Source of the DNA: Escherichia phage mutPK1A2
Length of the DNA stretch: 44,784 nt
Sequence record: NC_047889.1
Direction: 5' to 3' (one strand)
Shown here: positions 1 to 44,784 of the stretch, piece after piece
Layout: every line of letters starts with the position of its first letter
How positions within the stretch are numbered: the first letter of the stretch is position 1
Made by a program: the position numbers and the translations under genes
Notes under the pieces: model-generated
What the model saw: the letters and a program-made list of their open reading frames with translations, nothing else
The model's database searches: none
What the model was told of the DNA's origin: nothing

Positions 1-287
1 CTCGCCCTCGCCCTCGCCGGACTTTCCCCATATGGGGTCGCGCTGCGGTTGGCTTGGGAATTGGGCTAGGCTGGGCCGTCTTCAACCTGCTGCCGCAGGA
101 AGCTCGACGGGCTGGCTGAGGTTTGCCTTGTACTCGCTTAGTGGTACACAAGGAGAACGCCTAGGAAGCGCTAGGGCACGCCTTAGTATTGGACAAGGTG
201 ATTGCCTTAGTGCATCCGCTTAGGGCTTACACGGGCCGTTTTAGGGCCATTCCTGAGCGTTTGACAGGGTGTGTTGGTGTGGGCTAT
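1..287. repeat. Left direct terminal repeat (DTR), at least 287 bp
   Basis: Bases 1..287 are identical to 44498..44784 by direct reading; the right copy is cut by the window end so the true length may be longer. Begins with (CTCGCC)x3. Confidence 0.9.
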
Positions 288-329
288 CTGTTCGTTTCGT
301 CTCGCTGGCGCTCGCCTACACTCACCGCG

Positions 330-351
330 CTTGTGTATCCTTGGTATAATC
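330..351 (+). promoter_or_regulatory. Candidate host sigma70 promoter (extended -10 TGgTATAAT)
   Basis: Perfect TATAAT at 345..350 preceded by TG at 342..343; no good -35, so weak call. Confidence 0.3.
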
Positions 352-364
352 CTGATGGATAGCT

Positions 365-700
365 TAGGTTAACCTTAGTGGGTTGCCTTAGTTAAAGCCT
401 TAGTGCTTAGCTTAGTATCAACTTAGTAGTGTACCTTAGTTAGTCTTAGTGCCAGACCTTAGTGATTGCATAGCTAAAGCTATAAGATGCAATTAGGTCG
501 CGGTCGGTAGACCGCTAAGAGCAGGTAATAGTAATAAAGATGCAGTAGGAGGAACACCAGAAACCTAGCCAACCTAGTCTATCCTAGCTCTGTATCTATT
601 GCTCTTCCTTAGTCTCACATGCTAGACAACCTATGTTCACCTTAGTAGTTGTGACATGTATCACATAAATGATCTATCTTAGTGAAACTTAGTGTTGACA
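365..700 (+). repeat. Array of about 12 short CTTAGT / CCTTAGT repeats internal to the left DTR
   Basis: Recurring CCTTAGT, GCTTAGT, ACTTAGT, TCTTAGT units at irregular spacing between about 373 and 690; related CTTAGT units also inside the DTR (about 136, 183, 209). Confidence 0.7.
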
Positions 701-723
701 CAGAGGCAATCAACAGGTATACA
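695..723 (+). promoter_or_regulatory. Candidate host sigma70 early promoter (TTGACA-17 bp-TATACA)
   Basis: Consensus -35 TTGACA at 695..700, 17-bp spacer, TATACA at 718..723; lies upstream of the early genes as in T7 A-promoters. Confidence 0.45.
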
Positions 724-946
724 TTAGCAATCACTGAGGCGGACCTAGCAAGCTGCCTCAGGTTATAAGCAGGATAATTGATGCGTAGGTCATAGCTAGT
801 GAATGTAGTCGCATGAAGGCTTGAGTAAGGGGCCGTTTAATACCTTCTTCCTCTGGAGACAACGCTTATAGCACCGCTCTTTAACAATTTGCTTAGTGTA
901 ACCTATGTATGCCGTGGTTAATTACTTATTAAATGAGGTATTAACT

Positions 947-1078
947 ATGAGTTTAGCAACGCTGAGTTATGAAGAAATGTATGCAGCCTACTACAACGCA
1001 TTAGATGAAGGAGAAGAAGCATTGACCTTCGCTGAGTTTATGGAGGCTTTATGGAGTTTCTATCATGACTCTAAATAA
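947..1078 (+). CDS. Hypothetical early protein (43 aa, acidic)
   Basis: ATG with upstream TGAGGT; ORF below the 60-aa track cutoff, found by reading; overlaps the next ORF by 14 nt. Confidence 0.35.
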   Translation: MSLATLSYEEMYAAYYNALDEGEEALTFAEFMEALWSFYHDSK

Positions 1079-1247
1079 CCGTGAACTATCCGTTCTCTTC
1101 ACTCTGTTATGCTACATGATTCGTAACAACGAATTGCTTACAGATGATGAGTTGGCACTATATCACCGCTTTCTTAACGAAGGTTGGACAGATACAGTTA
1201 ACCATAAACGTGACTTGATGAAGGAGTTAAGCAATGTATCAGCATGA
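1065..1247 (+). CDS. Hypothetical early protein (60 aa)
   Basis: ORF track; GGAG 9 nt upstream; tight packing with neighbours. Confidence 0.4.
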   Translation: MTLNNRELSVLFTLLCYMIRNNELLTDDELALYHRFLNEGWTDTVNHKRDLMKELSNVSA

Positions 1248-1458
1248 GGTTTTCTTTGAATCAGCTAAAGAAGCTATTCGTTTGCATGATGATATGAAGT
1301 TAGCAGATATGAAGGTTGGCTTGACCAGCTTCCTGCTGGATTACAACATGGAATATCACCGCGTTACCTTGGTATCTGAGTATGACCATCAAACGATTAC
1401 CGAGTATCTAGGTAGCGAAGATTATGATTACGACCAAGTAATCACAACAGACCTGTAA
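1234..1458 (+). CDS. Hypothetical early protein (74 aa)
   Basis: ORF track; strong RBS AAGGAG before ATG. Confidence 0.5.
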   Translation: MYQHEVFFESAKEAIRLHDDMKLADMKVGLTSFLLDYNMEYHRVTLVSEYDHQTITEYLGSEDYDYDQVITTDL

Positions 1459-1584
1459 ATTAGCTATTGACAGCCACGGCATACAAGGTTACATTAAGCA
1501 TCAAGACGGCGACGTCTTTAAACATCCCGCTCTTTAACAATCTGGTTTGTGCCTTGATAGGCTTACTAACAAAGGTGAACTATC

Positions 1585-1749
1585 ATGACTAACGCACAAC
1601 GTAAACGCTATGATGCATTGCAAGAGAAACTTGCTGTTGCTTATGCCGCTTGGCAAGCTAACACAGACAAGAGCAAACACGATAAACTTTATAGTAAAGT
1701 GGTTGCAATTAATGCTAAAATAGATAAACTTGTGAATAGTATCTTATAA
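1585..1749 (+). CDS. Hypothetical early protein (54 aa, basic N-terminus)
   Basis: ATG preceded by AAAGGTGA; flanked by a 19-bp inverted repeat (1543..1561 / 1772..1790); not in the ORF track because under 60 aa. Confidence 0.4.
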   Translation: MTNAQRKRYDALQEKLAVAYAAWQANTDKSKHDKLYSKVVAINAKIDKLVNSIL

Positions 1750-1898
1750 GATAGTTGCTGGCACTAGCCAGCCTATCAAGGCACAAGCCACGCTCTTTAA
1801 CAATTTGGATAGAAGCTTCTTAGTCTGGATAGGTTAAACCTAGGGTATTCTTTTGAGTACCCTATAATGTAACCTAACTAACTAATGAGGATTAAATC

Positions 1899-2228
1899 AT
1901 GGAACGCAATGCTAACGCTTACTACAACCTTCTGGCTGCAACTGTTGAAGCATTCAACGAGCGTATTCAGTTTGATGAGATTCGCGAAGGTGATGATTAC
2001 TCTGATGCACTACATGAGGTTGTAGACAGCAATGTTCCAGTTTATTACAGCGAAATCTTTACTGTGATGGCTGCTGATGGCATTGATGTTGATTTTGAGG
2101 ATGCTGGTTTGATTCCTGACACGAAGGATGTAACCAAGATTCTACAAGCTCGCATCTATGAAGCTCTTTATAATGATGTACCAAATGACAGCGATGTAGT
2201 TTGGTATGAAGGCGAAGAAGAGGAATAA
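1899..2228 (+). CDS. ocr: Ocr-like DNA-mimic anti-restriction protein (T7 gene 0.3 homolog)
   Basis: Highly acidic 109-aa protein; segment [43 protein letters not shown] closely matches recalled T7 Ocr ([43 protein letters not shown]); acidic C-terminus; first sizeable early gene as in T7. Confidence 0.8.
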   Translation: [109 protein letters not shown]

Positions 2229-2336
2229 TAAGATGGAAAGGAAATATAACTTCATATTTTCAGACGGTGTGACCTTAAAATGTTCCTTGCGATTTGCACA
2301 GATTCGTGAGGAAGTACTAGGAACTACATACAAGCT

Positions 2337-2360
2337 ATTTAGCTGACACTATAAGAGAAG
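2337..2360 (+). promoter_or_regulatory. Variant phage-promoter-like element ATTTAGCTGACACTATAAGAGAAG
   Basis: Shares the GACACTATA core with the phage consensus but differs at -11 and around +1; may be a weak early promoter or a relic. Confidence 0.3.
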
Positions 2361-2422
2361 GCTTAACAAGGCGTTGCTACGGTAGCGCCTGATTAAACTT
2401 TCACTTACTAGGAGTTGAGATT

Positions 2423-2608
2423 ATGAAAACCTTGATTGGATGCTTCTTGTTGGCTTCTCTTGCTCTGGCATTTACCGCTAAAGCTGGTTATGACGCTTAT
2501 AAAGTAGAACAAGCCCAGCAAGACTGGGCCAAAAAGTTCAACTTGTGCAGCAAGAGCAACACCTACGAGTACTGCAACAAAACACTAAGACACTTATGGA
2601 AAGAGTAA
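2423..2608 (+). CDS. Small early protein with N-terminal signal peptide (61 aa, 3 Cys)
   Basis: RBS AGGAG; N-terminus MKTLIGCFLLASLALAFTAKA-G is a typical Sec signal peptide with an AKA cleavage motif. Confidence 0.5.
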   Translation: MKTLIGCFLLASLALAFTAKAGYDAYKVEQAQQDWAKKFNLCSKSNTYEYCNKTLRHLWKE

Positions 2609-2672
2609 CTAACCTATAGCCTGCCTGAGTGGGCTATGTGATATTTACTTACCACTATATAAGGTGATTACT

Positions 2673-3557
2673 ATGACTACTGAAAACACCCTCGTGTCTG
2701 TCCGTGAAGCTGCAACCGCTGAAATTAAGCAGCACTTAGACAATATCGGCACTTCTTACATCAAAGTTGGCGCTTGTCTGAATGAATTACGCGGTGATTT
2801 CGAAGGTCAAAAAGACTTTTTAGCTTATGTAGAATCAGAGTTCGGCATCAAGAAGGCACAATGCTACAAGCTGATGAGTGTAGCCCGTGTCTTTGAAGGA
2901 GACGAACGCTTTAAAGGTGTGGCTATGCGTGTAATGCTGGCGCTTGTTCCTTTCGCTGATGAAAATATAATCATGGAGAAGGCCGCAGAACTCGCCGCAG
3001 ATGGCAAGCTGGACACTAACGCCGTAAACGCCTTGATTGAGCCTAAGAAAGAGATAAAGGCCGAAACGGTACAATCTAAGGCTGAGACAGTAAAACCGCA
3101 GGAGAACGCGACTGAGGCCGCAGAATCACAGGAAATGCAAGCGCCGCAGGTAGTGCCACCCGCGAGCGAGCAGGAGGCCGACGAATCAGCACCATGGGGA
3201 GAGGAAAGCAAGCCGGAGGCACCGAAGGCCGCGCCGCTGGATAACACGGCTAATACTGAGAATGCCGCTATTGCTGGTCTGCTGGCACAAATTAAAGCAC
3301 TGACTGAGCAATTACAGGCAGCCAATGATCGCATCGCCTCCTTAAGTAGCGCACGCGAAAGCAAGAAGGCAGCCGCGCCTATGCTGCCGCAATTCAAATC
3401 TTCCTGCTTCTATGCTCGCTTAGGTTTAAGCGCTGAGGAGGCAACGAAGAAAACAGCAGTTAACAAGGCACGCCGCGAACTGGTTAAGCTAGGCTACGGT
3501 GAAGGCCATGAAGCATGGCCCTTAATCTCTGAGGCAGTAGAAGAGTTGACTAAGTAA
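2673..3557 (+). CDS. Hypothetical early protein (294 aa; globular N-domain, acidic Ala/Glu-rich linker, C-domain)
   Basis: Long ORF with SD AAGGTG before ATG 2673 (track start 2664 is GTG); sits immediately upstream of the RNAP gene, the slot held by gene 0.7 in T7, but with no kinase motifs seen. Confidence 0.6.
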   Translation: MTTENTLVSVREAATAEIKQHLDNIGTSYIKVGACLNELRGDFEGQKDFLAYVESEFGIKKAQCYKLMSVARVFEGDERFKGVAMRVMLALVPFADENIIMEKAAELAADGKLDTNAVNALIEPKKEIKAETVQSKAETVKPQENATEAAESQEMQAPQVVPPASEQEADESAPWGEESKPEAPKAAPLDNTANTENAAIAGLLAQIKALTEQLQAANDRIASLSSARESKKAAAPMLPQFKSSCFYARLGLSAEEATKKTAVNKARRELVKLGYGEGHEAWPLISEAVEELTK

Positions 3558-3620
3558 CCTTATCGGTGGCATCTTCTTAGGTGTCACCTATTAAGGTTTC
3601 TTTCACTAGGAGTAAACAAG

Positions 3621-6248
3621 ATGCAAGACCTACACGCTATTCAACTTCAACTTGAAGAAGAAATGTTTAACGGCGGTATCCGTCGCTTTGAAGCGGACCA
3701 ACAACGCCAGATTGCATCCGGTAATGAATCAGACACGGCATGGAATCGCCGCTTATTGTCCGAACTAATCGCACCTATGGCGGAAGGTATTCAGGCTTAC
3801 AAGGAAGAATACGAAGGCAAGAGAGGTCGTGCACCACGTGCATTAGCTTTCATTAACTGCGTAGAAAACGAAGTAGCAGCATATATCACCATGAAAATCG
3901 TTATGGACATGCTGAATACAGACGTTACCTTACAAGCCATCGCTATGAATGTAGCGGACCGCATCGAAGACCAAGTACGTTTTAGCAAGCTGGAAGGTCA
4001 CGCAGCTAAATACTTTGAGAAAGTGAAGAAGTCGCTTAAGGCTAGCAAGACTAAATCTTATCGTCATGCGCACAACGTAGCGGTAGTAGCTGAGAAATCT
4101 GTTGCTGACCGTGACGCGGATTTCTCCCGTTGGGAGGCATGGCCTAAAGACACCTTGCTGCAAATCGGTATGACCTTGCTCGAAATATTGGAGAATAGTG
4201 TATTCTTCAATGGTCAACCTGTCTTCCTTCGTACCTTGCGCACTAACGGCGGAAAGCATGGTGTTTACTATTTACAGACCAGTGAACATGTTGGCGAGTG
4301 GATAACTGCATTTAAGGAACATGTAGCGCAGCTCAGCCCTGCCTATGCACCTTGCGTTATACCTCCCCGCCCTTGGGTATCACCTTTTAACGGTGGGTTT
4401 CATACTGAGAAAGTAGCAAGCCGTATTCGTCTGGTAAAAGGCAATCGTGAGCACGTCCGCAAGCTGACCAAAAAGCAAATGCCAGCGGTTTACAAGGCTG
4501 TTAACGCTTTGCAGGCGACTAAGTGGCAGGTTAATAAAGAGGTTTTGCAGGTAGTAGAAGACGTTATCCGTCTCGACCTTGGTTATGGTGTGCCTTCCTT
4601 TAAACCGCTCATTGACCGCGAGAACAAGCCAGCTAATCCAGTGCCGCTAGAATTTCAGCACCTACGGGGCCGTGAACTGAAAGAAATGCTTACGCCGGAA
4701 CAATGGCAAGCCTTTATCAACTGGAAAGGTGAATGCACCAAGCTGTATACCGCTGAGACTAAGCGCGGCAGCAAATCGGCGGCGACCGTCCGCATGGTAG
4801 GACAGGCCCGTAAATACAGCCAGTTTGACGCAATATACTTCGTGTATGCACTGGACAGCCGCAGCCGCGTCTACGCGCAATCTAGCACGCTCTCTCCGCA
4901 ATCAAACGACTTAGGCAAGGCATTGCTCCGTTTTACCGAAGGGCAGCGCCTTGATAGCGCTGAGGTGCTTAAATGGTTTTTGGTGAACGGGGCTAATAAC
5001 TGGGGTTGGGATAAGAAAACTTTTGACGTGCGCACCGCTAACGTGCTGGATAGTGAATTTCAAGACATGTGCCGCGACATTGCAGCGGATCCGCTGACCT
5101 TCACTCAATGGGTTAATGCCGACTCCCCTTACGACTTCCTTGCTTGGTGCTTTGAATATGCGCGTTATCTGGATGCACTGGATGAAGGCACGCAAGACCA
5201 ATTCATGACGCACCTCCCAGTCCATCAAGATGGTAGTTGTTCTGGTATCCAGCACTACAGTGCTATGCTACGCGATGCAGTAGGTGCGAAAGCGGTAAAC
5301 CTTAAGCCCTCTGACTCCCCTCAAGATATTTATGGTGCCGTTGCGCAGGTAGTAATTCAGAAGAATTATGCATACATGAATGCAGAGGATGCGGAAACCT
5401 TCACTTCTGGCAGCGTGACTTTAACAGGTGCAGAACTTCGTAGCATGGCTAGTGCGTGGGATATGATAGGAATCACTCGCGGCCTGACCAAAAAGCCCGT
5501 AATGACACTACCTTACGGCAGCACACGTCTAACCTGCCGTGAGTCAGTGATTGATTATATCGTTGATTTAGAAGAAAAAGAGGCCCAACGGGCTATTGCG
5601 GAAGGGCGTACCGCCAACCCTGTACATCCTTTTGATAATGACCGTAAGGACAGCCTGACACCTAGCGCAGCTTATAACTATATGACAGCTCTAATCTGGC
5701 CTTCTATCTCGGAAGTGGTTAAAGCTCCTATAGTGGCAATGAAAATGATTCGTCAGCTTGCACGTTTCGCAGCTAAAAGAAACGAAGGCTTAGAATATCC
5801 CTTACCAACTGGCTTCATCTTGCAACAAAAGATAATGGCTACCGATATGCTCCGCGTATCCACTTGCTTGATGGGTGAAATCAAGATGAGTCTCCAGATT
5901 GAAACAGATGTAGTTGATGAAACGGCAATGATGGGTGCGGCTGCTCCTAACTTCGTCCATGGTCACGATGCTAGCCACCTGATTCTGACTGTATGTGACC
6001 TAGTGGATAAAGGTATTACATCCATTGCAGTCATCCATGATTCTTTCGGTACTCATGCAGGACGTACCGCAGACCTGCGGGATAGCTTAAGGGAAGAAAT
6101 GGTTAAGATGTATCAAAACCATAATGCCCTGCAAAACCTGCTAGATGTGCACGAAGAGCGTTGGTTAGTAGACACCGGAATCCAAGTACCAGAGCAAGGG
6201 GAGTTTGACCTTAACGAAATCTTAGTTTCAGACTATTGCTTCGCATAA
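3621..6248 (+). CDS. Single-subunit DNA-dependent RNA polymerase, SP6-type
   Basis: 875 aa; N-terminus [32 protein letters not shown] recognised as SP6 RNAP; catalytic motifs [13 protein letters not shown] and HDSFGTH present; RBS AGGAG. Confidence 0.95.
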
Positions 6249-6255
6249 TATTAAT

Positions 6256-6288
6256 AGGCCATTCCTTCTGGAGTGGCCTTTCCTTTTA
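6256..6288 (+). terminator. Candidate intrinsic terminator after the RNAP gene
   Basis: 10-bp stem AGGCCATTCC / GGAGTGGCCT with loop TTCT followed by TTCCTTTT. Confidence 0.5.
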
Positions 6289-6322
6289 CCTACTACCTGT
6301 AACATTTCATTAACATAAACGT

Positions 6323-6338
6323 GTCTCACATGTGAGAC
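6323..6338. repeat. 16-bp perfect palindrome GTCTCACATGTGAGAC (copy 1)
   Basis: Exact palindrome directly upstream of the promoter at 6341. Confidence 0.85.
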
Positions 6339-6340
6339 TT

Positions 6341-6363
6341 ATTTACCGGACACTATAGGAGAA
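6341..6363 (+). promoter_or_regulatory. Phage RNAP promoter ATTTACCGGACACTATAGGAGAA
   Basis: Matches the recurring consensus ATTTAC(T/C)GGACACTATAGAAG; GACACTATAG core as in SP6-class promoters. Confidence 0.7.
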
Positions 6364-6505
6364 ACCATCGGAGATGGGAAAGAGAAGGGAAGTTAAAGGA
6401 TATAAAGGTAGTAATAGGTATTAAAGGTTATATAGGTTACCTAGGAATACCTATTACCTTCCTCCTTCCTCTTATTACTACTTAGAGGAAGGGCAGACCT
6501 AGGTT

Positions 6506-6521
6506 GTCTCACATGTGAGAC
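6506..6521. repeat. 16-bp palindrome GTCTCACATGTGAGAC (copy 2)
   Basis: Exact copy, again directly upstream of a promoter-like element. Confidence 0.85.
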
Positions 6522-6526
6522 TTCGT

Positions 6527-6549
6527 ATTTACCGGACAGTATAGATAAG
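6527..6549 (+). promoter_or_regulatory. Degenerate promoter-like element ATTTACCGGACAGTATAGATAAG
   Basis: Two core substitutions (CAGTATAGAT vs CACTATAGAA); tandem with the promoter at 6341, reminiscent of the T7 phi1.1A/1.1B pair. Confidence 0.4.
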
Positions 6550-6574
6550 ACTAATTCACTTTGGAGATTTAACC

Positions 6575-6703
6575 ATGCGTAACTTTGAGAAGATGACCCG
6601 TAAAGCTAACCGTTTTGACATGGAAGAAGGGCAGACGAAAGGCAAGAAGCTGAATAAGCCTGTCCGTGACCGTGCATCTAAACGCGCTGCGTGGGAGTTC
6701 TAA
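6575..6703 (+). CDS. Small basic protein (42 aa), gene 1.1-like
   Basis: MRNFEKMTRKANRF... starts like my recollection of T7 gp1.1 and sits right after the RNAP gene; RBS GGAG; below the ORF-track size cutoff. Confidence 0.5.
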   Translation: MRNFEKMTRKANRFDMEEGQTKGKKLNKPVRDRASKRAAWEF

Positions 6704-6706
6704 GTT

Positions 6707-8695
6707 ATGACTATTATTCAGAATGTACCGTGTCCTGCCTGTCAAAAGAATGGACATGATATTACTGGCAACCATCTTATGATATTTGAGGATGGCGCTG
6801 GTTACTGTAACCGTGGTCACTTCCATGATAACGGTAAGCCTTATTACCATAAGCCAGAGGGTGGCATCGAGATAACCGAATTGCCTATTACTGGCAATAT
6901 TAAATATACACCTTCTCAGTTTAAAGAGATGGAGAAGGAAGGGAAGATTAGCGACCCTAAGCTACGCGCCATCGCACTTGGTGGTATGCGTATGAAAGAC
7001 CGTTGGGGGGTTATGAATGAGCAAGAAAGGGCAGACCAAGAAGCAGAGTGGAAACTTGATGTTGAATGGTTCCTCACGCTTAAGCGTAAGAACCTTGTAT
7101 CCCGTCACATTCGAGGTGACATCGCAGCAATGTACGATGTGCGCGTTGGACACGATGAAGAGGGAAGAGTCAACCGTCACTATTATCCACGATATGAAAA
7201 GGGTGTGCTTGTTGGAGCAAAATGCCGGACGTTGCCGAAGGATTTTAAGTTCGGACACCTAGGTAAACTCTTTGGTATGCAAGATCTTTTCGGGATGAAT
7301 ACTTTGTCTCACGTGTTAGACAAGGGAAGACGAAAGGATTGCTTGCTTATTGTGGGCGGCGAACTGGATGCACTAGCAGCACAGCAAATGCTCCTTGATT
7401 CTGCCAAGGGTACTAAGTGGGAAGGCCAGCCTTATCATGTATGGTCTGTCAACAAAGGCGAGTCTTGCCTTGAAGAGATAGTGCAGAACCGTGAGCATAT
7501 CGCCCAATTCAAGAAGATTATATGGGGTTTTGATGGAGATGAGGTAGGGCAGAAGCAGAATCAGCAAGCGGCTCGCCTGTTTCCTGGCAAATCCTATATC
7601 CTTGAATACCCATCTGGTTGCAAAGATGCTAACAAGGCATTGATGGCTGGCAAGGCTAAAGAGTTTGTTGATGCTTGGTTTAATGCCAAGTCATCTGATG
7701 AAGTCTTTGGTAGCCAGATTAAATCTATCGCATCTCAAAGGGATAAGCTCAAGGCTGCACGTCCAGAGCAAGGGCTATCATGGCCTTGGCCTAAGCTGAA
7801 CAAGGTAACGCTAGGTATTCGTAAGAACCAGCTTATCATTGTAGGTGCAGGCTCTGGTGTAGGTAAGACTGAGTTCCTCCGCGAAGTGGTTAAACATCTT
7901 ATTGAAGAACACGGTGAATCTGTAGGCATCATTTCTACAGAAGACCCGATGGTCAAGGTGTCCCGTGCTTTTATCGGTAAGTGGATTGATAAGCGCATTG
8001 AGTTACCGCCAACCAATGACCCGAAAGAAGACGGATACCGTGAGGTGTTCGACTACACCGAGGAAGAAGCTAACGCTGCCATTGATTATGTGGCTGATAC
8101 AGGAAAGCTATTTGTGGCTGACCTAGAAGGCGACTATTCTATGGAGAAGGTAGAGCAAACTTGCCTAGAGTTTGAGGCTATGGGCATTTCTAATATCATC
8201 ATTGATAACTTAACGGGGATTAAATTAGATGAGCGTGCTTTTGGTGGGAAGGTTGGTGCACTTGATGAATGCGTCAAACGAATTGGTACTATCAAAGACC
8301 GACATGCGGTTACGATTTTCCTTGTCTCTCACCTTACACGTCCTCCGGCAAACCGTACCCAACACGAAGAAGGTGGCGAAGTTATCCTTTCTGACTTCCG
8401 AGGCTCAGGCGCTATCGGATTCTGGGCATCTTACGCCTTGGGGATTGAGCGTAATACAAGAGCTGAAACGCTTGATGAAAGGACTACCACGTACATCTCG
8501 TGTGTCAAAGACCGCGACCAAGGAATCTACACTGGAACCAAGGTCATGCTTAAGGGTGACATTCAAACCGGACGTTTAATGGAACCACAAGCCCGTACTA
8601 AGTCATTTGATACAGGTGAAGCAAGGCAACAAGAAGTACCTGATTTACCTGACACTATAGAAGGGACTAACTTCGATGAAGAAAGTGAGTTCTGA
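6707..8695 (+). CDS. DNA primase/helicase (T7 gp4-like)
   Basis: 662 aa; N-terminal Cys zinc-binding region (CPACQ...CNRGH), Walker A GAGSGVGKT, acidic C-terminus ending EESEF. Confidence 0.9.
   Translation: MTIIQNVPCPACQKNGHDITGNHLMIFEDGAGYCNRGHFHDNGKPYYHKPEGGIEITELPITGNIKYTPSQFKEMEKEGKISDPKLRAIALGGMRMKDRWGVMNEQERADQEAEWKLDVEWFLTLKRKNLVSRHIRGDIAAMYDVRVGHDEEGRVNRHYYPRYEKGVLVGAKCRTLPKDFKFGHLGKLFGMQDLFGMNTLSHVLDKGRRKDCLLIVGGELDALAAQQMLLDSAKGTKWEGQPYHVWSVNKGESCLEEIVQNREHIAQFKKIIWGFDGDEVGQKQNQQAARLFPGKSYILEYPSGCKDANKALMAGKAKEFVDAWFNAKSSDEVFGSQIKSIASQRDKLKAARPEQGLSWPWPKLNKVTLGIRKNQLIIVGAGSGVGKTEFLREVVKHLIEEHGESVGIISTEDPMVKVSRAFIGKWIDKRIELPPTNDPKEDGYREVFDYTEEEANAAIDYVADTGKLFVADLEGDYSMEKVEQTCLEFEAMGISNIIIDNLTGIKLDERAFGGKVGALDECVKRIGTIKDRHAVTIFLVSHLTRPPANRTQHEEGGEVILSDFRGSGAIGFWASYALGIERNTRAETLDERTTTYISCVKDRDQGIYTGTKVMLKGDIQTGRLMEPQARTKSFDTGEARQQEVPDLPDTIEGTNFDEESEF
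8643..8665 (+). promoter_or_regulatory. Phage promoter ATTTACCTGACACTATAGAAGGG inside the 3' end of the primase/helicase gene
   Basis: Good consensus match; T7-like phages often embed promoters in the ends of genes. Confidence 0.6.
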
Positions 8696-8716
8696 TTAGT
8701 GTATTTATTAGGGCTT

Positions 8717-8732
8717 GTCTCACATGTGAGAC
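8717..8732. repeat. 16-bp palindrome GTCTCACATGTGAGAC (copy 3, extended stem CTTGTCTCACATGTGAGACAGG)
   Basis: Exact core with extended complementary arms, followed by CTCTTATT. Confidence 0.85.
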
Positions 8733-8771
8733 AGGCTCTTATTAAGTATATTAAATAACTGGAGATTGATT

Positions 8772-9494
8772 ATGTATAAATTAGTATTGAATGCAGGTGA
8801 TTATGTTCGTAACATCAATGAAGCCTCACGTCGTTATCGTTGCCGTGGTGTAGTGGATCGTGTAAGTGAGAACATGTATCATGTAGAATATGATGATGGT
8901 GTTAAGGCTTCTTATCACAAGAAAACTGCACATAAATATCTTGAAAAGGTTGTAGAGGTAAACAATCAATGTAAGTGCATACATGATGAGGTTTGCGATA
9001 AGTGCAGACGTCAGGCAATTAAAGCCTTTACCTTTGCTCAACGCTATGGCTCTATGTATGGTACTGGTCACAAGACCCTTGCAGAAGCAGCTTGGAAGAC
9101 ATTGCAGTTTGAGCATTCAAATGGACGACGCACCACACTTAAGAAAGAGCGCCGCAATGTAATCACTGGTAAGACTCAAAGTGAGATGATTAAGCAATGT
9201 GGCACTGCATTAGGTGTTACACAGTTTAATACTCGTGCATTGGGTAAATCCACAGGACAAGCTATGGTAAAGATTGGCGAAGCCATGATGCATCCAAATG
9301 TACCTGTGCGAATCATGGATGTTGACCATGCAATCACAGAACAAGGTACGCAACGACGTGTAATTAATAAGCATTTTGCCGACACTATAGAAGGTATTAT
9401 TCGTAAGCAAGGGTTGAAAGGTCTTCACATCTTAAATGGTGAAGAATTACTGTACCTACCTATCGTTACTGAAGAAACCTACGTGAATATCTAA
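8772..9494 (+). CDS. Hypothetical protein (240 aa) with Cys cluster CKCIHDEVCDKC
   Basis: ORF track (first ATG at 8772, RBS GGAG); between primase and DNA polymerase. Confidence 0.6.
   Translation: MYKLVLNAGDYVRNINEASRRYRCRGVVDRVSENMYHVEYDDGVKASYHKKTAHKYLEKVVEVNNQCKCIHDEVCDKCRRQAIKAFTFAQRYGSMYGTGHKTLAEAAWKTLQFEHSNGRRTTLKKERRNVITGKTQSEMIKQCGTALGVTQFNTRALGKSTGQAMVKIGEAMMHPNVPVRIMDVDHAITEQGTQRRVINKHFADTIEGIIRKQGLKGLHILNGEELLYLPIVTEETYVNI
9373..9395 (+). promoter_or_regulatory. Weaker promoter-like element ATTTTGCCGACACTATAGAAGGT inside a CDS
   Basis: Core GACACTATAGAAGG conserved; upstream half diverges from consensus. Confidence 0.4.
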
Positions 9495-9504
9495 GGAGTT
9501 AATC

Positions 9505-9723
9505 ATGACTAAGGTATTAATTTATATGCGTGGACCTCATAAATGCTATGCAGTTGTAGCACCAGATGGTGTTAAGCCCTATGGTACTTCAAAAGGATTG
9601 GCATTAATAGGTGCTAGTCGTAGTGCAAGTTTCCAAATGGAACTTTTTGGTCATTGGACTGAATGGCAATTCCGTGAGGATTTTAAAGTCATTGGCAGCT
9701 TCATGGTGAAACATGCAAAATAA
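9505..9723 (+). CDS. Hypothetical protein (72 aa)
   Basis: ORF track; strong RBS TAAGGAG. Confidence 0.55.
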   Translation: MTKVLIYMRGPHKCYAVVAPDGVKPYGTSKGLALIGASRSASFQMELFGHWTEWQFREDFKVIGSFMVKHAK

Positions 9724-9922
9724 ACATAGTCTTAAAATGTTCGATGGTCATGAAGACCTGCAAGCCAAGATTACTAACCAAGCCTTCCTGTTTGCACAGC
9801 TAACTATGGCTGAAGCAAAGAAGAATAGCCTGACGCGCGAGCAAGTTATCAAAGAGGCAACTTGGGAGCCACACCAAGGCAAATACATGGGCCAGAAATT
9901 AACTGTAACACGCAGTCGATAA
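9713..9922 (+). CDS. Hypothetical protein (69 aa)
   Basis: ORF track; overlaps the previous gene by 11 nt; start uncertain. Confidence 0.4.
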   Translation: MQNKHSLKMFDGHEDLQAKITNQAFLFAQLTMAEAKKNSLTREQVIKEATWEPHQGKYMGQKLTVTRSR

Positions 9923-9932
9923 GTAAAGGGTT

Positions 9933-9948
9933 GTCTCACACGTGAGAC
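9933..9948. repeat. Palindrome variant GTCTCACACGTGAGAC (copy 4)
   Basis: One central substitution (CACGTG for CATGTG); follows an ORF stop and is followed by CCTTTC. Confidence 0.8.
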
Positions 9949-9979
9949 AGCCTTTCATCATATTGATTGGAGGTGCATT

Positions 9980-10087
9980 ATGTCACGTGATTATGATTCT
10001 GATTGGGATTTCCAAGATTCAATGAACTCAAAACCTGAACGTTCAGATGACTACTACGAAACAGAGGCAATGTATGAAAGCTATTAA
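9980..10087 (+). CDS. Small acidic protein (35 aa)
   Basis: RBS GGAGGT 7 nt before ATG; short, so tentative. Confidence 0.35.
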   Translation: MSRDYDSDWDFQDSMNSKPERSDDYYETEAMYESY

Positions 10088-10292
10088 AGTCAGTAAGGTT
10101 TGCTCTTGCGGTAAAGGTTATCGCAGTCGTATTGATGGTAAGTGTGGGCATTGCAGGTCTAAGAAAGAGGCTGCTTTGTTTGATAAGTACCACAATGAAT
10201 TAGCATATAACTATCCTCATCTAACACCTAATTCTTTATTAGGACTTGGTTATAGGGTTAAATACTTTGGAGCAATCTATGAAATCAATTGA
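10074..10292 (+). CDS. Small zinc-ribbon-like protein (72 aa; CxC...CxxC)
   Basis: In-frame ATG at 10074 with GAGG upstream inside track ORF 10047..10292; four Cys in VCSCGKG...CGHC; overlaps the DNAP start by 14 nt. Confidence 0.45.
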   Translation: MKAIKVSKVCSCGKGYRSRIDGKCGHCRSKKEAALFDKYHNELAYNYPHLTPNSLLGLGYRVKYFGAIYEIN

Positions 10293-12825
10293 TTGGAAGA
10301 AGGAAGCAGAAGGCCGCATCTTAGTGATGGATTCTGAGGCTAAAGGCCTGCTGGATGCTATCCGATATGGCCACCGCGAAGATGTGCACATCATTTGCTG
10401 CATGGATTTGCTTACTACAGAGGAGTTCCTCTTCTTTGACCCATACGAGATGCGTGACCCTGAAGCAAGAGAACGCCTAAAAGAATGGGAAGGCCATCAA
10501 GATGGAACATTGGTTGACGGTGTTAACTTCCTTAAGCACTGCGAAGCCATCGTCTCACAGAACTTCCTAGGGTACGACGGCCTTCTATTTGAGAAAGCAT
10601 TCCCTGATATCTGGAAAGGCTTTAACTATACCGAGAGACGCGGCAAGGGCAGACTCCGCGCTGACCTGTGTCCGGTACGCGTCATGGATACGCTGGTCAT
10701 GAGTCGCCTGTTAAACCCCGATAGACGCCTCCCTCCGCAAGCATACGCCAAAGGCATGGGTAACGTAGCCCCTCACTCAATTGAGGCGCACGGCATCCGT
10801 ATAGGCCGTTATAAGCCGGAGAACGAGGACTGGTCTAAACTAACGGACCACATGGTTCACCGTGTACGTGAAGACGTGGCTATTGGTCGCGACCTCTTCC
10901 TCTGGCTATACAACGGGGAATGGACGGAGCACAAACGCCGTGGCGTGAATAAACGTACGGGCCTAGGCATTGAGACGGCCTTCCACATGGAATCAATTGT
11001 GGCGCTGGAGATGAGCCGTCAGGCCGAGCGTGGATTCCGTCTGGATATAGATAAAGCATTAGCACGATGCGAGGAATTGGACGCTAAGATTGATGAGACA
11101 GTCGCAGCGTTCCGTCCGCACATGCCTATGCGTATCAGGTCTAAACCTTTTAAACCGGAAGAAAAGAATGAAGTATGCCAACGCGCAAATGAGTATGGAG
11201 CTAGCAACAATATACCTACTGTCCTTGACCCCTCACACTTTCTTCATGCCGAGAGACGAGGAGATCGCAAAACAGTATGGAGTGTCACTACTAAGTCTGG
11301 TGATTGGTCGGCTAGTATCAAGAAAGACTTTCCTCACCTTAGAGGAAACCGTAATGACACGCCAAGTATCAAGTGGATTGGCGCTTACTCGCCTGTTACT
11401 TTCGAAGAGATTCCCTTGGGTAACAGGGATACAGTTAAGCAAGTGCTCTATGATTATGGATGGAAAGGTGTTGAATTTAACGATACCGAGCAAGCGCATC
11501 TGGATGAGTATGGAGTGTTACCCAAACCTTGGAGTGGGAAGATAAATGAAAAGTCCCTTACTTTATGGCAAGAGAGAGCCGCACGTGAAGGTAAAACAGT
11601 CCCTGATTGGTGCTTGGGTATCGCTGCATGGTACATACTCGTATCCCGTCGTGGTCAGATCCTTAACCGTGGTGACGTTGAAGCCTTCGACCAGAAGGGG
11701 GCGTGGCCTTCGCAAGCTGGTGTACGAAAGTGTCGCGGCCTTGTACCTGTAGCATTTAACAAGGAGTTAGGAATCAATGCGCAGCAATATTACGAAAGGT
11801 ACGGATGCTGGCCTACGTCAGACAAGGATGACGGAGAGTGGCGTGTGCCAGCTATTGCTATTAGTATTGGAACTTCTACGTTCCGTATGCGTCATCGTAA
11901 CGTGGTTAATATTCCTGCCCGTGGTTTGTATCCTTTACGTGATTTATTCATAGCCGGTAAAGGTAAGCTAATCCTTGGTTGTGATGGTGCTGGTCTTGAA
12001 CTACGTGTACTGTCTCACTTCATGAATGACCCTGAATATCAAGATATTGTACTGCATGGTGACATTCACACCCATAATCAAATGAAGGCTGGTCTTCCTA
12101 AGCGTGACATGGCGAAGACATTTATATATGCCTTCCTATATGGGTCTGGTATAGCTAGCCTTGCAGCAGTATGTGGTGTTACTGAGGAAGAAATGGAGGA
12201 AGTTGTGGCAAGATTTGAGGTTGAACTACCATCTCTTGCACGTCTTCGTGAGAATGTTATCGCACAAGGTAACAAGTTTGGCTACCTACAAGCACCTGAT
12301 GGTCATTGGGGTCGCATCCGTATGTCTGGTGGTGAACTTAAAGAGCACACTATGCTTAACGTGTTACTCCAAATGACTGGCTCTTTGTGTATGAAATACG
12401 CATTGGTCAGAGCGTTTGCAGTGATGCGCAAGGAAGGTGTGGCCTTAGATAGCATGGGAAACCCTTGCGGTATAGCTAACGTGCACGATGAAATCCAGAT
12501 GGAAGTCCCTGAAGATGAGGTCTTGTTTCTCAACTACGACTTGCCTTTCACCTTAGAAGGGTTCGAAACAGAGAAGGCTGCTGTGAAAGCAGTGTTCGAT
12601 GCAGAGGAGAAACGTGTTCATGTGGATTCTGAAGGACGTATGTGGTCTGCTGCAAATCTCGTTAGCGTTGATGCTGATGCTGGTGTACTTCATTGCCAGC
12701 GTCGCTATCACCGTGCAGGGCATATCATTGCCGACGCAATGACTTGGGCGGGTCAGTATCTGAAGATGCGTTGTCCGATGGCAGGTGAGTATAAGATTGG
12801 TGCAAGTTGGAAGGAGACACACTAA
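10279..12825 (+). CDS. Family A DNA polymerase (T7 gp5-like)
   Basis: 848 aa from ATG 10279 (RBS GGAG); exo motif DSEAKGL, pol motifs DGAGLELRVL, RDMAKTFIYAFLYGSG, HDE. Confidence 0.95.
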   Translation: MKSIDWKKEAEGRILVMDSEAKGLLDAIRYGHREDVHIICCMDLLTTEEFLFFDPYEMRDPEARERLKEWEGHQDGTLVDGVNFLKHCEAIVSQNFLGYDGLLFEKAFPDIWKGFNYTERRGKGRLRADLCPVRVMDTLVMSRLLNPDRRLPPQAYAKGMGNVAPHSIEAHGIRIGRYKPENEDWSKLTDHMVHRVREDVAIGRDLFLWLYNGEWTEHKRRGVNKRTGLGIETAFHMESIVALEMSRQAERGFRLDIDKALARCEELDAKIDETVAAFRPHMPMRIRSKPFKPEEKNEVCQRANEYGASNNIPTVLDPSHFLHAERRGDRKTVWSVTTKSGDWSASIKKDFPHLRGNRNDTPSIKWIGAYSPVTFEEIPLGNRDTVKQVLYDYGWKGVEFNDTEQAHLDEYGVLPKPWSGKINEKSLTLWQERAAREGKTVPDWCLGIAAWYILVSRRGQILNRGDVEAFDQKGAWPSQAGVRKCRGLVPVAFNKELGINAQQYYERYGCWPTSDKDDGEWRVPAIAISIGTSTFRMRHRNVVNIPARGLYPLRDLFIAGKGKLILGCDGAGLELRVLSHFMNDPEYQDIVLHGDIHTHNQMKAGLPKRDMAKTFIYAFLYGSGIASLAAVCGVTEEEMEEVVARFEVELPSLARLRENVIAQGNKFGYLQAPDGHWGRIRMSGGELKEHTMLNVLLQMTGSLCMKYALVRAFAVMRKEGVALDSMGNPCGIANVHDEIQMEVPEDEVLFLNYDLPFTLEGFETEKAAVKAVFDAEEKRVHVDSEGRMWSAANLVSVDADAGVLHCQRRYHRAGHIIADAMTWAGQYLKMRCPMAGEYKIGASWKETH

Positions 12826-12923
12826 TGCAAACTGCTTTTATCATTCTTGGGATCATATTATTTATGGTAGTACTCTGGGCTTTCTCTGGCATTGACCCAG
12901 ATTGTGATGGTAACTACGACTGA
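12825..12923 (+). CDS. Small hydrophobic membrane peptide (32 aa)
   Basis: ATG overlapping the DNAP stop (TAATG); AGGAG upstream; sequence MQTAFIILGIILFMVVLWAFSG is one TM helix. Confidence 0.3.
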   Translation: MQTAFIILGIILFMVVLWAFSGIDPDCDGNYD

Positions 12924-12991
12924 GTTATACTCAAGGTCACTTACGAGTGGCCTTTATGCATAACTTATTCCTACTTATTTTGTCTAACATG

Positions 12992-13014
12992 ATTTACTGG
13001 ACACTATAGAAGGA
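12992..13014 (+). promoter_or_regulatory. Phage promoter ATTTACTGGACACTATAGAAGGA
   Basis: Exact consensus copy. Confidence 0.75.
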
Positions 13015-13078
13015 AATCCTAGGTAATCTAGGTTTATAAGGTAGTATAGGTAACTAAGTAAATATAGGAGATATAAAT

Positions 13079-13465
13079 ATGTCTATGGTAACTACTCTGG
13101 TATTCGTGGCTCAATACTTTCGTGGTCTGGCTAATAAGTTCAAGTCCAAGGCCATCAAAGCTATTGAGTCTCGCATCGAAGCAGTACAGGCAGAGCAAGT
13201 TAAAGTTGAAGACCATCGTAGTTCTCAAATGATTGACTGTCACAACCGCTACTATGCATCTCGTGATGAATTAAATGCACGTCAAGTCAAAGAGGTTGAA
13301 GAAATGATGGCACGTCACCAGCAAGAGCGTGACAACCTGAAAGCTGACTTCGAAGAGAACAAGGCATCCATTGCTCTGGTACATCAAGCTGCATCTGATA
13401 GCTTGAAGAAAGAGATTGTTATGCTGGAAATTGAACTGGACAACTTGACTAATAAGGAGCTATGA
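13079..13465 (+). CDS. Hypothetical coiled-coil protein (128 aa)
   Basis: ORF track; RBS TAGGAG; heptad-like charged sequence. Confidence 0.6.
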   Translation: MSMVTTLVFVAQYFRGLANKFKSKAIKAIESRIEAVQAEQVKVEDHRSSQMIDCHNRYYASRDELNARQVKEVEEMMARHQQERDNLKADFEENKASIALVHQAASDSLKKEIVMLEIELDNLTNKEL

Positions 13466-13761
13466 TGGAAGAAGTGATTCAAGCTAAACATGTAGGTATC
13501 ATCTTTCGTGATCTAGAGCAGCGTAAAGTTGCAGGTCATACCCGTTTGGCTAAAGAAGATGATACAGCAATCACTACTGTTGAACAAGCAGATGCCTATC
13601 GTGGTCCAGAGTTTACTCAAGGTGAAACTTGTCACCAATTGAGCCTATCACTTTGTGACACCATGGCTATTGTAAATGTGCAAGAAGTTGAAGAAGGTGA
13701 GTGTGTCAGTTACATCTACCCTTTAGATACTATTGCACGCATTAAGGTAATCCATAAGTAA
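13462..13761 (+). CDS. Hypothetical protein (99 aa)
   Basis: ORF track; RBS AAGGAG; start overlaps the previous stop. Confidence 0.55.
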   Translation: MMEEVIQAKHVGIIFRDLEQRKVAGHTRLAKEDDTAITTVEQADAYRGPEFTQGETCHQLSLSLCDTMAIVNVQEVEEGECVSYIYPLDTIARIKVIHK

Positions 13762-13783
13762 TTACTGGACACTATAGAACAAT
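13759..13783 (+). promoter_or_regulatory. Phage promoter (AATTACTGGACACTATAGAACAA)
   Basis: Consensus core; followed by a roughly 190-bp structured leader with several hairpins before a strongly expressed gene. Confidence 0.7.
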
Positions 13784-13974
13784 AGGATGTGGGTTTGTCG
13801 GAGACAGTAAAGCCAAGGTGCTCAGTGAGCGTAAAGCCTAAGCACGTCCTATGATTGTAAAGTGTTGATGTTGAACCCTTGTGCATCTTGCACAACCCGA
13901 TACTATATCGGGCTTTCTAGTGAGTACATGCTTGTGCTCAGTACAAAGCTAACTGACAATAGGAGACTAAATAA

Positions 13975-14781
13975 ATGGCACGTGGTGATTTTGATTTTGG
14001 TGCTCAGATTACTAAATCTGAAGGTAAAGTCTTTAAGAATCCAGAAGTAGGTGATCATGAAGCAGTAATCTCTGGCATCATTCATGTTGGTTCCTTCCAA
14101 GACATCTTTAAGAAAGGTAATACCACTGAAGTTAAGAAGCCAGCAAACTTTGTTCTGGTTAAGATTGTCCTGATGGGTGACGATGACAAGAACGAAGATG
14201 GTTCTCGCATGGAACAATGGATGGCTGTGCCTCTGAAGTCTGGTGATAAGGCAACACTGACTAAGTTCCTGAATGCAGTTGACCCTAAAGAGTTGCTGGG
14301 TGGCTTCGATGATTTCATTGGTGAATGCCTGACTGCAACGATGGTTGGTTCTGGTGACAAGAATGACGATGGCTCATTCAAGTATGTTAACTGGAAAGGT
14401 TTCGGTGGTATGCCGGACAAGCTGAAGAAACTTGTCATTGCTCAGGTTGAAGAAGAAGGTCTGTCGATGACAGGTCACATCACCTTCGACAAACTGACCA
14501 AAGAAATCCTTGATGATATTCCTGCTAACTTGGTGCGTCAATACTTCCTTAACGAGACGCCTCGTGGTAAGAACATGTCTGTTTCTGGTTCTCACGTAGA
14601 AGCAATCATCAAAGCTGCTCGCGAAGAAGACCCAGAGTGGAAGAAGGCTAAGAAGAAAGAAGAGGAAGATGCTACCCCAGCTAATCGTAAATCTCTGGCT
14701 ACTGGTGAGTCTGTTCCGCAGGAAGTACCTGAAGCAGAAGATACTCCTGCACCGGAGATGGATGAGGACGCGGAATATTAA
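13975..14781 (+). CDS. Putative ssDNA-binding protein (gp2.5-like)
   Basis: 268 aa; own promoter and structured leader; acidic C-terminal tail ending DEDAEY as in T7 gp2.5; no direct similarity verified. Confidence 0.4.
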   Translation: MARGDFDFGAQITKSEGKVFKNPEVGDHEAVISGIIHVGSFQDIFKKGNTTEVKKPANFVLVKIVLMGDDDKNEDGSRMEQWMAVPLKSGDKATLTKFLNAVDPKELLGGFDDFIGECLTATMVGSGDKNDDGSFKYVNWKGFGGMPDKLKKLVIAQVEEEGLSMTGHITFDKLTKEILDDIPANLVRQYFLNETPRGKNMSVSGSHVEAIIKAAREEDPEWKKAKKKEEEDATPANRKSLATGESVPQEVPEAEDTPAPEMDEDAEY

Positions 14782-14790
14782 GGAGAACGG

Positions 14791-15009
14791 ATGAAAGTAC
14801 AAATCGTAACTCTACATTGCAAGAAAGGAGTCACCACGCTTGGCGGCAACACTTTTCACTCCTTCTCCGAAGGGGAGGTTTATGCTGACCTGCACTACAT
14901 CTGGCGCGATGGGCAGCACGTGGTGAACTACAGCGACCCTGCGACTGGTAAACGCCACGGCGTGTCGCTTCCGGCGCACGACATTGCGCAGGTGAACACA
15001 GTTTTATAA
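14791..15009 (+). CDS. Hypothetical protein (72 aa)
   Basis: ORF track; RBS AAGGAG. Confidence 0.5.
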   Translation: MKVQIVTLHCKKGVTTLGGNTFHSFSEGEVYADLHYIWRDGQHVVNYSDPATGKRHGVSLPAHDIAQVNTVL

Positions 15010-15010
15010 A

Positions 15011-15026
15011 GTCTCACACGTGAGAC
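15011..15026. repeat. Palindrome variant GTCTCACACGTGAGAC (copy 5)
   Basis: Immediately after a stop codon and 15 bp upstream of the promoter at 15042. Confidence 0.8.
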
Positions 15027-15041
15027 AACTCGGTGTCCGGT

Positions 15042-15064
15042 ATTTACTGGACACTATAGAAGAG
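15042..15064 (+). promoter_or_regulatory. Phage promoter ATTTACTGGACACTATAGAAGAG
   Basis: Exact consensus. Confidence 0.75.
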
Positions 15065-15114
15065 AAGAATTTTAATCGGCGATAATGCCATAACCAACAA
15101 AAGGAGAATTTAAT

Positions 15115-15489
15115 ATGTTCAAGATTGAAACTATCGTAAACCGTGTTGTTAAAGGTGCTGCTCTGGTATCCGTTGAGTCTTTCATTATCGTCGATGAAGC
15201 TGACCAACTGGTAGCTGGTACTAAGGCTTATGATACCCGTGAAGAGGCTCAGGCTAAAATTGACAGCATGGGTAACTTCGCTGCGGGTCTGGAGTTTGCT
15301 CGTGCTTGCTTCCATGAGCAGGCTGACAAAGCTCAGATCGGTAAGGCTAATATCGTAGCTGAATATCTGGATTGGATTGCTGCTGGTAAGCCAGTGAAAG
15401 AAGTTAAAGCTGCTGAAGAAGCTGAAGCTCCGGCAGTGGAAGAATCCGCTGCACCGGAAGCTCCGGTAAGTGAAGAAGAAGAGTTTTAA
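15115..15489 (+). CDS. Hypothetical acidic protein (124 aa) with C-terminal tail ending EEEEF
   Basis: ORF track; strong RBS AAGGAG; Ala/Glu-rich acidic tail ending in Phe. Confidence 0.6.
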   Translation: MFKIETIVNRVVKGAALVSVESFIIVDEADQLVAGTKAYDTREEAQAKIDSMGNFAAGLEFARACFHEQADKAQIGKANIVAEYLDWIAAGKPVKEVKAAEEAEAPAVEESAAPEAPVSEEEEF

Positions 15490-15495
15490 TTTATG

Positions 15496-15528
15496 CCCTG
15501 TCTGACTTAGTGCAGGCAGGGTCTTTTG
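15496..15528 (+). terminator. Candidate intrinsic terminator
   Basis: 9-bp stem CCCTGTCTG / CAGGCAGGG with 8-nt loop followed by TCTTTTG. Confidence 0.5.
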
Positions 15529-15553
15529 CGTAATAGTTATTGGAGAATGAATT

Positions 15554-15859
15554 ATGCCGACTATTAAATCTCGTTTAGTAGCAGACTATGTTTATGGTCG
15601 TGATGCTAGAACTTTGAAAGACTATTTCAAAGTAATCATCTTGCTGGATGGAGAAGTGTTTCACACTAAAACATTCACCCTCCCTGAATTGTTTGATTTA
15701 GGTTACTGGGGTTGTACATATCAGGCCATAGCAGACAAGGTGCTACTCAGTGTGTTAAAGGAGTGGCCTACATGCGACCAAACTTCGACTTCGGAGCTAC
15801 AGTATCGGAAGATAATAACCTGTTGCTGTGGCCGACTGAAGGTAATAGAATCGCTTTAA
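15554..15859 (+). CDS. Hypothetical protein (101 aa)
   Basis: ORF track; RBS GGAG; 3' end overlaps the exonuclease gene in another frame by about 88 nt, so the true end is uncertain. Confidence 0.4.
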   Translation: MPTIKSRLVADYVYGRDARTLKDYFKVIILLDGEVFHTKTFTLPELFDLGYWGCTYQAIADKVLLSVLKEWPTCDQTSTSELQYRKIITCCCGRLKVIESL

Positions 15860-16800
15860 TAGATGCTGATATGTTACCCTACATCGTAGGTTATACAATC
15901 AGTGACATGACTTATGTACGAGCCACAACTCGTGTTAAGTCAGGACAAGCCCCATCAATCAAAGATACACCTGAGTGTAAGCAAGCGTGTGACCGTGTGA
16001 ACTCCTTGCTTAACTCTTGGGTGTATGCAGCAGAGTGCGATGCAGCTAAGTTATTCTTGACGAAATCAGAAGCTAACTTCCGTGTTCGCCTAGCATTCAC
16101 CAAGCCTTACAAGGGTCAACGTAAGACCGAGAAGCCTCCCTTCTTCTATGAATTGCGAGAGCATCTCTTAGAGGTTCACGGTGCAATCTTGGCAGATGGA
16201 GAAGAAGCTGATGACCTCATGAGCATCGCACAATGGGCTAGCCACCGCCGCTTCCTGCAAGATACAGGTAACGAGTTCCCTATCGGTAGTCCAGAGCATA
16301 AAGCATTCTCTGATACTTGCATCGTTTCCTTAGATAAGGATTTGATGATTGTTCCCGGTTGGCATCTTCAGCCGGGTCAAGAGAAGAAATGGGTAGAACC
16401 TATGGGTTGGCTTGAGTTACGCCGCAAGGCTAACGGTCAAGTCAAAGACCTAAAAGGTGCTGGCCTTATGTTCCATTATGCACAGATGATTATCGGTGAT
16501 GATATTGATAACTATGCTGGCATACCTGGTCGTGGTGCTAAATATGCCTATGATCTTCTCAAAGGTTGTAAGACAGAGAAAGAATTGTACATGGCAGTGC
16601 TTGGAGCTTACAAAGCTAAGTTCGGTCATGGACAGGTTAAGATTAAGAATTACCGAGGTGGTTATCGGGTTGGCAAAGCCTTTGACCTTATGCTTGAATG
16701 TGGTCGCCTAGCACACATGGCTAGGTTCAAAGGTGATATATGGCGGGCCGATAAGAACCCAATCTTGTGGGGAGATGATGCGGAATGGTTAGCAAATTAA
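15772..16800 (+). CDS. 5'-3' exonuclease (T7 gp6-like, FEN family)
   Basis: Start ATG 15772 with RBS AAGGAG; acidic active-site-like motifs IALIDADMLPY, EADDLMSIA, VSLDKDLMIVPG in the arrangement of FEN-type exonucleases. Confidence 0.7.
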   Translation: MRPNFDFGATVSEDNNLLLWPTEGNRIALIDADMLPYIVGYTISDMTYVRATTRVKSGQAPSIKDTPECKQACDRVNSLLNSWVYAAECDAAKLFLTKSEANFRVRLAFTKPYKGQRKTEKPPFFYELREHLLEVHGAILADGEEADDLMSIAQWASHRRFLQDTGNEFPIGSPEHKAFSDTCIVSLDKDLMIVPGWHLQPGQEKKWVEPMGWLELRRKANGQVKDLKGAGLMFHYAQMIIGDDIDNYAGIPGRGAKYAYDLLKGCKTEKELYMAVLGAYKAKFGHGQVKIKNYRGGYRVGKAFDLMLECGRLAHMARFKGDIWRADKNPILWGDDAEWLAN

Positions 16801-17198
16801 AAGCATCGGAGGTGGCAGCTTATAAGAAGGAATTGCTAGATAAGCAAGGATGGAAATGCCCTCTGTGTGGCGGCAGCCTCAAAGCTGTCACACCTGTAAA
16901 CCGTGTACTTGACCATGACCATGAGACAGGATTCTGCCGTGCTGTTGTATGCCGAGGCTGCAATGGTGCGGAAGGGAAGATTAAGGGTGTTATCTCTGGT
17001 TATGGTAAGGCGGGTAATAACCGTTACTTCCAGCTTCAATGGTTAGAGAGATTGTATGAATACTGGAAGTTACATAGTACGCCTCAGACAGATAAGTTAT
17101 ATCACAAACATCAAACGGAGGCAGAGAAGCGCGAGGCTAAGAACCGTAAGGCACGCCTTGCTTATGCAAGAAAGAAGAAGGAGGTTAAAGTTGGGTAA
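16785..17198 (+). CDS. Endonuclease VII-like Holliday junction resolvase
   Basis: CPLCGG...LDHDHETGFCRAVVCRGCNGAEGKIKG matches the zinc/HNH-like motif pattern I recall for T4 endonuclease VII (CLICQ...HLDHDHE...CNLCNAAEG). Confidence 0.7.
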   Translation: MVSKLKASEVAAYKKELLDKQGWKCPLCGGSLKAVTPVNRVLDHDHETGFCRAVVCRGCNGAEGKIKGVISGYGKAGNNRYFQLQWLERLYEYWKLHSTPQTDKLYHKHQTEAEKREAKNRKARLAYARKKKEVKVG

Positions 17199-18198
17199 GC
17201 TTCGCAGCTTGTACAAAGACTCCGAGGTACTTGATGCAATCGAGCAAGCTACCGACGAGAAAGGTAATGTTAACTACAATGAGATGGCACGTGTATTATC
17301 GTGTCATCCTGTGGGTAAGAAGATTACCCGCCAGTTGGCTCGATACTGGCATGGTCAATTCAAGAAGACCAAGAAGAATGGTGATTACTATCAGACTCTT
17401 CTGCAAGAGGATCGGCGCATCAAAGAAGGGCGTAAGCTCAGGACTCCTGACCGTTACGAGGATTTGGCTGTTGTACCATTGCCTGACTCGCCTCATCGAA
17501 GTGTACTGGTAATCCCTGATACTCATGCACCTTATGAGCACCCAGATACCTTAGGGTTCCTTGCAGCAGTGGCAGCACGTTACCGTCCAGACACAGTGGT
17601 ACATCTCGGAGATGAAGCAGATAAACACGCCCTCTCCTTCCACGACTCTGATCCAAATCTGGATAGTGCTGGGGTGGAATTGGAGAAGGCTCGTGTCTTT
17701 ATGCATAAGCTGCATAAGATGTTTCCTGTGATGCGCCTGTGTCATTCTAATCACGGCTCTATGCACTTCCGTAAGGCAAGCGCCAAAGGTATTCCTGTAC
17801 AATATCTGCGTACCTATCGTGAAGTCTTCTTTCCGCATGGGGGTGGCGACCAGTGGGATTGGCAGCATACACACGTTCTTGAGTTGCCGAATGGTGAACA
17901 GGTTGCATTTAAGCATCAACCCGCAGGCTCAGTCTTAGCAGATGCAGCGCATGAGCGCATGAACTTAGTGTGCGGTCACTTGCATGGTAAGATGTCGGTG
18001 GAGTATGCACGTAATACACATGAACAGTATTGGGCTGTGCAGGGCGGCTGTTTGATTGATGAGTCATCTCGTGCATTTGCCTATGGTCGTGAGTCCAAAT
18101 ACAAGCCAGCATTAGGTTGTGTGGTTATTCTGGAGGGTGTGCCGCACATTGTCCCGATGCAGACCAATAGTGATAATCGCTGGATTGGTAAGATTTAG
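17191..18198 (+). CDS. Calcineurin-like metallophosphoesterase
   Basis: Motifs VIPDTHAP (DxH), HLGDEAD (GDxxD), CHSNHGS (GNH-like), GHLHG; start placed at TTG 17191 behind AAGGAGG (track ATG 17056 would overlap the resolvase by 143 nt); start is uncertain. Confidence 0.65.
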   Translation: MGKLRSLYKDSEVLDAIEQATDEKGNVNYNEMARVLSCHPVGKKITRQLARYWHGQFKKTKKNGDYYQTLLQEDRRIKEGRKLRTPDRYEDLAVVPLPDSPHRSVLVIPDTHAPYEHPDTLGFLAAVAARYRPDTVVHLGDEADKHALSFHDSDPNLDSAGVELEKARVFMHKLHKMFPVMRLCHSNHGSMHFRKASAKGIPVQYLRTYREVFFPHGGGDQWDWQHTHVLELPNGEQVAFKHQPAGSVLADAAHERMNLVCGHLHGKMSVEYARNTHEQYWAVQGGCLIDESSRAFAYGRESKYKPALGCVVILEGVPHIVPMQTNSDNRWIGKI

Positions 18199-18215
18199 TT
18201 GACACTATAGAACAA
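18193..18215 (+). promoter_or_regulatory. Phage promoter ATTTAGTTGACACTATAGAACAA
   Basis: Closest of all copies to the classical SP6 promoter ATTTAGGTGACACTATAGAAG. Confidence 0.65.
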
Positions 18216-18265
18216 AGGGTAGGTATTAGCTTACCCTTGATTGTATAGTGAATGGAGGAATTAAT

Positions 18266-18805
18266 ATGTCACAATATGTATGTGAGAAATGCGGCAATCG
18301 ATATGATAACTGCACCTGTGATTATAATAAAGGTAAAAGGATTAAATCAGGTGATTATGTTATACGACGTGCAGGCTGCCGCGACCCAGAGTGGGGCAGG
18401 GTGTGTAAACTATTAGGCAAGAAATCAGATGCAACATTCAAAGTTATAAAGGATGAGTCTGTCGGCAGCGCCATTATACTTGAAGGTATCGAAAAGCGAG
18501 AATGGTATGCACCTTTTTTCGAGAGAGTGGCAACCCCACCAGTTGTACCTGAGTCTAATAACTCAAACAATAATATGGTTACGCAACCTAAGCACTACGA
18601 GTTCTTCGATGGGGTAGAGGCAATCACTATCATTGCTCGTAGTATGACCGAGAAGCAATTTGCTGGATATTGCATGGGTAATGCTTTGAAGTATCGTCTG
18701 CGTGCAGGGAAGAAATTCAACACGGAAGAAGACCTGAAGAAAGCAGACTACTACAAAGAGCTATTCCAGAAGCATCGTCACGAATGTATTGATGAGGATA
18801 TTTAA
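18266..18805 (+). CDS. gp1.7-like nucleotide kinase
   Basis: C-terminal block PKHYEFFDGVEAITIIARSMTEKQFAGYCMGNALKYRLRAGKK...ADYYKELF matches my recollection of the T7 gp1.7 conserved domain; N-terminal Cys-rich region; RBS GGAGG. Confidence 0.65.
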   Translation: MSQYVCEKCGNRYDNCTCDYNKGKRIKSGDYVIRRAGCRDPEWGRVCKLLGKKSDATFKVIKDESVGSAIILEGIEKREWYAPFFERVATPPVVPESNNSNNNMVTQPKHYEFFDGVEAITIIARSMTEKQFAGYCMGNALKYRLRAGKKFNTEEDLKKADYYKELFQKHRHECIDEDI

Positions 18806-18806
18806 T

Positions 18807-18980
18807 ATGGAAGGTAAACTATATAGAGGGTACTTCGGTAACTTATATAGAGTAAGCCCTCTCGGTTTTGTATTGACCTCCAATGATGAAGGTGCAATGT
18901 GGTTCCTAAGTGCCTATGGTTCTGACTTAGCATACTTTAAAGAGGCAATAGTTAAAGGTGTGATGAAGGAGGTGAAATGA
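18807..18980 (+). CDS. Hypothetical protein (57 aa)
   Basis: Part of track ORF 18789..18980; ATG 18807 chosen on RBS GAGGA. Confidence 0.35.
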   Translation: MEGKLYRGYFGNLYRVSPLGFVLTSNDEGAMWFLSAYGSDLAYFKEAIVKGVMKEVK

Positions 18981-19924
18981 ATATCTTCCAATTCCTAGGT
19001 CTTCCAGAAGACCACCGCAATCACCCATTCATGCTGGTGAAACATCGCGGTGAAGTACCTGAGAAGAAATTAACTTTTCCATGTTATGCACAGGTAAAAC
19101 GAGATGGTATATTTAGTGCTGTGGTTGTTCGCAACGATGGTGTCGTTGGTGTCTTTGGACGCACTGGAAAGAAACTGGCTAACACGGAAACCTTGGAAGA
19201 ATCTTATTCAGCTTTCCCTACTGGCATTTATCTCGGTGAGTTGCAATCTATGGCTATTGATGTCTACCTTGAAGCACTTTCTGGAGTAGTTAACCCTAAC
19301 CGCACTGAGCCACTGGATTTCATAGGCCAGCAGATTAAAGACAACCTGTATATTGACTTCTTCGATATGTTAACTATTAAGGCATTCCATGATGGATTCA
19401 CTGATGTTTCTTATCTCAAACGTTACGATGCTTTACATCGTCGCATCGGCGCTCATCTTAGCGGGTACAACGCTATCCTTCCTATTACTCCTTGCCATAA
19501 TGAGCGAGAAGTTGAAGCGTTTGCGCAAGAGCAAATAGACGCAGGCCGAGAGGGTGCTGTGTTTAAACTGGACTGTGATTATGAAGCAGGCCACAAAGGT
19601 TATCGTCAGACTAAAGAAGTCCGTAAGGTAACTTATGACCTTACTTGTATTGGCTTTGAAGAAGGCAAAGGTAAGTACAAAGGTAAGGTAGCTAACCTCA
19701 TTTTCAAATGGAAAGGAGGCAAGACAATCAAAGCTATGTTAGGTAAAGGGTGGACTCATGCAGATGCAGAACAGATGTTCCACGATATTAAACATGGTGG
19801 ACGATTGAATGTCATTGGTAAAATCTTTGAAGTAAAAGGTCTTCAGGATTCAAGCAAGGGCAACATTCGTCTGCCCAAAGCGGGAGAATTAAGACATGAC
19901 AAAGATGAACCAGATTTCTTTTGA
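18977..19924 (+). CDS. ATP-dependent DNA ligase
   Basis: 315 aa; adenylation motif I KRDG in VKRDGIFSAV; strong RBS AAGGAGGTG; C-terminus DEPDFF. Confidence 0.85.
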   Translation: MNIFQFLGLPEDHRNHPFMLVKHRGEVPEKKLTFPCYAQVKRDGIFSAVVVRNDGVVGVFGRTGKKLANTETLEESYSAFPTGIYLGELQSMAIDVYLEALSGVVNPNRTEPLDFIGQQIKDNLYIDFFDMLTIKAFHDGFTDVSYLKRYDALHRRIGAHLSGYNAILPITPCHNEREVEAFAQEQIDAGREGAVFKLDCDYEAGHKGYRQTKEVRKVTYDLTCIGFEEGKGKYKGKVANLIFKWKGGKTIKAMLGKGWTHADAEQMFHDIKHGGRLNVIGKIFEVKGLQDSSKGNIRLPKAGELRHDKDEPDFF

Positions 19925-20111
19925 TAGCATGAAGGCAACTCGTGCAGTTGAGGTAGCAGAAGTTATCTTTGAAACTTTATCCTGTGGCATGGAAGTGCCA
20001 TATACCTTACTAGCTGATGCAGAAGAGCTTGGTCTTTCTGTAGAAGCTATCCAAGAGAAAGTTGAAGAACTCTATGGTACAGACGAAGAAGAAACCGACG
20101 ATTTCATTTGA
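19896..20111 (+). CDS. Hypothetical acidic protein (71 aa)
   Basis: ORF track; RBS GGGAG; overlaps the ligase end. Confidence 0.4.
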   Translation: MTKMNQISFDSMKATRAVEVAEVIFETLSCGMEVPYTLLADAEELGLSVEAIQEKVEELYGTDEEETDDFI

Positions 20112-20115
20112 GGGT

Positions 20116-20244
20116 ATGGAGATGCTTGAGATGATTCTCAAGCCTTCTTCTCCGAAGGTGACTAAGACTCACGAAGAATTAATCGTAGATGAAGTGAAGC
20201 GTTACATTATGGATTGTGTTAGAGCACAACTGGTGGTCCAATGA
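20116..20244 (+). CDS. Hypothetical small protein (start ambiguous: 20074, 20116 or 20131)
   Basis: Track ORF 20062..20244 starts at TTG; several in-frame ATGs with weak to moderate SD. Confidence 0.3.
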   Translation: MEMLEMILKPSSPKVTKTHEELIVDEVKRYIMDCVRAQLVVQ

Positions 20245-20702
20245 TACGTCCAGCTTCATTCCTAGATATTCCTGAGATTATAAACCTTGGGAATAAATAT
20301 GTGGAAGAGGAAGTCAAGGTTGTAGCCCACCACTCAGCCTCATGGAATGCAGAACAAAGCGCACATAACCTTTGTGCATCTCTTAGTAGAGAAGATTTAT
20401 TCCTATGGGTTGCTGTAGATGAAGGGCAGATTGTAGGTTTTCTGTGGGCTGGCTATCACGAGTTAGCCCCTTGGACACCTGTAAGAGTTGCATCTGACAT
20501 TCTCTTTTATATTGTACCAGAGAAGCGAGGGACACTGCTCGGTATGCGCCTCATCAAAGCCTTGAAGCAATGGGCTAACGATAGTGGGTGTTCCGAGGTT
20601 CGCCTGTCTATCGCTTCTGGTATTAATGAAGAACGTGTCGGACGTATGTATAAGCGACTTGGCTTTGAACAGTTTGGCACTGTGTATAACCTGAAGTTCT
20701 AA
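20241..20702 (+). CDS. GNAT-family N-acetyltransferase
   Basis: 153 aa; acetyl-CoA binding motif region VPEKRGTLLGMRLIKALKQWA (R/Q-x-x-G-x-G/A pattern) and overall GNAT size and layout. Confidence 0.65.
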   Translation: MIRPASFLDIPEIINLGNKYVEEEVKVVAHHSASWNAEQSAHNLCASLSREDLFLWVAVDEGQIVGFLWAGYHELAPWTPVRVASDILFYIVPEKRGTLLGMRLIKALKQWANDSGCSEVRLSIASGINEERVGRMYKRLGFEQFGTVYNLKF

Positions 20703-20711
20703 GGAGATCAC

Positions 20712-20921
20712 ATGGGTATTGTAAAGAAAGCATTTAAGGCTGTCGGTCTTGCTCAAGATGCACCGCGTATTGAAGCCAAGGTTCCTGCTCAGCAGCTTGA
20801 GCGTAAGCCTGAGACTGAAGCTGAAGATATACAGATTGGTGCAGGTGGTGATGATGCGACTGCATCTGCAAAAGGTAAGCGCGGGCTTGTTCGTCCGGTA
20901 GCTTCTAGCTTGAAGGTGTAA
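20712..20921 (+). CDS. Small charged protein (69 aa), possibly gp6.7-like virion protein
   Basis: Strong RBS TAAGGAG; directly upstream of portal as gp6.7/7.3 are in T7; basic C-terminus with KGKRGL. Confidence 0.45.
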   Translation: MGIVKKAFKAVGLAQDAPRIEAKVPAQQLERKPETEAEDIQIGAGGDDATASAKGKRGLVRPVASSLKV

Positions 20922-20922
20922 T

Positions 20923-22473
20923 ATGAAACAGAGCACAGATTTGGAGTATGGAGGTAAGCGGTCTAAGATACCTAAGCTATGGGAGAAGTTCTCCACTAAA
21001 CGTAGCTCTTTCCTTGATAGGGCGAAGCATTACTCCAAATTAACCTTGCCCTATCTGATGAATGACAAAGGTGATAACGAGACTTCGCAGAACGGATGGC
21101 AAGGTGTAGGTGCTCAGGCAACTAACCACCTAGCCAACAAGCTAGCGCAAGTGCTATTCCCTGCACAGCGCTCCTTCTTCCGTGTAGACCTAACTGCACA
21201 AGGTGAGAAGATTCTTAATCAGCGTGGCCTGAAGAAGACAAAGCTAGCTACTATCTTTGCTCAAGTGGAAACACGGGCAATGAAAGAGTTAGAGCAACGT
21301 CAATTCCGGCCTGCTGTAGTAGAAGCATTCAAGCATCTTATTGTTGCTGGTAGCTGTATGCTATACAAGCCAAGCAAAGGTGCAATCAGTGCAATCCCAA
21401 TGCATCACTATGTAGTTAATCGTGACACTAATGGCGACCTGTTAGACATTATCTTACTGCAAGAAAAATCCTTGCGTACATTTGACCCTGCTACACGTGC
21501 TGTAGTAGAGGTTGGCTTGAAAGGTAAGAAATGCAAGGAAGATGACAACATTAAGCTGTACACACATGCTAAGTATCTTGGTGAGGGTTTTTGGGAACTC
21601 AAGCAATCTGCTGATGACATCCCTGTTGGTAAGGTAAGTAAAATCAAATCAGAAAAGCTACCATTTATCCCGCTAACTTGGAAGCGAAGCTATGGTGAGG
21701 ATTGGGGTCGTCCTTTAGCAGAGGATTACTCCGGTGATTTATTCGTTATCCAATTCCTGTCTGAAGCAGTTGCCCGTGGTGCTGCACTGATGGCAGATAT
21801 TAAGTACTTGATTCGTCCAGGAGCTCAGACTGATGTTGACCACTTTGTTAACTCTGGCACTGGTGAGGTTGTCACTGGTGTAGAAGAAGACATCCATATT
21901 GTACAGTTAGGTAAGTATGCAGACCTCACACCTATTAGTGCGGTTCTAGAGGTGTACACTCGCCGTATCGGTGTCGTATTCATGATGGAGACGATGACAC
22001 GCCGTGATGCCGAACGTGTTACTGCTGTAGAAATCCAGCGAGATGCGTTAGAGATTGAGCAGAACATGGGCGGTGTATATTCCCTCTTTGCTACTACTAT
22101 GCAATCGCCAGTAGCGATGTGGGGTCTGCTGGAGGCAGGTGATTCATTCACTAGTGACCTAGTTGACCCTGTGATTATCACAGGCATTGAAGCATTAGGG
22201 CGCATGGCTGAACTGGATAAGCTGGCAAACTTCGCTCAGTACATGTCACTGCCTTTGCAATGGCCTGAGCCTGTCCTAGCTGCTGTGAAGTGGCCTGATT
22301 ACATGGATTGGGTACGTGGTCAAATCTCTGCTGAACTGCCATTCCTTAAATTGACTGAAGAGATGGAGCAAGAACAGGAAGCGCAGATGCAAGCACAGCA
22401 AGCACAGATGCTTGAAGAGGGTGTGGCTAAGGCCATTCCGGGTGTAATTCAACAAGAACTTAAGGAGGCGTAA
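20923..22473 (+). CDS. Portal (head-to-tail connector) protein
   Basis: 516 aa; position before scaffold and capsid; segment WQGVGAQATNHLANKLAQVLFP resembles T7 gp8 WQAVGARGLNNLASKLMLALFP. Confidence 0.85.
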   Translation: MKQSTDLEYGGKRSKIPKLWEKFSTKRSSFLDRAKHYSKLTLPYLMNDKGDNETSQNGWQGVGAQATNHLANKLAQVLFPAQRSFFRVDLTAQGEKILNQRGLKKTKLATIFAQVETRAMKELEQRQFRPAVVEAFKHLIVAGSCMLYKPSKGAISAIPMHHYVVNRDTNGDLLDIILLQEKSLRTFDPATRAVVEVGLKGKKCKEDDNIKLYTHAKYLGEGFWELKQSADDIPVGKVSKIKSEKLPFIPLTWKRSYGEDWGRPLAEDYSGDLFVIQFLSEAVARGAALMADIKYLIRPGAQTDVDHFVNSGTGEVVTGVEEDIHIVQLGKYADLTPISAVLEVYTRRIGVVFMMETMTRRDAERVTAVEIQRDALEIEQNMGGVYSLFATTMQSPVAMWGLLEAGDSFTSDLVDPVIITGIEALGRMAELDKLANFAQYMSLPLQWPEPVLAAVKWPDYMDWVRGQISAELPFLKLTEEMEQEQEAQMQAQQAQMLEEGVAKAIPGVIQQELKEA

Positions 22474-23393
22474 TGTCTTTCTCATTTACTGAACCGTCAA
22501 CCACTCATCCTATTGCTGAAGACAATCCGGTAGAAACCAAGGAGGTATCAACTGATGCTACTACTAATGATGTTCATGCTGATACTAGCACTAATGTACA
22601 AGATGACAATGCTAGTACACAATCTGCTGAAGACACCAGAGGAGAAACTTCTGGACAGCATTCAGAAGCGAGAGACAATGACGGAGAGAATGGTGAATCT
22701 AAGCCAGATGATACCACGACCGACACTGAGGAAGTGCAATACTTCTTCGGAGAATATGAAGTAACAGTAGATATACCACAGGATGTTACTGATAGCCTTA
22801 AAGAGAAAGGTATTGATGCTAAGCAGGTTGCCAAGGAACTCTATGCCAAAGATGGCAAGTTTGAGCTGTCTGATGCAACCAAGAAGAAACTGTATGATGC
22901 TTTTGGCAAGTTTGCGGTAGATGCTTACCTGTCAGGCCTTAAGGCTCAAAATGAAGCCTTCTTCCTAAAAGAAGCCAACGCAGCTAAAGAGTTGGAAGCA
23001 GCTAATACCCAACGCTTCTCTGATGTTTCTAAGGAGATTGGTGGTGAAGAAGGGTGGTCCCGTCTTGAGGCGTGGGCACTTGAAGCGCTGTCTGATGACG
23101 AACTAATGGCATTCAATGCGGTGATGGAATCTGGCAACCAGTACCTCCAGCAATACGCTGTGCGTGAACTGGAGAGTCGCCGTAAGGCTGCACAGGGTGA
23201 TGACAAACCAAACCTGATTGAACCCTCTGCACCTGCTGCTGCGTCTGAAGACAACGGCCCACTATCGCGTGAGCAGTACCTGCGTGAGATGATGACCCTT
23301 AGCTCTCGTTTCGGTACAGACAAGAAAGCGGCTGCTGAGTATCAGGCTAAACTGGATGCTCGCCGTCGTGCGGGGATGGCTCGCGGACTCTAA
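22473..23393 (+). CDS. Capsid assembly (scaffolding) protein
   Basis: 306 aa, very acidic and helical, between portal and major capsid; RBS AAGGAGG. Confidence 0.75.
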   Translation: MSFSFTEPSTTHPIAEDNPVETKEVSTDATTNDVHADTSTNVQDDNASTQSAEDTRGETSGQHSEARDNDGENGESKPDDTTTDTEEVQYFFGEYEVTVDIPQDVTDSLKEKGIDAKQVAKELYAKDGKFELSDATKKKLYDAFGKFAVDAYLSGLKAQNEAFFLKEANAAKELEAANTQRFSDVSKEIGGEEGWSRLEAWALEALSDDELMAFNAVMESGNQYLQQYAVRELESRRKAAQGDDKPNLIEPSAPAAASEDNGPLSREQYLREMMTLSSRFGTDKKAAAEYQAKLDARRRAGMARGL

Positions 23394-23409
23394 TCAGTAT
23401 TTACTGGAC

Positions 23410-23432
23410 ACTATAGAAGGGAGAAATGTCTC
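23410..23432 (+). promoter_or_regulatory. Phage promoter ATTTACTGGACACTATAGAAGGG (capsid promoter)
   Basis: Exact consensus, directly upstream of the major capsid gene. Confidence 0.8.
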
Positions 23433-23469
23433 CCTAAATTATCAATTTGATTTATAAGGAGGTTTATTA

Positions 23470-24675
23470 ATGTCTACGCCGAATAACCTGACCAACGTTG
23501 CAGTCTCCGCTTCCGGTGAGGTAGACAGCCTTCTCATTGAGAAATTCAATGGTAAGGTAAATGAGCAGTACCTGAAGGGTGAGAACATCATGTCATACTT
23601 TGATGTTCAGACTGTTACTGGTACTAATACTGTAAGCAACAAATACTTGGGTGAAACCGAGTTGCAGGTTCTGGCACCGGGCCAGTCTCCGGCTGCAACC
23701 TCTACTCAGGCCGATAAAAACCAACTGGTAATTGATGCCACTGTTATTGCTCGTAACACAGTTGCACACCTGCATGATGTACAGGGTGATATTGACAGCC
23801 TGAAACCTAAGCTGGCTACCAACCAAGCTAAGCAGCTTAAGAAGATGGAAGATGAAATGCTGATTCAGCAGCTGCTGCTGGGTGGTATTGCTAACACTCA
23901 GGCTAAGCGTACTAACCCTCGTGTGAAAGGTCATGGCTTCTCTGTCAACGTGGAGGTCAATGAAAGCGAAGCACTGGTTAACCCGCAGTATGTAATGGCG
24001 GCTGTAGAGTTTGCTCTGGAGCAGCAGCTTGAGCAGGAAGTAGACATCTCTGATGTAGCTATCCTGATGCCGTGGCGCTACTTCAACGTACTGCGTGATG
24101 CAGACCGTATCGTTGACAAGAGCTACACCATTAGCCAGTCCGGTGCAACCATTCATGGTTTTGTTCTGTCTTCTTACAACTGTCCTGTTATCCCGTCTAA
24201 CCGCTTCCCTAAATTCTCTCAGGGTCAGAAACATCACCTGCTGTCCAATGAAGACAACGGTTATCGTTATGACCCGACCGCAGAGATGAATGGTGCTATC
24301 GCTGTACTGTTCACATCTGACGCTCTGCTTGTGGGTCGTTCTATTGATGTAACCGGTGATATCTTCTATGAGAAGAAAGAGAAGACCTACTACATTGATA
24401 CTTTCATGTCTGAAGGTGCAATCCCTGATCGCTGGGAAGCAGTGTCTGTTGTGACAACTAAGCGTAGCACATCTACTGGGGAGGCTGAGGATACTGGTGG
24501 GGCACAGCACACTCAGGTTCTGAACCGTGCACAGCGCAAAGCTGTATACGTCAAGAATGCTGCCCCGGCAAGTGCTGCTGCCGCTGCTAGCTTGTCTGCT
24601 GAAGATTTGGTTGCTGCTGTTCGTGCAGTGATGGCTAATGACATTAAGCCGACTGCAATGAAACCTACTGAGTAA
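23470..24675 (+). CDS. Major capsid protein
   Basis: 401 aa; own strong promoter, RBS TAAGGAGG, strong terminator after it, position after scaffold. Confidence 0.85.
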   Translation: MSTPNNLTNVAVSASGEVDSLLIEKFNGKVNEQYLKGENIMSYFDVQTVTGTNTVSNKYLGETELQVLAPGQSPAATSTQADKNQLVIDATVIARNTVAHLHDVQGDIDSLKPKLATNQAKQLKKMEDEMLIQQLLLGGIANTQAKRTNPRVKGHGFSVNVEVNESEALVNPQYVMAAVEFALEQQLEQEVDISDVAILMPWRYFNVLRDADRIVDKSYTISQSGATIHGFVLSSYNCPVIPSNRFPKFSQGQKHHLLSNEDNGYRYDPTAEMNGAIAVLFTSDALLVGRSIDVTGDIFYEKKEKTYYIDTFMSEGAIPDRWEAVSVVTTKRSTSTGEAEDTGGAQHTQVLNRAQRKAVYVKNAAPASAAAAASLSAEDLVAAVRAVMANDIKPTAMKPTE

Positions 24676-24683
24676 TACCTATG

Positions 24684-24716
24684 CCCTATCTACCTTGCGT
24701 AGGTAGGGTTCTTTTT
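24684..24716 (+). terminator. Intrinsic terminator after the major capsid gene
   Basis: Imperfect 10-bp stem (CCCTATCTAC / GTAGGTAGGG) with loop CTTG followed by TTCTTTTT. Confidence 0.6.
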
Positions 24717-24729
24717 GTTAGGAGGATTC

Positions 24730-25467
24730 ATGCCTGTAATTAGACAAACCAGTAAAGTAGGACATATGATGGAAGATGTGGCCTTCCAGATTATTGATAG
24801 TAAGCTGGAAGCGGTAAACTTGTGTATGCGAGCTATTGGTCGTGAGGGTGTGGATTCTCTCGACTCAGGTGACTTGGACGCAGAAGATGCAAGCAAGATG
24901 ATCGACATCGTATCCCAGCGATTCCAGTACAACAAAGGAGGTGGCTGGTGGTTCAATCGTGAACCAAACTGGCAGATTGCACCTGATACCAATGGTGAAG
25001 TCAATCTACCTAACAACTGCCTAGCAGTATTGCAGTGTTATGCTTTGGGTGAGAAGAAAGTACCCATGACTATGCGAGCAGGTAAGCTCTACTCTACATG
25101 GAGTCATACCTTTGATATGCGTAAGCATGTGAATGCTAATGGTATGATTCGTCTTACCTTACTTACCTTACTTACATATGAGCATCTACCTACTAGTGTA
25201 ATGCAGGCTATTGCCTATCAAGCTGCTGTAGAGTTTATTGTGTCTAAGGATGCAGATCAGACTAAGCTAGCCACTGCACAGCAGATTGCCACTCAACTTC
25301 TTATGGATGTGCAATCCGAACAAATGTCACAAAAGCGACTGAATATGCTTGTGCATAATCCTACGCAGCGTCAGTTCGGTATTATGGCGGGTGGTTCTCA
25401 GAATGTACCTGCTTACTCTCATTCACCATATGATAGTTGGGCACTTCGTCCGTGGGAGGATCGTTAA
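24730..25467 (+). CDS. Tail tubular protein A (gp11-like)
   Basis: RBS AGGAGG before ATG 24730; region AIGREGVDSLDSGDLDAEDASKMIDIV...GGGWWFNREPNWQIAPD resembles T7 gp11. Confidence 0.8.
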   Translation: MPVIRQTSKVGHMMEDVAFQIIDSKLEAVNLCMRAIGREGVDSLDSGDLDAEDASKMIDIVSQRFQYNKGGGWWFNREPNWQIAPDTNGEVNLPNNCLAVLQCYALGEKKVPMTMRAGKLYSTWSHTFDMRKHVNANGMIRLTLLTLLTYEHLPTSVMQAIAYQAAVEFIVSKDADQTKLATAQQIATQLLMDVQSEQMSQKRLNMLVHNPTQRQFGIMAGGSQNVPAYSHSPYDSWALRPWEDR

Positions 25468-27869
25468 TGGAAGTACAAGGTTCGTTAGGGAGGCAAATCC
25501 AAGGGATTAGCCAGCAACCTCCAGCAGTACGTCTTGATGGTCAATGCACTACTATGGTGAACATGGTCCCTGATGTGGTGAATGGGACTCAATCCCGCAT
25601 GGGTACAACTCACATTGCTAAGCTCTTGGATGAAGGTACAGATAATATGGCAACGCACCATTATCGCAGGGGTGAGGGGGATGAAGAGTATTTCTTCACC
25701 TTAAAGAAGGGGCAAGTGCCAGAGATATTTGATAAGCATGGACGCAAGTGCAATGTCATCTCTCAAGATGCACCTATGACCTACCTTTCTGAAGTTGTTA
25801 ACCCTAGGGAAGATGTGCAATTCATGACTATAGCTGATGTTACTTTTATGCTTAACCGTAGGAAAGTGGTTAAAGTTAGTAATAGGAAGTCACCTAAAGT
25901 TGGAGATAAAGCCATTGTGTTTTGTGCATATGGTCAATACGGTACATCTTATTCTATCATAATTAATGGAACTACAGCTGCTAGTTTTAAAACACCAGAT
26001 GGGGGAAGTGCAGAACATGTTGAACAAATACGAACGGAACGTATCACTTCTGAATTGTACTCCAAGTTGCAGCAATGGAGTGGTGTGAATGACTATGAAA
26101 TACAAAGAGATGGTACGAGCATATTTATAGAGAGACGCGATGGTAAAAGTTTCACAGTAACAACTACCGATGGTGCAAAAGGTAAGGACTTAGTGGCTAT
26201 CAAGAATAAAGTTAGCTCTACTGACCTACTCCCTTCTCGTGCGCCTGCTGGTTATAAAGTGCAAGTGTGGCCTACTGGCAGCAAACCTGAGTCTCGTTAC
26301 TGGCTGCAAGCTGAGCCGAAAGAGGGAAACCTTGTGTCTTGGAAAGAAACAATAGCTGCTGATGTATTACTTGGGTTTGATAAAGGCACAATGCCTTACA
26401 TCATTGAACGTACAGGTATCATTGACGGCATAGCTCAATTCAAGATAAGACAAGGTGATTGGGAAGATCGTAAAGTAGGGGACGACTTGACTAACCCTAT
26501 GCCCTCTTTTATTGATGAGGAAGTGCCCCAGACAATAGGTGGGATGTTCATGGTACAGAACCGTCTATGCTTTACAGCAGGCGAAGCGGTTATTGCTTCT
26601 CGTACATCATACTTCTTCGATTTCTTTCGTTATACGGTTATCTCTGCACTGGCAACTGACCCATTTGATATTTTCTCAGATGCGAGTGAAGTTTATCAAT
26701 TGAAACACGCAGTAACCTTAGATGGCGCTACCGTGTTATTCTCTGATAAGTCACAATTCATTTTGCCAGGAGATAAACCGCTAGAGAAATCCAACGCCTT
26801 ACTCAAGCCTGTCACAACATTTGAAGTTAACAATAAAGTTAAACCAGTAGCCACTGGTGAGTCTGTAATGTTTGCTACTAACGATGGTGCTTACTCTGGT
26901 GTCCGAGAGTTCTATACAGACTCTTATAGTGACACTAAGAAGGCACAAGCAATCACAAGTCATGTGAATAAGCTTATCGAAGGTAACATTATCAACATGG
27001 CAGCAAGTACCAATGTCAACCGATTGCTTGTCACTACCGATAAATATCGTAACATAATTTACTGCTATGATTGGTTATGGCAAGGTACAGACCGTGTACA
27101 ATCAGCATGGCATGTATGGGAGTGGCCTATGGGTACAAAGGTGCGAGGTATGTTTTATTCTGGTGAATTACTTTATCTACTCCTTGAGCGAGGCGATGGC
27201 GTCTATCTGGAGAAGATGGACATGGGTGATGCACTAACCTGTGGTTTGAATGACCGCATCAGAATGGATAGGCAAGCAGAGTTGATCTTCAAGCATTTTA
27301 AAGCAGAAGATGAATGGATATCTGAACCACTTCCTTGGACTCCTACTAACCCAGAACTTTTGGATTGCATCTTAATAGAAGGGTGGGATTCATATATTGG
27401 AGGTTCTTTCCTGTTCAAATATAACCCTAGTGATAACACCTTGTCTACAACCTTTGACATGCATGATGATAACCACGTAAAAGCGAAGGTTATTGTTGGT
27501 CAGATTTACCCTCAAGAGTTTGAACCAACACCTGTAGTTATCAGAGATAGGCAAGACCGTGTATCCTATATTGATGTACCTGTTGTGGGATTAGTTCACC
27601 TTAATCTTGATATGTATCCTGATTTCTCCGTGGAGGTTAAGAATGTGAAGAGTGGTAAAGTACGCAGGGTGCTAGCGTCAAACCGTATAGGTGGTGCTCT
27701 CAACAATACAGTAGGCTATGTTGAACCAAGAGAAGGTGTCTTCAGATTCCCACTGAGAGCTAAGAGTACGGATGCTGTTTATCGTATTATTGTAGAATCA
27801 CCTCACACATTCCAGCTCCGCGATATTGAGTGGGAAGGGAGCTACAATCCAACCAAAAGGAGGGTCTAA
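25467..27869 (+). CDS. Tail tubular protein B (gp12-like)
   Basis: 800 aa; N-terminal GISQQPPAVRLDGQ resembles T7 gp12 GISQQPDILRYPDQ; start overlaps previous stop (TAATG). Confidence 0.85.
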   Translation: MEVQGSLGRQIQGISQQPPAVRLDGQCTTMVNMVPDVVNGTQSRMGTTHIAKLLDEGTDNMATHHYRRGEGDEEYFFTLKKGQVPEIFDKHGRKCNVISQDAPMTYLSEVVNPREDVQFMTIADVTFMLNRRKVVKVSNRKSPKVGDKAIVFCAYGQYGTSYSIIINGTTAASFKTPDGGSAEHVEQIRTERITSELYSKLQQWSGVNDYEIQRDGTSIFIERRDGKSFTVTTTDGAKGKDLVAIKNKVSSTDLLPSRAPAGYKVQVWPTGSKPESRYWLQAEPKEGNLVSWKETIAADVLLGFDKGTMPYIIERTGIIDGIAQFKIRQGDWEDRKVGDDLTNPMPSFIDEEVPQTIGGMFMVQNRLCFTAGEAVIASRTSYFFDFFRYTVISALATDPFDIFSDASEVYQLKHAVTLDGATVLFSDKSQFILPGDKPLEKSNALLKPVTTFEVNNKVKPVATGESVMFATNDGAYSGVREFYTDSYSDTKKAQAITSHVNKLIEGNIINMAASTNVNRLLVTTDKYRNIIYCYDWLWQGTDRVQSAWHVWEWPMGTKVRGMFYSGELLYLLLERGDGVYLEKMDMGDALTCGLNDRIRMDRQAELIFKHFKAEDEWISEPLPWTPTNPELLDCILIEGWDSYIGGSFLFKYNPSDNTLSTTFDMHDDNHVKAKVIVGQIYPQEFEPTPVVIRDRQDRVSYIDVPVVGLVHLNLDMYPDFSVEVKNVKSGKVRRVLASNRIGGALNNTVGYVEPREGVFRFPLRAKSTDAVYRIIVESPHTFQLRDIEWEGSYNPTKRRV

Positions 27870-28591
27870 TGGCTATAGGTTCAGCCGTTATGTCTGGTAT
27901 GTCTTCTATTGGTAGTATGTTTGCAGGCAGCGGTGCAGCAGCCGCTGCTGGAGGTGCTGCCGCAGGTGGCGGAGGTTTGCTAGGTTCACTAGGTGGATTC
28001 CTAAGTGGCTCCACTGCTGGTTTCTCTAATGCTGGCCTTCTTGGTGCTGGCCTTCAAGGGTTAGGCTTGATTGGTGATCTCTTTGGTGGAAGTGATGAAG
28101 CCAAGGCGATGAAGAAAGCACAAGAAGAGCAATGGCGGCAGCAGCTTATTGCTACACAAGAGGCGTACAAGACAGTGGCAGACGCAGAACGTTCTGCTGC
28201 TAAACAATATCATGCAGATGCAATCAGTAATCAGGCTTCACTGCTACAGCAGCGAGCACAGGTTGCATTACTTGCTGGGGCTACTGGTACTGGTGGTAAT
28301 TCTGTGTCCTCTATGCTTAATGACTTAGCAGCAGATGGCGGCAGGAACCAGAGTACTATCATTGATAACTATGAGAATCAGAAGATTAATTTCACCAACC
28401 AGCTTAAGTCTATCCAACGTGGTGGTCAGATGCAGATGCGTGAGTTTAAGAAGCCTTCTGCTATGAATACCTTGGTTAAAGGTATTCCAAGTCTGGCATC
28501 TGCCTATGTAACTGGTAGTAAGTCTGGCAAGGCATTGGGTAAAGCCTTAACTGATTCTCGCACATATTCATCTGGAACAAGAGGTATTTAA
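27869..28591 (+). CDS. Internal virion protein (Gly/Ala-rich N-terminus)
   Basis: 240 aa; low-complexity G/A/S N-terminal region; position after tail tubular B as gp13/gp14 in T7. Confidence 0.65.
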   Translation: MAIGSAVMSGMSSIGSMFAGSGAAAAAGGAAAGGGGLLGSLGGFLSGSTAGFSNAGLLGAGLQGLGLIGDLFGGSDEAKAMKKAQEEQWRQQLIATQEAYKTVADAERSAAKQYHADAISNQASLLQQRAQVALLAGATGTGGNSVSSMLNDLAADGGRNQSTIIDNYENQKINFTNQLKSIQRGGQMQMREFKKPSAMNTLVKGIPSLASAYVTGSKSGKALGKALTDSRTYSSGTRGI

Positions 28592-31539
28592 TGGCAATTG
28601 AGCGACAAGCAGTACAAGGTCTGCCACAAGTGCAGGCCACTTCTCCTAATGTCATGACCTTTGCACCTCAACAAGTGGGAGGTGTGGAGGCTGGCGTGGC
28701 TTCTACCTCCGGTAGTAGGTTTATCGAAGACCTTATTCGTGCAGCAAGCAGCGTGGCTGATGTTACCACTGGTATCCTTAATCAGAAGATTGAGGAAGAT
28801 AAGGTTGTTCAAATGGAACGGGCATATAACGGATTAATGCCTTCTGAGGATGCAACTCGTGGTGGCGCTCGTGCTAACATGCTTGTCAAAGCTCAACTGC
28901 TAGCTAATGATGAAGCAGCACGAATGAAAGACATGGCTACTCGTTTCCAAGGGACGGATGACGAGTGGACACAACTTATGGTTGACTCTCGTAATGAGAT
29001 GCAGAATAAGCTGTTCCAGCAATACCCTGAGTTGCAAGGTGACAAAGATACTATGCGTATGGTCACTAATGTCTTCCAAGAACAGCAGCCTCAGATTTGG
29101 GCTACACGGACCCAGCATAAACTTGACCGTGAACAAGCAGACCGTGAGGATACCTTTGACGGGCGAGTGGCTTCTACTTGGGATTCTAATATTGACCCTG
29201 AAGCATCTGGCTATGCTTTACAGGAACGAATCCGCGAAGGTCTGACTCAAGGATTACTACCTGAACAGATGCACAAGAAGTTAGTCCAGCGGGCAATTTC
29301 ACTTGCACAAGGTGGGGATGTTAGCATGGCTGAAGCACTGAAGTATGTGAAGGACGATAAGGGCGTTTCTGTTTATGCTAAGAATCCACAGCTTATCACA
29401 GCCATCACTAGTGGTAATGCAGTTTGGGCTAGGAATAATGTAGCTGATGTAACTCGTATGTCTTTCGAAGTTAAAGAATCATACCTTGCAGGCGATTTAA
29501 CTGATGAAGAATTATTGGAACGAGCACAGCACATTAATAATCTGACAGGTAACTCTGTCTTCTCTAATTCAGAGCTAGAGGCACTGATGCGCAAACGGGC
29601 TAAGCAGAATGCAGAGCTAGGTGCAATGCAGGATATGCGACGTGAGCTTTACTCCGACCGCCTGACTGGCTTCCAAGGTAAGACTGATAAAGAGAAGAAG
29701 GCTTACATTGATGTTATCAAACAGGATAGCCAACTTTATGCAGACCAGCAAATCAAACAACGTGGCTTGGACCCTTACAGTCAAGAGGCTGAAGCTATTC
29801 GTGGTGCAGTGGAAGTGCAGCGCCTGCAATTCATGAACTCCAAAGGCTTAGTGGATGATACCTTTGAGTCTCGTATCAAAGCCATGGAATCTATGCTATC
29901 GCCTGAGCACTTTGCCAAGGGCGAACCACAGGAGTTGATGACTATTCGCCAGTTGTGGGAACAGTTGCCAGAAGAGAGCCGAGGTGTCTTTGGTGACACG
30001 GTGAATGGCTACATGGATAACTACAACACTGCACTACAAATGGGAGAGACACCTTTGCAGGCTGCAAGGTTTGCGCGTGAAGCACAGCAGAAATTCTCTC
30101 GTACTGAGAAGGAAAACAAGAAGTTCAACTCAGCTATTGGAGATGCACTGGATGAGGTATCTGGTGCTGGCTGGTTTGATGGTAAAACCGAAGTGTCAGA
30201 CTTAGGTAAAGCTATTGCGGAAGAAGAGTTACGAGCTAAGGCCAATATGTTGTGGTCTAGCGGTATGCGTAACATGGATTCTATCAAGAAGGCTTTAATT
30301 ACTTGGGGCAATAAACGCTACACTCAATCAGAGGATGCAAAGACTTCAGGTGGCTATTTCATTAAAGGTGATTACACTTCTGCATCTGATATGCTTATGT
30401 CAGTTGGGAAAGGTGTAAACCCTACCGATGTCCCTCTGGCGCTTGGTAGGTATGTAGAAACACAGATGCCAGAATTGAAGAAGGAGCTTCAAGAGTGGGA
30501 AACTAAGGATGATGTGTACATTGATTACAATGAACAGAAAGGAACTTTTGTGATTCGTGCTGGTGCAGCAGGTCGCCCTCTTTCTGGAGTAATCCCTGTA
30601 ACTTCTTTGGATACCACTTCACTACTGGATTCTGCCTATCAGAAGAAAGTAGAAGAACGAGATAAAGGCGAGTATGTTCATCCCTATCGTACAGGTATCG
30701 GTGCACAAGAACCAATGCCAGCTAAGCCAACTGCCAAAGATATTGGTAAATTTGGACTAGCTAACTTCCTCATGTCTTCTGCTTTTGCTTCTGGTGAGAA
30801 TCTGCCTTCTAACTTCGAGATTAACTATCGAGGTAATATGCAACAATTCTATGACAAGCTAGCTATGGATGAGAATAAAGATAAAGTTGGCTTTAATAAG
30901 GCAACTGGAACCTTTACTCCATATAAAGACGCTCACGGTGAGTCTATCGGTTACGGTCATTTCTTAACGGAAGAAGAGAAGCGAAACGGGTATATTAAGA
31001 TTGGCGATGAACTAGTTCCCTATCGAGGGTCTATGTCTCAGCTTACAGAGAGTAAGGCTCGCGCTCTTATGGAGCAAGATGCTAAGAAGCATGTGCCTCC
31101 TACTCGTGACTGGAAGATTCCGTTTGACCAGATGCATCCTGCACAGCAACGTGGCTTGATGGATTTAACCTACAATTTAGGTAAAGGTGGAATCCAGAAC
31201 TCACCGCGTGCTCTTGCTGCATTCAAAGCTGGTAAACTTACGGAAGGCTTTATCGAAATGCTGGGTACTGCATCTAGTGAAGGTAAACGTGTTTCTGGCT
31301 TACTGAAGCGACGTGCTGAGGCTTACAATATGGCATCTGCTGGTGGTGTGCCTAAGATTACCGAAGTGGAGACTCGTGAAGATGGCTCCATGTGGGTTAG
31401 GTTTGGTGGCCCTATGCCAGCAGGTTCTGTCTCGGCATGGACTCATAAACGTATTGGCGCGGATGGTTGGTATCAGGTTTATGATGCTGCACCTACCAAG
31501 TTAACTAAAGATTCTAAGGTAGGTAAAGTTAAATTGTAG
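28591..31539 (+). CDS. Internal virion protein with C-terminal GH24 lysozyme-like domain
   Basis: 982 aa; C-terminal region (about nt 30900..31330) has T4-lysozyme-like motifs DAHGESIGYGH and LMDLTYNLGKGG. Confidence 0.75.
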   Translation: MAIERQAVQGLPQVQATSPNVMTFAPQQVGGVEAGVASTSGSRFIEDLIRAASSVADVTTGILNQKIEEDKVVQMERAYNGLMPSEDATRGGARANMLVKAQLLANDEAARMKDMATRFQGTDDEWTQLMVDSRNEMQNKLFQQYPELQGDKDTMRMVTNVFQEQQPQIWATRTQHKLDREQADREDTFDGRVASTWDSNIDPEASGYALQERIREGLTQGLLPEQMHKKLVQRAISLAQGGDVSMAEALKYVKDDKGVSVYAKNPQLITAITSGNAVWARNNVADVTRMSFEVKESYLAGDLTDEELLERAQHINNLTGNSVFSNSELEALMRKRAKQNAELGAMQDMRRELYSDRLTGFQGKTDKEKKAYIDVIKQDSQLYADQQIKQRGLDPYSQEAEAIRGAVEVQRLQFMNSKGLVDDTFESRIKAMESMLSPEHFAKGEPQELMTIRQLWEQLPEESRGVFGDTVNGYMDNYNTALQMGETPLQAARFAREAQQKFSRTEKENKKFNSAIGDALDEVSGAGWFDGKTEVSDLGKAIAEEELRAKANMLWSSGMRNMDSIKKALITWGNKRYTQSEDAKTSGGYFIKGDYTSASDMLMSVGKGVNPTDVPLALGRYVETQMPELKKELQEWETKDDVYIDYNEQKGTFVIRAGAAGRPLSGVIPVTSLDTTSLLDSAYQKKVEERDKGEYVHPYRTGIGAQEPMPAKPTAKDIGKFGLANFLMSSAFASGENLPSNFEINYRGNMQQFYDKLAMDENKDKVGFNKATGTFTPYKDAHGESIGYGHFLTEEEKRNGYIKIGDELVPYRGSMSQLTESKARALMEQDAKKHVPPTRDWKIPFDQMHPAQQRGLMDLTYNLGKGGIQNSPRALAAFKAGKLTEGFIEMLGTASSEGKRVSGLLKRRAEAYNMASAGGVPKITEVETREDGSMWVRFGGPMPAGSVSAWTHKRIGADGWYQVYDAAPTKLTKDSKVGKVKL

Positions 31540-31556
31540 TACCTAACTCAAGGCTT

Positions 31557-31572
31557 GTCTCACATGTGAGAC
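31557..31572. repeat. 16-bp palindrome GTCTCACATGTGAGAC (copy 6, extended stem)
   Basis: Exact core with flanks CTT...AGG, followed by TCTTTAT. Confidence 0.85.
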
Positions 31573-31603
31573 AGGTCTTTATGATAGGCACTATGGAGGA
31601 ACT

Positions 31604-34600
31604 ATGGAACAAGATATTAAGACTAATTGGGCTGGATATGTCCAGTCTACTCCTGAGCCGTTTTCTATTGAGGCGGCTCCGGTATCGGCTCCTACGATAC
31701 GCCAGCGTAATGAGTTACAAGAGCAAGTTCTTGAAGCCAAAGCTGATGCGGACATCTTAGGTGCTGTAGGTGCTGCCTTCCAGAATGAATGGTTGGCATT
31801 TGGAGGTAAGCGATGGTATGACCGTGCCACTGCTGATTTCACACCTCAACCTGACTTTGAAATCCAACCGGAGCAACGTGAAGCTCTTCGCTTCAAATAC
31901 GGCACGGATATGATGCAGACAATCACTGAGGGTGTTCGTTCTGAGGATGAATTGAACTTCCGTATTCAGAATGCTGATGAAGACCTTGAGCGTAATAAAC
32001 GTATTGCGCAGGCTGGCTGGGTTGGCTCTGTGGCAACGATTGGTGCTGCTGTGCTTGACCCTGTTGGCTGGGTTGCCTCTATTCCAACCGGTGGTGCAGC
32101 TAAAGTTGGACTTGTAGGCCGTGCTGTGCGTGGTGCTATCGCCGCTGGCGTGAGTAATGCCGCTATTGAATCCGTATTGGTCCAAGGTGACATGACTCGT
32201 GATTTAGATGACATTATGGTGGCACTAGGCTCAGGTATGGCGATGGGTGGCGTTATCGGCGCTGTAGCGCGTGGTAGGGCCACTAAGCTCAGTGAGCAAG
32301 GGGATGACAGAGCGGCAAGCATTGTGCGCAGTGCAGACGCAGGGGACCGCTATGTGCGTGCTGTTGCTGATGACAGTATCGGTGCGATGCGTGTTAAGGG
32401 TGAAGAGGTACTCACTGAGGGTGCATTTGATATCTCTAGCAAAGGTGAAGATTTGCTGAAAATCCTACAGCGGGAAGGTAATGCAATTGATATGACACCT
32501 CGCCGCTGGGCCGGAACTATGTCTGCCCTTGGGACTGTCGTGCACTCCTCTCAGGATGCTAGTGTTCGTGGCCTCGGTGCTCGCCTGTTTGAGTCTCCGC
32601 AAGGTTTAGGTATGCAAAAGGCATCTGCCAGTCTTATGCAGAATACCAACTTGAATCGACTGAAGTCTGCTGATATGAACCGTTTCAATGACGGGTTTGA
32701 CTTATGGCTCAAAGAGAATAATATCAATCCAGTTGCAGGCCATACTAACTCTCACTATGTGCAACAATATAATGAGAAGGTATGGGAAGCTGTACGCATC
32801 GGTATGGATGAGTCTACGCCTAAGTCTATCCGTATGGCAGCAGAGGGGCAGCAAGCTATGTATCGTGAAGCATTAGCATTACGTCAACGCTCTGGTGAAG
32901 CTGGGTTTGAAAAGGTCAAAGCAGATGATAAGTACATGCCTGATATTTTTGACAGTATGAAGGCTCGTCGTCAATTCGGTATGCACGATAAAGAGGACAT
33001 CATTGAGCTATTCTCTCGTGCATACCAGAATGGTTCTCGTAAGGTTCCAAAGGAAGTGGCTGATGAGATTGCACGTGCACAAGTAAACCGTGTTGTGGAT
33101 GCCACTCTGACAGGACGTATGAGTTTCGAAAAGGCTATGTCTGGTCAGACTAAAGCAGAGTATGAAGCAATAATGCGCAAGGCAGGCTTCAGTGATGAAG
33201 AAATTGAAAAGATGGTAGAAGCTCTGGATAATAAAGAAACCAGAGATAATATCTCTAACCGAGCTAAGATGAGTTTAGGCTTAGATGTTACTCAAGAGTA
33301 CAATGGCATTCGTATGCGTGACTTTATGAATACTAACGTGGAAGAGTTAACAGATAACTACATGAAGGAAGCGGCAGGTGGTGCTGCCTTGGCTCGTCAA
33401 GGTTTCTCTACCTATCAGGCTGCACTTAATGCAATTGACCTTGTAGAGCGAAATGCACGAAATGCAGCTAAAGATACAAAAGCGCACGCACAATTTGAAG
33501 CGGAGTCTGCTAAGATTCGTCAATCAGAGCCTGATTACAAGAAGGCACAAGAGAAGATTGAAGAGTTAAAGAAGCGACTTAAATTGAAAGAGAAAGATGA
33601 AGCAGCTGGTCTGGCTATTGATGAAGAAATCCGTCAGATGCGAGAAGGGCTTCGCTTGATTATGGGTAAATCTATCGATGCAGACCCACAGGCTTTGTCT
33701 ACTAAAATGCTGCGTCGTGGTCGTGACATTACAGGTGTACTTCGCTTAGGTCAGATGGGCTTCGCACAGCTAGGTGAACTTGCTAACTTCATGGGTGAGT
33801 TTGGTATTGCTGCAACCACTATAGCTTTAGGTAAGCAATTCCGCTTTACATCTAAGGCTTTGCGGAGCGGTGATGGCTTCTTCCGAGATAAGAACTTGGC
33901 AGAAGTAGAGAGGATGGTAGGTTACATTGGTGAGGATAACTGGCTAACAACCAAGGGTGCACGTCCAGATGAGTTTGGTGATGTAACCACAGTAAGAGGG
34001 ATGATGGCTCACTTTGACCAATCCATGAACTCAATACGTCGTGCTCAGACCAACCTATCACTCTTCCGAATGGCACAAGGCTCTCTGGAGCGAATGACCA
34101 ATAGGCAAATAGCTTTGTCTTTCATTGACCACCTTGAAGGCAAGAGGATTATTCCTCAGAAGAAACTGGAGGAACTTGGTCTTACTCAGGAGTTCATGAC
34201 TAACCTACAGAAGCACTATGATGCTAACTCTAAAGGTTCTGGCTTGCTTGGCTTTGATACAATGCCTTATGCCATGGGTGAAACTTTAGCTAATGCTATT
34301 CGTCGTAAGTCAGGTATAATTATCCAACGTAACTTCATTGGTGATGAAGGTATCTGGATGAACAAAGCACTAGGTAAGACATTTGCACAGCTTAAGTCAT
34401 TCTCTCTTGTATCTGGTGAGAAGCAATTTGGTCGAGGGATTCGCCACGATAAAATTGGTCTTGCTAAGAAGACAGCTTACGGGTTTGCTTTGGGTTCAAT
34501 AGTGTATGCGGCAAAAGCCTATGTGAACTCTATTGGGCGAGAAGACCAAGATGAATATTTGGAAGAGAAGTTATCGCCTAAAGGGTTGGCCTTTGGTGCA

Positions 34601-34912
34601 ATGGGTATGATGAGTACAACTGCTGTATTTAGTCTAGGTGGAGATTTCTTAGGTGGCCTAGGTGTTCTACCTTCCGAACTCATTCAATCACGCTATGAAG
34701 CAGGTTTCCAAAGTAAGGGTCTGATTGACCAAATACCTCTGGTTGGCGTTGGTGCAGATGCAGTAAATCTGGCTAATTCAATCAAGAGGTATGCAGAAGG
34801 TGACACAGAAGGTGTAGATGTCGCTAAGCGAGCACTTCGTCTTGTGCCACTAACTAATGTAATAGGTGTCCAAAACGCATTGCGTTATGGCTTAGATGAA
34901 CTGGAGGATTGA
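31604..34912 (+). CDS. Large internal virion (core/ejection) protein
   Basis: 1102 aa; RBS GGAGG; position and size consistent with T7 gp15/gp16-class core proteins. Confidence 0.75.
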   Translation: MEQDIKTNWAGYVQSTPEPFSIEAAPVSAPTIRQRNELQEQVLEAKADADILGAVGAAFQNEWLAFGGKRWYDRATADFTPQPDFEIQPEQREALRFKYGTDMMQTITEGVRSEDELNFRIQNADEDLERNKRIAQAGWVGSVATIGAAVLDPVGWVASIPTGGAAKVGLVGRAVRGAIAAGVSNAAIESVLVQGDMTRDLDDIMVALGSGMAMGGVIGAVARGRATKLSEQGDDRAASIVRSADAGDRYVRAVADDSIGAMRVKGEEVLTEGAFDISSKGEDLLKILQREGNAIDMTPRRWAGTMSALGTVVHSSQDASVRGLGARLFESPQGLGMQKASASLMQNTNLNRLKSADMNRFNDGFDLWLKENNINPVAGHTNSHYVQQYNEKVWEAVRIGMDESTPKSIRMAAEGQQAMYREALALRQRSGEAGFEKVKADDKYMPDIFDSMKARRQFGMHDKEDIIELFSRAYQNGSRKVPKEVADEIARAQVNRVVDATLTGRMSFEKAMSGQTKAEYEAIMRKAGFSDEEIEKMVEALDNKETRDNISNRAKMSLGLDVTQEYNGIRMRDFMNTNVEELTDNYMKEAAGGAALARQGFSTYQAALNAIDLVERNARNAAKDTKAHAQFEAESAKIRQSEPDYKKAQEKIEELKKRLKLKEKDEAAGLAIDEEIRQMREGLRLIMGKSIDADPQALSTKMLRRGRDITGVLRLGQMGFAQLGELANFMGEFGIAATTIALGKQFRFTSKALRSGDGFFRDKNLAEVERMVGYIGEDNWLTTKGARPDEFGDVTTVRGMMAHFDQSMNSIRRAQTNLSLFRMAQGSLERMTNRQIALSFIDHLEGKRIIPQKKLEELGLTQEFMTNLQKHYDANSKGSGLLGFDTMPYAMGETLANAIRRKSGIIIQRNFIGDEGIWMNKALGKTFAQLKSFSLVSGEKQFGRGIRHDKIGLAKKTAYGFALGSIVYAAKAYVNSIGREDQDEYLEEKLSPKGLAFGAMGMMSTTAVFSLGGDFLGGLGVLPSELIQSRYEAGFQSKGLIDQIPLVGVGADAVNLANSIKRYAEGDTEGVDVAKRALRLVPLTNVIGVQNALRYGLDELED

Positions 34913-35874
34913 TGAGTTATACTTTCACAGAACATATAGCCAACGGTACGCAAGTTACCTATCCCTTTAGCTTTGCTGGTAGGGATAAAGGTTATCTTCG
35001 TGCCTCAGATGTGATAGTGGAATCTCTTCAAGGTAACACTTGGATTGAGGTTACATCTGGCTGGCAATTAACTGGTACGCATCAAATCACTTTTGATGTA
35101 GCACCCGTTGCAGGTTTGAAGTTCCGTATTCGAAGGGAAGTACAAAAGGAATATCCATACGCTGAGTTTGACCGTGGTGTTACCTTGGATATGAAGTCTT
35201 TAAATGGTTCTTTCATTCATATACTGGAGATTACACAGGAGTTACTTGATGGGTTTTATCCAGAAGGATACTTCATTAAGCAGAATGTAAGCTGGGGCGG
35301 CAATAAGATTACTGACCTAGCTGATGGTGAGAATCCAAAAGATGCAGTAAATAAATCACAGCTAGATGCTATCGACAAGAAGCATACTGATTGGAACTCT
35401 GCACAAGACATAGAGATTGCTGGTATTAAGAGAGGGATGGTGTCTGGTGTATCGCATCGCACTATCCCTTGGTATATGGTCGCCTCCGGTGGAGAGCAAA
35501 TCATTCGACCACCTTACTCATTTGATGATGCTATGGTGTTTATAAACGGTGTATTCCAGCATGAACTAGCAGGTGCAGTATCAGTGGGGTATGATGTTAT
35601 AACCCTGTCCGAGCCATTACAGGCTGGGGATGAAGTTTATGTGCTTATCGGTAGTCGCTTAACCCCACCTACAAGTGCGGATACTATCCTCTTTACACAA
35701 GCAGTGAGTGAAGGTACACAATCTATCGACATTGTAACGGCTTTCCAACGTCTTGATGTATATTTAGATGGCCTGTATCAACCTAATAATGCTTATGAAA
35801 TCGTAGGGTCTACTATCACTTTCAGTGAGCCATTACCTGAGTGTGTCGTAAGTATGAAGTTACAACTAGTGTAA
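34912..35874 (+). CDS. Tail fiber-like adaptor protein (T7 gp17 N-terminal domain homolog)
   Basis: 320 aa from ATG 34912; N-terminal pattern resembles the T7 gp17 tail-attachment domain; short length fits an adaptor that carries separate tailspikes. Confidence 0.65.
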   Translation: MSYTFTEHIANGTQVTYPFSFAGRDKGYLRASDVIVESLQGNTWIEVTSGWQLTGTHQITFDVAPVAGLKFRIRREVQKEYPYAEFDRGVTLDMKSLNGSFIHILEITQELLDGFYPEGYFIKQNVSWGGNKITDLADGENPKDAVNKSQLDAIDKKHTDWNSAQDIEIAGIKRGMVSGVSHRTIPWYMVASGGEQIIRPPYSFDDAMVFINGVFQHELAGAVSVGYDVITLSEPLQAGDEVYVLIGSRLTPPTSADTILFTQAVSEGTQSIDIVTAFQRLDVYLDGLYQPNNAYEIVGSTITFSEPLPECVVSMKLQLV

Positions 35875-35883
35875 GGAGGTGCA

Positions 35884-36078
35884 ATGATTAACTCCGAACT
35901 GGTAGATAGTGGTGTGAAGCTGGCGCCACCTGCATTAGTATCAGGTGGGTACTTCCTCGGTATCAGTTGGGATAATTGGGTGTTAATAGCAACATTCATT
36001 TATACCGTGTTGCAAATTGGAGACTGGTTTTATAATAAGTTCAAGATTTGGAGGGAGAAGCGTGAGCGTACACAATAA
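35884..36078 (+). CDS. Holin (T7 gp17.5-like)
   Basis: 64 aa; RBS AAGGAGGTG; LGISWDNWVLIATFIYTVLQIG resembles T7 holin FGLSLNEWFYVAAIAYTVVQIG; one TM helix and a basic C-terminus. Confidence 0.7.
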   Translation: MINSELVDSGVKLAPPALVSGGYFLGISWDNWVLIATFIYTVLQIGDWFYNKFKIWREKRERTQ

Positions 36079-36361
36079 ACATGCAGCTACAGAGGATGAG
36101 GTTGGCATTCTGCATGGTGCTATTACCAAGATGTTCAACAAGAAAGCACAGGCAATACTGGACACTATAGAAGGGGATCCAGATGCAGCACTGGCTTTAG
36201 TGTCCGGTAAGGACATTGGAGCTATGTGTAAGTGGGTACTGGATAATGGCATCACTGCTACACCTGCTGCACAGCAGGAAGAATCCAAGTTATCTAAGCG
36301 CCTCAAGGCTATCCGAGAGGCATCAAGTGGCAAGATTATTCAGTTTACAAAAGAGGAGTAA
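36062..36361 (+). CDS. Putative terminase small subunit
   Basis: About 100 aa from GTG 36062 behind GGAGGG (track start 36017 is TTG inside the holin gene); upstream of large terminase. Function by position only. Confidence 0.45.
   Translation: MSVHNKHAATEDEVGILHGAITKMFNKKAQAILDTIEGDPDAALALVSGKDIGAMCKWVLDNGITATPAAQQEESKLSKRLKAIREASSGKIIQFTKEE
36154..36176 (+). promoter_or_regulatory. Promoter-like element AATACTGGACACTATAGAAGGGG inside the small terminase gene
   Basis: Core CTGGACACTATAGAAGG conserved; would drive HNH and large terminase. Confidence 0.5.
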
Positions 36362-36364
36362 GAG

Positions 36365-36697
36365 ATGATAAAGCAGATAGAGGAGGAAGGATATACAATA
36401 CTGCCGGAAGGTGTGATTCTTAGTAAGAGAAAACAACCTATGCGGTTTAGTGTTAACCATAAAGGCTATGCACGTATTGGTTTGATGCTAAAAGGCAAGC
36501 AACGCTTCTTCTATCTGCACGTCATTATTGCTACTAAATTCTGTAAGAAGCTACCACACCATACTCAAGTTAATCATAAAGATGGCAATAAATTGAATAA
36601 CGCTAAAGATAACTTAGAGTGGTGTACTGCTAGCGAAACATACTGCACAAATACCATGGAGACATACAAGGAGATATTACTTTGTACTCTAAGATGA
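36365..36697 (+). CDS. HNH endonuclease (homing-endonuclease type)
   Basis: 110 aa; HKGYARIGL...FFYLHVIIATKF...VNHKDGNKLNNAKDNLEWCTASE is the HNH_3-type motif pattern; strong RBS AGGAG. Confidence 0.8.
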   Translation: MIKQIEEEGYTILPEGVILSKRKQPMRFSVNHKGYARIGLMLKGKQRFFYLHVIIATKFCKKLPHHTQVNHKDGNKLNNAKDNLEWCTASETYCTNTMETYKEILLCTLR

Positions 36698-36795
36698 AAG
36701 AACTAAGAGCTGTAGGAATGACCTATAAGCAGATAGCACAGAGCTTAAATGTAAGTGTGGCTACCGTGTTTAAACATTGTAAGGCAGGTGATTGA
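36694..36795 (+). CDS. Small helix-turn-helix ORF (33 aa), possibly the detached DNA-binding tail of the HNH endonuclease
   Basis: MKELRAVGMTYKQIAQSLNVSVATVFKHCK reads as an HTH; its ATG overlaps the HNH stop (ATGA) in the -1 frame and its stop overlaps the large terminase start. Confidence 0.4.
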   Translation: MKELRAVGMTYKQIAQSLNVSVATVFKHCKAGD

Positions 36796-38693
36796 TGGCT
36801 AAGGCAAGAGAATCACAAGCAGAGGCTCTTGCCAGATGGGAGATGCTACAGGAATTACAGCAGACCTTTCCTTACACAGCGGAAGGTTTGCTTCTCTTTG
36901 CAGATACAGTTATTCATAACTTGATTGCAGGCAAACCTCATCTGATTCGTATGCAGGCCGATATTTTAAAGTTTCTATTCTATGGACATAAATATCGCCT
37001 CATCGAAGCGCCCCGTGGCATCGCTAAAACTACACTATCAGCAATCTATACTGTTTTCCGTATCATCCATGAACCCCATAAGCGTATCATGGTAGTGTCC
37101 CAAAACGCCAAGCGAGCAGAGGAAATTGCAGGTTGGGTAGTGAAAATCTTCCGTGGCCTAGACTTCCTTGAGTTTATGCTACCGGACATATACGCTGGCG
37201 ACCGTGCATCAGTCAAAGCATTTGAGATTCACTACACGTTACGCGGCAGCGATAAGTCACCTTCTGTATCCTGTTACTCTATCGAAGCAGGTATGCAGGG
37301 TGCTCGTGCTGATATTATTCTAGCAGATGACGTAGAATCGATGCAGAATGCTCGTACAGCAGCAGGCCGCGCCTTGCTTGAGGAGTTGACCAAGGAGTTT
37401 GAATCTATTAACCAATTTGGTGACATCATCTACCTTGGGACGCCTCAGAACGTAAACTCTATCTACAATAACTTACCTGCTCGTGGTTACTCGGTTCGTA
37501 TCTGGACCGCACGTTATCCTTCAGTAGAGCAAGAGCAATGTTATGGTGACTTCCTTGCACCTATGATTGTGCAGGATATGAAAGACAACCCAGCACTTCG
37601 CTCTGGTTATGGGTTAGACGGTAACAGTGGTGCACCTTGCGCACCTGAAATGTACGATGATGAAGTGCTGATTGAGAAGGAAATCTCTCAGGGTGCGGCT
37701 AAGTTCCAGCTTCAGTTTATGCTTAATACTCGCATGATGGATGCTGACCGCTATCCGCTACGCCTGAATAACCTCATCTTCACTTCATTCGGTACAGAGG
37801 AAGTCCCTGTGATGCCTACATGGAGCAACGACTCTATTAACATCATTGGCGATGCACCGAAGTATGGCAATAAGCATACAGACTTTATGTATCGCCCTGT
37901 GGCCCGACCTTATGAGTGGGGTGCTGTTACCCGCAAGATTATGTATATTGACCCCGCAGGTGGCGGTAAGAACGGGGATGAAACTGGTGTGGCTATCGTC
38001 TTCCTGCACGGCACATTCATTTATGTGTATCAGTGCTTTGGTGTGCCGGGAGGATACCGCGAATCGTCCCTGAATCGCATTGTGCAGGCCGCAAAGCAGG
38101 CAGGTGTTAAAGAGGTATTCATTGAAAAGAACTTTGGTCATGGCGCGTTTGAGGCCGTTATAAAGCCATACTTTGAACGAGAGTGGCCTGTGACTCTGGA
38201 GGAAGATTACGCCACCGGACAGAAAGAGTTGCGTATCATTGAAACACTAGAGCCACTAATGGCGGCCCACAGGCTCATCTTCAACGCAGAGATGGTCAAG
38301 TCTGATTTTGAGTCGGTACAGCACTATCCGCTTGAACTACGCATGTCATACAGCCTTTTCAATCAAATGTCGAACATCACGATTGAGAAGAACAGCCTAC
38401 GACACGATGACCGCTTAGACGCTCTGTATGGCGCTATACGGCAATTAACTTCTCAGATAGACTATGACGAGGTTACACGGATTAATCGCCTCAGAGCGCA
38501 GGAGATGCGCGATTACATCCATGCTATGAACACACCTCACCTCCGTAGGGCAATGCTCTATGGAGATTATGGCACTGAGCGAAGAGTAACCAACACTTCC
38601 GTGGCTATGCAGCAAAGAGTATACGGTCAGAATTACAGGAGTAAATCGGCAAGCAGAAATACACTTTCTGCAAGGATTTCAAGGACTTATTAA
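36795..38693 (+). CDS. Terminase large subunit
   Basis: 633 aa; Walker A-like APRGIAKTT; size and position typical of T7 gp19. Confidence 0.85.
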   Translation: MAKARESQAEALARWEMLQELQQTFPYTAEGLLLFADTVIHNLIAGKPHLIRMQADILKFLFYGHKYRLIEAPRGIAKTTLSAIYTVFRIIHEPHKRIMVVSQNAKRAEEIAGWVVKIFRGLDFLEFMLPDIYAGDRASVKAFEIHYTLRGSDKSPSVSCYSIEAGMQGARADIILADDVESMQNARTAAGRALLEELTKEFESINQFGDIIYLGTPQNVNSIYNNLPARGYSVRIWTARYPSVEQEQCYGDFLAPMIVQDMKDNPALRSGYGLDGNSGAPCAPEMYDDEVLIEKEISQGAAKFQLQFMLNTRMMDADRYPLRLNNLIFTSFGTEEVPVMPTWSNDSINIIGDAPKYGNKHTDFMYRPVARPYEWGAVTRKIMYIDPAGGGKNGDETGVAIVFLHGTFIYVYQCFGVPGGYRESSLNRIVQAAKQAGVKEVFIEKNFGHGAFEAVIKPYFEREWPVTLEEDYATGQKELRIIETLEPLMAAHRLIFNAEMVKSDFESVQHYPLELRMSYSLFNQMSNITIEKNSLRHDDRLDALYGAIRQLTSQIDYDEVTRINRLRAQEMRDYIHAMNTPHLRRAMLYGDYGTERRVTNTSVAMQQRVYGQNYRSKSASRNTLSARISRTY

Positions 38694-38714
38694 TTACCGG
38701 ACACTATAGAAGGA
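38692..38714 (+). promoter_or_regulatory. Phage promoter AATTACCGGACACTATAGAAGGA
   Basis: Consensus core immediately after the terminase stop; followed by an AT-rich TAGGT-repeat leader and hairpin GGGTGTAC-TCCT-GTACACCC. Confidence 0.7.
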
Positions 38715-38845
38715 AGGCCCAGATAATAAGAGAAATAACAAGGATAATATAGGTTAACCTAGGTTATATAGGTATTCCTTAGTATGGGTGTACTCCTGTA
38801 CACCCTATTCCTTACTTCCTTACTATATTAACTATAATAGGAGAT

Positions 38846-39127
38846 ATGATGGCTAATGAGTACAGCAATCAGCCTTTAACAGGCCGATATGACAGAAAAC
38901 AAGTACAACCAGTTAGTGAACACTTAATGGTCCCAAGTGTTAACACTAATATTGATCTATACAACCCAGCAAAACAGGCTAGTGTTATTAATGATACCAC
39001 AAAGTCCGGTAAGCAACTCGGAGCTATGCTTGTAACAGAAATGGGTGTCCTGATGCTAGCCCGTGGAGGTGAACCCACAAGCAAGTGGGACCAGACAAAG
39101 ACATCAGAGATTATTGTTCCAGCCTAA
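38846..39127 (+). CDS. Paralog family member 1 (93 aa), unknown function
   Basis: RBS AGGAG; shares the motif SGKQ-x-GAM-V...L..AR...P.S.WD with the next ORF. Confidence 0.6.
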   Translation: MMANEYSNQPLTGRYDRKQVQPVSEHLMVPSVNTNIDLYNPAKQASVINDTTKSGKQLGAMLVTEMGVLMLARGGEPTSKWDQTKTSEIIVPA

Positions 39128-39143
39128 TAAGAGGAGAAAAGAT

Positions 39144-39431
39144 ATGCCTAAGTATGGAGATGCAAACACTGTAACAGGTCAGTCCTTCCGTGTTAAAGAT
39201 GTTCAAACTATTGCAACTGCACTGCCATTGCCTGTGGTAGCAGAGGCAGACCTTAAATCTAAAGCACACCCAATTAACATCCACCATCTTTCGGGTAAAC
39301 AAAAAGGAGCCATGGTTGCGGTACAGAAAGCAGAGGGATCGCTATATATCGCTGTAGCACGAGATGCACTACCTGAATCTCCGTGGGATGCCACTACAAT
39401 GGAAGGTACCGCTGTTACGCCAGCGGGGTAA
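39144..39431 (+). CDS. Paralog family member 2 (95 aa), unknown function
   Basis: ATG 39144 with RBS AGGAG; contains HLSGKQKGAMVAVQKAEGSLYIAVARDALPESPWD. Confidence 0.6.
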   Translation: MPKYGDANTVTGQSFRVKDVQTIATALPLPVVAEADLKSKAHPINIHHLSGKQKGAMVAVQKAEGSLYIAVARDALPESPWDATTMEGTAVTPAG

Positions 39432-39438
39432 TATTATC

Positions 39439-40116
39439 ATGTTAGGTATTACAGGACAACGAAGTTTAAGTCATCAATCAAAGGTTGCCACGGAAGTGGC
39501 TCCTATTGTTGATATCTCAGAGGTGTCTGACGTTAACTCTTATCTAAACCAAAAGCACCTATCAGGTAAACAGGAAGACTATACTGTTCTGGCTAAGAAA
39601 GGTTCACGTTATTCATTGTATGCTGCAACAGGTTCTAAGCCAGAAGATAAGTGGTTGCCTTTAGAGCAAGCAACCCTACCTGATTCGAGTGCGTTAGATC
39701 TAATTGACACCATCGATGTTGAAGTTGCAAGTGCAAGCGACACAGTAGAGGTTAATGTAACCAAAGAGGGGACTGTGTGCATCCAGACGCCTATGAAGGG
39801 CTTAGCAGGTGATACAGTTTACCGGCAAGAATTGACTGCCAATATTAACCTTACCATTAATGAAAACGGAAGCCAAAGCGATACGGTTAAATTAAACATA
39901 TCAATTCCTAATTTGCCAGGAACATCTAGTGGTTCTTACTATACAGTTGACAATGTGCTGTGTACTTCTTTTGGAGACGACAGTCCTGTTATTGCCAATA
40001 TAGATGTCGATAAGGCTACCACTAACTTGATTGCTGTTACACTTCGTAAAGAGACGGCAACAGACATTAAGCTGTCTCTTGTAATTAGGTGGTCAATGCC
40101 AGTGGAGGTTGTATAA
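39439..40116 (+). CDS. Paralog family member 3 (225 aa; paralogous N-domain plus C-terminal extension)
   Basis: ATG 39439 (track start 39364 overlaps the upstream gene); N-terminal region has the same TGQ...HLSGKQ...WLP architecture. Confidence 0.55.
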   Translation: MLGITGQRSLSHQSKVATEVAPIVDISEVSDVNSYLNQKHLSGKQEDYTVLAKKGSRYSLYAATGSKPEDKWLPLEQATLPDSSALDLIDTIDVEVASASDTVEVNVTKEGTVCIQTPMKGLAGDTVYRQELTANINLTINENGSQSDTVKLNISIPNLPGTSSGSYYTVDNVLCTSFGDDSPVIANIDVDKATTNLIAVTLRKETATDIKLSLVIRWSMPVEVV

Positions 40117-40460
40117 TGCTTAACAAGTACTTCAAGCGTAAAGAGTTTGCTTGCCGTTGTGGGTGCGGTACATCCACTGTTGATGCTGAGTTATTACAGG
40201 TAGTCACAGATGTACGTGAGCACTTTGGTGCTCCTGTAGTTATTACTTCTGGACACCGCTGTGCTAAGCACAATGCTAATGTGGGAGGTGCTAAGAACTC
40301 CATGCATCTTACTGGTAAGGCTGCTGACATTAAGGTACAAGGTACTACACCTTACCGTGTATGGTCCTATCTAACAGCACGCTACCCCAATAAATATGGC
40401 ATTGGGTCTTATTCTAATTTCACCCACATTGATGTAAGAGAGGGATGTGCACGATGGTAA
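40116..40460 (+). CDS. Endolysin, M15-family zinc peptidase
   Basis: 114 aa from ATG 40116 (RBS GGAGGT); the FKRKEFACRCGCG...SGHRC...H...D pattern is characteristic of M15 peptidase endolysins. Confidence 0.75.
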   Translation: MLNKYFKRKEFACRCGCGTSTVDAELLQVVTDVREHFGAPVVITSGHRCAKHNANVGGAKNSMHLTGKAADIKVQGTTPYRVWSYLTARYPNKYGIGSYSNFTHIDVREGCARW

Positions 40461-40585
40461 GATGTATTGAATGGTGCGAGCGCAGGGTTGCTCAAGCTGC
40501 CGAGGATGGCAACTATGATGACTGGAAGAACTACTCTGACTTGTTAGCTCAATGGAAAAGGAGATGCAATGAAAAAGCTGTTTAA
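40454..40585 (+). CDS. Small hydrophilic ORF (43 aa)
   Basis: ATG overlapping the endolysin end; weak SD; short. Confidence 0.25.
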   Translation: MVRCIEWCERRVAQAAEDGNYDDWKNYSDLLAQWKRRCNEKAV

Positions 40586-40718
40586 GTCTAAGAAAGTGGT
40601 AGGTGCACTGGTTGCACTGGTGATTGCTCTTGTTTCTGTAGGTCTTGGCGTAGACCTAGGTGAAGGTACGGAAGGCTCCGTCACCGACGTGGTATGCCAA
40701 GTAATCACCTGTGAATAA
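40569..40718 (+). CDS. Small membrane protein (49 aa, one TM helix), lysis-associated candidate
   Basis: Strong RBS AAAAGGAG; MKKLFKSKK then hydrophobic VVGALVALVIALVSVGLGV then acidic tail; lies in the lysis cassette. Confidence 0.4.
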   Translation: MKKLFKSKKVVGALVALVIALVSVGLGVDLGEGTEGSVTDVVCQVITCE

Positions 40719-40932
40719 GGTGCTAGAGGTGGTAGTAGGTCTTATTGGCCTGCTGCTTGCCGCTAAGAAGAAGAAGGAAGAGAAGGAGGCACAAAGTGAG
40801 GCGAATCATGCTAGCGACAATCCTGCTGATTGGTTCGCTGATCACTTCAGGGTGTCAGACGGCGTTACCAGAGAATCCAAAGGTGAAGCCTCTGAAGCCG
40901 ACGCTTACGGCAGTCTACGAGGTGGACGATAA
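40711..40932 (+). CDS. Small TM protein ORF, i-spanin-like candidate (start uncertain, GTG 40711/40729)
   Basis: Hydrophobic N-terminus VVGLIGLLLAA then a charged region; a lipoprotein ORF is embedded in another frame, as in Rz/Rz1 pairs; short for an i-spanin. Confidence 0.3.
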   Translation: MNKVLEVVVGLIGLLLAAKKKKEEKEAQSEANHASDNPADWFADHFRVSDGVTRESKGEASEADAYGSLRGGR

Positions 40933-41005
40933 AGTCTGTTTCAGTAAGCCTGACGCTACAAAATTAGGTCTGTATATTCTCTCGCTAGAACGCGGGTATA
41001 ATTAA
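40808..41005 (+). CDS. Putative o-spanin-like outer-membrane lipoprotein (Rz1-like)
   Basis: ATG 40808 with GAGG upstream; MLATILLIGSLITSGC has a lipobox-like TSGC; Pro-rich mature region; overlaps the previous ORF out of frame. Confidence 0.4.
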   Translation: MLATILLIGSLITSGCQTALPENPKVKPLKPTLTAVYEVDDKVCFSKPDATKLGLYILSLERGYN

Positions 41006-41034
41006 TACATAATTTTATGTATCAGTGTCTTACG

Positions 41035-41057
41035 ATTTACTGGACACTATAGAAGAG
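41035..41057 (+). promoter_or_regulatory. Phage promoter ATTTACTGGACACTATAGAAGAG (tailspike promoter)
   Basis: Exact consensus upstream of the tailspike region. Confidence 0.75.
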
Positions 41058-41135
41058 ATAAGATAGGCCGTTCTTTTGAGCGGCCTATTACTAGCCAATC
41101 TTCATAGGGAGGGTTGGGACGTAATAGGAGAGTAT

Positions 41136-41276
41136 ATGGCTAAGTTAACTAAACCCAAGACAACGGGCTTACTACATAGAGATACTGTACTAGCTACCTT
41201 ATTAGATAATTTACTATCTAAAAGGCGTGTTACATTTGAAGGTGTAGTTCCAAGTGAAGATACTAAATTGAGATAG
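41136..41276 (+). pseudogene. Short ORF (46 aa), possible N-terminal remnant of a lost second tailspike gene
   Basis: Good RBS (AGGAGAG) right after a strong promoter but only 46 codons (MAKLTKPKTTGLLHRDTV...), followed by about 260 bp of non-coding DNA; in related two-tailspike phages a full tailspike gene sits here. Confidence 0.4.
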
Positions 41277-41537
41277 AAGTACCTGCAACAGGAGATTTAG
41301 ATTCTTCGTGGGCATCACTTGTATCATTAAGTACACCTACACTTTGTACAGCTTGGATTACTAAAGTGTCAGATACTAGATTAGAAGTACATGTGTTCCA
41401 TACAGCACAAGTTGAAATAGACATAGATGTAGATGTTTACATTCTAGGTAAACACATTGTCAGTGCGTAAGCACTGCTTTTCGCGCAACTTTTCTTAAAG
41501 GTTATCATGATGGTAGCCTTTCAGAAAAGGAGGTTAC

Positions 41538-43973
41538 ATGATTCAAAGACTAAGTTCTTCATTAGTTAAATTCAAGAGTAAAATAGCAGGTGCAATCTGG
41601 CGTAACTTGGATGACAAGCTCACCGAGGTTGTATCGCTTAAAGATTTTGGAGCCAAAGGTGATGGTAAGACAAACGACCAAGATGCAGTAAATGCAGCGA
41701 TGGCTTCAGGTAAGAGAATTGACGGTGCTGGTGCTACTTACAAAGTATCATCTTTACCTGATATGGAGCGATTCTATAACACCCGCTTCGTATGGGAACG
41801 TTTATCAGGTCAACCTCTTTACTATGTGAGTAAAGGTTTTATCAATGGTGAACTCTATAAAATCACGGATAACCCTTATTACAATGCTTGGCCTCAAGAC
41901 AAAGCGTTTGTATATGAGAACGTGATATATGCACCTTACATGGGTAGCGACCGTCATGGTGTTAGTCGTCTGCATGTATCATGGGTTAAGTCTGGTGACG
42001 ATGGTCAAACATGGTCTACACCAGAGTGGTTAACTGATCTGCATCCAGATTACCCTACAGTGAACTATCATTGTATGAGCATGGGTGTATGTCGCAACCG
42101 TCTGTTTGCCATGATTGAAACACGTACTTTAGCCAAGAACGCACTAACCAATTGTGCATTGTGGGATCGCCCTATGTCTCGTAGTCTGCATCTTACGGGT
42201 GGTATCACTAAGGCTGCAAATCAGCGATATGCAACAATACATGTACCAGATCACGGACTATTCGTGGGCGATTTTGTTAACTTCTCTAATTCTGCGGTAA
42301 CAGGTGTATCAGGTGATATGACTGTTGCAACGGTAATAGATAAGGACAACTTCACGGTTCTTACACCTAACCAGCAGACTTCAGATTTGAATAACGCTGG
42401 AAAGAATTGGCACATGGGTACTTCTTTCCATAAGTCTCCGTGGCGTAAGACAGATCTTGGTCTAATCCCTCATGTCACAGAGGTGCATAGCTTTGCTACT
42501 ATTGATAACAATGGCTTTGTTATGGGCTATCATCAAGGTGATGTAGCTCCACGAGAAGTTGGGCTTTTCTACTTCCCTGATGCTTTCAATAGCCCATCTA
42601 ATTATGTTCGTCGTCAGATACCATCTGAGTATGAACCAGATGCGGCAGAGCCATGCATCAAGTACTATGACGGTGTATTATACCTTATCACTCGTGGTAC
42701 TCGTGGCGACCGACTAGGAAGCTCTCTGCATCGTAGTAGAGATATAGGTCAGACTTGGGAGTCACTAAGATTTCCACATAATGTGTATCATACTACTTTA
42801 CCGTTTGCTAAGGTAGGAGATGACCTTATTATGTTTGGTTCAGAACGTGCAGAAAATGAATGGGAAGCAGGTGCACCAGATGATCGTTACAAGGCATCTT
42901 ATCCTCGTACCTTCTATGCACGATTGAATGTAAACAATTGGAATGCAGCTGATATTGAATGGGTTAACATCACAGACCAAATCTATCAGGGTGACATTGT
43001 GGACTCTAGTGTAGGTGTAGGTTCGGTAGTAGTTAAAGACAGCTACATTTACTATATCTTTGGTGGCGAAAACCATTTCAACCCAATGACTTATGGTGAC
43101 AACAGAGATAAAGACCCATTTAAAGGTCATGGACACCCTACTGATATATACTGCTATAAGATGCAGATTGCAAATGACAGTCGTGTATCTCGTAAGTTTA
43201 CATATGGTGCAACTCCCGGACAGGCTATACCTACCTTCATGGGTACTGATGGTATTCGTACTATTCCTGCTCCACTTCACTTATCAGGAGAGGTAGTTGC
43301 CGCAGATATGACTGTCGAACATCTTACCCTGAAGGCAAGTACAAGTGCTAATATTCGCTCAGAGATGCTGATGGAAGGTGAATATGGGTTCATTGGTAAG
43401 ACTATACCAAAGGATAACCCAACTGCCCAACGTGTCATCATCTCTGGTGGAGGGGGTACAGCAGCAGATACCGGTGCGCAAATTACCTTACATGGAGCAG
43501 GTTCTAGTACTTCTAGACGCGCAGTATATAATGCCAATGAGCACTTGTTCCAAAGCGGGGCTATCATGCCCTACAATGATAACGTGTATCCTGCTGGCGG
43601 CCCTCGTAATAGATTCACTACTATCCATCTTACAAGTGACCCTATTATTACGTCTGATGCCACTCATAAGTATGGATCACAAGGTATTGATGAGAGTGTA
43701 CTAAAGGCATGGGGTAAGGTTAGCTTCAAGCAGTACAAGTTGATTGGTGAGATGTCTCGTGGTGTGCACCACACTCACTTTGGTGTATTGGCACAAGACA
43801 TTGTAGCTGCTTTTGCATCCGAAGGGTTAGATGCAATCGACTTCGGCATTGTCTCCTTCGAAGAAGGTCAGTTTGGTGTTAGATATAGTGAAATCTTAAT
43901 CTTGGAGGCTGCTTATACTCGTTATCGTTTAGATAAGTTAGAGGAGATGTATGCCACTAATAAAATCAGTTAA
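41538..43973 (+). CDS. Tailspike endosialidase (endo-N-acetylneuraminidase) with C-terminal chaperone-like end
   Basis: 811 aa; sialidase Asp-boxes SGDDGQTW and SRDIGQTW; overall sequence recognised as K1-phage endosialidase; RBS AAAAGGAGGT. Confidence 0.9.
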   Translation: MIQRLSSSLVKFKSKIAGAIWRNLDDKLTEVVSLKDFGAKGDGKTNDQDAVNAAMASGKRIDGAGATYKVSSLPDMERFYNTRFVWERLSGQPLYYVSKGFINGELYKITDNPYYNAWPQDKAFVYENVIYAPYMGSDRHGVSRLHVSWVKSGDDGQTWSTPEWLTDLHPDYPTVNYHCMSMGVCRNRLFAMIETRTLAKNALTNCALWDRPMSRSLHLTGGITKAANQRYATIHVPDHGLFVGDFVNFSNSAVTGVSGDMTVATVIDKDNFTVLTPNQQTSDLNNAGKNWHMGTSFHKSPWRKTDLGLIPHVTEVHSFATIDNNGFVMGYHQGDVAPREVGLFYFPDAFNSPSNYVRRQIPSEYEPDAAEPCIKYYDGVLYLITRGTRGDRLGSSLHRSRDIGQTWESLRFPHNVYHTTLPFAKVGDDLIMFGSERAENEWEAGAPDDRYKASYPRTFYARLNVNNWNAADIEWVNITDQIYQGDIVDSSVGVGSVVVKDSYIYYIFGGENHFNPMTYGDNRDKDPFKGHGHPTDIYCYKMQIANDSRVSRKFTYGATPGQAIPTFMGTDGIRTIPAPLHLSGEVVAADMTVEHLTLKASTSANIRSEMLMEGEYGFIGKTIPKDNPTAQRVIISGGGGTAADTGAQITLHGAGSSTSRRAVYNANEHLFQSGAIMPYNDNVYPAGGPRNRFTTIHLTSDPIITSDATHKYGSQGIDESVLKAWGKVSFKQYKLIGEMSRGVHHTHFGVLAQDIVAAFASEGLDAIDFGIVSFEEGQFGVRYSEILILEAAYTRYRLDKLEEMYATNKIS

Positions 43974-44106
43974 GCAAGCTGCTGTACTCCAGAATACAGA
44001 AGAACTTATTCAATCAGGACGTGACCCTAAGCAGGCATACGCCATTGCCAAGGATGTACAACGTAGAGCATTGAGTAAGCCCTCTGCATCGTCTGCGAAG
44101 CAGTAA
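43951..44106 (+). CDS. Hypothetical small protein (51 aa)
   Basis: ATG with GAGGAG upstream, overlapping the tailspike 3' end. Confidence 0.3.
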   Translation: MPLIKSVKQAAVLQNTEELIQSGRDPKQAYAIAKDVQRRALSKPSASSAKQ

Positions 44107-44166
44107 CACTTAGTCTACACAAGGGCTGGTTTAGGTTGGCCCTTAGTGCAACCCAAAGGAGGTTTG

Positions 44167-44322
44167 ATGATTTGGATTCATACTTATGGAGTCGGCCCAT
44201 TCAAACGTAAGGTACTCAGGAAGATACATGACACTGAAGAGTCTGCACTGGCTAGCCAGAAGGTTCTTGGTGGAACTGTACAGGCTTACCTGAAGCAACC
44301 CAAGGGATTCTACTTAGTGTAA
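44167..44322 (+). CDS. Hypothetical small protein (51 aa)
   Basis: Strong RBS AAAGGAGGT before ATG. Confidence 0.4.
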   Translation: MIWIHTYGVGPFKRKVLRKIHDTEESALASQKVLGGTVQAYLKQPKGFYLV

Positions 44323-44337
44323 TCAAATGGAGATAAC

Positions 44338-44433
44338 ATGTTAGTAGGCTTAATTAGTTTTATCTTAGGTGTATGCGTAGGTTTCTGTATTATGCCTGTA
44401 GCAATAGCTTGTGCACTTAAGGCTGAGGTATAG
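44338..44433 (+). CDS. Small hydrophobic peptide (31 aa)
   Basis: RBS GGAG; MLVGLISFILGVCVGFCIMPVAIACALKAEV is a single TM segment; short, tentative. Confidence 0.25.
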   Translation: MLVGLISFILGVCVGFCIMPVAIACALKAEV

Positions 44434-44497
44434 GTGACCTTAGTCTTGTACAAGGATCAATCAAAGTCAAAATTTTGATATAGGCGTGTGTCAGCTC

Positions 44498-44784
44498 TCT
44501 CGCCCTCGCCCTCGCCGGACTTTCCCCATATGGGGTCGCGCTGCGGTTGGCTTGGGAATTGGGCTAGGCTGGGCCGTCTTCAACCTGCTGCCGCAGGAAG
44601 CTCGACGGGCTGGCTGAGGTTTGCCTTGTACTCGCTTAGTGGTACACAAGGAGAACGCCTAGGAAGCGCTAGGGCACGCCTTAGTATTGGACAAGGTGAT
44701 TGCCTTAGTGCATCCGCTTAGGGCTTACACGGGCCGTTTTAGGGCCATTCCTGAGCGTTTGACAGGGTGTGTTGGTGTGGGCTA
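44498..44784. repeat. Right direct terminal repeat (DTR)
   Basis: Same sequence as 1..287; T7-like genomes carry terminal redundancy used in concatemer formation and packaging. Confidence 0.9.

Follow-up and report, generated by a model that had tools for sequence, protein, structure and literature searches.

Phage T7 offers the closest described systems. Its gp2.5 combines an OB-fold core with a long, acidic, disordered tail whose conserved terminal aromatic residue is a Phe, the tail being essential for contact with gp5 and gp4; its primase-helicase gp4, homologous to the one considered here, carries a 17-residue acidic, disordered tail at the extreme C-terminus, with aromatic residues at -7 and at the very end, the latter a Phe (..TDWSNDTDF). 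Both acidic tails dock onto the gp5 DNA polymerase, at its front basic patch and at that of the thioredoxin-binding domain (TBD), and compete with each other in doing so (PMC12339929; bioRxiv 10.64898/2026.05.20.726333). The gp2.5 tail has also been described in the literature as modulating the accessibility of DNA.

A comparable principle is found in Escherichia coli, where the SSB tip serves numerous genome-maintenance proteins as a hub motif: one motif and one type of pocket, with many proteins competing for one site. The tip reads ..PPMDFDDDIPF, and its penultimate Pro is important for partner binding. As in the phage analyzed here, a disordered linker leads to an acidic tip with a terminal aromatic residue and carboxylate; the topology is reversed, however, E. 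coli having one tail with many partners whereas here the tail occurs on several proteins.

SP6/K1E-type phages are widely used (e.g., SP6 RNA polymerase and K1-specific therapeutic phages). Two of the genes discussed below, encoding proteins of 268 (p268) and 124 (p124) amino acids, are annotated solely as hypothetical in the K1E RefSeq record, in ULINTec6, and in four Uliginvirus phages; these records therefore contain no annotated SSB, and leave the replisome undescribed. Neither these tails nor an SSB of SP6/K1E-like phages was described in the literature that we searched, which did not include the SP6 genome paper. The window analyzed, the whole 44,784-nucleotide sequence of Escherichia phage mutPK1A2 (NC_047889.1), is a complete 44.8-kb K1E/K1-5/SP6-like genome (Vectrevirus, Autographiviridae).

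The original prediction singled out four C-termini, DEESEF (primase-helicase), DEDAEY (p268), SEEEEF (p124), and DEPDFF (ligase), and the translated open reading frames end exactly in this way. The four proteins, and a gp25-like protein referred to below, are encoded as follows:

6707 to 8695, plus strand: primase-helicase, the K1E gp9 equivalent and T7 gp4 homologue (Pfam DnaB_C and Toprim_2; phrog_239, E = 6e-187)
13975 to 14781, plus strand: p268, equivalent to K1E gp16; OB fold, probably the SSB of the phage, ending ..EMDEDAEY
15115 to 15489, plus strand: p124, a small stand-alone protein, the K1E gp18/SP6 gp20 equivalent, ending ..PVSEEEEF
18977 to 19924, plus strand: ATP-dependent DNA ligase of 315 amino acids (Pfam DNA_ligase_A_M, PF01068, and DNA_ligase_OB_2, PF14743)
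19896 to 20111, plus strand: gp25-like acidic protein of 71 amino acids (pI 4.05), ending ..EEETDDFI

We scored a C-terminus as acidic-aromatic when its last residue was F, Y, or W and the net charge of its last eight residues was -3 or lower. Exactly these four among the 50 plus-strand genes qualify, against an expectation of 0.13 from internal 8-mers of the phage's own proteome or 0.18 from composition-preserving shuffles (binomial P ~1e-5); no shuffle out of 5,000 reached four. All four lie within the 18-gene replication (DNA-metabolism) block (hypergeometric P = 0.013). Tightening the rule to [DE][FYW]-COOH, with three or more acidic residues among the last six, retains the helicase, p268, and p124 and loses the ligase. 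Applied to phage T7, the first criterion returns exactly gp2.5 (..DEDGDF) and gp4 (..SNDTDF), and T7 ligase fails it. That the pattern arose by compositional chance in acidic phage proteins is hardly credible: other acidic ends that lack an aromatic residue do occur in the same genome (on the Ocr-like protein, the nucleotide kinase, and gp25), but the count far exceeds either expectation, and among relatives of the helicase, p268, and p124 down to 30-45% identity, the tip stays conserved as the acidic linker drifts. The 8-mer and shuffle controls lead us to reject chance or compositional bias for these three proteins; for the ligase it is still possible.

The primase-helicase aligns with T7 gp4A across the primase and helicase cores (BLASTP, 25% identity, E = 3e-29), the alignment ending at residue 607. 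Past this region lies its tail:

8582 to 8692, plus strand: C-terminal tail of the helicase, residues 626-662, with a net charge of -8 and the end ..TNFDEESEF

Its aromatic residues, at -7 and -1, have the same spacing as in T7 gp4, and the two homologous enzymes share the acidic, disordered character of the tail, its position at the extreme C-terminus, and the terminal Phe. The tail here is longer (~37 residues versus 17) and its tip is E-F, in contrast to D-F in gp4. Among 29 distinct tails of relatives, the terminal residue is aromatic in 27, an aromatic residue falls within the last three positions in all 29, and Glu occupies -2 in 22. The SP6 helicase ends ..QEFNG.

The structure model of p268 is an OB fold, and its best fold matches are ssDNA binders, led by PrgE of plasmid pCF10; DUF669-type phage proteins matched as well. 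Homology to T7 gp2.5 was not found when the p268 profile was compared with gp2.5 (hhalign probability 0.08%), and searches against Pfam families and PDB sequences were empty; membership in the gp2.5 family has no support at the sequence level. From the modeled fold, p268 is probably the SSB of the phage. Its tail is as follows:

14641 to 14778, plus strand: C-terminal linker of p268 with its tip, predicted to be disordered (residues 223-268; net charge -7)

Over most of residues 229-268 pLDDT stays below 50, and relatives align at the tip as AP-x-[ML]-D-[ED]-x-x-E-[YF]. An aromatic residue ends 31 of 35 distinct tails and is present among the last three residues of every one; Glu stands at -2 in 29. 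Thus p268 resembles gp2.5 in its OB-fold core, its long acidic, disordered tail with a conserved terminal aromatic residue, and its gene's place in the DNA-metabolism block, although the terminal residue is usually Tyr rather than Phe.

In p124 the first ~90 residues are folded, and an Ala/Glu/Pro linker leads from them to an EEEEF tip:

15394 to 15486, plus strand: p124 tail (residues 94-124, net charge -9)

The protein is acidic overall (pI 4.4), with most of the charge in the disordered tail and a net charge of only -4 in the folded part; tail pLDDT is below 50, in a model that is itself only moderate, from a shallow alignment. All 120 closer homologues end in EEEF. Distinct tails recovered from loci number 36, with a terminal aromatic residue in 31, an aromatic residue within the last three positions in 36, and Glu at -2 in 30. 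Among 23 distant cluster representatives, ~17 have an acidic end with F, and ~6 lack the tip; it is also missing from divergent short p124-like open reading frames, one of which has no tail (L032), one ends GDEE (L038), and one runs on for seven residues after EEF (L034). No Pfam family, DUF1508 included, matches p124 at E-values up to 10, and we reject its assignment as a DUF1508/UPF0339 (YegP-like) small domain. The fold search gave small-domain matches only, all weak. Searched exhaustively with an HMM, 1.84 billion representatives yielded only 29 stand-alone relatives and no informative fusions; the family is small and phage-restricted. Across subfamilies the gene keeps a constant position between those of the SSB candidate and the exonuclease.

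The three proteins share the consensus [DE][DE]-x-E-[F/Y]-COOH, the usual tip being ..E-[F/Y]-COOH behind a variable acidic linker that is predicted to be disordered. The tails are conserved in relatives for the helicase, p268, and p124, and it is to these that the shared docking code originally proposed would apply; the ligase probably falls outside it (see below). Coordinated changes of the tip, which bear only indirectly on whether the tails compete for one site or are interchangeable, were seen in two lineages only. In one (L026-L028), F is replaced by Y in both the helicase and p124, and all three proteins therefore end in E-Y. In the other, Uliginvirus, one or two extra residues follow the aromatic residue in both p268 and p124 in every genome from which they were recovered (uligo, Njord, Ulitu01, Achelous, Alpheus, and BUCT553), but the helicase follows in only two of the five genomes where it was recovered. 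A MAFFT alignment of 21 polymerases with T7 gp5 revealed no polymerase residue change linked to the tip change in Uliginvirus.

The candidate receptor and a basic insertion in it, seen in the same alignment, are the following:

10246 to 12825, plus strand: family A DNA polymerase, candidate tail receptor (Pfam DNA_pol_A)
11113 to 11430, plus strand: thumb insertion rich in basic residues (ORF residues ~290-395)

The true start of the polymerase is likely the ATG at 10279, as in the K1E annotation. Its closest solved relative is T7 gp5 (E = 1e-28), which has the front basic patch KWKRR; in the alignment with gp5 this patch is not conserved, falling opposite GHWGRIR or a gap. The thumb insertion occupies the site of the thioredoxin-binding loop, which in T7 bears a basic patch, and its R/K positions are conserved across the alignment (..ERRGDRKTVW..SIKKDFPHLRGNRNDT), which is suggestive only of a possible docking surface.

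By analogy with T7, we lean towards the view that the tails of the helicase, p268, and p124 are short docking motifs of the T7 type, competing for one basic site that they share within the replisome, most likely on the DNA polymerase. The tip would act as a short linear docking motif, as in gp4 and gp2.5, its negative charges, terminal aromatic residue, and carboxylate inserting into a basic, hydrophobic site on the partner, so that several replisome components could be recruited to the same site, compete for it, and be exchanged on it. Binding by the tails, their use of one site, and its location on the phage polymerase are what we infer from the T7 precedent. For p268, its own ssDNA-binding groove would be a second likely partner, as in T7. 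The third client or competitor of the site would be p124, as an accessory or regulator of the polymerase or of the SSB.

Two other roles for the tails deserve consideration. They might be mainly electrostatic mimics of ssDNA acting in cis, each folding onto the DNA-binding surface of its own protein (the helicase, or the groove of the SSB) and so adjusting its affinity for DNA, in which case their likeness would reflect a generic requirement and no shared docking pocket. The length, acidity, and disorder of the tails, the OB fold of p268, and the known effect of the gp2.5 tail on DNA accessibility all fit such a role. Pure electrostatics, however, needs no terminal aromatic residue in fixed register, yet one is present in 86-93% of tails, and p124 has no recognizable DNA-binding domain to occlude. 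As the principal function this is rather unlikely; since cis and trans roles coexist in T7, it is compatible with docking. Alternatively, the tips might imitate that of the host SSB, recruiting or titrating exonuclease I, RecQ, PriA, Pol III chi, and others, with p124 as a decoy that would neutralize nucleases or repair enzymes of the host. The p268 motif AP-x-MD-E-x-x-E-Y does share with PPMDFDDDIPF an initial Pro...Met-Asp, a stretch of acidic residues, and an aromatic residue at the end, and p124 is small, acidic, and without an enzymatic signature. The penultimate Pro, however, is replaced by Glu in 76-89% of tails and occurs at -2 in none of the helicase, p268, or p124 tails, so that we reject a mimic of the D-D-D-I-P-F form; moreover, the tips differ among phage lineages whereas the host SSB tip is near-constant, and T7 gp4, which has the helicase tail in common with this phage, is documented to partner with the phage polymerase. 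We consider imitation of the host tip improbable.

The early and middle regions of phage genomes are rich in anti-defense proteins and DNA-mimic inhibitors, and p124, with its acidic overall charge and its small, phage-restricted family, could be one of these, acting outside replication and resembling the other tails by coincidence. We give this little credence. The low charge of the folded part, the constant gene position, and a tip that is conserved to the residue and changes jointly with that of p268 in Uliginvirus all speak against it, and the fold search gave no match to known DNA mimics; the earlier suggestion that p124 is a DNA mimic thus found no specific support. It is conceivable, if somewhat doubtful, that p124 is instead a previously unrecognized replisome subunit whose only conserved handle is the E-F tip of the helicase and SSB. 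As such a subunit it could be a polymerase accessory seated on the basic thumb insertion in place of host thioredoxin (a processivity or exchange factor), or else a dedicated competitor that times the hand-off among helicase, SSB, and polymerase. If p124 is a subunit, then in SP6-like and Colwellvirinae phages the tip, together with the partly conserved ends of the ligase and gp25, would serve as an "address label" throughout the replisome.

The sole new element in the set of tails is p124, tails of the helicase and SSB type being already familiar from T7; with a docking device in the style of T7, the mechanism would be mostly familiar, with one extra player. Since tail docking is a textbook principle for T7, the gain is incremental. 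It consists in a testable assignment of gp16 as the SSB, in pointing to gp18 as the likely third protein to use the tail motif, and in extending, by analogy, the T7 tail-docking logic to a subfamily in which the SSB shows no detectable homology to gp2.5 and the front basic patch of T7 is missing from the polymerase. If confirmed, the phage would provide a simple setting for studying several clients that compete at one site on a replicative polymerase.

Comparison with relatives led us to downgrade the ligase, originally proposed as the fourth bearer of the tail code. It is an ATP-dependent DNA ligase, with nucleotidyltransferase and OB domains and motif VI near the C-terminus; the DNA_ligase_OB_2 match reaches residue 306 of 315. 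In its end, ..HDKDEPDFF, motif VI (..LRHDK) is followed by just six residues, DEPDFF (19904-19921). Relatives end in PDVF, PDVY, PDV, ADVE, DADA, PDVQ, PDF, or GDF, the conserved core being [PA]-D-[VF] with an optional last F or Y; 17 of 24 distinct tails end in an aromatic residue and seven do not, and the end does not co-vary with the other tails. The ligase C-terminus probably lies outside the docking code.

Some acidic ends in the genome lack a terminal aromatic residue: that of the Ocr-like protein (..GEEEE), that of the nucleotide kinase (..IDEDI), and that of gp25 (..TDDFI). The gp25-like protein has a looser fifth acidic/aromatic tail, probably outside the core set; in its relatives the last residue is Y or W, or the end is simply acidic.

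At the DNA level the genome is 93-95% identical to Escherichia phage K1E and other Vectrevirus phages (Autographiviridae, Molineuxvirinae), and exact 286-bp direct terminal repeats (1-286 and 44499-44784) indicate that it is a complete linear phage genome. The proteins considered here, with K1E annotation equivalents in parentheses, are as follows.

6707-8695, + strand: primase/helicase (gp9)
10246..12825, + strand: family A DNA polymerase, putative receptor of the tails
13975-14781, + strand: p268, a 268-aa SSB candidate (gp16)
15115-15489, + strand: p124, a 124-aa protein (gp18)
18977-19924, + strand: 315-aa ATP-dependent DNA ligase (gp24)

In the records examined (K1E RefSeq, ULINTec6, and those of four Uliginvirus phages), p268 and p124 both appear as "hypothetical protein".

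The original prediction held that primase/helicase, p268, p124, and ligase end in acidic, aromatic-capped tails that suggest a shared docking code, and translation of the ORFs reproduced all four endings. When a tail was defined by a last residue of F, Y, or W and a net charge of -3 or lower over the last eight residues, 4 of 50 genes qualified, all in the replication block, against 0.13 expected from internal 8-mers and 0.18 from shuffles (P ~1e-5); this excludes chance, the lowest-ranked alternative, for the primase/helicase, p268, and p124. The same definition applied to T7 returned exactly gp2.5 and gp4, whose tails are known docking elements, and not the T7 ligase. Under a stricter rule requiring [DE][FYW]-COOH, the primase/helicase, p268, and p124 stay and the ligase drops out.

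Relatives were gathered by protein search, from 42 viral contigs recovered with a p268 profile (spanning the whole module, at identities from 97% down to 30%), and from four more Uliginvirus genomes, from Pseudomonas. Tails were right-anchored and counted on distinct sequences.

Conservation of C-terminal tips among relatives (terminal aromatic; aromatic in last three residues; Glu at -2)
Primase/helicase: 27/29; 29/29; 22/29
p268: 31/35; 35/35; 29/35
p124: 31/36; 36/36; 30/36

Loss of the tails in relatives would have counted against the prediction; instead, every distinct sequence of these three proteins keeps an aromatic within its last three residues. Two alignments (A1 and A2) have fixed tips preceded by variable, low-complexity linkers, at the sequence level the pattern typical of short linear motifs.

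The tips also appear to change together. One lineage (L026-L028) has replaced F with Y in both primase/helicase and p124, giving E-Y ends on all three proteins. Throughout Uliginvirus, wherever recovered, one or two residues follow the aromatic in both p268 (..EEQEFGE, ..EEVFE, ..EQTFD) and p124 (..EETFE, ..ESFEG, ..EAFEG, ..ESFS); the helicase carries such residues in uligo and Njord and none in Ulitu01, Achelous, and Alpheus. This hints at coordinated tip evolution, which would be new, and because only two independent lineages are involved it is suggestive rather than statistical evidence for a common reader.

The part of the prediction that placed the ligase under the same code probably does not hold. 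Its Pfam OB-domain match extends to residue 306 of 315, and ..LPKAGELRHDK is motif VI of ATP-dependent ligases, so its "tail" is six residues. Ligases of relatives end in EVPDVY, EEPDVF, ELPDV, EFADVE, EDADA, EEPDVQ, TEADV, SEPDF, or TVGDF, a conserved [PA]-D-[VF] core with an optional final F/Y (aromatic in 17 of 24 distinct tails), and among the relatives compared these ends do not co-vary with those of the primase/helicase, p268, and p124. The ligase could still be a weak variant of the code, and we leave it out of the count.

The primase/helicase is a homologue of T7 gp4 (25% identity, E 3e-29), and its tail is a feature homologous to that of gp4, in a sister subfamily. Aromatics at -7 and -1 are common to both (gp4 ..TDWSNDTDF; primase/helicase ..NFDEESEF). 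The conserved second aromatic lies in residues 656-662 (8672-8692), matches the gp4 W, and appears within PFDVD.. in distant relatives; it suggests a bipartite tip. The SP6 primase-helicase (L011, 3257-5242) ends ..NTQEFNG and its closest relatives ..NTQEF, which could reflect either two genuinely added residues or a sequence discrepancy close to the stop codon. Some close relatives have a split gene, as in ULINTec6 (L050, 1-2767), where an inserted HNH homing endonuclease gene divides it into two CDSs; the copy here is uninterrupted.

For p268, no sequence match was found in Pfam, NCBI-style, or PDB searches, nor any similarity of its profile to gp2.5. In BFVD it matches DUF669 proteins, which have been proposed to be SSBs with acidic tails (PMC4889955), and uncharacterised proteins of many podoviruses. 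We infer, with good support, that p268 is the phage SSB; an SP6/K1E-like SSB candidate with a gp2.5-kind tail, yet no detectable gp2.5 homology, is new.

The p124 model has a confident N-terminal beta-hairpin and helix (residues 1-55). Helices of lower confidence reach to residue ~90 and include its best-conserved positions (..KAN..A.YL); a disordered linker of Ala, Glu, and Pro follows them. Its family is tiny (29 clusters among 1.84 billion representatives), with all members stand-alone and ~110-125 aa; ~17 of 23 readable distant members end acidic plus F. In more distant phages, short divergent ORFs of 78-100 aa occupy the same position, between SSB candidate and exonuclease.

L031, 4527-4787
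L035, 3561-3836
L034, 10034-10336
L038, 10827-11090
L032, 2373-2609

They share ..GKF..V..DGKV.. and ..K.N/R.I..FL.FEA with p124, end in EDF, ETF, EEF plus seven residues, GDEE, or no tail, and look like truncated p124 homologues. As a small conserved third tail-bearer, judged from these comparisons, p124 is new; that it serves the replisome as a previously unrecognised accessory or regulator, directed there by the shared tip, is a tentative and rather doubtful proposal.

Tail docking is well established for T7, and the gain over that principle is incremental. We lean slightly towards reading the primase/helicase, p268, and p124 tails as T7-type docking motifs for one basic, hydrophobic replisome site, with the polymerase the most likely partner; the p268 tail would probably also fold back onto its own DNA-binding groove. 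Purely cis DNA mimicry is the alternative with most weight. Mimicry of the host SSB tip ranks next and is made less likely by Glu standing where that tip has its key penultimate Pro; an unrelated anti-defence role for p124 ranks third.

The closest solved relative of the polymerase is T7 gp5, whose front basic patch comprises K587, K589, R590, and R591 (PMC12339929). This patch is not conserved in the polymerase (KWKRR versus GHWGRIR with HMMER; in a gap with MAFFT). The thioredoxin-binding loop in the T7 thumb carries a second basic patch (bioRxiv 10.64898/2026.05.20.726333), and at that position the thumb of these polymerases carries an insertion about as long or longer, in which Arg and Lys residues are conserved.

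11113-11430 (polymerase ORF residues ~290-395): large Arg/Lys-rich thumb insertion

The insertion is compatible with tail docking there and proves nothing.

Other acidic ends occur in the genome. The Ocr-like anti-restriction protein (1899-2228; K1E gp3 equivalent) has a purely acidic terminus without an aromatic cap (..YEGEEEE), as does T7 Ocr (..EEYEEDEE). Directly after the ligase gene and overlapping its end, a very acidic 71-aa gp25-like protein (19896-20111; pI 4.05) terminates in ..EEETDDFI, and its relatives end in ..ADYQY, ..ETDY, ..EAYY, ..EQDY, ..SEEY, ..GSDW, or plain acidic residues; by sequence it is a looser, putative fifth acidic/aromatic tail.

Follow-up and report, generated by a model that had tools for sequence, protein, structure and literature searches.

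Three copies of a phage promoter lie wholly within genes of Escherichia phage mutPK1A2 (NC_047889.1), and the question is whether they serve the phage's own RNA polymerase and what they cost the proteins that share their sequence. The window, that is, the whole 44,784-nt stretch analysed here, comprises a K1E/K1-5-like Vectrevirus genome of the SP6 group. An earlier note, made from the letters of this DNA alone, had described consensus promoter copies inside a primase/helicase gene, a 240-aa ORF and a putative small terminase gene, and had suggested that they constrain the coding sequence and define the transcription units downstream. Exact 13-mers, the ranks of the sites in a position weight matrix (PWM) trained without them and strong family matches of the host ORFs bear out the presence of promoters inside the three genes, and the same family matches uphold the gene assignments. 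The three elements are, probably, genuine promoters of the phage's own RNA polymerase (RNAP), written into coding sequence for lack of room at the gene junctions.

RNA polymerase and promoter family

The window encodes a single-subunit RNAP (3621..6248, plus strand; PF00940 and PF14700 matches) that is 99% identical to the RNAP of K1-5 and 85% identical to that of SP6, and this is the enzyme that reads the promoter family ATTTACYGGACACTATAGAAG. K1E and K1-5 RNAPs have been used experimentally to drive transcription on the K1E promoter (PMC6412113). Allowing up to two mismatches, we found 12 plus-strand copies of ATTTACYGGACACTATAGAAG in the window against 1.29 expected, and a count of 13 was reached in none of 100 shuffles; all copies are on the plus strand, in the orientation of the genes. 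Nine are non-embedded (2337..41057), with position -17 at 2337, 6341, 12992, 13760, 15042, 18193, 23399, 38692 and 41035, and weaker look-alikes are seen at 6527 and 2643. The other three of the 12 lie wholly within the primase/helicase gene, the gp10 homologue and the small terminase gene. Exact copies of the 13-mer GACACTATAGAAG are found there at 8651, 9381 and 36161, and the footprints of 21-23 nt begin at 8643, 9373 and 36153, the first two as given in the earlier note and the third one base off the 36154 given there. Judged against the promoter consensus (about 23 bp, -17 to +6, with an invariant GACACTATAG core), all three are exact from -9 to +4. Site 1 is an exact consensus copy throughout; that description does not extend to sites 2 and 3, which have a perfect core yet deviate upstream. 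A PWM trained on the nine non-embedded copies only and applied to about 89,500 positions ranked the embedded sites 8, 11 and 13, with scores of 35.6, 24.1 and 18.9; the next unrelated position scored about 1.6.

Sigma-70 -35/-10-like matches were no more frequent in either region than expected from shuffling, and none falls on an embedded site; a host sigma-70 identity of the embedded sites was rejected, as the hexamers are not enriched. An Rfam scan of the window returned no matches.

Some non-embedded copies meet coding sequence at its end: the promoters at 13760 and 38692 overlap the upstream TAA stop at -18..-16, and at 18193 a TAG at -14..-12 serves as the upstream stop. Seven T7 promoters (phi1.3, 1.5, 1.6, 2.5, 4.3, 9 and 17) likewise share bases with the stop codon of the preceding gene, a routine result of tight packing. 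These T7 overlaps amount to only 2-6 nt and dictate no sense codons, unlike the embedded sites.

Embedding itself is not new in kind but a known habit of T7/SP6-group phages. The class II single-subunit-RNAP promoter phi4c of T7, a phage of the same family (Autographiviridae), lies wholly inside the primase/helicase gene 4A/4B, upstream of the DNA polymerase region (TSS 12671 within CDS 11565-13265 of the reference record). It is located about 600 nt ahead of the stop, whereas site 1 is in the C-terminal tail. In the frame of phi4c the consensus contains stops, and the promoter is therefore degenerate (CAATCCGACTCACTAAAGAGAGA, where CAA replaces TAA and AAG replaces TAG), in contrast to the open frame and perfect core of the mutPK1A2 sites, with which it shares no sequence homology. 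The promoters of SP6, K1-5 and K1E (ATTTAGGTGACACTATAGAAG and ATTTACTGGACACTATAGAAG types) belong to the same family as those of the window, and the gene order is the same. In K1-5 all three genes contain a copy at the corresponding position; in SP6 the helicase and gp10 genes do, but the terminase gene does not, and an embedded look-alike occurs in gp36 (29392) instead. Twelve promoters have been counted in SP6 (PMC11880802); only 10 copies there are non-embedded, so that count must include embedded ones. The GenBank records of K1E (AM084415), K1-5 (AY370674), SP6 (AY288927, AY370673) and LL11 carry no promoter features. A full-text literature search gave no match for the K1E promoter string, and the literature searched yielded no start-site mapping for SP6-group phages and no start or run-off data for the three sites. 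These exact sites have reportedly been listed before, by Scholl in 2004 and in the SP6 genome paper of Dobbins in 2004.

The promoter in the primase/helicase tail

Promoter 1, ATTTACCTGACACTATAGAAGGG (8643..8665, plus strand; -17 to +6, predicted +1 at G8660), is contained in the last 53 nt of the primase/helicase gene (6707..8695, plus strand; phrog_239, E 6e-187), where it spans codons 646-653, D-L-P-D-T-I-E-G. The stop codon ends at 8695, 35 nt past the predicted +1. Residue 643 is the last with family homology; the promoter codons follow beyond it, in an acidic C-terminal tail, and directly after the site a short variable tail starts. The first gene downstream is the gp10 homologue (8772..9494), and the 112-nt leader from +1 to its start codon includes a long hairpin on the palindrome GTCTCACATGTGAGAC (8696..8755, plus strand; z = -3.6), which corresponds to no RNA family catalogued in Rfam. 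A conserved palindrome or hairpin adjoins site 1 and also the promoters at 6341 and 6527.

Site 1 is found in all K1E-like and most SP6-like loci; in K1-5 it has a T at -7, the same change as at site 3 of genome L019. It is kept in 11 of 13 representative lineages as the promoter type of the lineage itself, and is syntenic in eight promoter-specificity groups, each with its own version (K1E-like, SP6-like, Pectobacterium PP1, Proteus Pm5460, Lelliottia phD2B, Klebsiella-phage-like, Era103-like and a metagenomic lineage). The phages with their own promoter at this place include PP1, Pm5460, phD2B, the Klebsiella-phage-like lineage, Era103 with its relative L061, and L065. The reading frame is identical everywhere, +1 sits 23-47 nt ahead of the stop, and the encoded peptide varies with the promoter type (DLPDTIE, DLGRTIE, ELETTIE, DMCCTIE and others). 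Against the leave-one-out consensus of its own lineage, site 1 shows 0-5 mismatches in 23 positions and 0-2 in the nine positions -13..-5; against other promoter types that interval shows at least 3; the exception is the window, whose CCT at -12..-10 produces a tie at 2 mismatches with the SP6-type consensus. Pairing each site 1 with the promoter of its own group is the unique best among the 40,320 permutations of the eight groups. Judged from these comparisons, the sequence of the helicase-tail site tracks the specificity of the lineage's own RNAP.

In Proteus phage vB_PmiP_Pm5460 (KP890822), which belongs to another genus of the same subfamily (Molineuxvirinae), a promoter has been annotated at 8915-8937 inside the primase/helicase CDS. 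Its position is orthologous to site 1, in the same frame and with +1 35 nt ahead of the stop, but its sequence differs (AATTAGAGACCACTATAGAAGAA, encoding E-L-E-T-T-I-E); its authors called it with PHIRE and manual verification, so this is a computational and not an experimental assignment. We tentatively regard the helicase-tail promoter as a dual-coding element, syntenic and of ancient origin in the Molineuxvirinae, in which shifts of RNAP specificity may have rewritten the linker codons. The pattern behind this proposal is well supported, though it may not be new and the copies may not be active in every lineage.

Some T7 promoters act in replication origins or in genome entry, and with sites 1 and 2 located in the replication-gene cluster and a conserved palindrome beside site 1 and two other promoters, the embedded copies could be RNAP sites for transcription-primed replication origins or RNAP-driven genome entry. 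This is very improbable, as no feature found here points specifically to an origin and each embedded site is followed by a leader, RBS and genes like any ordinary promoter; moreover, such a role would supplement promoter function rather than replace it.

The promoters in the gp10 homologue and the small terminase

The gp10 homologue (8772..9494, plus strand; phrog_6703, E 2e-109; 240 aa) starts at an in-frame ATG at 8772 with GGAG ahead of it. Its codons 201-208, H-F-A-D-T-I-E-G, are spanned by promoter 2, ATTTTGCCGACACTATAGAAGGT (9373..9395, plus strand; predicted +1 at G9390), about 105 nt ahead of the stop. The core from -9 to +4 is perfect; upstream the site deviates, with T at -13, where a Phe codon would block the consensus A, and GCC at -12..-10. 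Site 2 is kept in K1E-like genomes; in SP6-like genomes its counterpart is shifted by about 12 nt, and in SP6 the protein segment that contains it is only 40% identical. Site 2 is absent in L013 and L052 and, among the lineages compared, in every one beyond the SP6/K1E group; in L065 it is of the SP6 type, although the promoters of that phage are of another. Given this mismatch and the absences, site 2 may owe part of its conservation to the protein or to recent shared ancestry, and with this weaker evidence the gp10 site is the least secure of the three. The genes downstream (9505..12825), all on the plus strand, are gp10.5 (9505-9723, with an AAGGAG RBS), gp11 (9713-9922), gp12 (10047-10292) and DNA polymerase (ORF 10246-12825, start not refined). 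Apart from promoters 1 and 2, no phage promoter lies between 6545 and 12991, which leaves these two as the only ones in the 6.4 kb with the replication genes. Among relatives gp10 is mosaic, with breakpoints at about 8790, 9000 and 9150 in identity profiles.

Promoter 3, CAATACTGGACACTATAGAAGGG (36153..36175, plus strand; predicted +1 at G36170), spans codons 31-38, A-I-L-D-T-I-E-G, of the small terminase gene (36062..36361, plus strand; PF11123, phrog_891; 99 aa). Its core is likewise perfect from -9 to +4, and CAA at -17..-15 is non-consensus. The site occurs only in the K1E-like clade, in 15 of 15 genomes, two of which have a core substitution: L019 shows C-to-T at -7, which is silent, and L025 A-to-G at -8, which turns D into G. 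With core substitutions in these two and in K1-5, the embedded sites are not absolutely fixed. SP6-like terminases encode AILD(A/S)IE with non-promoter codons, and the silent differences between the K1E and SP6 clades are concentrated within the promoter footprint (p = 0.003), with two rare ATA codons among them. From this comparison, the terminase promoter appears to be an innovation of the K1E clade, built mostly by silent changes: AILD-x-IE would have pre-existed, and silent changes together with an Ala-to-Thr replacement would have made the promoter. At -17..-15, where the site is imperfect, the protein would have won.

The first ORF after promoter 3 encodes an HNH endonuclease (36365..36697, plus strand), followed by the large terminase gene (36795..38693, plus strand). 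The HNH gene is a sporadic insertion of about 435 nt, found in 3 of 15 K1E-like genomes at a point about 190 nt past site 3, which is present both with and without it. Since all 15 genomes have the promoter and only three the HNH gene, the conserved target of promoter 3 is the large terminase; the unit of HNH plus large terminase suggested earlier is retained for the latter and not for the former. Terminator-like hairpins follow the RNAP gene (6256-6279) and the major capsid gene (24683..24709, plus strand), the latter hairpin being strong. Beyond the capsid hairpin, promoter 3 is the next phage promoter, and no other occurs in the 15 kb downstream of the capsid promoter.

The mosaic gp10, the variable helicase tail after site 1 and the HNH insertion downstream of site 3 would also fit conserved 20-mers that are mainly homologous-recombination joints for module exchange and not selected promoters. 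Yet the gp10 breakpoints lie away from 9373, the HNH insertion lies past site 3 and is missing in most of the genomes with that site, and recombination leaves unexplained why site 1 tracks RNAP specificity. Such joints were rejected as the main explanation, mosaic boundaries being away from site 2, and we consider them hardly likely.

In an alternative that is unlikely, if less so, only site 1 works, and sites 2 and 3 are nearly or wholly inactive look-alikes that persist through common descent and selection on D-T-I-E as part of a conserved stretch of protein. Their upstream halves are non-consensus and their PWM scores the lowest of the family; site 2 of L065 still reads GAC ACT ATA despite its wrong specificity type; site 2 is missing in L013 and L052, and site 3 in all SP6-like loci; L019 and L025 tolerate core substitutions at site 3, and silent-site conservation within the clade is not significant. 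However, SP6-like terminases spell an almost identical peptide in entirely different codons, and peptide selection does not explain the silent cluster with its two ATA codons. The persistence of the shifted SP6 copy of site 2 in so divergent a segment suggests that a DNA motif was kept and not a peptide, and the tightly packed genes downstream have no promoters other than sites 2 and 3.

Coding constraint, proposed role and significance

All three embedded copies read in one frame as D-T-I-E-G. DTIE occurs three times in the window against 0.17 expected, and DTIEG three times against 0.013 (P = 4e-7). At the embedded sites the codons of DTIEG are always GACACTATAGAA, whereas other DTI tripeptides use GATACTATT, GATACTATC or GACACCATC. 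The codon-usage check over the promoter core that the earlier note had proposed favours its view: the Ile codon at the sites is ATA, which makes up 14% of Ile codons, and the codon choices, given the peptides, have a joint probability of 1e-5 to 2e-4. Synonymous variability within the clade is lower at the sites (6 of 20 variable against 383 of 784; p = 0.07 pooled), the expected direction in an underpowered test, and a similarly underpowered test of the site 1 core in the K1E and SP6 clades gave p = 0.05-0.12; as each site offers just 4-7 codons and the relatives are close, these tests are not primary evidence. The shared frame is suggestive only, because just two sense frames are stop-free and chance agreement is about 1 in 4 to 1 in 8. 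The enrichment of DTIEG, the rare ATA, the peptide covariation at site 1 and the silent cluster at site 3 nevertheless support a constraint of the coding sequence at both the protein and the promoter level, as the earlier note had held. The sites thus combine membership in the promoter family and codon bias with synteny and covariation. Asp-Thr-Ile-Glu would be the reading of the core in the only stop-free frame with ordinary codons. The helicase tail would be a permissive acidic linker, in which the promoter wins and dictates the peptide.

Initiation at the embedded sites, their strength and their physiological role we infer. The promoters would be placed inside genes because the genome has no room at those junctions: the gp10 stop is 10 nt from the gp10.5 start, TerS abuts TerL in most relatives, and the 76-nt gap behind the helicase gene is occupied by the hairpin. 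Transcripts are predicted to start at the G of TATAG, at 8660, 9390 and 36170, with an RBS and ATG 112-195 nt downstream of each predicted +1. They would then reach genes with Shine-Dalgarno sequences, namely gp10 from promoter 1, gp10.5-gp12 and DNA polymerase from promoter 2, and the large terminase, with HNH where present, from promoter 3. In SP6-group phages upstream transcripts read through, so the embedded promoters would add to downstream expression and not delimit units. By analogy with T7, each most likely tops up downstream transcription over that read-through.

Searches for phage-RNAP promoters in the SP6 group should therefore cover gene interiors, as intergenic-only counts would miss a quarter of the set in the window. 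In K1E-like therapeutic phages, recoding or codon optimisation of any of the three host genes (helicase, gp10, small terminase) would eliminate, unnoticed, promoters that feed DNA polymerase and the large terminase. Prediction of cognate promoters has been reported as the bottleneck in putting new single-subunit RNAPs to use (PMC11475235), and the syntenic helicase-tail copy may offer a positional shortcut to the cognate promoter within the subfamily. If the helicase-tail element is indeed ancient, site 1 would be a fixed anchor from which to read the cognate promoters of uncharacterised SP6-group RNAPs, and odd peptides such as D-M-C-C-T-I-E would be linker codons rewritten to match the RNAP, a natural example of polymerase specificity prompting amino-acid replacement in an unrelated, essential protein. 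The terminase promoter would then represent a datable promoter birth inside a gene, through almost entirely silent substitutions. For the evolution of these phages, the sites provide a compact, testable overlap of protein and regulatory codes, in which the winner depends on how permissive the protein segment is.

Promoter copies within and between genes

In BLAST searches of two sub-regions of the window against GenBank phages, K1E, K1-5, vB_EcoP_K and other Vectrevirus genomes showed 90–97% identity, and more distant matches were found in SP6-like Salmonella, Klebsiella and Citrobacter phages. The window's own RNA polymerase, a single-subunit enzyme (3621–6248, plus strand; PF00940 and PF14700), is 99% identical to that of K1-5 and 85% identical to that of SP6. 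The RNA polymerases of K1E and K1-5 have been used experimentally with the K1E promoter (PMC6412113). All long ORFs are located on the plus strand, where 12 promoter copies at ≤2 mismatches were observed, as opposed to 1.29 expected; a count of 13 was reached in no shuffle. Exact matches to the 13-mer GACACTATAGAAG are located at 8651, 9381, 36161 and five other plus-strand positions, and eight copies come within 3 mismatches of the 21-mer SP6 promoter, with an expectation of 0.

According to ORF mapping, nine copies are intergenic or merely touch an upstream stop codon and three lie wholly within ORFs. Site 1 (position −17 at 8643) falls into the gene for primase/helicase (6707–8695, plus strand; phrog_239, E 6e-187). 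Site 2 (9373) is located in the gene for a conserved homologue of gp10 (plus strand; phrog_6703, E 2e-109), whose in-frame ATG (8772, with GGAG ahead of it) yields 240 aa, in agreement with the earlier note. Site 3 (36153) lies in the small terminase gene, terS (36062–36361, plus strand; PF11123). A position weight matrix trained on the nine non-embedded copies only and applied to ~89,500 positions on both strands ranked the three sites 8th, 11th and 13th, far over background. Site 1 equals the intergenic copies in quality, site 2 deviates from the consensus at −13 to −10 (TGCC) and site 3 at −17 to −15 (CAA). The ORF mapping, the family matches and the left-out matrix thus bear out the proposal that promoters reside inside real coding sequences; the positions proposed for the first two were exact and that of the third was one base off.

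Three other plus-strand copies share bases with the upstream gene's stop codon: 13760 (TAA 13759–13761 at −18 to −16), 38692 (TAA 38691–38693 at −18 to −16) and 18193 (TAG 18196–18198 at −14 to −12, an ATTTAG variant). This parallels seven T7 promoters with transcription start sites exactly 15 nt past an upstream stop codon, so that the TAA at their −17 to −15 is that stop. Two weaker promoter-like sites could be promoters of low activity or specialised use: ATTTACCGGACAGTATAGATAAG (6527–6549), which is located downstream of the RNA polymerase gene beside a copy of the palindrome described below and is kept in K1-5 and most relatives, and ATTTACTTACCACTATATAAGGT (2643–2665). Together, the sites at 6341 and 6527 are reminiscent of T7 phi1.1A/B, just past gene 1. 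Host sigma-70 promoters were set aside, as sigma-70-like matches showed no excess over shuffle expectation, and an Rfam scan of the window gave zero matches.

Double constraint and the helicase tail

All three embedded sites share one reading frame, GAC ACT ATA GAA GG(N), encoding D-T-I-E-G. Among the three sense frames of the promoter, one contains TAG, the second reads F-T-G-H-Y-R-R with AGA and AGG codons, and the one used reads L-L-D-T-I-E-G. In the window proteome, DTIE occurs three times (0.17 expected), as does DTIEG (0.013 expected; Poisson P = 4e-7), in every case at a promoter and with the codons GACACTATAGAA; the three other D-T-I tripeptides are encoded by GATACTATT, GATACTATC and GACACCATC. 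A check of codon usage over the promoter core, as suggested in the earlier note, revealed unusual choices, among them ATA, the least used Ile codon (14%), and GGG, the least used Gly codon (10%), with joint probabilities, given the peptides, of 1e-5 to 2e-4 per site. Together with the DTIEG enrichment, these improbable choices show that the peptide is imposed by the DNA motif and not the motif by the peptide. The proposed double constraint on the coding sequence is upheld by this enrichment, by helicase tail peptides that track promoter type and by clustered silent changes in the terminase gene. The within-clade silent-site test went in the expected direction but was underpowered (6/20 promoter codons variable vs 383/784 others, p = 0.07), as was a test of site 1 that took in both the K1E and the SP6 clade (p = 0.05–0.12).

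For comparison, we used 10, 20 and 29 related IMG/VR loci along with the genomes of K1E, K1-5 and SP6. Site 1 was found in all K1E-like and most SP6-like loci. Its codon at −12 to −10 specifies Pro (CCN) in the former and Gly (GGT or GGG) in the latter, agreeing in each clade with the clade's own consensus. For each distant lineage, the consensus was derived from the remaining copies in the same locus, with the tail site excluded. Of 13 representative lineages, 11 carry their own promoter at the corresponding position of the helicase tail, with 0–5 mismatches over 23 positions, a constant frame and +1 located 23–47 nt ahead of the stop codon. The tail peptides vary along with promoter type: DLPDTIE in K1E-like and E/DLGDTIE in SP6-like phages, DLGRTIE in Pectobacterium phage PP1, ELETTIE in Proteus phage Pm5460, EIGATIE in Lelliottia phage phD2B, PIVAGIE in a Klebsiella-phage-like locus, ELPPNID in an Era103-like locus (L061), ELPPSIE in Erwinia phage Era103 and DMCCTIE in L065, a metagenomic locus ~85% identical to Salmonella phage Kenya-K30. 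In the specificity region (−13 to −5), tail sites differ from their own consensus at 0–2 positions and from other types at at least 3, except in the window, where, owing to CCT at −12 to −10, the SP6-type consensus is matched equally well (2 mismatches). Across eight specificity groups, the own pairing was the unique best among 40,320 permutations. The two remaining lineages (L054 and L064) have no tail site; instead, a promoter is located where a small downstream gene ends, right before the DNA polymerase cluster.

The promoter codons correspond to residues 646–653 of the helicase; detectable family homology stops at residue 643, and the protein ends in an acidic tail with a terminal Phe. The C-terminal tail of T7 gp4 is flexible and binds the polymerase. 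By analogy, the helicase tail may be of the same kind, which would explain its tolerance of arbitrary peptides.

Sites in the small terminase and gp10 genes

Site 3 is present in all 15 K1E-like sequences and in none of the nine SP6-like or more distant ones. The SP6-like small terminase has a nearly identical peptide, A-I-L-D-(A/S)-I-E, encoded as GCA ATC CTN GAT GCT ATC GAG, compared with GCA ATA CTG GAC ACT ATA GAA in K1E-like phages, and all differences are promoter-ward. Fixed silent differences affect 3/6 promoter codons vs 2/69 others (Fisher p = 0.003). The GAC/GAT and GAA/GAG differences come close to fixation, the Ala-to-Thr replacement is fixed, and the first ATA provides the near-invariant A at −13. 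The protein in turn limits the promoter, as the Ala-Ile residues preclude ATT at −17 to −15. Core changes were seen in two relatives, a silent C-to-T at −7 (L019) and an Asp-to-Gly replacement (A-to-G at −8; L025).

The earlier note had site 3 serving both an HNH gene and the large terminase gene. The HNH endonuclease gene (36365–36697, plus strand; GAGGAG, then ATG at 36365) belongs to a ~435-nt insertion between the two terminase genes that is restricted to the window, L019 and L034; in relatives without it, these genes abut. The large terminase, but not the sporadic HNH gene, is therefore the conserved beneficiary. The same cassette holds a 34-aa ORF (36694–36795), which overlaps the HNH stop as ATGA and resembles a helix-turn-helix (MKELRAVGMTYKQIAQSLNVSVATVFKHCKAGD); it may be the DNA-binding domain of this homing endonuclease, split off or frameshifted. 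In SP6, an embedded look-alike, ACGCTAGGTGACACTATAGGTGCC, lies in gp36 (29392–29414) in the D-T-I frame and the small terminase gene has no promoter copy, the reverse of what is seen in the K1E-like window. A late embedded promoter beyond the capsid terminator may have arisen separately in each of the two clades.

Site 2 is less secure than the other two. It is kept in K1E-like genomes with slight variation at −14 and −11/−10, and a Phe codon (TTT or TTC) excludes the consensus A at −13. In SP6-like phages, the copy (TTACGTGACACTATAGG) is displaced by ~12 nt within a poorly conserved protein segment, and among the loci compared site 2 is missing from L013/L052 and all lineages beyond the SP6/K1E group. 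In L065 (IMGVR_UViG_3300045988_000861; sites at 7390–7412 and 8101), site 2 is still SP6-type, whereas its own promoters are of the distinct type ATTTGTGTTGCACTATAG, which accounts for the tail D-M-C-C-T-I-E; the observation also covers L026. The mixture suggests that RNA polymerase specificity recently changed or was swapped in this SP6-group phage, with promoter copies incompletely updated. That the conserved copies are recombination joints is argued against by the mosaic breakpoints in gp10 (~8790, 9000 and 9150), which are located away from site 2. Within gp10, cassettes 8790–8940 and 9000–9150 have 30–70% nucleotide identity to some close relatives, flanks have 93–100%, and different relatives share different cassettes, which suggests recombination inside this gene.

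Predicted transcripts and known embedded promoters

At each embedded site, transcription is predicted to begin with the G of TATAG (+1 at 8660, 9390 and 36170); the corresponding K1-5 positions are near 8337, 9027 and 35505. The site 1 transcript would have a 112-nt leader with a strong hairpin (8696–8755, z = −3.6) based on a repeated palindrome, followed by GGAG and the gp10 ATG, resembling the T7 order of promoter, RNase III site and gene. The gp10.5 start (AAGGAG-N5-ATG at 9505) is located 115 nt downstream of the predicted +1 of site 2; the HNH start (36365) is 195 nt past that of site 3, and the large terminase gene begins with the ATG at 36795. The window scan found no phage promoters other than sites 1 and 2 between 6545 and 12991, and none other than site 3 between 23416 and 38691; the capsid terminator (24683–24709) precedes site 3. 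The gene junctions concerned leave ≤10 nt or are filled by the hairpin; tight packing is the most economical reading of why promoters lie inside the 3′ parts of upstream genes. The embedded promoters would add transcripts for DNA polymerase and large terminase atop upstream read-through; we infer their initiation, strength and physiological effect from the sequence.

The perfect 16-nt palindrome, GTCTCACATGTGAGAC, has eight copies at ≤3 mismatches (612, 6323, 6506, 7306, 8717, 9933, 15011 and 31557) vs 0.23 expected, mostly right after stop codons or right upstream of promoters; the copy at 8717 forms the core of the long hairpin. Analogous palindromes of other sequence occur in SP6-like loci (GTCCAACGTGTTGGAC) and in Pm5460 (TGTCCAACACTGTTGGACA), whose record has a rho-independent terminator annotated in the equivalent gap past the helicase gene. 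The palindrome has no match in Rfam; it might function as a hairpin for RNA processing or stability, as a weak terminator or as a binding site for a protein.

Embedded promoters are already known in this phage group. T7 phi4c starts at 12671 inside gene 4A/4B, the primase/helicase gene (T7 reference record); unlike the window sites, which have an open frame and a perfect core, it sits in a stop-containing frame and is accordingly degenerate (CAATCCGACTCACTAAAGAGAGA). The Pm5460 record has a promoter (8915–8937) annotated within the primase/helicase coding sequence (6979–8967), the orthologue of site 1. SP6 is credited with 12 promoters (PMC11880802), and we found only 10 non-embedded copies there. 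The observation of the earlier note is confirmed and its interpretation supported, subject to the caveats given for the HNH gene, for read-through and for site 2. As additions to the known embedded promoters, the window sites are nothing unusual in this family. Less fully described, perhaps, are the covariation at the helicase tail throughout the subfamily and the silent substitutions from which the terminase promoter arose. Practical relevance lies in the annotation and recoding of therapeutic K1E-like phages, and in reading off the cognate promoters of new SP6-group polymerases.

Follow-up and report, generated by a model that had tools for sequence, protein, structure and literature searches.

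A probably inherited endonuclease VII and metallophosphoesterase gene pair, followed by an exchangeable kinase slot, in the DNA-metabolism module of a K1E-like phage

Three consecutive genes of Escherichia phage mutPK1A2, encoding a junction resolvase, a phosphoesterase and a putative nucleotide kinase, raise the question of whether they were brought together recently from other phage lineages or were inherited as a block, and of what the phosphoesterase does in such company. The window, by which we mean the whole stretch of DNA analysed (44,784 nucleotides, NC_047889.1), is a complete Vectrevirus genome sharing about 95% identity with phage K1E. The segment singled out by the first-pass annotation, positions 16785-18805 on the + strand, runs from the start codon of the endonuclease VII gene (16785) to the stop codon of the kinase gene (18805) and contains three genuine genes, for endonuclease VII, a metallophosphoesterase (MPE) and a DUF3310 protein (Table 1). 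We regard these ORFs as real genes and not chance ORFs because each has hundreds or thousands of homologues: endonuclease VII in 1813 phage records, the phosphoesterase in at least 641, and the DUF3310 gene with 363 proteins. Public annotation of K1E, K1-5 and SP6 already contains the genes with their family names and shows how they differ from T7 gene 3; in RefSeq the products K1E gp20-24 are called, in order, exonuclease, endonuclease VII, metallo-phosphoesterase, nucleotide kinase and ligase. The gene order, overlaps and promoter position are identical in K1E gp21-gp23, as well as in SP6 gp22-24 and the K1-5 homologues. The explanation that we prefer, and that we hold as a whole to be probable, is that the DNA-metabolism (class II) module of this K1E/SP6-like podophage ends with the region, and that the block was inherited within the non-T7 Autographiviridae, exchange being confined to single alleles and to the kinase slot.

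Table 1. Coordinates of the predicted features in and around the three-gene segment
Feature	Position	Strand	Supporting data
5'-3' exonuclease (K1E gp20 / T7 gp6-like)	15772..16800	+	phrog_107 E=2.7e-74; weak 5_3_exonuc SAM-fold match
Endonuclease VII-type junction-resolving nuclease, 137 aa	16785..17198	+	PF02945 E=1.6e-12; phrog_423 E=3.6e-48
Metallophosphoesterase (MPE), 335 aa, TTG start	17191..18198	+	phrog_221 E=6e-105; K1E gp22
SP6/K1E-type phage RNA polymerase promoter ATTTAGTTGACACTATAGAACA	18193..18214	+	predicted +1 at G18210
10-bp stem-loop, 5' end of predicted transcript	18215..18238	+	RNA fold -13.8 kcal/mol, z=-2.2
gp1.7-like DUF3310 protein, 179 aa	18266..18805	+	PF11753 E=4.7e-25; phrog_1689 'nucleotide kinase' E=6.6e-49
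Small conserved ORF, 57 aa	18807..18980	+	phrog_15259 E=7e-39; between kinase and ligase genes
ATP-dependent DNA ligase	18977..19924	+	PF01068 + PF14743; phrog_114 E=4.8e-72

Upstream of the segment lies the exonuclease gene, whose start position we adopted from K1E gp20. Its last 16 nt are shared with the beginning of the endonuclease VII gene, which makes it the first of an overlapping trio. Downstream, the ligase gene is the border of the variable slot that follows the MPE gene. Its start is overlapped by the 3' end of the small ORF, which the program-made list extends to 63 aa (from TTG 18789) and which was found in only some relatives.

The first-pass annotation had called the three products a resolvase of the T4 endonuclease VII type rather than the T7 gene 3 type, a calcineurin-like metallophosphoesterase and a gp1.7-like kinase, and all three family assignments were borne out. 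The resolvase scored 47.6 bits against PF02945 (cut-off 23.6), and the T4 endonuclease VII structures 1e7d and 1en7 matched its residues 14-99 (E=1.1e-8), with the LDHDHE and CxxCNxAEG motifs aligned. Its zinc ligands (C25, C28, C56 and C59) and its HNH-type catalytic residues (the block D43-H44-D45-H46, plus N60 and E63) all align with residues of the T4 enzyme, presumably C23/C26/C58/C61 and D40, H41/H43, N62 and E65 in T4 numbering. The T4 protein (gp49; PDB 1e7d, 1en7, 2qnc) has the Zn-binding Cys pairs and both motifs in common with the window protein, but it is longer (157 aa), and its dimerisation region could not be aligned to the basic C-terminal tail (residues 100-137) of the window protein. 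A search for similarity to T7 gp3 gave none, the best BLASTP match having E=1.8. PADLOC listed the protein as resembling a type II restriction enzyme, an expected HNH similarity. Such a zinc-stabilised nuclease is predicted to cut branched DNA (Holliday junctions, replication and recombination branches), which would enable the packaging of concatemers, and the analogy of T7 gp3 and gp6 makes it probable that the enzyme aids the exonuclease as well in degrading host DNA to dNMPs.

Within its mechanical ORF (17056-18198), the MPE gene starts at TTG 17191, preceded closely by AAGGAGG and in agreement with K1E gp22; read from there, the gene shares its first 8 nt with the end of the endonuclease VII gene, stop codon included. 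The protein consists of a family-specific helical N-domain (residues ~1-95) and an MPE core (~100-335) with the beta-sandwich fold. All five superfamily motifs (DxH, GDxxD, GNH[DE], H, GHxH) are present, as D110-x-H112, G140-D141-E-x-D144-x-H146, S-N187-H188-G, H242 and G262-H263-x-H265, and they are invariant or near-invariant across 27 sequences. The family is a divergent one: the PF00149 score lies below the gathering cut-off (18.9 vs 21.5 bits; 19-20.5 for homologues), and searches of solved structures by sequence and profile gave no detectable match. Pfam searches with the isolated N-domains of the MPE and the kinase likewise returned nothing significant. In the fold search the nearest structures were MPEs of nuclease or phosphodiesterase types, with Pnkp-type MPEs far lower. 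Sequence identity to PolD DP1 (5ihe), MJ0936 (1s3l), YfcE (1su1) and SbcD/Mre11 is only 11-17%, and in contrast to these proteins the window MPE has its own ~95-residue helical N-domain and a family-specific, invariant insert after motif II (H146-x-x-S-x-H-x-S-D-P-x-L-x-x-x-G). With its dinuclear-metal active site intact, the protein would most likely serve the pathway of endonuclease VII as a phosphodiesterase or nuclease, with DNA ends or oligonucleotides as its substrates. The ligase-associated phosphoesterase PdeM was rejected as an identity for it, since the NCBIfam match was motif-only (33 residues, E=0.002, far below the 150-bit cut-off). Some MPE homologues carry an intein-like insert in motif II. 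Our literature searches found no functional study of this family, which has no solved structure and occurs in at least 641 sequenced phages, many of them therapeutic (Klebsiella, E. coli, Pectobacterium); identifying its substrate would help to explain how host DNA is recycled, or replication intermediates are processed, in these phages.

The true start of the third gene is ATG 18266, inside a mechanical ORF spanning 18248-18805, with GGAGG just upstream and in agreement with K1E gp23. Its product scored 87.8 bits against PF11753 (cut-off 24) and shows 48% identity with T7 gp1.7, confined to 108 C-terminal aa (E=2e-31; residues 70-174 aligned). The two proteins share the C-terminal DUF3310 region, including the GN-LKYRLRAGKK motif, but homology does not extend over the full length: N-terminal modules vary between lineages, and the first 70-85 residues of the window protein are unrelated to gp1.7. 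According to the alignment and the model, a CxxC...CxC cluster lies at residues 6-19 of the window protein, followed by a beta-rich domain (~28-90), a disordered linker (~94-115) and, at ~108-175, the three helices of the DUF3310 domain, which contain the invariant GN-LKY-LRAGKK motif. The gene also sits differently, between the phosphoesterase and ligase genes, whereas T7 gene 1.7, which is reported to confer sensitivity to dideoxythymidine, lies after the ligase gene and before gene 2. Searches of solved structures by sequence and profile found nothing for this protein, and comparison of its fold with known kinases gave no match. T7 gp1.7 is described as a dTMP/dGMP kinase in passages of PMC11897194 and PMC7693777 that both cite Tran et al. 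2012, and it is the only DUF3310 protein for which this activity, shown biochemically, is known. A kinase activity of the window protein is what we infer from its homology to this part of gp1.7; if present, such activity would let salvaged dNMPs re-enter the dNTP pool.

The stop codon of the MPE gene falls within a predicted phage promoter that separates the overlapping trio from the DUF3310 gene. This element, which we take to resemble the SP6 promoter consensus, contains an exact match to TTGACACTATAGAA at 18199-18212; with up to two mismatches allowed, the + strand of the window has 10 such sites, this one included, against 0.41 expected. Exonuclease, endonuclease VII and MPE would be made together from their overlapping genes, and the promoter would then drive the DUF3310 gene.

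The order exonuclease, endonuclease VII, MPE, slot, ligase, acetyltransferase and portal recurs in Molineuxvirinae, Colwellvirinae, Melnykvirinae and environmental relatives, lineages whose MPEs are only 44-60% identical. Conservation of this order across several Autographiviridae subfamilies points to inheritance and not to recent import. In about 40 of the 63 loci having both genes, the distance between endonuclease VII and MPE falls between -26 and +11 nt, and these loci span 44-98% MPE identity. The coupling of the two genes is not universal: in KP34-like phages the MPE gene lies 4-5 kb away from endonuclease VII. The MPE gene also adjoins genes for a HAD phosphatase and a dNMP kinase in CF7-like phages, and in environmental relatives it is found between the helicase and DNA polymerase genes. 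In every arrangement examined the MPE gene is inside the replication module. Pectobacterium phage PP1 has an in-frame endonuclease VII::MPE fusion; as 'Rosetta stone' evidence it is weak, since the fusion comes from one deletion in PP1 of ~360 bp that are present in the 99.9%-identical phage POP72.

On the other hand, the slot after the MPE gene is variable: some phages have a DUF3310 protein there, others an unrelated P-loop dNMP kinase, and others neither of the two. A phrog_139 deoxynucleoside-monophosphate kinase replaces DUF3310 at the same position in phages whose MPEs are 83-88% identical, and this non-orthologous replacement suggests a shared role for the two kinds of protein, offering independent support for non-P-loop DUF3310 proteins acting as dNMP kinases. 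Slot replacement and the recurrent adjacency of MPE and kinase genes together favour a role in nucleotide salvage or DNA processing.

A more specific version of this role, which we put forward tentatively, is that endonuclease VII and the MPE form one two-part DNA-processing machine: a structure-specific cutter and, physically joined to it, a DP1/Mre11-like phosphodiesterase to trim or clean the ends that the cutter leaves. The products would pass to the interchangeable dNMP-kinase slot. It is hinted at because the stop/start overlap of the two genes has been kept, because they are fused in PP1 and because of the intein-like insert in motif II. If true, it would constitute a previously undescribed pathway of host-DNA salvage and branch removal common to most non-T7 Autographiviridae.

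The first-pass annotation had also suggested that the phosphatase/kinase pair may act on nucleotides or DNA ends, an idea in keeping with the recurrent adjacency of the two genes, and the MPE, kinase and ligase genes do stand consecutively. They could make up a split end-healing and sealing system repairing nucleic acid cut by host defence nucleases, in which the MPE would remove a 3'-phosphate or 2',3'-cyclic phosphate, the kinase phosphorylate the 5'-OH and the ligase seal the break. The models for such repair of defence-nuclease cuts are T4 Pnkp/Rnl1 and bacterial Pnkp/Hen1. Relatives of the locus lend this some substance: in CF7-like phages the MPE adjoins a HAD phosphatase domain of the PNKP type (PF25109, E=5.8e-16) and a P-loop kinase, and the slot proteins of PP1 and L045 match phrog_7063 ('3'-phosphatase, 5'-polynucleotide kinase'). 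The HAD_PNKP domain was, however, found only in relatives such as CF7; Pfam, NCBIfam and PHROGs revealed neither P-loop polynucleotide kinase nor HAD 3'-phosphatase domains in the three window proteins. Clostridium thermocellum Pnkp unites kinase, MPE phosphatase and ligase-like domains in one protein, whereas the window encodes them separately, with a kinase homologous to the mononucleotide kinase T7 gp1.7 instead of a P-loop polynucleotide kinase, and with a T7-type ATP-dependent DNA ligase, as expected in the joining of Okazaki fragments. Moreover, the phrog_139 replacements are dNMP and not polynucleotide kinases, the low rank of Pnkp-type MPEs in the fold search speaks against a phosphatase of that type, and in several lineages the ligase gene is apart from the MPE gene or missing from the flank. 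We consider end healing by these three proteins unlikely.

Slightly less probable still is that the MPE serves counter-defence or host takeover, as a phosphodiesterase of cyclic-nucleotide immune signals or as a lambda-type protein Ser/Thr phosphatase. PPP phosphatases typically carry the arginine of the GDxVDRG motif; the window MPE lacks it, its motif II reading GDExDxH. The family is widely conserved and restricted to phages in its annotated matches, but its gene is always in the replication/recombination module, usually translationally coupled to endonuclease VII, and not among the early host-takeover genes. The neighbourhood does touch immunity, given that T7 gp1.7 is reported to trigger the Avs5 defence protein (PMC11897194), yet the PADLOC search for defence systems gave no match for the MPE.

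Returning to an inherited block, the first-pass annotation had read the segment as a mosaic indicating modular exchange with other phage lineages; in a recent mosaic of this kind, endonuclease VII and MPE would have been imported to a T7-like backbone from lineages such as T4. Endonuclease VII is indeed common to T4-like phages (~37% identity over 60% of the protein), and no homologue of it or of the phosphoesterase was found in T7 positions 1-21000; nevertheless, conserved synteny in deeply diverged subfamilies already largely refutes a recent origin of this kind, to which we give very little credence. Endonuclease VII is the usual resolvase of the non-T7 Autographiviridae, its homologues covering most of their genera, and the GC content of the region (0.42-0.48) is similar to that of the remaining genome. 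The 2.5-kb region is 93% identical to K1E, and its kinase gene 99%. Identity to the K1E reference falls to 60-70% over 16800-17100, inside the endonuclease VII gene, but ULINTec6 and UTI89UKE2 match the patch at 99% identity, which marks it as an alternative allele of Vectreviruses and not a foreign gene. Modular exchange thus stands for such alleles and for the kinase slot, where DUF3310 and P-loop proteins replace each other and N-terminal domains are shuffled, but not for endonuclease VII and the MPE. An assignment of the PP1 and L045 slot proteins to divergent DUF3310 was unsupported by Pfam and hhalign, the N-terminal beta-domain alone being shared; in PP1 the Cys cluster and beta-domain pair is fused to a non-DUF3310 domain.

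The window is a complete Vectrevirus genome (Autographiviridae, Molineuxvirinae) with ~95% identity to Escherichia phage K1E in megablast comparisons of 16500-19000 and 1-24000. In the RefSeq record of K1E, genes 20-24 are annotated as exonuclease, endonuclease VII, metallo-phosphoesterase, nucleotide kinase and DNA ligase. The three ORFs that the first-pass annotation had placed at 16785-18805 were found there, two of them with starts in need of correction, and the families proposed for them proved correct according to Pfam, PHROGs and motif alignment. These gene identities and family names are already known from public annotation; the DUF3310 protein has 100% identity to mutPK1A2_p30 of Escherichia phage mutPK1A2.

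The resolvase is of the T4 endonuclease VII type, as had been proposed. It matched Pfam PF02945 above threshold and phrog_423 at 3.6e-48, and phmmer matched it to the T4 endonuclease VII crystal structures (E=1e-8) with the two Cys pairs, the LDHDHE block and the CNxAEG motif aligned, whereas no similarity to T7 endonuclease I was found, nor any homologue in T7 positions 1-21000. Homologues were detected by tblastn in 1813 phage records, comprising phiKMV-, KP34-, Friunavirus- and SP6-like podophages and T4-like myophages. Endonuclease VII is the usual resolvase of non-T7 Autographiviridae and is not peculiar to this genome.

The first three genes of the region form an overlapping trio, since the end of the exonuclease gene shares 16 nt with the start of endonuclease VII, and the end of endonuclease VII shares 8 nt with the start of the metallophosphoesterase (MPE). 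The sequence AAGGAGG lies six bases ahead of the TTG start of MPE, in the same context as in K1E gp22. A phage promoter, an exact match to TTGACACTATAGAA, separates the MPE and kinase genes, and the MPE stop codon falls within it; it is one of ten + strand sites in the window with at most 2 mismatches, vs 0.41 expected. Directly 3' of its predicted +1 lies a stem-loop that could serve in RNA processing or stability. The space between kinase and ligase is filled by a small conserved ORF, lacking annotation in the K1E RefSeq record and found in only some relatives.

Features of the region and of related loci
Feature	Position	Strand	Remarks
Terminator-like hairpin	15495-15522		strong; 10 pairs, then T-rich tail; just 3' of gp18-like gene, upstream of exonuclease operon
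Exonuclease	15772-16800	+	
MPE	TTG start 17191	+	335 aa, vs 380 aa for mechanical ORF
Promoter	18199-18212		
Stem-loop	18215-18238		10-bp, -13.8 kcal/mol, z=-2.2
Kinase gene (DUF3310)	ATG start 18266	+	GGAGG ahead; 179 aa
Small conserved ORF	18807-18980		57 aa from ATG 18807; phrog_15259
phrog_139 kinase, relatives L018, L019, L022, L023	about 5057-5653		directly after MPE
phrog_139 kinase, relative L027	2054-2629		directly after MPE
PP1 fused endonuclease VII-MPE	L030 3779-4825; NC_019542 18665-19711		348 aa
PP1 protein after MPE	L030 4896-5531		
PP1 C-terminal-domain type protein, environmental podophage	L045 3631-4008		125 aa

Neighbouring genes were located by phmmer in 80 IMG/VR loci encoding MPE relatives. 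The order exonuclease, endonuclease VII, MPE, a variable slot, ligase, acetyltransferase and portal recurred in loci whose MPE identity ranged from 98% to about 45%, and the same order is annotated in Vibrio phage Vp670 (Colwellvirinae). In Aeromonas phage CF7 (Melnykvirinae) the first three genes keep their order; after them come a HAD phosphatase, a dNMP kinase and RNA polymerase. Of the 63 loci having both genes, about 40 had endonuclease VII and MPE overlapping or separated by <=11 nt. The main exception is the KP34-like phages, where MPE follows DNA polymerase and exonuclease, endonuclease VII and DUF3310 lie 4-5 kb downstream. As the gene order recurs across such divergent loci, the block points to inheritance and not to a recent import. 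The modular exchange previously claimed is thus only partly right: for the block itself it goes too far, but genuine exchange was seen in the slot after MPE and at the allele level.

In five relatives with MPE 83-88% identical, the slot between MPE and ligase carries a P-loop deoxynucleoside-monophosphate kinase (phrog_139, E=1e-43) replacing DUF3310, and in a further locus, L028, the slot had no detectable kinase of either type. With respect to alleles, identity to K1E is about 100% over 17850-19500 but drops to 60-70% within endonuclease VII and in the 3'-terminal part of the ligase gene; the patches (16800-17100 and 19650-19950) show 60-78%, vs 94-100% around them. The endonuclease VII allele of the window has 99% identity in the Vectreviruses ULINTec6 and UTI89UKE2, and the kinase region is only 64% matched by most Vectreviruses. 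The patches indicate allele-level recombination among Vectreviruses.

Pectobacterium phage PP1 carries one ORF in which the first 75 residues of endonuclease VII, its catalytic part, run on in frame into MPE from about residue 62. Phage POP72, 99.9% identical to PP1, has about 360 bp extra at the fusion site and separate genes; therefore, the fusion is a deletion, with loss of the C-terminus of endonuclease VII and of most of the MPE N-domain.

The calcineurin-like phosphoesterase assignment stands on a phrog_221 match (6e-105) and on all MPE motifs being invariant or nearly so across 27 aligned homologues, down to 48% identity; the Pfam Metallophos score was 18.9 bits, below the gathering score of 21.5. 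As features specific to the family, this alignment shows an N-terminal helical domain of roughly 95 residues and, behind motif II, a conserved insert. A library-wide profile search with MPE returned, at E<1e-30, 758 cluster representatives, among which core-only forms of 230-245 aa are numerous, so the N-domain is lineage-specific. By tblastn the gene occurred in 641 phage records, predominantly from podophages of Klebsiella, Escherichia, Pectobacterium, Pseudomonas, Aeromonas, Vibrio, Proteus and Salmonella. One K1E record divides MPE into a 104-aa N-domain protein (A0A2I4Q1Z7) and a 237-aa core (A0A2I4Q1Y4) in BFVD, which may be a frameshift or sequencing difference and fits the N-domain as an independent fold. 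Three homologues (P0241, 635 aa; P0278, 586 aa; A0A514CY74 of Proteus phage vB_PmiP_RS8pmA, 637 aa) contain an insert of about 300 residues that resembles an intein, starting with Cys and ending in VNGN followed by Cys. It interrupts catalytic motif II precisely between GDE and xDxH and had no Pfam match.

No solved structure matched MPE by sequence or profile, and the literature searched held no functional study of the family. The AlphaFold model is confident (pLDDT 83) and shows an MPE fold with an intact active site. The fold search scored the phosphodiesterases MJ0936 (13.3) and YfcE (13.1), polymerase B-subunits, Vps29 and LpxH (11.5-12.3), SbcD/Mre11 (about 11.4), PPP protein phosphatases (<=10) and the C. 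thermocellum Pnkp phosphatase (9.0). From this model, phosphodiesterase or nuclease chemistry may be tentatively proposed.

We consider a function in DNA processing and nucleotide salvage the most likely one for the block. Exonuclease and endonuclease VII would resolve branches and degrade DNA, the co-translated MPE would act on the ends or oligonucleotides so produced, and the separately promoted kinase would rephosphorylate dNMPs. A nucleotide or DNA role of MPE and a dNMP-kinase role of DUF3310 are supported by three observations: a conventional dNMP kinase can occupy the position of DUF3310, MPE is adjacent to kinases or phosphatases in four different arrangements, and its placement in the replication module is constant. 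That MPE, kinase and ligase instead constitute an end-healing and sealing system seems improbable, and a counter-defence phosphodiesterase or phosphatase is an equally doubtful identity for MPE.

The third gene had been described as a gp1.7-like kinase domain, in agreement with a strong DUF3310 match and 48% identity to T7 gp1.7 over the C-terminal 108 residues; the N-terminal part is not alignable with T7. The protein is homologous to the conserved core of gp1.7 and by this resemblance is a putative kinase; T7 gp1.7 has been described as a dTMP/dGMP kinase that differs from every other nucleotide kinase (PMC7693777, PMC11897194). In its model, a Cys cluster and a beta-rich domain are joined through a disordered linker to a DUF3310 domain of three helices. 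The N-terminal modules vary among relatives, with 156-aa forms lacking the Cys cluster and 185-aa SP6-like forms having an extra Cys-rich insert; the PP1 slot protein combines the Cys-plus-beta N-domain of the window protein (92.6% probability in hhalign) with a different C-terminal domain (phrog_4521/9919/7063), which had no Pfam match. A protein of this C-terminal-domain type overlaps the MPE gene start in an environmental podophage, both lying between helicase and DNA polymerase. T7 gp1.7 was reported to activate the Avs5 SIR2-STAND defence protein (PMC11897194); therefore, in K1E-like phages the DUF3310 proteins could act both as enzymes and as triggers of immunity.

Follow-up and report, generated by a model that had tools for sequence, protein, structure and literature searches.

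A GNAT-fold acetyltransferase gene before the portal gene of K1E/SP6-like phages: a tentative counterpart of the T7 gp13 assembly factor

The genome of Escherichia phage mutPK1A2 (NC_047889.1) carries a gene at positions 20241..20702 (+) for a GNAT-fold protein of 153 amino acids (aa) plus stop. The whole 44,784-nucleotide stretch of DNA that was analysed is referred to here as the window. The product of this gene is most likely a virion-assembly factor of the T7 gp13 type and not an accessory anti-defence protein. A more specific proposal is offered tentatively: the protein would be the SP6-group counterpart of podovirus IVP-A (internal virion protein A, typified by T7 gp13) and would act by acetylation. 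The case for an assembly role draws on the behaviour of the gene as a core gene, its place in a predicted structural operon, and the two alternative positions that its family occupies in the structural block of podophages.

The source genome is that of a K1E/SP6-like Vectrevirus and shares 99% identity with phage ACG-C91 across the 3 kb tested. The window GNAT agrees with K1E gp27 at every residue (100% identity). Its identity to SP6 gp28 is 75%, and to the K1-5 protein 95% outside an insertion in the latter. The window GNAT matches phrog_1249 over residues 1-151 (E 2.5e-54), and this full-length HMM match makes it a member of PHROG 1249. Homologues were found by tblastn in 245 phage records, nearly all of them Autographiviridae of ~45 kb, whose hosts include Escherichia, Klebsiella, Salmonella, Proteus, Erwinia, Vibrio, Pseudomonas and Rhizobium. 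The gene is already known: K1E gp27 and SP6 gp28 have been in GenBank for about twenty years, annotated as acetyltransferases, and many other records carry the same label. The literature searched held no experiments on K1E gp27 or SP6 gp28. The K1-5 orthologue (L044:401-928) has an in-frame 22-aa insertion that starts with a duplicated 'HHSASWNAEQSA' and falls in the alpha1-alpha2 loop, the low-confidence loop in the model of the window GNAT. In GNATs, the alpha1-alpha2 loop usually belongs to the acceptor site.

The initial annotation placed the gene between ligase and portal, and the neighbouring genes bear this out. The last recognisable DNA-metabolism gene upstream encodes an ATP-dependent DNA ligase (18977..19924, +). 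Between it and the GNAT gene lies a 60-aa ORF similar to K1E gp26 (20062..20244, +; phrog_6507). The stop codon of this ORF and the start codon of the GNAT share the sequence ATGA, an overlap that suggests that the two are translationally coupled. Inside this 60-aa ORF lies a terminator-like hairpin (20124..20143, +) with an 8-bp stem, 4 GC pairs and a weak T-run; it may have arisen by chance, with 13 such sites in the scan against 7.4 expected. Downstream of the GNAT gene is a 69-aa ORF of the T7 gp7.3 family (20712..20921, +; phrog_1320, E 3.9e-11), and next to it the gene for the portal, or head-tail connector (20923..22473, +). In T7, gp7.3 serves as a tail-channel scaffold for the junction of nozzle and adaptor, and infection leads to its ejection (PMC11784390).

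The nearest SP6-type promoter match upstream of the GNAT gene has one mismatch and lies at 18193..18210 (+). The next is found upstream of the major capsid gene (23399..23416, +), and the promoter scan gave no match between 18193 and 23399. A strong terminator-like hairpin with an 11-pair stem follows the capsid gene (24683..24709, +), and its stem is the longest among the terminator-like sites scanned downstream of the GNAT gene. Since no promoter match intervenes before 23399 and the longest stem comes at 24683, the GNAT gene is predicted to be transcribed together with the genes for the ligase, the gp7.3-like protein, the portal and the scaffold from the promoter at 18193. The SP6 promoter consensus has eleven matches (up to 3 mismatches) in the window as compared to 0.08 expected by chance. 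On the + strand they start at 2337, 6341, 8643, 9373, 12992, 15042, 18193, 23399 and 41035; weaker ones lie at 32202 (+) and 1862 (-). The variant ATTTACTGGACACTATAG recurs among them, and together the matches amount to the phage's own promoter map. An endonuclease VII-like ORF (16785..17198, +) and the metallophosphoesterase ORF after it (17056..18198, +; phrog_221) overlap by ~140 nt as listed, and the true start of the metallophosphoesterase is probably an internal codon.

The protein has the topology of the GNAT superfamily, a mixed alpha/beta fold in the order beta1-alpha1-alpha2-beta2-beta3-beta4-alpha3-beta5-alpha4-beta6-beta7. Three Pfam models exceed their curated thresholds (PF00583, 41.1 vs 20.7 bits; PF13508, 39 vs 27; PF13673, 26.4 vs 23.6), and the Pfam GNAT models align through motifs A and B. 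The original description of a 153-aa protein of GNAT type thus survives the profile and fold searches that had been suggested as its check; the same searches gave no nearest subfamily. Motif A, in the beta4-alpha3 loop, reads R96-G97-T98-L99-L100-G101 (20526..20543, +). Across the family R96 is conserved in 98% of members, G97 in 88%, A/G101 in 89% and G141 in 98%, and an acidic residue occupies position 86 in 91%. The central Gly of the motif (Q/R-x-x-G-x-G/A) is replaced by Leu in the window GNAT and is variable across the family. Motif B (GRMYKRLGF) contains Tyr137 (codon 20649..20651, +), at the usual position of the GNAT general acid. In the broad family, this position is Tyr in 74% and Phe or Leu in ~21%.

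Residues conserved across a diverse set of homologues are R3, D9, E23, G66, A84, D/E86, Y90, P93, R96, G97, A/G101, W111, G127, Y137, G141 and G146. They take in the cofactor loop and the acid/base positions that are usual in GNATs, with the exception of the central Gly of motif A. The protein probably binds the cofactor, and it looks like an active enzyme. Because the central Gly is missing, acetyl-CoA binding is stated as a prediction only. As part of the tentative reading that equates it with gp13, this GNAT-fold protein would be an acetyl-CoA-dependent N-acetyltransferase.

No GNAT subfamily can be assigned to the protein. All NCBIfam curated cut-offs were missed widely, with best scores of 25-33 bits against cut-offs of 86-210, and the best matches by score were PRK03624, ArsN1, AAC(6') and RimI. 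The score for aminoglycoside 6'-N-acetyltransferase was 29.7 bits against a cut-off of 140, those for the phosphinothricin/arsinothricin enzymes (ArsN1/PAT) 30.4 against 170 and 26.9 against 210, and that for RimI-type N-alpha-acetyltransferase 25.6 against 86.4. The top PDB sequence matches are weak (E 5e-6 to 1e-3) and are headed by 4j3g (E 5e-6), followed by SSAT2 and PA4866. Neither of the two fold searches had a clear leader: protein acetyltransferases (Naa60, Hpa2, Ard1, Naa10/30/50) and small-molecule acetyltransferases (PAT/BAR, ArsN, polyamine, AAC(6')) were mixed at equal rank. This flat ranking gives no clue to the substrate. An exhaustive profile search yielded 5,797 cluster representatives at E<1e-3, 7 of them below 1e-30, and most are single-domain proteins of ~150 aa. 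Some of the longer metagenomic relatives (P0065, P0068, P0075 and P0088) consist of two phrog_1249 GNAT domains fused in tandem (318-385 aa), and P0082 and P0193 have extensions of ~150-170 aa that belong to no recognisable family. Fusion partners were dropped as a clue to function, the longer relatives being either tandem GNATs or proteins with unassignable extensions. Elsewhere in the window, the large terminase gene is followed by three tandem ORFs (38846..39127, 39144..39431 and 39364..40116, all +) that share an N-terminal domain, phrog_2725 (E 1e-30, 4e-43 and 4e-15), with the motif 'SGKQ.GAM'. The phrog_2725 label 'acetyl-CoA acetyltransferase', which PMC4837284 uses for K1E gp42, finds no support in Pfam and is probably spurious.

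The window GNAT gene is a core gene of SP6/K1E-like phages, unlike an accessory or counter-defence gene of patchy occurrence. In all 28 related IMG/VR loci, close relatives at 62-99% identity, the GNAT ORF is intact, 152-153 aa long and free of indels, and the gene order is fixed as ligase-gp25-gp26-GNAT-small ORF-portal-scaffold. There, the GNAT has changed about as fast as the ligase and the portal, and more slowly than the scaffold. The median dN/dS is 0.069 (Nei-Gojobori, 121 informative pairs), and the gene is therefore under strong purifying selection, with dN/dS of about 0.07. Among phage records with at least 60% identity, 135 carry the GNAT and 145 the portal. It is the combination of an intact ORF, a fixed order, slow divergence and presence in ~135 of ~145 records that identifies a core gene.

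The position of the gene before the portal recurs in other groups, with the layout ligase or RNA polymerase, small ORFs, GNAT, 60-90-aa ORF, portal and scaffold. This layout is found in Era103 (Molineuxvirinae), in VEN and Nerthus (Colwellvirinae), in ECBP5 and Roth32 (Gajwadongvirus), and in Rhizobium phage Paso. Other phrog_1249 members are located between tail tube B and IVP-B, the gp13 slot, in Lentibacter phage ICBM1 (Zobellviridae; E 2e-40), Acinetobacter phage TPWB-05 (E 1e-36) and Yersinia phage YeP5 (E 1.5e-44). With the TPWB-05 protein as query, plain tblastn retrieves K1E gp27, SP6-like phages, VEN and Nerthus, at 26-32% identity and ~98% coverage. The phrog_1249 family thus occupies either of two slots in the podovirus structural block.

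Phages with the GNAT gene before the portal appear to leave the other slot vacant. In the window, the tail tube B ORF (25437..27869, +) abuts an ORF for an IVP-B-like internal virion protein (27830..28591, +), and the T7 gp13/IVP-A slot at this junction (25437..28591) holds no gene. The internal virion proteins of the phage are encoded at 27830..34912. A six-frame scan of the window found one GNAT and no gp13-type ORF, and the gp13 HMM finds nothing in it. Tail tube B likewise abuts IVP-B in LUZ19, Era103 and VEN. The exclusivity of the two slots was checked in about eight lineages.

The gp13 slot has itself been associated with acetyltransferases. T7 IVP-A matches acetyltransferases by HHpred, and many podoviruses, including epsilon15 and P22, have an IVP-A-type gene in the gp13 slot (Hardies et al. 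2016, PMC4819975). The GNAT of SIO1/ICBM1 has been equated with gp13 (Bischoff et al. 2019, PMC6775973). According to Kemp et al. 2005, as cited in PMC4819975, T7 gp13 is needed for the morphogenesis of infectious particles and is absent from the mature virion. Gp13 also went undetected in a T7-like virion proteome (PMC4517105).

Structure prediction indicates that T7 gp13 has a GNAT fold. The AF2 model, built for a protein that shares 97% identity with T7 gp13, has a pLDDT of 92.5 and GNAT topology. This model (m470289d4764b; T7 gene 13, L036:9308-9724) matches GNAT structures only, 76 of them at E<1e-3, including RimI (3.5e-5), SpeG and Ard1, and the model of the window GNAT matches the same set. 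Conservation of the motif A Gly falls to 8% in the gp13 family, and 99% of its members have Phe at the Tyr position. With the Gly lost and Phe in place of Tyr, gp13 looks like a pseudo-enzyme, or pseudo-acetyltransferase. The initial annotation held that T7 has no such enzyme between ligase and portal. The family profile finds nothing significant in the T7 late region.

Sequence homology between the window GNAT and gp13 could not be established: hhalign aligns the N-terminal 18 columns only (P 7.6e-4, probability 25%), and such an N-terminal block is common in GNATs. The window GNAT has no Pfam match to PF11090 ('probable scaffold protein'). A separate observation concerns T7 gp7 (L036:1131-1532, 'host range'), which lies directly upstream of gp7.3 and hence in the same slot as the window GNAT. 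Its alignment to the GNAT family is collinear over 77 columns (beta2 to alpha4) and includes the block 'VINPEADSKG...C' against 'YIVPEKRGT...C'. The match is not significant (P 0.013 vs ~0.04 for reversed controls), and T7 gp7 could be a degenerate GNAT remnant.

Our proposal for the function of the window GNAT takes as its basis the fold, the family, the core-gene behaviour, the predicted co-transcription, the use of two slots, the empty gp13 slot in the window and the modelled GNAT fold of gp13. From these we infer a functional equivalence, a catalytic activity and a substrate. The gene would be expressed from the phage promoter at 18193, on one transcript with the genes for the ligase, the gp7.3-like tail-channel protein, the portal and the scaffold. 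The protein would fill the role of IVP-A, a non-structural protein needed for assembling infectious particles, namely their ejection-protein and tail-channel part, and the gene for this role in the SP6 group would stand in front of the portal instead of after tail tube B. It would help assembly without staying in the virion. Conservation at the cofactor and acid/base positions makes acetylation of a protein its probable mode of action; the substrate would be an ejection or tail-channel protein of the phage itself, or an assembly partner of such proteins. Since gp13 has lost the cofactor signature and the window family keeps it, the biochemical roles of the two may differ.

A role in host takeover, similar to that of Rac (gp28) of phage LUZ19, is an unlikely alternative, though a serious one. 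The GNAT would then acetylate host proteins in mid to late infection and shut down host functions. LUZ19 has the layout GNAT, small virion protein, portal, scaffold, so that Rac occupies the same slot as the window GNAT, and it is the only GNAT before the portal that has been studied experimentally. It acts on host RNA polymerase: Rac expressed alone leads to cleavage of the alpha-CTD and raised acetylation, and mutation of its acetyl-CoA pocket abolishes the effect (PMC7552054). This precedent for action on the host lends some weight to the earlier suggestion of host manipulation. Against an accessory enzyme of host manipulation or anti-defence stand the status of the window GNAT as a core gene, its predicted operon with portal and scaffold, the place that its family takes between tail tube B and IVP-B in other podophages, and the GNAT fold predicted for gp13. 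Neither BLAST nor HMM comparison bears out a direct homology to Rac. BLASTP finds no similarity between the two (E 4.7), phrog_3986, the Rac family, is absent from the PHROG matches of the window GNAT, and the window family HMM scores Rac at 15.6 bits as compared to 23 bits for the generic Pfam GNAT model. What remains is a broad-profile match by hhalign (92 columns in the correct register, probability 70%, E 4e-5), together with the fact that the only PHROG match of Rac beyond its own family is phrog_1249 (E 4.9e-4). On these scores, Rac is not demonstrably closer to the window family than to GNATs generally. Moreover, Ceyssens et al. report no alpha cleavage by the GNAT in the same slot of LKA1, which makes the effect genus-specific even inside the Krylovirinae (PMC7552054). 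The phrog_1249 family is also present in podophages devoid of a phage RNA polymerase, such as the Zobellviridae, to which the loss of host RNA polymerase activity would be harmful (PMC10504331), and strict core-gene behaviour inside structural operons is unusual for a host-takeover gene. A Rac-like host role and a gp13-like assembly role are not mutually exclusive.

The two remaining readings are less likely than the gp13-like and Rac-like ones. The fold could serve as a non-catalytic scaffold or chaperone with a vestigial acetyl-CoA site, as in T7 gp13, which suggests that a GNAT fold in such a role can lose its cofactor motifs; the variable motif A Gly and the Phe or Leu found at position 137 in part of the family are in line with this. 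We consider it improbable because R96, G97, A/G101, D/E86 and G141 are 88-98% conserved in a family that diverges to ~25-30% identity, which is hard to explain without cofactor binding, and because Pfam GNAT models match above their cut-offs through motifs A and B. Least probable is a small-molecule acetyltransferase or an anti-defence enzyme, which would detoxify an aminoglycoside-like, phosphinothricin-/methionine-sulfoximine-like or polyamine compound or, alternatively, target a host defence protein or signal by acetylation. The weak top sequence matches are small-molecule GNATs (4j3g, SSAT2, PA4866, ArsN1 and AAC(6')), and one record labels a homologue 'aminoglycoside acetyltransferase', but the subfamily cut-offs given above were all missed and the fold searches rank protein and small-molecule acetyltransferases equally. 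The earlier suggestion of a role on aminoglycosides or other small molecules consequently gains no positive evidence. The anti-defence role suggested alongside it fares no better in the PADLOC HMM search, whose sole match has an E of 0.036 in a library of defence, not anti-defence, proteins. Niche-specific resistance or counter-defence also fits poorly with a gene that is conserved across phages of Escherichia, Vibrio, Pseudomonas, Rhizobium and roseobacters and fixed in position within structural operons.

The interpretation of the window GNAT as a gp13-type assembly factor would have wider consequences. A GNAT-fold gene recurs in the structural block of very different podophages, and two such genes have been studied, T7 gp13 for morphogenesis and LUZ19 Rac for shut-off of the host polymerase. 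An explicit link of the SP6-group and Rac genes before the portal to the IVP-A slot is absent from the literature searched; it is offered here as a hypothesis drawn from about eight lineages, on the basis of fold-level similarity and synteny. In a bolder and doubtful version, podoviruses of the T7 supergroup and their relatives each have one GNAT-fold gene in the virion block, in the slot before the portal or the one after tail tube B. SP6/K1E gp27-28, LUZ19 Rac, T7 gp13 and P22 gp14 would all descend from one ancestral acetyltransferase needed for the ejection apparatus. The SP6-group enzyme would still be active, acetylating an ejection or tail-channel protein as a required step, and the host effect of Rac and the loss of catalysis in gp13 would be later derivations. 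If the SP6-group enzyme is an active gp13-type assembly factor, it suggests a biochemical activity for long-enigmatic phage morphogenesis proteins, and protein acetylation would become a step in virion assembly. Relatives of K1E, K1-5 and SP6 are used as therapeutic and engineering chassis, so the dispensability of the GNAT gene matters in practice.

Among known systems, K1E gp27, SP6 gp28 and the K1-5 acetyltransferase (PHROG 1249) are the same gene as the window GNAT and share its position and neighbours. Cellular GNATs (the phosphinothricin/methionine-sulfoximine acetyltransferases PA4866 and 4j3g, SSAT/SpeG, AAC(6'), RimI/Ard1/Naa and Hpa2) share 15-25% identity with the protein, which reaches none of the subfamily cut-offs. 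P22 gp14 (phrog_651 'head morphogenesis', DUF2824; L043:8911-9366) is a protein of 151 aa whose gene immediately precedes the ejection-protein genes 7, 20 and 16, and Hardies et al. call it a standard IVP-A homologue (PMC4819975). Inspection by eye picks out GNAT-like blocks in it (YLPEIRG..., ...MYCAMIGLKRVGT; MYLPEIRGFSKEIG; RHGQMYCAMIGLKRVGT), which are in register with those of the window family. Its single-sequence comparison with that family is not significant (P 0.27). Rac differs from the window GNAT in belonging to PHROG 3986 and in a divergent C-terminus that lacks motif B; it resembles the window GNAT in its GNAT fold, its slot before the portal, the empty gp13 slot of its phage and a similarity at the profile level. 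T7 gp13 shows no significant sequence similarity to the window GNAT, occupies the other slot, and has lost the cofactor motifs that the window family mostly keeps. The window GNAT lies before the portal and hence outside the gp13 slot, in which its homologues in ICBM1, TPWB-05 and YeP5 do sit. In other respects the two correspond: each is predicted to be a GNAT-fold protein of similar size, encoded by a non-structural gene within the late structural region and present once per genome.

Follow-up and report, generated by a model that had tools for sequence, protein, structure and literature searches.

The gp15-like ejection protein of Escherichia phage mutPK1A2 carries a C-terminal GH24 lysozyme domain

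The gene at 28591..31539 of Escherichia phage mutPK1A2 (NC_047889.1; the window analyzed here is the whole stretch of 44,784 nt) encodes gp35, the counterpart of T7 gp15: an ejection and periplasmic-tunnel protein with a C-terminal virion-associated lysozyme. The source phage is a Vectrevirus, a K1E/K1-5-like coliphage among the SP6-like Autographiviridae (Molineuxvirinae). The gp35 arrangement is already known: it has been described and assayed, and structures of related phages show it. An earlier note on this DNA had proposed an internal virion protein that ends in a T4-lysozyme-like domain, and had set this enzyme and domain order against those of T7. That reading is supported but not new, because the orthologues, the domain swap and the cryo-EM architecture have all been published. 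Indeed, the contrast with T7 is correct yet already textbook for the SP6/K1-5 phage group.

The gp35 product comprises 982 aa (109.3 kDa) and matches PHROG 4290, annotated as "lysozyme domain-containing protein," over its full length with E=0. Its gene, like all features of gp34 to gp36 and their spacer given below, lies on the plus strand. It sits between a gp14-like gene upstream and a gp16-like gene downstream, as expected for a gp15-like protein. The upstream gene, gp34 (27869..28591), encodes a gp14-like internal virion protein and outer-membrane pore component (PF24072 T7_gp14, E=2.3e-32; PHROG 805), and its product, read from the ATG at 27869, has 240 aa, in agreement with the K1-5 and K1E annotation. 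The gp34/gp35 junction is a TAATG overlap, and the two genes are translationally coupled. Downstream, gp36 (31604..34912) encodes a gp16-like internal virion protein of 1102 aa, identified by PHROG 342 and by BLASTP to T7 gp16. A PHROG 457 tail protein is found upstream of the ejection genes, and a tail-fibre adaptor downstream. The flanking T7_gp14-family and gp16-like genes, together with the structural matches to T7 gp15 and PhiM1 described below, bear out the proposal of an internal virion protein. We also considered whether the long reading frame could be a gene fusion created by sequencing error; this was rejected because an equivalent ORF of 976–989 aa recurs in several genera, across dozens of independent genomes.

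The spacer between gp35 and gp36 contains a 13-bp hairpin (31550..31578; dG −21.1 kcal/mol, z=−4.7) that is kept with compensatory changes in SP6-like phages. It is probably a neighbouring RNA processing or attenuation element, separate from the enzyme. An Rfam search across the whole 44,784-nt stretch returned no family at the gathering threshold.

The N-terminal ~700 aa of gp35 (aa 1–703, 28591..30699) are, as judged from an AF2 model, the helical, tunnel-forming part of the protein, with a T7-gp15-like fold. Residues 1–92 are predicted to be disordered, and the model is nearly all alpha-helical over aa ~90–690, with pLDDT values of 70–90 over aa 100–690. When the full-length model was compared with solved structures by Foldseek, the best matches were 9jyy_G (E=1.2e-6), 6yt5_A (1.5e-5) and 7eyb_A (9.7e-4), each with a Foldseek probability of 1.0 and each confirmed as a T7 gp15 chain; chain 8vb2_E of the PhiM1 ejectosome was also among the top matches. 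The TM-scores were low (0.17–0.30), as expected because these are long, flexible, extended helical proteins of variable conformation. This likeness is one of fold. In an hhalign comparison with T7 gp15, a profile of 30 gp35 sequences gave no sequence homology (probability 0.1, E=0.63), phmmer and hmmsearch runs of gp35 against the PDB returned no gp15 chain, and a Pfam scan of aa 1–703 found no match even at E<=10. A 2022 review likewise describes the SP6-like/K1E group as very divergent from T7 (PMC8954989).

At the other end of the protein lies a domain of the GH24/T4-lysozyme family (Phage_lysozyme, aa 746–915, 30826..31335), for which muramidase function is predicted from the sequence. PF00959 matches aa 776–910 at 40.9 bits, above its curated cut-off of 22.3 (E=3.1e-10). 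PDB sequence searches with gp35 returned only T4 lysozyme (T4L) chains. The domain has the two-lobed alpha+beta lysozyme fold, and its closest solved folds are small GH24 endolysins of the P22/RrrD type rather than T4L itself. NCBIfam gave solely a sub-threshold endolysin match, and a BFVD fold search returned only further phage proteins bearing lysozyme. Homologues were collected with the full-length protein, which yielded 29 clusters, the C-terminal 259 aa alone having given only 3; a tblastn search of phage genomes for gp35 relatives found 172 records.

The catalytic positions were compared with those of T4L. Both phmmer and hhalign align YKDAHGE-SIGYGH of gp35 with YKDTEGYYTIGIGH of T4L, which pairs D780 with D20 and S785 with T26 (codons for DAHGES, 30928..30945). 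D780 is kept in 28 of the 30 homologues, and position 785 is Ser, Thr or Asn in 24, 3 and 3 of them; the Thr of T4L is thus conservatively exchanged for Ser in gp35, as in phiKMV gp36. The proposed general acid, equivalent to T4L E11, is E761 (codon GAG, 30871..30873). E761 and N762 are invariant in 30/30 homologues and also across 8 phage genera. E761 stands at the C-terminal end of a predicted helix (746–762), directly before the beta-sheet. The phmmer, hmmsearch and hhalign alignments to T4L begin at T4L residues 15–17, and a MAFFT alignment placed the T4L N-terminus wrongly. Because no HMM or profile alignment reaches the Glu, E761 was assigned by topology and invariance; a gapped, permissive local alignment that pairs LAMDEN of gp35 with LRIDEG of T4L, and so E761 with E11, agrees with this choice. 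From these three lines we infer that E761 is the acid catalyst. The Glu–Asp spacing is 18 residues in gp35 (E761-x18-D780) against the canonical 8. Also invariant are G787, G789, H790, Q829, D830, R854 and D858, among homologues that are 38–97% identical. The expectation that the catalytic residues would align with those of T4L was therefore borne out for the Asp, while the Glu falls outside every HMM alignment and is a candidate placed by topology and invariance. With the Asp and the Thr/Ser position aligned and conserved and an invariant Glu candidate at hand, the assignment to a C-terminal GH24 domain holds.

The contrast with T7 extends to the next gene. The gp36 protein is gp16-like and does not have the N-terminal SLT transglycosylase domain of its T7 counterpart. 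A Pfam scan of its 1102 aa gave no SLT and no other significant match, and SP6 gp36/37 likewise gave no SLT; T7 gp16, used as a positive control in the same scan, gave SLT (PF01464) at aa 15–127 with E=1.7e-31. PHROG 342 matches gp36 only from profile position 162 on. By BLASTP, gp36 aa 89–224 correspond to T7 gp16 275–411 and gp36 aa 922–1067 to T7 gp16 1100–1279, so that gp36 starts about 186 residues "later" in the alignment. A second muralytic domain was also sought in gp36; Pfam gave none, and a PDB sequence search, run for gp36 alone, gave one unrelated "gp10" match. Pfam scans of gp34, gp35 and gp36 found no further peptidoglycan-degrading domain. The enzyme that T7 places at the N-terminus of gp16 is missing from gp36, and a different one stands at the C-terminus of gp35; the contrast with T7 drawn in the earlier note holds.

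We consider it very likely that gp35 is a packaged gp15 counterpart whose GH24 domain locally opens the peptidoglycan during DNA entry. Inside the capsid, gp35 would sit on the portal alongside gp34 and gp36. Expulsion of these three proteins through the tail would follow removal of the K1 capsule by the endosialidase tailspike and engagement of the tail with the outer membrane. There gp34 would form the outer-membrane pore, and gp35 would reassemble, through its helical N-terminal ~700 residues, into a tube that spans the periplasm. The GH24 domain (aa ~746–915) would cleave MurNAc–GlcNAc bonds locally, with E761 as general acid and D780 and S785 positioning the water; this local cleavage would open the way to the inner membrane for the tube and gp36. 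T7 performs the corresponding step with an unrelated enzyme, the SLT lytic transglycosylase at the gp16 N-terminus. To this scheme our analysis contributes the identity and fold of the domain, the conservation of its catalytic positions, the synteny, the gp15-like fold of the N-terminus, a gp36 free of SLT and a separate lysis cassette. The muralytic activity of K1-5 and SP6 virions and the place of the equivalent domain on the PhiM1 and Ar-KM ejectosomes are taken from the literature. For gp35 itself, we infer the copy number, the order of events and hydrolase rather than transglycosylase chemistry.

The chemistry is where the best-surviving alternative lies. GH24 includes hydrolases (those of T4 and P22) as well as the lambda transglycosylase, and changes of T26 in T4L (the mutants T26E and T26H) alter the outcome of the reaction. 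Since gp35 differs at the T26 position and has an 11-residue insertion beside the Glu, its domain could be an active lytic transglycosylase like lambda R, which would leave 1,6-anhydro-MurNAc ends; the chemistry would then be shared with T7 and the fold alone would differ. We find this improbable. The water-activating Asp (D20 in T4L) is kept in nearly all homologues, the T26 position still has a hydroxyl or amide side chain, and the best structural matches, RrrD and P22, are hydrolytic endolysins. Reviews also class the K1-5, SP6 and phiKMV enzymes as lysozymes (PMC5380687).

Some of the same features could be taken to mean that the domain is catalytically dead or non-enzymatic. Its role would then be structural, within the core stack, for instance in shaping the groove around which DNA spools, as has been suggested for PhiM1, or it would anchor the protein by binding peptidoglycan. 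The noncanonical Glu–Asp spacing, the Asn in place of Gly after the Glu and the Ser or Asn in place of Thr at the T26 position would fit such a loss. Yet the invariance of E761, N762, G787, G789, H790, Q829, D830, R854 and D858 is typical of an active site that is being maintained, and the Pfam scans leave gp34, gp35 and gp36 with no alternative peptidoglycan-degrading domain. Moreover, a 2017 review that cites the zymograms of Moak & Molineux 2004 lists the virion proteins of K1-5 (109 kDa) and SP6 (107 kDa) as muralytic, and phiKMV gp36, which has the same YKDA.G.S.G.GH motif, is an experimentally active lysozyme (PMC5380687). A dead domain is therefore very improbable. Finally, it is scarcely credible that the domain acts mainly as a second endolysin for lysis from within: GH24 is the commonest endolysin domain and PHROGs puts family 4290 under "lysis," but here it is joined to 700 aa of structural protein, encoded in a virion-protein operon between gp14-like and gp16-like genes, the phage has its own lysis cassette with a holin (35884-36078) and an M15 peptidase endolysin (40089-40460), and the orthologues are found in virions (PMC5380687) and, by cryo-EM of related phages, inside the capsid.

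Local opening of the wall by a gp35-borne lysozyme thus stands as the preferred reading, and the lysozyme domain has two neighbours within the protein. On its N-terminal side, aa 704–745 (30700..30825) form a conserved linker with the motif TAK.VG..GI..FLMS.AFASG.NLP.NFE, in which T714, A715, G722, F726, S729, G735, L738, P739, N741 and E743 are invariant in the 30-homologue alignment; model confidence is low in this segment (pLDDT 39–57 in the full model and 61–70 in a fragment model). On its C-terminal side, the AF2 model predicts a small beta-rich domain of ~67 aa (aa 916–982, 31336..31536), which is basic (pI 9.45), with strands at 923–928, 934–938, 960–964 and 978–981 (pLDDT ~90) and with D931, G932, S933, M934, F938, G959 and W960 invariant. 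A Pfam scan of the C-terminal 69 aa gave no match even at E<=10, and the BFVD fold search gave nothing informative on this domain. The 11-residue insertion between the Glu and the Asp strand is predicted to form an extra beta-hairpin. On the strength of this insertion, the Glu–Asn pair and the two flanking modules, the ejectosome lysozyme of SP6-like phages (Molineuxvirinae) might be counted as a distinct GH24 sub-type, a tentative proposal that we hold to be rather unlikely. If it were true, the extras might change substrate specificity or chemistry, or dock the enzyme to gp36 or the peptidoglycan. As far as could be found, no such role has been described for the extra modules of SP6-type proteins.

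More broadly, gp35 illustrates a known principle. Short-tailed phages need to breach peptidoglycan in order to deliver their DNA, and their lineages have fused different wall-cutting enzymes to different ejection proteins, SLT in T7 and GH24 in the SP6/K1-5 and phiKMV types. The length and layout of the ejectosome have overall been retained despite this exchange of enzymes. For mutPK1A2 the gain is a confident annotation of gp35, and no new question is opened. Practical interest lies only in virion-associated lysins as enzybiotics and in the minor extra elements of the SP6-type domain.

Comparison with known systems places gp35 closely. Its nearest relative, K1-5 gp35 (RefSeq Gp38, YP_654136.1), is identical at 969 of 982 aa (98.7%), and none of the 13 substitutions falls on a proposed catalytic residue. 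The K1E gp35 gene has about 98% nucleotide identity, and SP6 gp35/gp36 (978 aa) is ~63% identical in its C-terminal region. All three orthologues agree with gp35 in length, gene position and C-terminal lysozyme. The 2017 review, citing Moak & Molineux 2004, lists K1-5 YP_654136.1 and SP6 Gp36 as virion-associated lysozymes, the SP6 protein under the name "internal head protein" (PMC5380687). An explicit discussion of the domain swap between gp15 and gp16 in K1E/K1-5 gp35 is given in the 2022 review (PMC8954989).

The phiKMV group (Krylovirinae and relatives, gp35 belonging to the Molineuxvirinae) offers a second instance: phiKMV gp36 (898 aa), Ar-KM gp42 and the octameric ejection protein of PhiM1 (PDB 8VB2) also combine the gp15 position with a C-terminal T4L-like lysozyme, and further phiKMV-type chains in the PDB are 28sd, 9sfd and 9sfn. 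By cryo-EM, the equivalent protein of PhiM1 and the phiKMV-like Ar-KM is seen in the capsid core stack, with the lysozyme domain on the outside of the stack. The Asp/Ser motif is common to phiKMV gp36 (YKDADGYSVGLGH) and gp35 (YKDAHGESIGYGH), although sequence similarity between the two is marginal (hhalign probability 57–71%). The phiKMV protein has a canonical E753-x8-D762 and aligns to T4L from E11, whereas gp35 has E761-x18-D780. It ends about 20 aa past the lysozyme domain, without the ~67-aa C-terminal beta domain of gp35, and phiKMV-type proteins also do not have the aa 704–745 motif. The gp16-like protein of PhiM1 (TEP) has an endolysin-like domain, in contrast to gp36, in which Pfam and the PDB sequence search detected none. 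T4 lysozyme (gpe), P22 gp19 and DLP12 RrrD are free-standing endolysins of ~150–165 aa, whereas the gp35 enzyme is a domain of a 109-kDa virion protein and differs from them in the 11-residue insertion after the Glu, in Asn for Gly after the Glu and in D-x4-S for D-x5-T. With T7, finally, gp35 shares the gp14-gp15-gp16 order and the ejectosome logic, both phages delivering a peptidoglycan-cleaving domain with their ejection proteins; in T7 this is SLT (PF01464) at the N-terminus of gp16, and in mutPK1A2 it is a GH24 lysozyme carried by the gp15-like protein instead, at the C-terminus.

The gene under study, gp35, is an ATG-to-TAG open reading frame at 28591..31539 (+), exactly the extent proposed in an earlier note, and its 982-aa product has a computed mass of 109.3 kDa. 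That note quoted two motifs, and the protein contains both: DAHGESIGYGH (aa 780-790) and LMDLTYNLGKGG (aa 856-867). An AGAGG ribosome-binding site lies 5′ of the ATG, which shares a base with the stop codon, TAA, of gp34 just upstream (TAATG), an arrangement that suggests translational coupling. At the nucleotide level, gp35 is 98–99.4% identical to its counterparts in vB_EcoP_B, K1E, K1-5, and numerous further Vectrevirus phages, members of the Molineuxvirinae among the SP6-like Autographiviridae; all 63 matching records span the full length of the gene. The protein shares 969 of 982 residues with K1-5 YP_654136.1, labeled “lysozyme domain-containing protein” in RefSeq, and PHROGs family 4290 covers it end to end. 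The window also carries a complete endosialidase tailspike gene with a C-terminal intramolecular chaperone domain (41538-43973, +; PF12217, PF12219, PF13884). Thus, the phage is K1-capsule-specific, of the K1E type.

Structure prediction indicates that the C-terminal domain of gp35 is a genuine GH24 fold, as the earlier note had claimed in calling it T4-lysozyme-like. Pfam PF00959 (Phage_lysozyme) matches aa 776-910 (E=3.1e-10; 40.9 bits, cut-off 22.3), a sequence search of solved structures aligned only T4 lysozymes (aa 777-890), and a model of aa 704-982 built from a 31-sequence alignment reached a mean pLDDT of 88. The domain is somewhat nearer to small P22/RrrD-type endolysins than to T4 lysozyme (T4L) itself.

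The earlier note had made its reading depend on finding the catalytic Glu and Asp on alignment. Both phmmer and hhalign pair YKD780AHGE-S785IGYGH of gp35 with YKD20TEGYYT26IGIGH of T4L, so that the D20 and T26 positions, the latter a Ser in gp35, are directly aligned. Of 30 homologues (38–97% identity), 28 retain D780; S, T, or N occupies position 785, and G787, G789, and H790 are invariant. The equivalent of T4L E11 falls outside all the profile alignments made, and for this residue we infer E761, the sole invariant acidic residue rightly placed for a catalytic Glu among those homologues. The E761-N762 pair is invariant, also across eight phage genera. In both models E761 ends helix 746-762, directly before the β-strands bearing D780 and S785, a predicted placement with the topology of E11 in T4L, and a gapped local alignment sets LAMDEN of gp35 on LRIDEG of T4L, leaving an 11-residue insertion. 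The triad would therefore be E761/D780/S785, with a noncanonical E-x18-D spacing.

The remainder of the protein and the neighboring genes place it among internal virion proteins, as had been proposed. In the full-length model (pLDDT 75), a predicted disordered segment (aa 1-92) is followed by a nearly purely helical body (aa ∼90-690), a low-confidence linker (aa 689-707), the lysozyme domain (aa ∼746-915), and a small β-rich domain (aa 916-982). Foldseek matches in the PDB are led by T7 core chains, 9jyy_G (E=1.2e-6), 6yt5_A, and 7eyb_A, all confirmed as T7 gp15, and chain 8vb2_E of the PhiM1 pre-infection ejectosome is also among the top matches. The N-terminal body has no detectable sequence similarity to T7 gp15, a divergence likewise noted in the literature for this phage group (PMC8954989). 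Upstream, gp34 belongs to the T7_gp14 family (PF24072, E=2.3e-32); downstream lies the gp16-like gp36 (1102 aa), whose match to PHROG 342 does not begin until profile position 162. A Pfam scan detected no SLT domain in this gp36, whereas the identical scan found one in T7 gp16 (PF01464, E=1.7e-31, aa 15-127). Residues 89-224 and 922-1067 of the window's gp36 align with T7 gp16 275-411 and 1100-1279, so that some 190 N-terminal residues of T7 gp16 have no counterpart in it. The contrast with T7 drawn in the earlier note thus holds. The 64 nt that separate gp35 from gp36 (31540-31603) contain a 13-bp hairpin (inner stem 31550-31578; z=−4.7, dG −21 kcal/mol) with another stem around it and a U-poor tail. 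It is conserved, with compensatory base substitutions, in K1-5 and SP6 and in SP6-like phages of Klebsiella, Proteus, and Pectobacterium, and it appears to be a site of RNase III processing or of attenuation, not a classical intrinsic terminator; no Rfam family reached the gathering threshold anywhere in the window.

The gp35 lysozyme is not the lysis enzyme, since the phage has a separate holin (35884-36078, +; PHROG 920) and M15 peptidase endolysin (40089-40460, +; PF08291, E=1e-33), encoded ∼4 kb apart with the terminase genes between them. Between the small-terminase (36017-36361) and large-terminase (36792-38693) frames sits a 110-aa HNH endonuclease frame (36365-36697, +; PHROG 59, E=1e-25), probably a homing-endonuclease insertion, since the K1-5 terminase genes are annotated as directly adjacent. 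From terminase to endolysin, 38846-40116 (+) holds three tandem, interrelated small frames of 93, 122, and 250 aa (PHROG 2725, 32357); their database label, “acetyl-CoA acetyltransferase”, has no Pfam support and is likely a propagated misannotation of a paralogous family.

The standard ejectosome model is the best-supported reading for gp34, gp35, and gp36. By analogy with related systems, which are the source here for packaging, stoichiometry, hydrolase chemistry, and the sequence of events, the three proteins would enter the particle as its internal core and exit by way of the tail upon infection. The pore in the outer membrane would come from gp34 and the periplasmic tunnel from the reassembled helical portion of gp35, whose GH24 domain would hydrolyze peptidoglycan locally, allowing the tunnel and gp36 to reach the inner membrane. 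What the analysis observed directly is the identity of the domains, the synteny, and the conservation of residues. In T7, the same wall-cutting job falls to the SLT transglycosylase on gp16.

Both the architecture and the role of gp35 are established knowledge, and our analysis confirms the observation in the earlier note and supports its interpretation. A 2017 review of virion-associated lysins, citing Moak & Molineux 2004, lists “K1-5 Gp38 YP_654136.1, 109 kDa, lysozyme” and “SP6 Gp36, 107 kDa, lysozyme, internal head protein” (PMC5380687). The C-terminal lysozyme similarity was already remarked in SP6 genome papers, as cited in PMC4837284. A 2022 review addresses the gp15/gp16 domain swap expressly for K1E/K1-5 gp35 and tabulates K1E gp34/35/36 as 240/982/1102 aa (PMC8954989). 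The same architecture has been characterized biochemically in gp36 of Pseudomonas phage phiKMV (PMC5380687) and seen by cryo-EM in PhiM1 (PMC11440229) and Ar-KM. The Ar-KM survey found a lysozyme domain at the tunnel-protein C terminus in 31 of 127 Autographivirales, and the three ejection proteins here, totaling 2324 aa, fall inside its 2378 ± 162 aa.

phiKMV gp36 (phiKMV 2867-5560) has no PF00959 match in Pfam at E≤0.01, and phmmer aligns it with T4L residues 11-150 (E∼1e-9); Pfam-based surveys can therefore undercount ejectosome lysozymes. It has the same Asp/Ser motif as gp35 (YKDADGYSVGLGH) but, unlike gp35, the canonical spacing E753-x8-D762-x4-S767, with E753 placed on T4L E11 by phmmer. 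Relative to the phiKMV type and to free GH24 endolysins, the SP6-type protein has four peculiarities, which are minor and leave the verdict on gp35 unaffected: an insertion of 11 residues beyond the putative catalytic Glu; a Glu-Asn pair in place of Glu-Gly; a strongly conserved, invariant-rich linker motif modeled with low confidence (30700-30825, aa 704-745), for which no family or fold match was found; and an extra basic 67-aa β domain at the extreme C terminus (31336-31536, aa 916-982), with no Pfam match or structural assignment. The last two, both of them conserved, flank the lysozyme domain and are without counterpart in phiKMV gp36.

Follow-up and report, generated by a model that had tools for sequence, protein, structure and literature searches.

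The lysis genes of Escherichia phage mutPK1A2 raise the question of which protein acts together with the lipoprotein encoded at the end of the late lysis cassette. We refer to the whole stretch of DNA analysed (NC_047889.1; 44,784 nucleotides) as the window; it is a K1E/SP6-like podophage genome. Judged from its sequence, the lysis set is an ordinary two-locus set of the K1E/SP6 type, a split layout already known for this phage group, and every open reading frame (ORF) named in a first-pass annotation is present in the window at or near the position assigned to it. That annotation had singled out the division of lysis functions between two loci. The division is real, with the holin gene in the structural block and the endolysin and small genes in a late cassette as seen in K1E and SP6, but there is nothing unusual about it, as it is the standard K1E/SP6 layout and parallels gene 17.5 versus genes 18.5/18.7 in T7. 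The open point of this otherwise ordinary set is that the gene overlapping the lipoprotein gene is real and widely conserved, and yet its predicted product looks unlike the usual inner-membrane spanin partner.

The first of the two loci contains the ORF at 35884..36078 (plus strand, as are all features described here), which had been placed after the tail adaptor gene and does lie there, with the gene-37 adaptor/tail-fibre gene on one side and the small terminase gene, which its 3′ end overlaps, on the other. This position equals that of K1E gene 38 and ICP3 gene 17.5. The product has 64 residues, a single transmembrane domain (TMD) and a basic C-terminus (KFKIWREKRERTQ), and it matches PF10746 (Phage_holin_2_2; E=1.5e-27, 95.5 bits against a cut-off of 25.4 bits) and the phrog_920 'holin' family (5.8e-28). 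From these matches and from synteny we classify it as a T7-type (gp17.5-like) holin equivalent to K1E gp38, and as the putative inner-membrane lesion former.

The endolysin gene (40116..40460) lies 3′ of the terminase and gp41/42 paralog genes, as annotated, and is the equivalent of K1E gene 43. Its 114 aa product belongs to phrog_894 and matches Peptidase_M15_3 (PF08291) at E=9e-34; there is also a weak match to the zinc D-Ala-D-Ala carboxypeptidase 1LBU across the H-x6-D motif, in which the segment NSMHLTGKAAD aligns to the zinc site, and a THID sequence is present near the C-terminus. The N-terminus (MLNKYFKRKEFACRCG) has no hydrophobic stretch and is neither a signal nor a SAR sequence, and we predict that this M15 zinc peptidase is cytoplasmic and holin-dependent rather than exported by a SAR or signal peptide. 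By eye, the endolysin of the relative Era103 has an N-terminal hydrophobic, signal/SAR-like segment. T7 itself (gene 3.5 amidase, 17.5 holin, 18.5/18.7 spanins) shares with the window the scattering of lysis functions and a homologous holin (PF10746) at the same position between the tail-fibre/adaptor and small terminase genes. The T7 endolysin, however, is the gp3.5 amidase rather than an M15 peptidase in a late cassette, and the spanin-position genes of the window follow the large terminase gene instead of separating the genes of the two terminase subunits, and have no relationship to 18.5/18.7.

Downstream of the endolysin gene are four translationally coupled small genes, designated a, b, c and d, which are joined by stop/start overlaps. 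All four have in-frame pN/pS values of 0.17–0.35 against 1.0–2.5 off-frame, evidence that they are more than chance open frames, and none of them has a match in Pfam or NCBIfam. The cassette is bracketed by phage promoters: a core of the K1E/SP6 RNA-polymerase type at 38699..38714, with one mismatch to GGACACTATAGAAGRG, lies upstream of the paralog/endolysin/a-b-c-d unit, and the next, at 41042..41057 and an exact match to GGACACTATAGAAGAG, marks the end of the cassette and drives a split gp46 homologue and the endosialidase tailspike gene. The window holds ten such sites where 0.03 would be expected, while a scan for sigma-70 promoters and terminators gave background levels only. ORF a (40454..40585), which the first-pass annotation overlooked, encodes a soluble protein of 43 aa, or 46 aa from the ATG at 40445, with a conserved CxxWC motif and a match to phrog_1312 at 4.7e-18. 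Its start overlaps the endolysin stop (ATGGTAA), its pN/pS is 0.30 compared with 1.13 and 1.25 off-frame, and it is conserved in all SP6-like loci, with an a-like ORF in Era103 as well.

The lipoprotein gene, ORF d, is the equivalent of K1E gene 45. It had been read from the ATG at 40808 as an out-of-frame lipoprotein ORF carrying TSGC; its frame and lipobox stand, but the GTG at 40796, 6 nt after AGGAGG, is the likelier start, giving an ORF at 40796..41005 whose 69 aa product (VRRIM...) is as long as K1E gp45 and identical to it save for the GTG-encoded first residue. The signal peptide, MRRIMLATILLIGSLITSG|C, has a basic n-region, and the lipobox is ITSG|C, with the cysteine at residue 20 (codon 40853-40855) and Gln rather than Asp at +2; ITSG is also the K1E lipobox in the table of Kongari 2018 (PMC6139136). 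The I-T-S-G-C sequence fits the PROSITE PS51257-type pattern and not the strict [LVI][ASTVI][GAS]C. Because the strict expression fails here and the looser pattern occurs in 13 ORFs of the window, 12 of them background, the lipobox alone is weak evidence; ORF d is the only one of the 13 that occupies its own gene slot and is conserved. The mature part, 50 aa long, contains five Pro and a single additional Cys; its C-terminus (LGLYILSLERGY) is conserved, and the non-overlapped C-terminal end has a pN/pS of 0.17. ORF d overlaps ORF c out of frame by 137 nt and is kept in 165 phage records, which answers the question of whether the embedded ORF is conserved in relatives. It matches phrog_8971 'Rz-like spanin' at 3.4e-39, its family is the K1-5/K1E/SP6/UAB_Phi78 o-spanin family of Kongari 2018, and we take it to be a predicted o-spanin, that is, an Rz1-like outer-membrane lipoprotein.

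Two genes are candidates for its partner. ORF b (40569..40718; phrog_4712) is the 49-aa single-TM protein noted in the first-pass annotation and differs from K1E gp44, as given in the Kongari 2018 supplement, at 1 of 49 residues. It has a robust TMD of 19 uncharged residues (Hessa 19-residue sum -1.6) preceded by five Lys and followed by ten residues free of Lys and Arg, from which an N-in/C-out bitopic topology is predicted, as in i-spanins. The periplasmic part would be about 21 residues long, ending in CxxxxCE and so containing two Cys. By hhalign, ORF b resembles the first half (TM1 and loop) of the 2-TM phrog_34682 'holin' family (probability 88%, E=2.9e-6), and its labels are divided between 'holin' (RefSeq, PHROGs) and 'i-spanin' (Kongari 2018, the SP6 record, CPT). 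Searches of viral contigs with ORF b returned only contigs already found through ORF d.

ORF c (40711..40932; phrog_9219 at 3.3e-35) encodes 73 aa from a GTG within the stop region of ORF b (TGTGAATAA). It could be argued that c is a non-coding by-product, with a frame that is open merely through its overlap with the lipoprotein gene, as the GTG has no Shine-Dalgarno sequence, the ORF is unannotated in K1E, vB_EcoP_B and PSK8, and its tail (40855-40932) is unconstrained (pN/pS 1.33) and predicted to be disordered. The substitution patterns and the breadth of conservation effectively refute this. In the 85 nt lying outside ORF d, pN/pS is 0.35 in frame c against 1.18 and 2.47 off-frame; over the ORF d signal peptide it is frame c that is constrained (0.27, versus 0.97 for frame d), and only over the ORF c tail does the constraint pass to frame d. 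ORF c is thus under purifying selection along some 48 residues, a core (40711-40854) comprising an N-terminal hydrophobic/amphipathic helix, a KKKK cluster and EAQxEA...NPADWFADHFRV. It is open and conserved as protein in phages of Escherichia, Salmonella, Klebsiella, Proteus, Pseudomonas, Edwardsiella and Erwinia, in a family that forms 68 clusters at 50% identity and whose motifs persist down to about 25-30% identity. The junction with the upstream gene is TAATG, ATGA, TAGTG or TGTGAATAA, divergent lineages having ATG starts in TAATG/ATGA. The full alignment of distant c proteins is too divergent for a pattern search.

The protein itself is atypical. It had been described as a TM ORF, and its N-terminal helix is indeed hydrophobic, although it falls short of a robust TMD, with a KD19 of 1.59, a Hessa 19-residue sum of +7.2 and an Eisenberg <H> over 21 residues of 0.30, within a family range of 0.15-0.37 that lies entirely under 0.42. 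On hydrophobicity alone, though, it is on a par with the T7-family i-spanin, which is itself TMHMM-negative in Kongari's table. The best 15-residue hydrophobic core contains one to four charged residues (median 2) in 21 of 24 family members and none in five curated i-spanins, and family members have 0-1 Lys or Arg before the helix and 2-6 after it, the opposite of the controls. Were the helix inserted, the positive-inside rule would place the conserved domain in the cytoplasm, away from ORF d. An AF2 model (pTM 0.27, no globular fold) has a helix at 3-34 continuous with the hydrophobic segment, a second at 38-45 and a disordered tail, leaving about 55 residues after the hydrophobic stretch, to which d adds 50. 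There is no Cys, and the net charge is -4 to +1. Because there is no credible N-in/C-out TM protein across the family, ORF c fails the defining feature of an i-spanin, and on these predictions it is not a canonical i-spanin, lacking an N-terminal TMD with type II topology; the caution that the first-pass annotation attached to the spanin assignment was well placed.

Comparative genomics gives a different picture, in which c does what is expected of an i-spanin gene, overlapping the o-spanin gene and being inherited with it. Each of the 45 SP6-like loci with a lipoprotein gene has b and c as well as d, and c and d overlap in every c-bearing locus examined (the 45 SP6-like loci, L081 and 30 of 30 distant loci). 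The suggestion that the last overlapped pair is Rz/Rz1-like is upheld in this respect, but not in regard to the topology of c. In L081 and the distant loci the arrangement is a variable 1-2 TM protein, then c, then an overlapping d-type lipoprotein, with the endolysin itself upstream in L090/L091, and an endolysin adjoins c/d wherever this was checked (PF00959 in L083, M15 in L084 and L113, a 214-aa lysozyme-like ORF in L090/L091). The upstream genes belong to at least four families, one of them annotated as holin and being the family that b resembles, and the TM proteins among those of the distant loci have no match in Pfam. In 28 of the 30 distant loci the upstream gene is not b-like, being 2-TM, another small TM gene or the endolysin gene of L090/L091, and d-type lipoproteins are therefore generally without a b-type partner. 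Conversely, three cultured, and hence viable, Klebsiella phages of the K44PH129C1 lineage have lost c and d together while retaining the holin, the endolysin, a and b; these genomes contain no other credible lipoprotein. The slot is occupied in Era103 by a canonical i-/o-spanin pair, with b, c and d absent. Pairwise BLAST E-values against single-sequence databases were left out as homology evidence. One protein in which a holin-like TM1 runs in frame into the c domain (L113/P0165) was considered as a Rosetta-stone clue for a periplasmic c domain; it is a single sequence in a singleton cluster whose nearest relatives, 100% identical over the aligned part, have two separate proteins, and it was discounted as a one-off deletion or artefact.

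These observations bear on the pairing that Kongari et al. 2018 assigned in their curation and that the SP6, LL11 and Premi records have taken over: a minimal two-component spanin of the 'separated' kind, made up of b (gp44) and d (gp45), with c accessory, regulatory or irrelevant to outer-membrane disruption. We initially favoured it, on the grounds of topology, Cys pattern, ICP3 synteny and the Era103 replacement: a robust N-in/C-out protein with two periplasmic Cys, facing a lipoprotein with one more, mirrors Rz/Rz1; b has a pN/pS of 0.27; and the ICP3-type T7-like phages have, right at the T7 18.5/18.7 position and with no c, b-like genes joined through TAATG to lipoprotein genes that are unrelated to d. 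The unrelated genes upstream of distant c/d loci and the hhalign match of b to a holin-annotated 2-TM family led us to downgrade this pairing, which we now regard as improbable. Its reach is also short, the two periplasmic parts amounting to 71 residues (the curators' own flags read 'Too small?' and 'Too short'), and b is swapped, or kept where c and d are deleted, independently of the c/d pair. Furthermore, L080 combines a Cys-less b with a lipoprotein that would be unable to span the periplasm because its mature part of 22 residues is too short.

A stronger competitor, though we consider it doubtful, is that c is a lysis factor working on the cytoplasmic face at the holin step, as an antiholin or in holin assembly or timing; disruption of the outer membrane would then fall to d, by itself or helped by b or host factors, and the c/d overlap would be no more than genomic lock-in. 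The charge bias predicts N-out/C-in insertion or peripheral binding, c has no Cys, and it is always stop/start-coupled to an upstream holin-like membrane gene. [quoted passage not shown] A specific role in holin binding is hard to reconcile, however, with a conserved c domain next to upstream membrane proteins of at least four unrelated families. In K1E-like phages the gene for the recognised holin is 4.6 kb away, the loss of c goes with that of d and not with that of the holin or b, and Era103, which has canonical spanins, has no c.

We therefore return to the overlapping gene, and tentatively propose, as a possibility rather than a firm assignment, that the partner of ORF d is the co-inherited ORF c and that c/d is a module in the Rz/Rz1 position with an atypical partner. 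Following the established model of Gram-negative lysis, a timed permeabilisation of the inner membrane by the holin would let the endolysin out to cut the peptidoglycan, and the outer membrane would finally be disrupted by the module centred on lipoprotein d. ORF b would be a conserved truncated relative of the 2-TM holin-like family in the 'holin slot' of the cassette, serving as a second holin, antiholin or membrane anchor and not as the i-spanin, and ORF c, with its N-terminal amphipathic/hydrophobic helix, basic cluster and conserved NPxDWFxxHF motif, would be a weakly or peripherally anchored partner. Alternatively, and speculatively, c may come into contact with d only when the inner membrane has been breached by the holin. 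Against this pairing, the conservation of c/d could in part reflect lock-in by the gene overlap itself, the adjacency of b-like and lipoprotein genes without c in ICP3-type phages fits a b/d pair, and the Vibrio phage PVP-XSN has one d-like lipoprotein without c. A more specific version, that c/d is a widespread variant of outer-membrane disruption in which a soluble or peripheral amphipathic-helix protein meets the lipoprotein after holin action, or in which c forms the middle of a b+c+d complex, seems to us unlikely.

In relation to known systems, c/d resembles lambda Rz/Rz1 and the 'overlapped' spanins (Summer 2007; Kongari 2018, PMC6139136) in that the lipoprotein gene starts inside the upstream small gene, out of frame, that the pair is at the distal end of a holin/endolysin cassette and that the lipoprotein gene encodes a small, Pro-rich protein with a single additional Cys. 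It departs from them in ORF c, which has charged helix residues and a reversed charge bias in place of a clean N-in/C-out TMD, no Cys, and a core of about 48 aa followed by disorder instead of a long periplasmic coiled-coil. The window's b and d are orthologues of gp44 and gp45, listed as i-spanin and o-spanin of the K1-5/K1E/SP6 'separated' family (Kongari 2018), but the comparative data here favour c rather than gp44 as the co-inherited partner of gp45. In the 'overlapped' pair of UAB_Phi78 (Kongari 2018), the 69-aa i-spanin is the orthologue of c and the o-spanin that of d, the coordinates agreeing after a 119-nt version shift; what was there a singleton with a TMD is here placed in a 68-cluster family whose helix is usually amphipathic rather than transmembrane. 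We also considered c as a disruptin, since phiKT gp28 (bioRxiv 10.1101/515445) is likewise a small amphipathic-helix podophage protein involved in outer-membrane disruption. This was rejected, as phiKT has no spanin and gp28, a cationic peptide, acts there by itself, whereas c is not cationic in this way and is always paired with lipoprotein d.

For the window itself the main value of this analysis is a corrected annotation, and the split layout is no discovery. Our literature searches turned up no functional work on SP6/K1E gp44, gp45 or the c gene, and existing labels conflict, gp44 being 'holin' or 'i-spanin' and c being 'i-spanin' only in UAB_Phi78, mislabelled 'o-spanin' in the SP6 record and elsewhere unannotated; the comparative data offer a testable resolution. 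The spanin model holds that a bridge linking the two membranes is assembled beforehand and is set free when the peptidoglycan is degraded. If c partners the lipoprotein without a canonical membrane anchor, a sizeable group of podophages would fall outside this bridge model, among them K1, Klebsiella, Proteus and Salmonella phages of relevance to therapy, and spanin-finding pipelines that demand a TMD would systematically mis-call c/d phages. Should the partner be soluble or peripheral, rupture of the outer membrane would be intrinsically holin-dependent.

The lysis genes of mutPK1A2 are carried in two loci, as the first-pass annotation had proposed, and all genes of the 5.3-kb region are on the + strand. 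Its sequence matches phages of the K1E group (Vectrevirus, Molineuxvirinae, Autographiviridae), with approximately 90% identity to phage PSK8 and 95% to K1E over the shared parts. The gene order, which runs from gene 37 through the holin, the terminase genes, gp41/42 and the endolysin (gp43) to gp44 and gp45, is common to K1E, vB_EcoP_B, PSK8, SP6 and K1-5, and the holin position mirrors that of gene 17.5 of T7 and ICP3. An 811-aa ORF beyond the region is a homologue of the K1E tailspike, noted as an endosialidase in the vB_EcoP_B record. The split layout and its gene content are ordinary and already known for K1E/SP6-type phages, and the interesting part of the earlier finding is an overlapped pair of small ORFs, c and d, following the endolysin.

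The window contains ten phage promoter sites as compared with 0.03 expected by chance, and those at 38699 and 41042 bracket the gp41/42-type paralogs, the endolysin and four coupled small ORFs (a, b, c and d) as one late unit. An exact promoter core, GGACACTATAGAAGGG, lies at 36160–36175 within the small-terminase coding region, just 3' of the holin gene. The small and large terminase genes are separated by an insertion (36365–36795) with an HNH endonuclease gene (PF13392, E=5.5e-10) and a 37-aa ORF (36682–36795) that looks helix-turn-helix-like by eye; in K1E a different homing endonuclease interrupts the gene for the large terminase instead (40A/40.5/40B). K1E gp46 (131 aa) has a homologue here that is split between two frames, as a 66-aa N-terminal ORF (41076–41276) and a 34-aa C-terminal ORF (41366–41470), which reflects a frameshift, pseudogene formation or an error in sequencing.

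Every ORF named in the first-pass annotation is present. The T7-type holin (35884–36078, + strand, 64 aa) belongs to PF10746 (E=1.5e-27) and phrog_920, and the endolysin (40116–40460, + strand) is an M15 zinc peptidase (PF08291, E=9e-34) without signal or SAR sequence, whose H-x6-D segment aligns to the zinc site of 1LBU. Upstream of the endolysin come the terminase genes and then three paralogs (38846–40116; phrog_2725, phrog_32357), two of them gp41/42-like and of about 93–95 aa; the third, present in PSK8 and missing from K1E, encodes a 225-aa protein (phrog_32357) with an N-terminus paralogous to both. In RefSeq, gp41/42 carry the name 'acetyl-CoA acetyltransferase', which is without Pfam support and looks like annotation propagation. 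A fourth small gene, ORF a, had been overlooked; it spans 40454–40585 (43 aa, or 46 aa from 40445), its start overlaps the endolysin stop (ATGGTAA), and it encodes a soluble protein with an invariant CxxWC that is conserved across SP6-like phages (pN/pS 0.30). Era103 has an unannotated a-like ORF 3' of its canonical spanins (L046, 2990–3118). ORF a is not tied to b, c or d, and searches of Pfam and NCBIfam gave no match for any of the four.

The lipoprotein ORF d had been placed at 40808–41005. Its presence stands, but its start codon is most likely GTG 40796 rather than ATG 40808. This GTG lies 6 nt after AGGAGG and yields the 69-aa form of K1E gp45 (40796–41005) in which MRRIMLATILLIGSLITSG precedes the lipobox C. 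The 73-aa ORF c (40711–40932) overlaps it out of frame and is, judged by sequence conservation, evidently a genuine gene. Its frame stays open and its protein sequence is conserved (motif KEQ..AQ.EA....P.DWF..HF) in phages of Escherichia, Salmonella, Klebsiella, Proteus, Pseudomonas, Edwardsiella and Erwinia, and its start always lies on the stop of b (40569–40718, 49 aa), the junction being TGTGAATAA in enterobacterial clades; divergent clades use canonical starts, in TAATG, TAGTG or ATGA. Pooled Nei-Gojobori counts over 37 minimum-spanning-tree edges (38 unique sequences) give a pN/pS of 0.35 for frame c in the c-only part, against 1.18 and 2.47 in off-frame controls. In the first part of the overlap (c core and d signal peptide) the values are 0.27 for frame c and 0.97 for frame d, and in the later part (c tail and d linker) 1.33 and 0.49, with 0.17 for frame d at the C-terminus of d outside the overlap. 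The constrained core of c, residues 1–48 (40711–40854), ends exactly at the lipobox Cys codon of d, and c and d therefore divide selective constraint between them. The AF2 model of c, with helices at 3–34 and 38–45 and a disordered tail from residue 51, agrees with this constraint map. ORF b is also constrained (pN/pS 0.27).

Starting from the lipoprotein we examined 15 GenBank and 30 IMG/VR loci, and b, c and d are all present in 45/45 lipoprotein-bearing SP6-like loci. An exhaustive profile search with c yielded 68 clusters at 50% identity, nearly all of 58–95 aa, and at all 30 distant loci a d-type lipoprotein gene (signature KPTKPTL..C..DA.KLG.YI.ELE) again overlaps c in a different frame. 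In these distant loci c is stop/start-coupled to an upstream gene for a small membrane protein; the upstream proteins fall into at least four unrelated families, one being the 2-TM, holin-annotated phrog_34682, and at two loci the upstream position is taken by the endolysin gene itself. An endolysin adjoins the module wherever checked, be it a PF00959 lysozyme (L083), an M15 peptidase (L084, L113) or a 214-aa lysozyme-like ORF (L090/L091).

The first-pass annotation had likened c and d to overlapped Rz/Rz1 spanins. A real, widely conserved module does occupy the Rz/Rz1 position, but its upstream member is no canonical i-spanin, and the 73-aa ORF, described as a TM ORF, has a hydrophobic N-terminus but no robust TMD. 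Identical metrics were applied to c proteins and to i-spanin controls (lambda Rz, K1F 18.5, K139, K1G and Era103). Hydrophobicity by itself does not rule c out (KD19 of 1.23 for the T7-family i-spanin and a median of 1.23 for c), and the T7-family i-spanin is itself TMHMM-negative in the table of Kongari et al. 2018 (PMC6139136). However, the best 15-residue core contains 1–4 charged residues in 21/24 c proteins and none in the controls, and c has 0–1 basic residues before the helix and 2–6 after it, the reverse of the controls. In the MR4 and Edwardsiella lineages the c helix is frankly amphipathic (hydrophobic moment 0.65). By these measures c, which sits at the i-spanin gene position and is co-inherited like an i-spanin, is not predicted to have the N-in/C-out TMD that defines one.

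Existing annotations of these genes conflict. In RefSeq and PHROGs, b (K1E gp44) goes under 'holin' and d (gp45) under 'Rz-like spanin', and c has no annotation. Kongari et al. 2018 (PMC6139136) place K1-5, K1E and SP6 among the 'separated' spanins, taking b for the i-spanin and d for the o-spanin, and place SP6-like UAB_Phi78 among the 'overlapped' ones, where the i-spanin is the orthologue of c. In the updated SP6 record b is named 'i-spanin', and the name 'o-spanin' is given to a CDS actually in frame c: in AY288927.2 this 'gene 48, o-spanin' CDS (L004, 941–1138) has an internal GTG start and is without a lipobox, while the true lipoprotein frame (record 39670–39880) is unannotated. A literature search found no experimental paper on the a–d genes. 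A conserved module with a non-canonical upstream member contradicts the prevailing database assignment of gp44.

We tentatively favour, at somewhat below even probability, a functional c/d pair with b as a holin-family protein. Profile–profile comparison matches the b family to TM1 and the loop of phrog_34682 (probability 88%, E=2.9e-6). Somewhat less probable to us is the rival in which c works at the holin level from the cytoplasmic face, with an architecture like that of LambdaSo Lcc6 (SO_4795), and d acts otherwise. That the curated b/d pair is correct appears improbable: b has textbook type-II topology, yet only about 21 periplasmic residues, and the curators themselves remarked 'Too small?', 'Too short' and 'the only argument... 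just behind the endolysin' (Kongari et al. 2018, PMC6139136). What probability remains goes to something other than these three. One TARA scaffold (L113, 329–616; protein P0165) has a 2-TM holin-like gene (TM1 and loop) fused in frame to the c domain, with a d-type lipoprotein gene overlapping the fusion. As a clue it was dropped as a one-off, because its nearest relatives, 100% identical over the aligned part, keep the two genes separate.

Family membership shows a holin, a cytoplasmic endolysin and a lipoprotein targeted to the outer membrane. Following the general Gram-negative lysis model, holin triggering would release the endolysin, and peptidoglycan degradation would be followed by outer-membrane disruption by the module around d. 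Speculatively, a protein with the charge pattern of c might reach d by release through holin lesions, or b, c and d might form a three-part assembly.

Era103 belongs to the same subfamily and lacks b, c and d; in their slot it has a canonical i-spanin (119 aa) and o-spanin (85 aa). T7-like ICP3-type phages have a b-like gene of 46–47 aa TAATG-coupled to an unrelated lipoprotein gene, with no c; it lies between the genes for the terminase subunits, at the place of T7 18.5/18.7. In the SP6-like contig L080 a 38-aa ICP3-type mini-lipoprotein (1029–1145; mature part 22 aa) precedes the M15 endolysin and a Cys-less b homologue follows it; combined, the two fall far short of the length needed to cross a periplasm. 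In three cultured Klebsiella phages (K44PH129C1, pKP-M186-2.1 and HY) c and d are lost together, with T7-type holin, endolysin, a and b retained, and a whole-genome scan revealed no other credible lipoprotein. In this lineage (L079/L082; vB_Kpl_K44PH129C1, also pKP-M186-2.1 and HY) the c/d deletion is clean, running from the b stop codon to an SP6-type promoter upstream of the tailspike. The K44PH129C1 lineage represents natural 'spanin-less' mutants suited to phenotyping.
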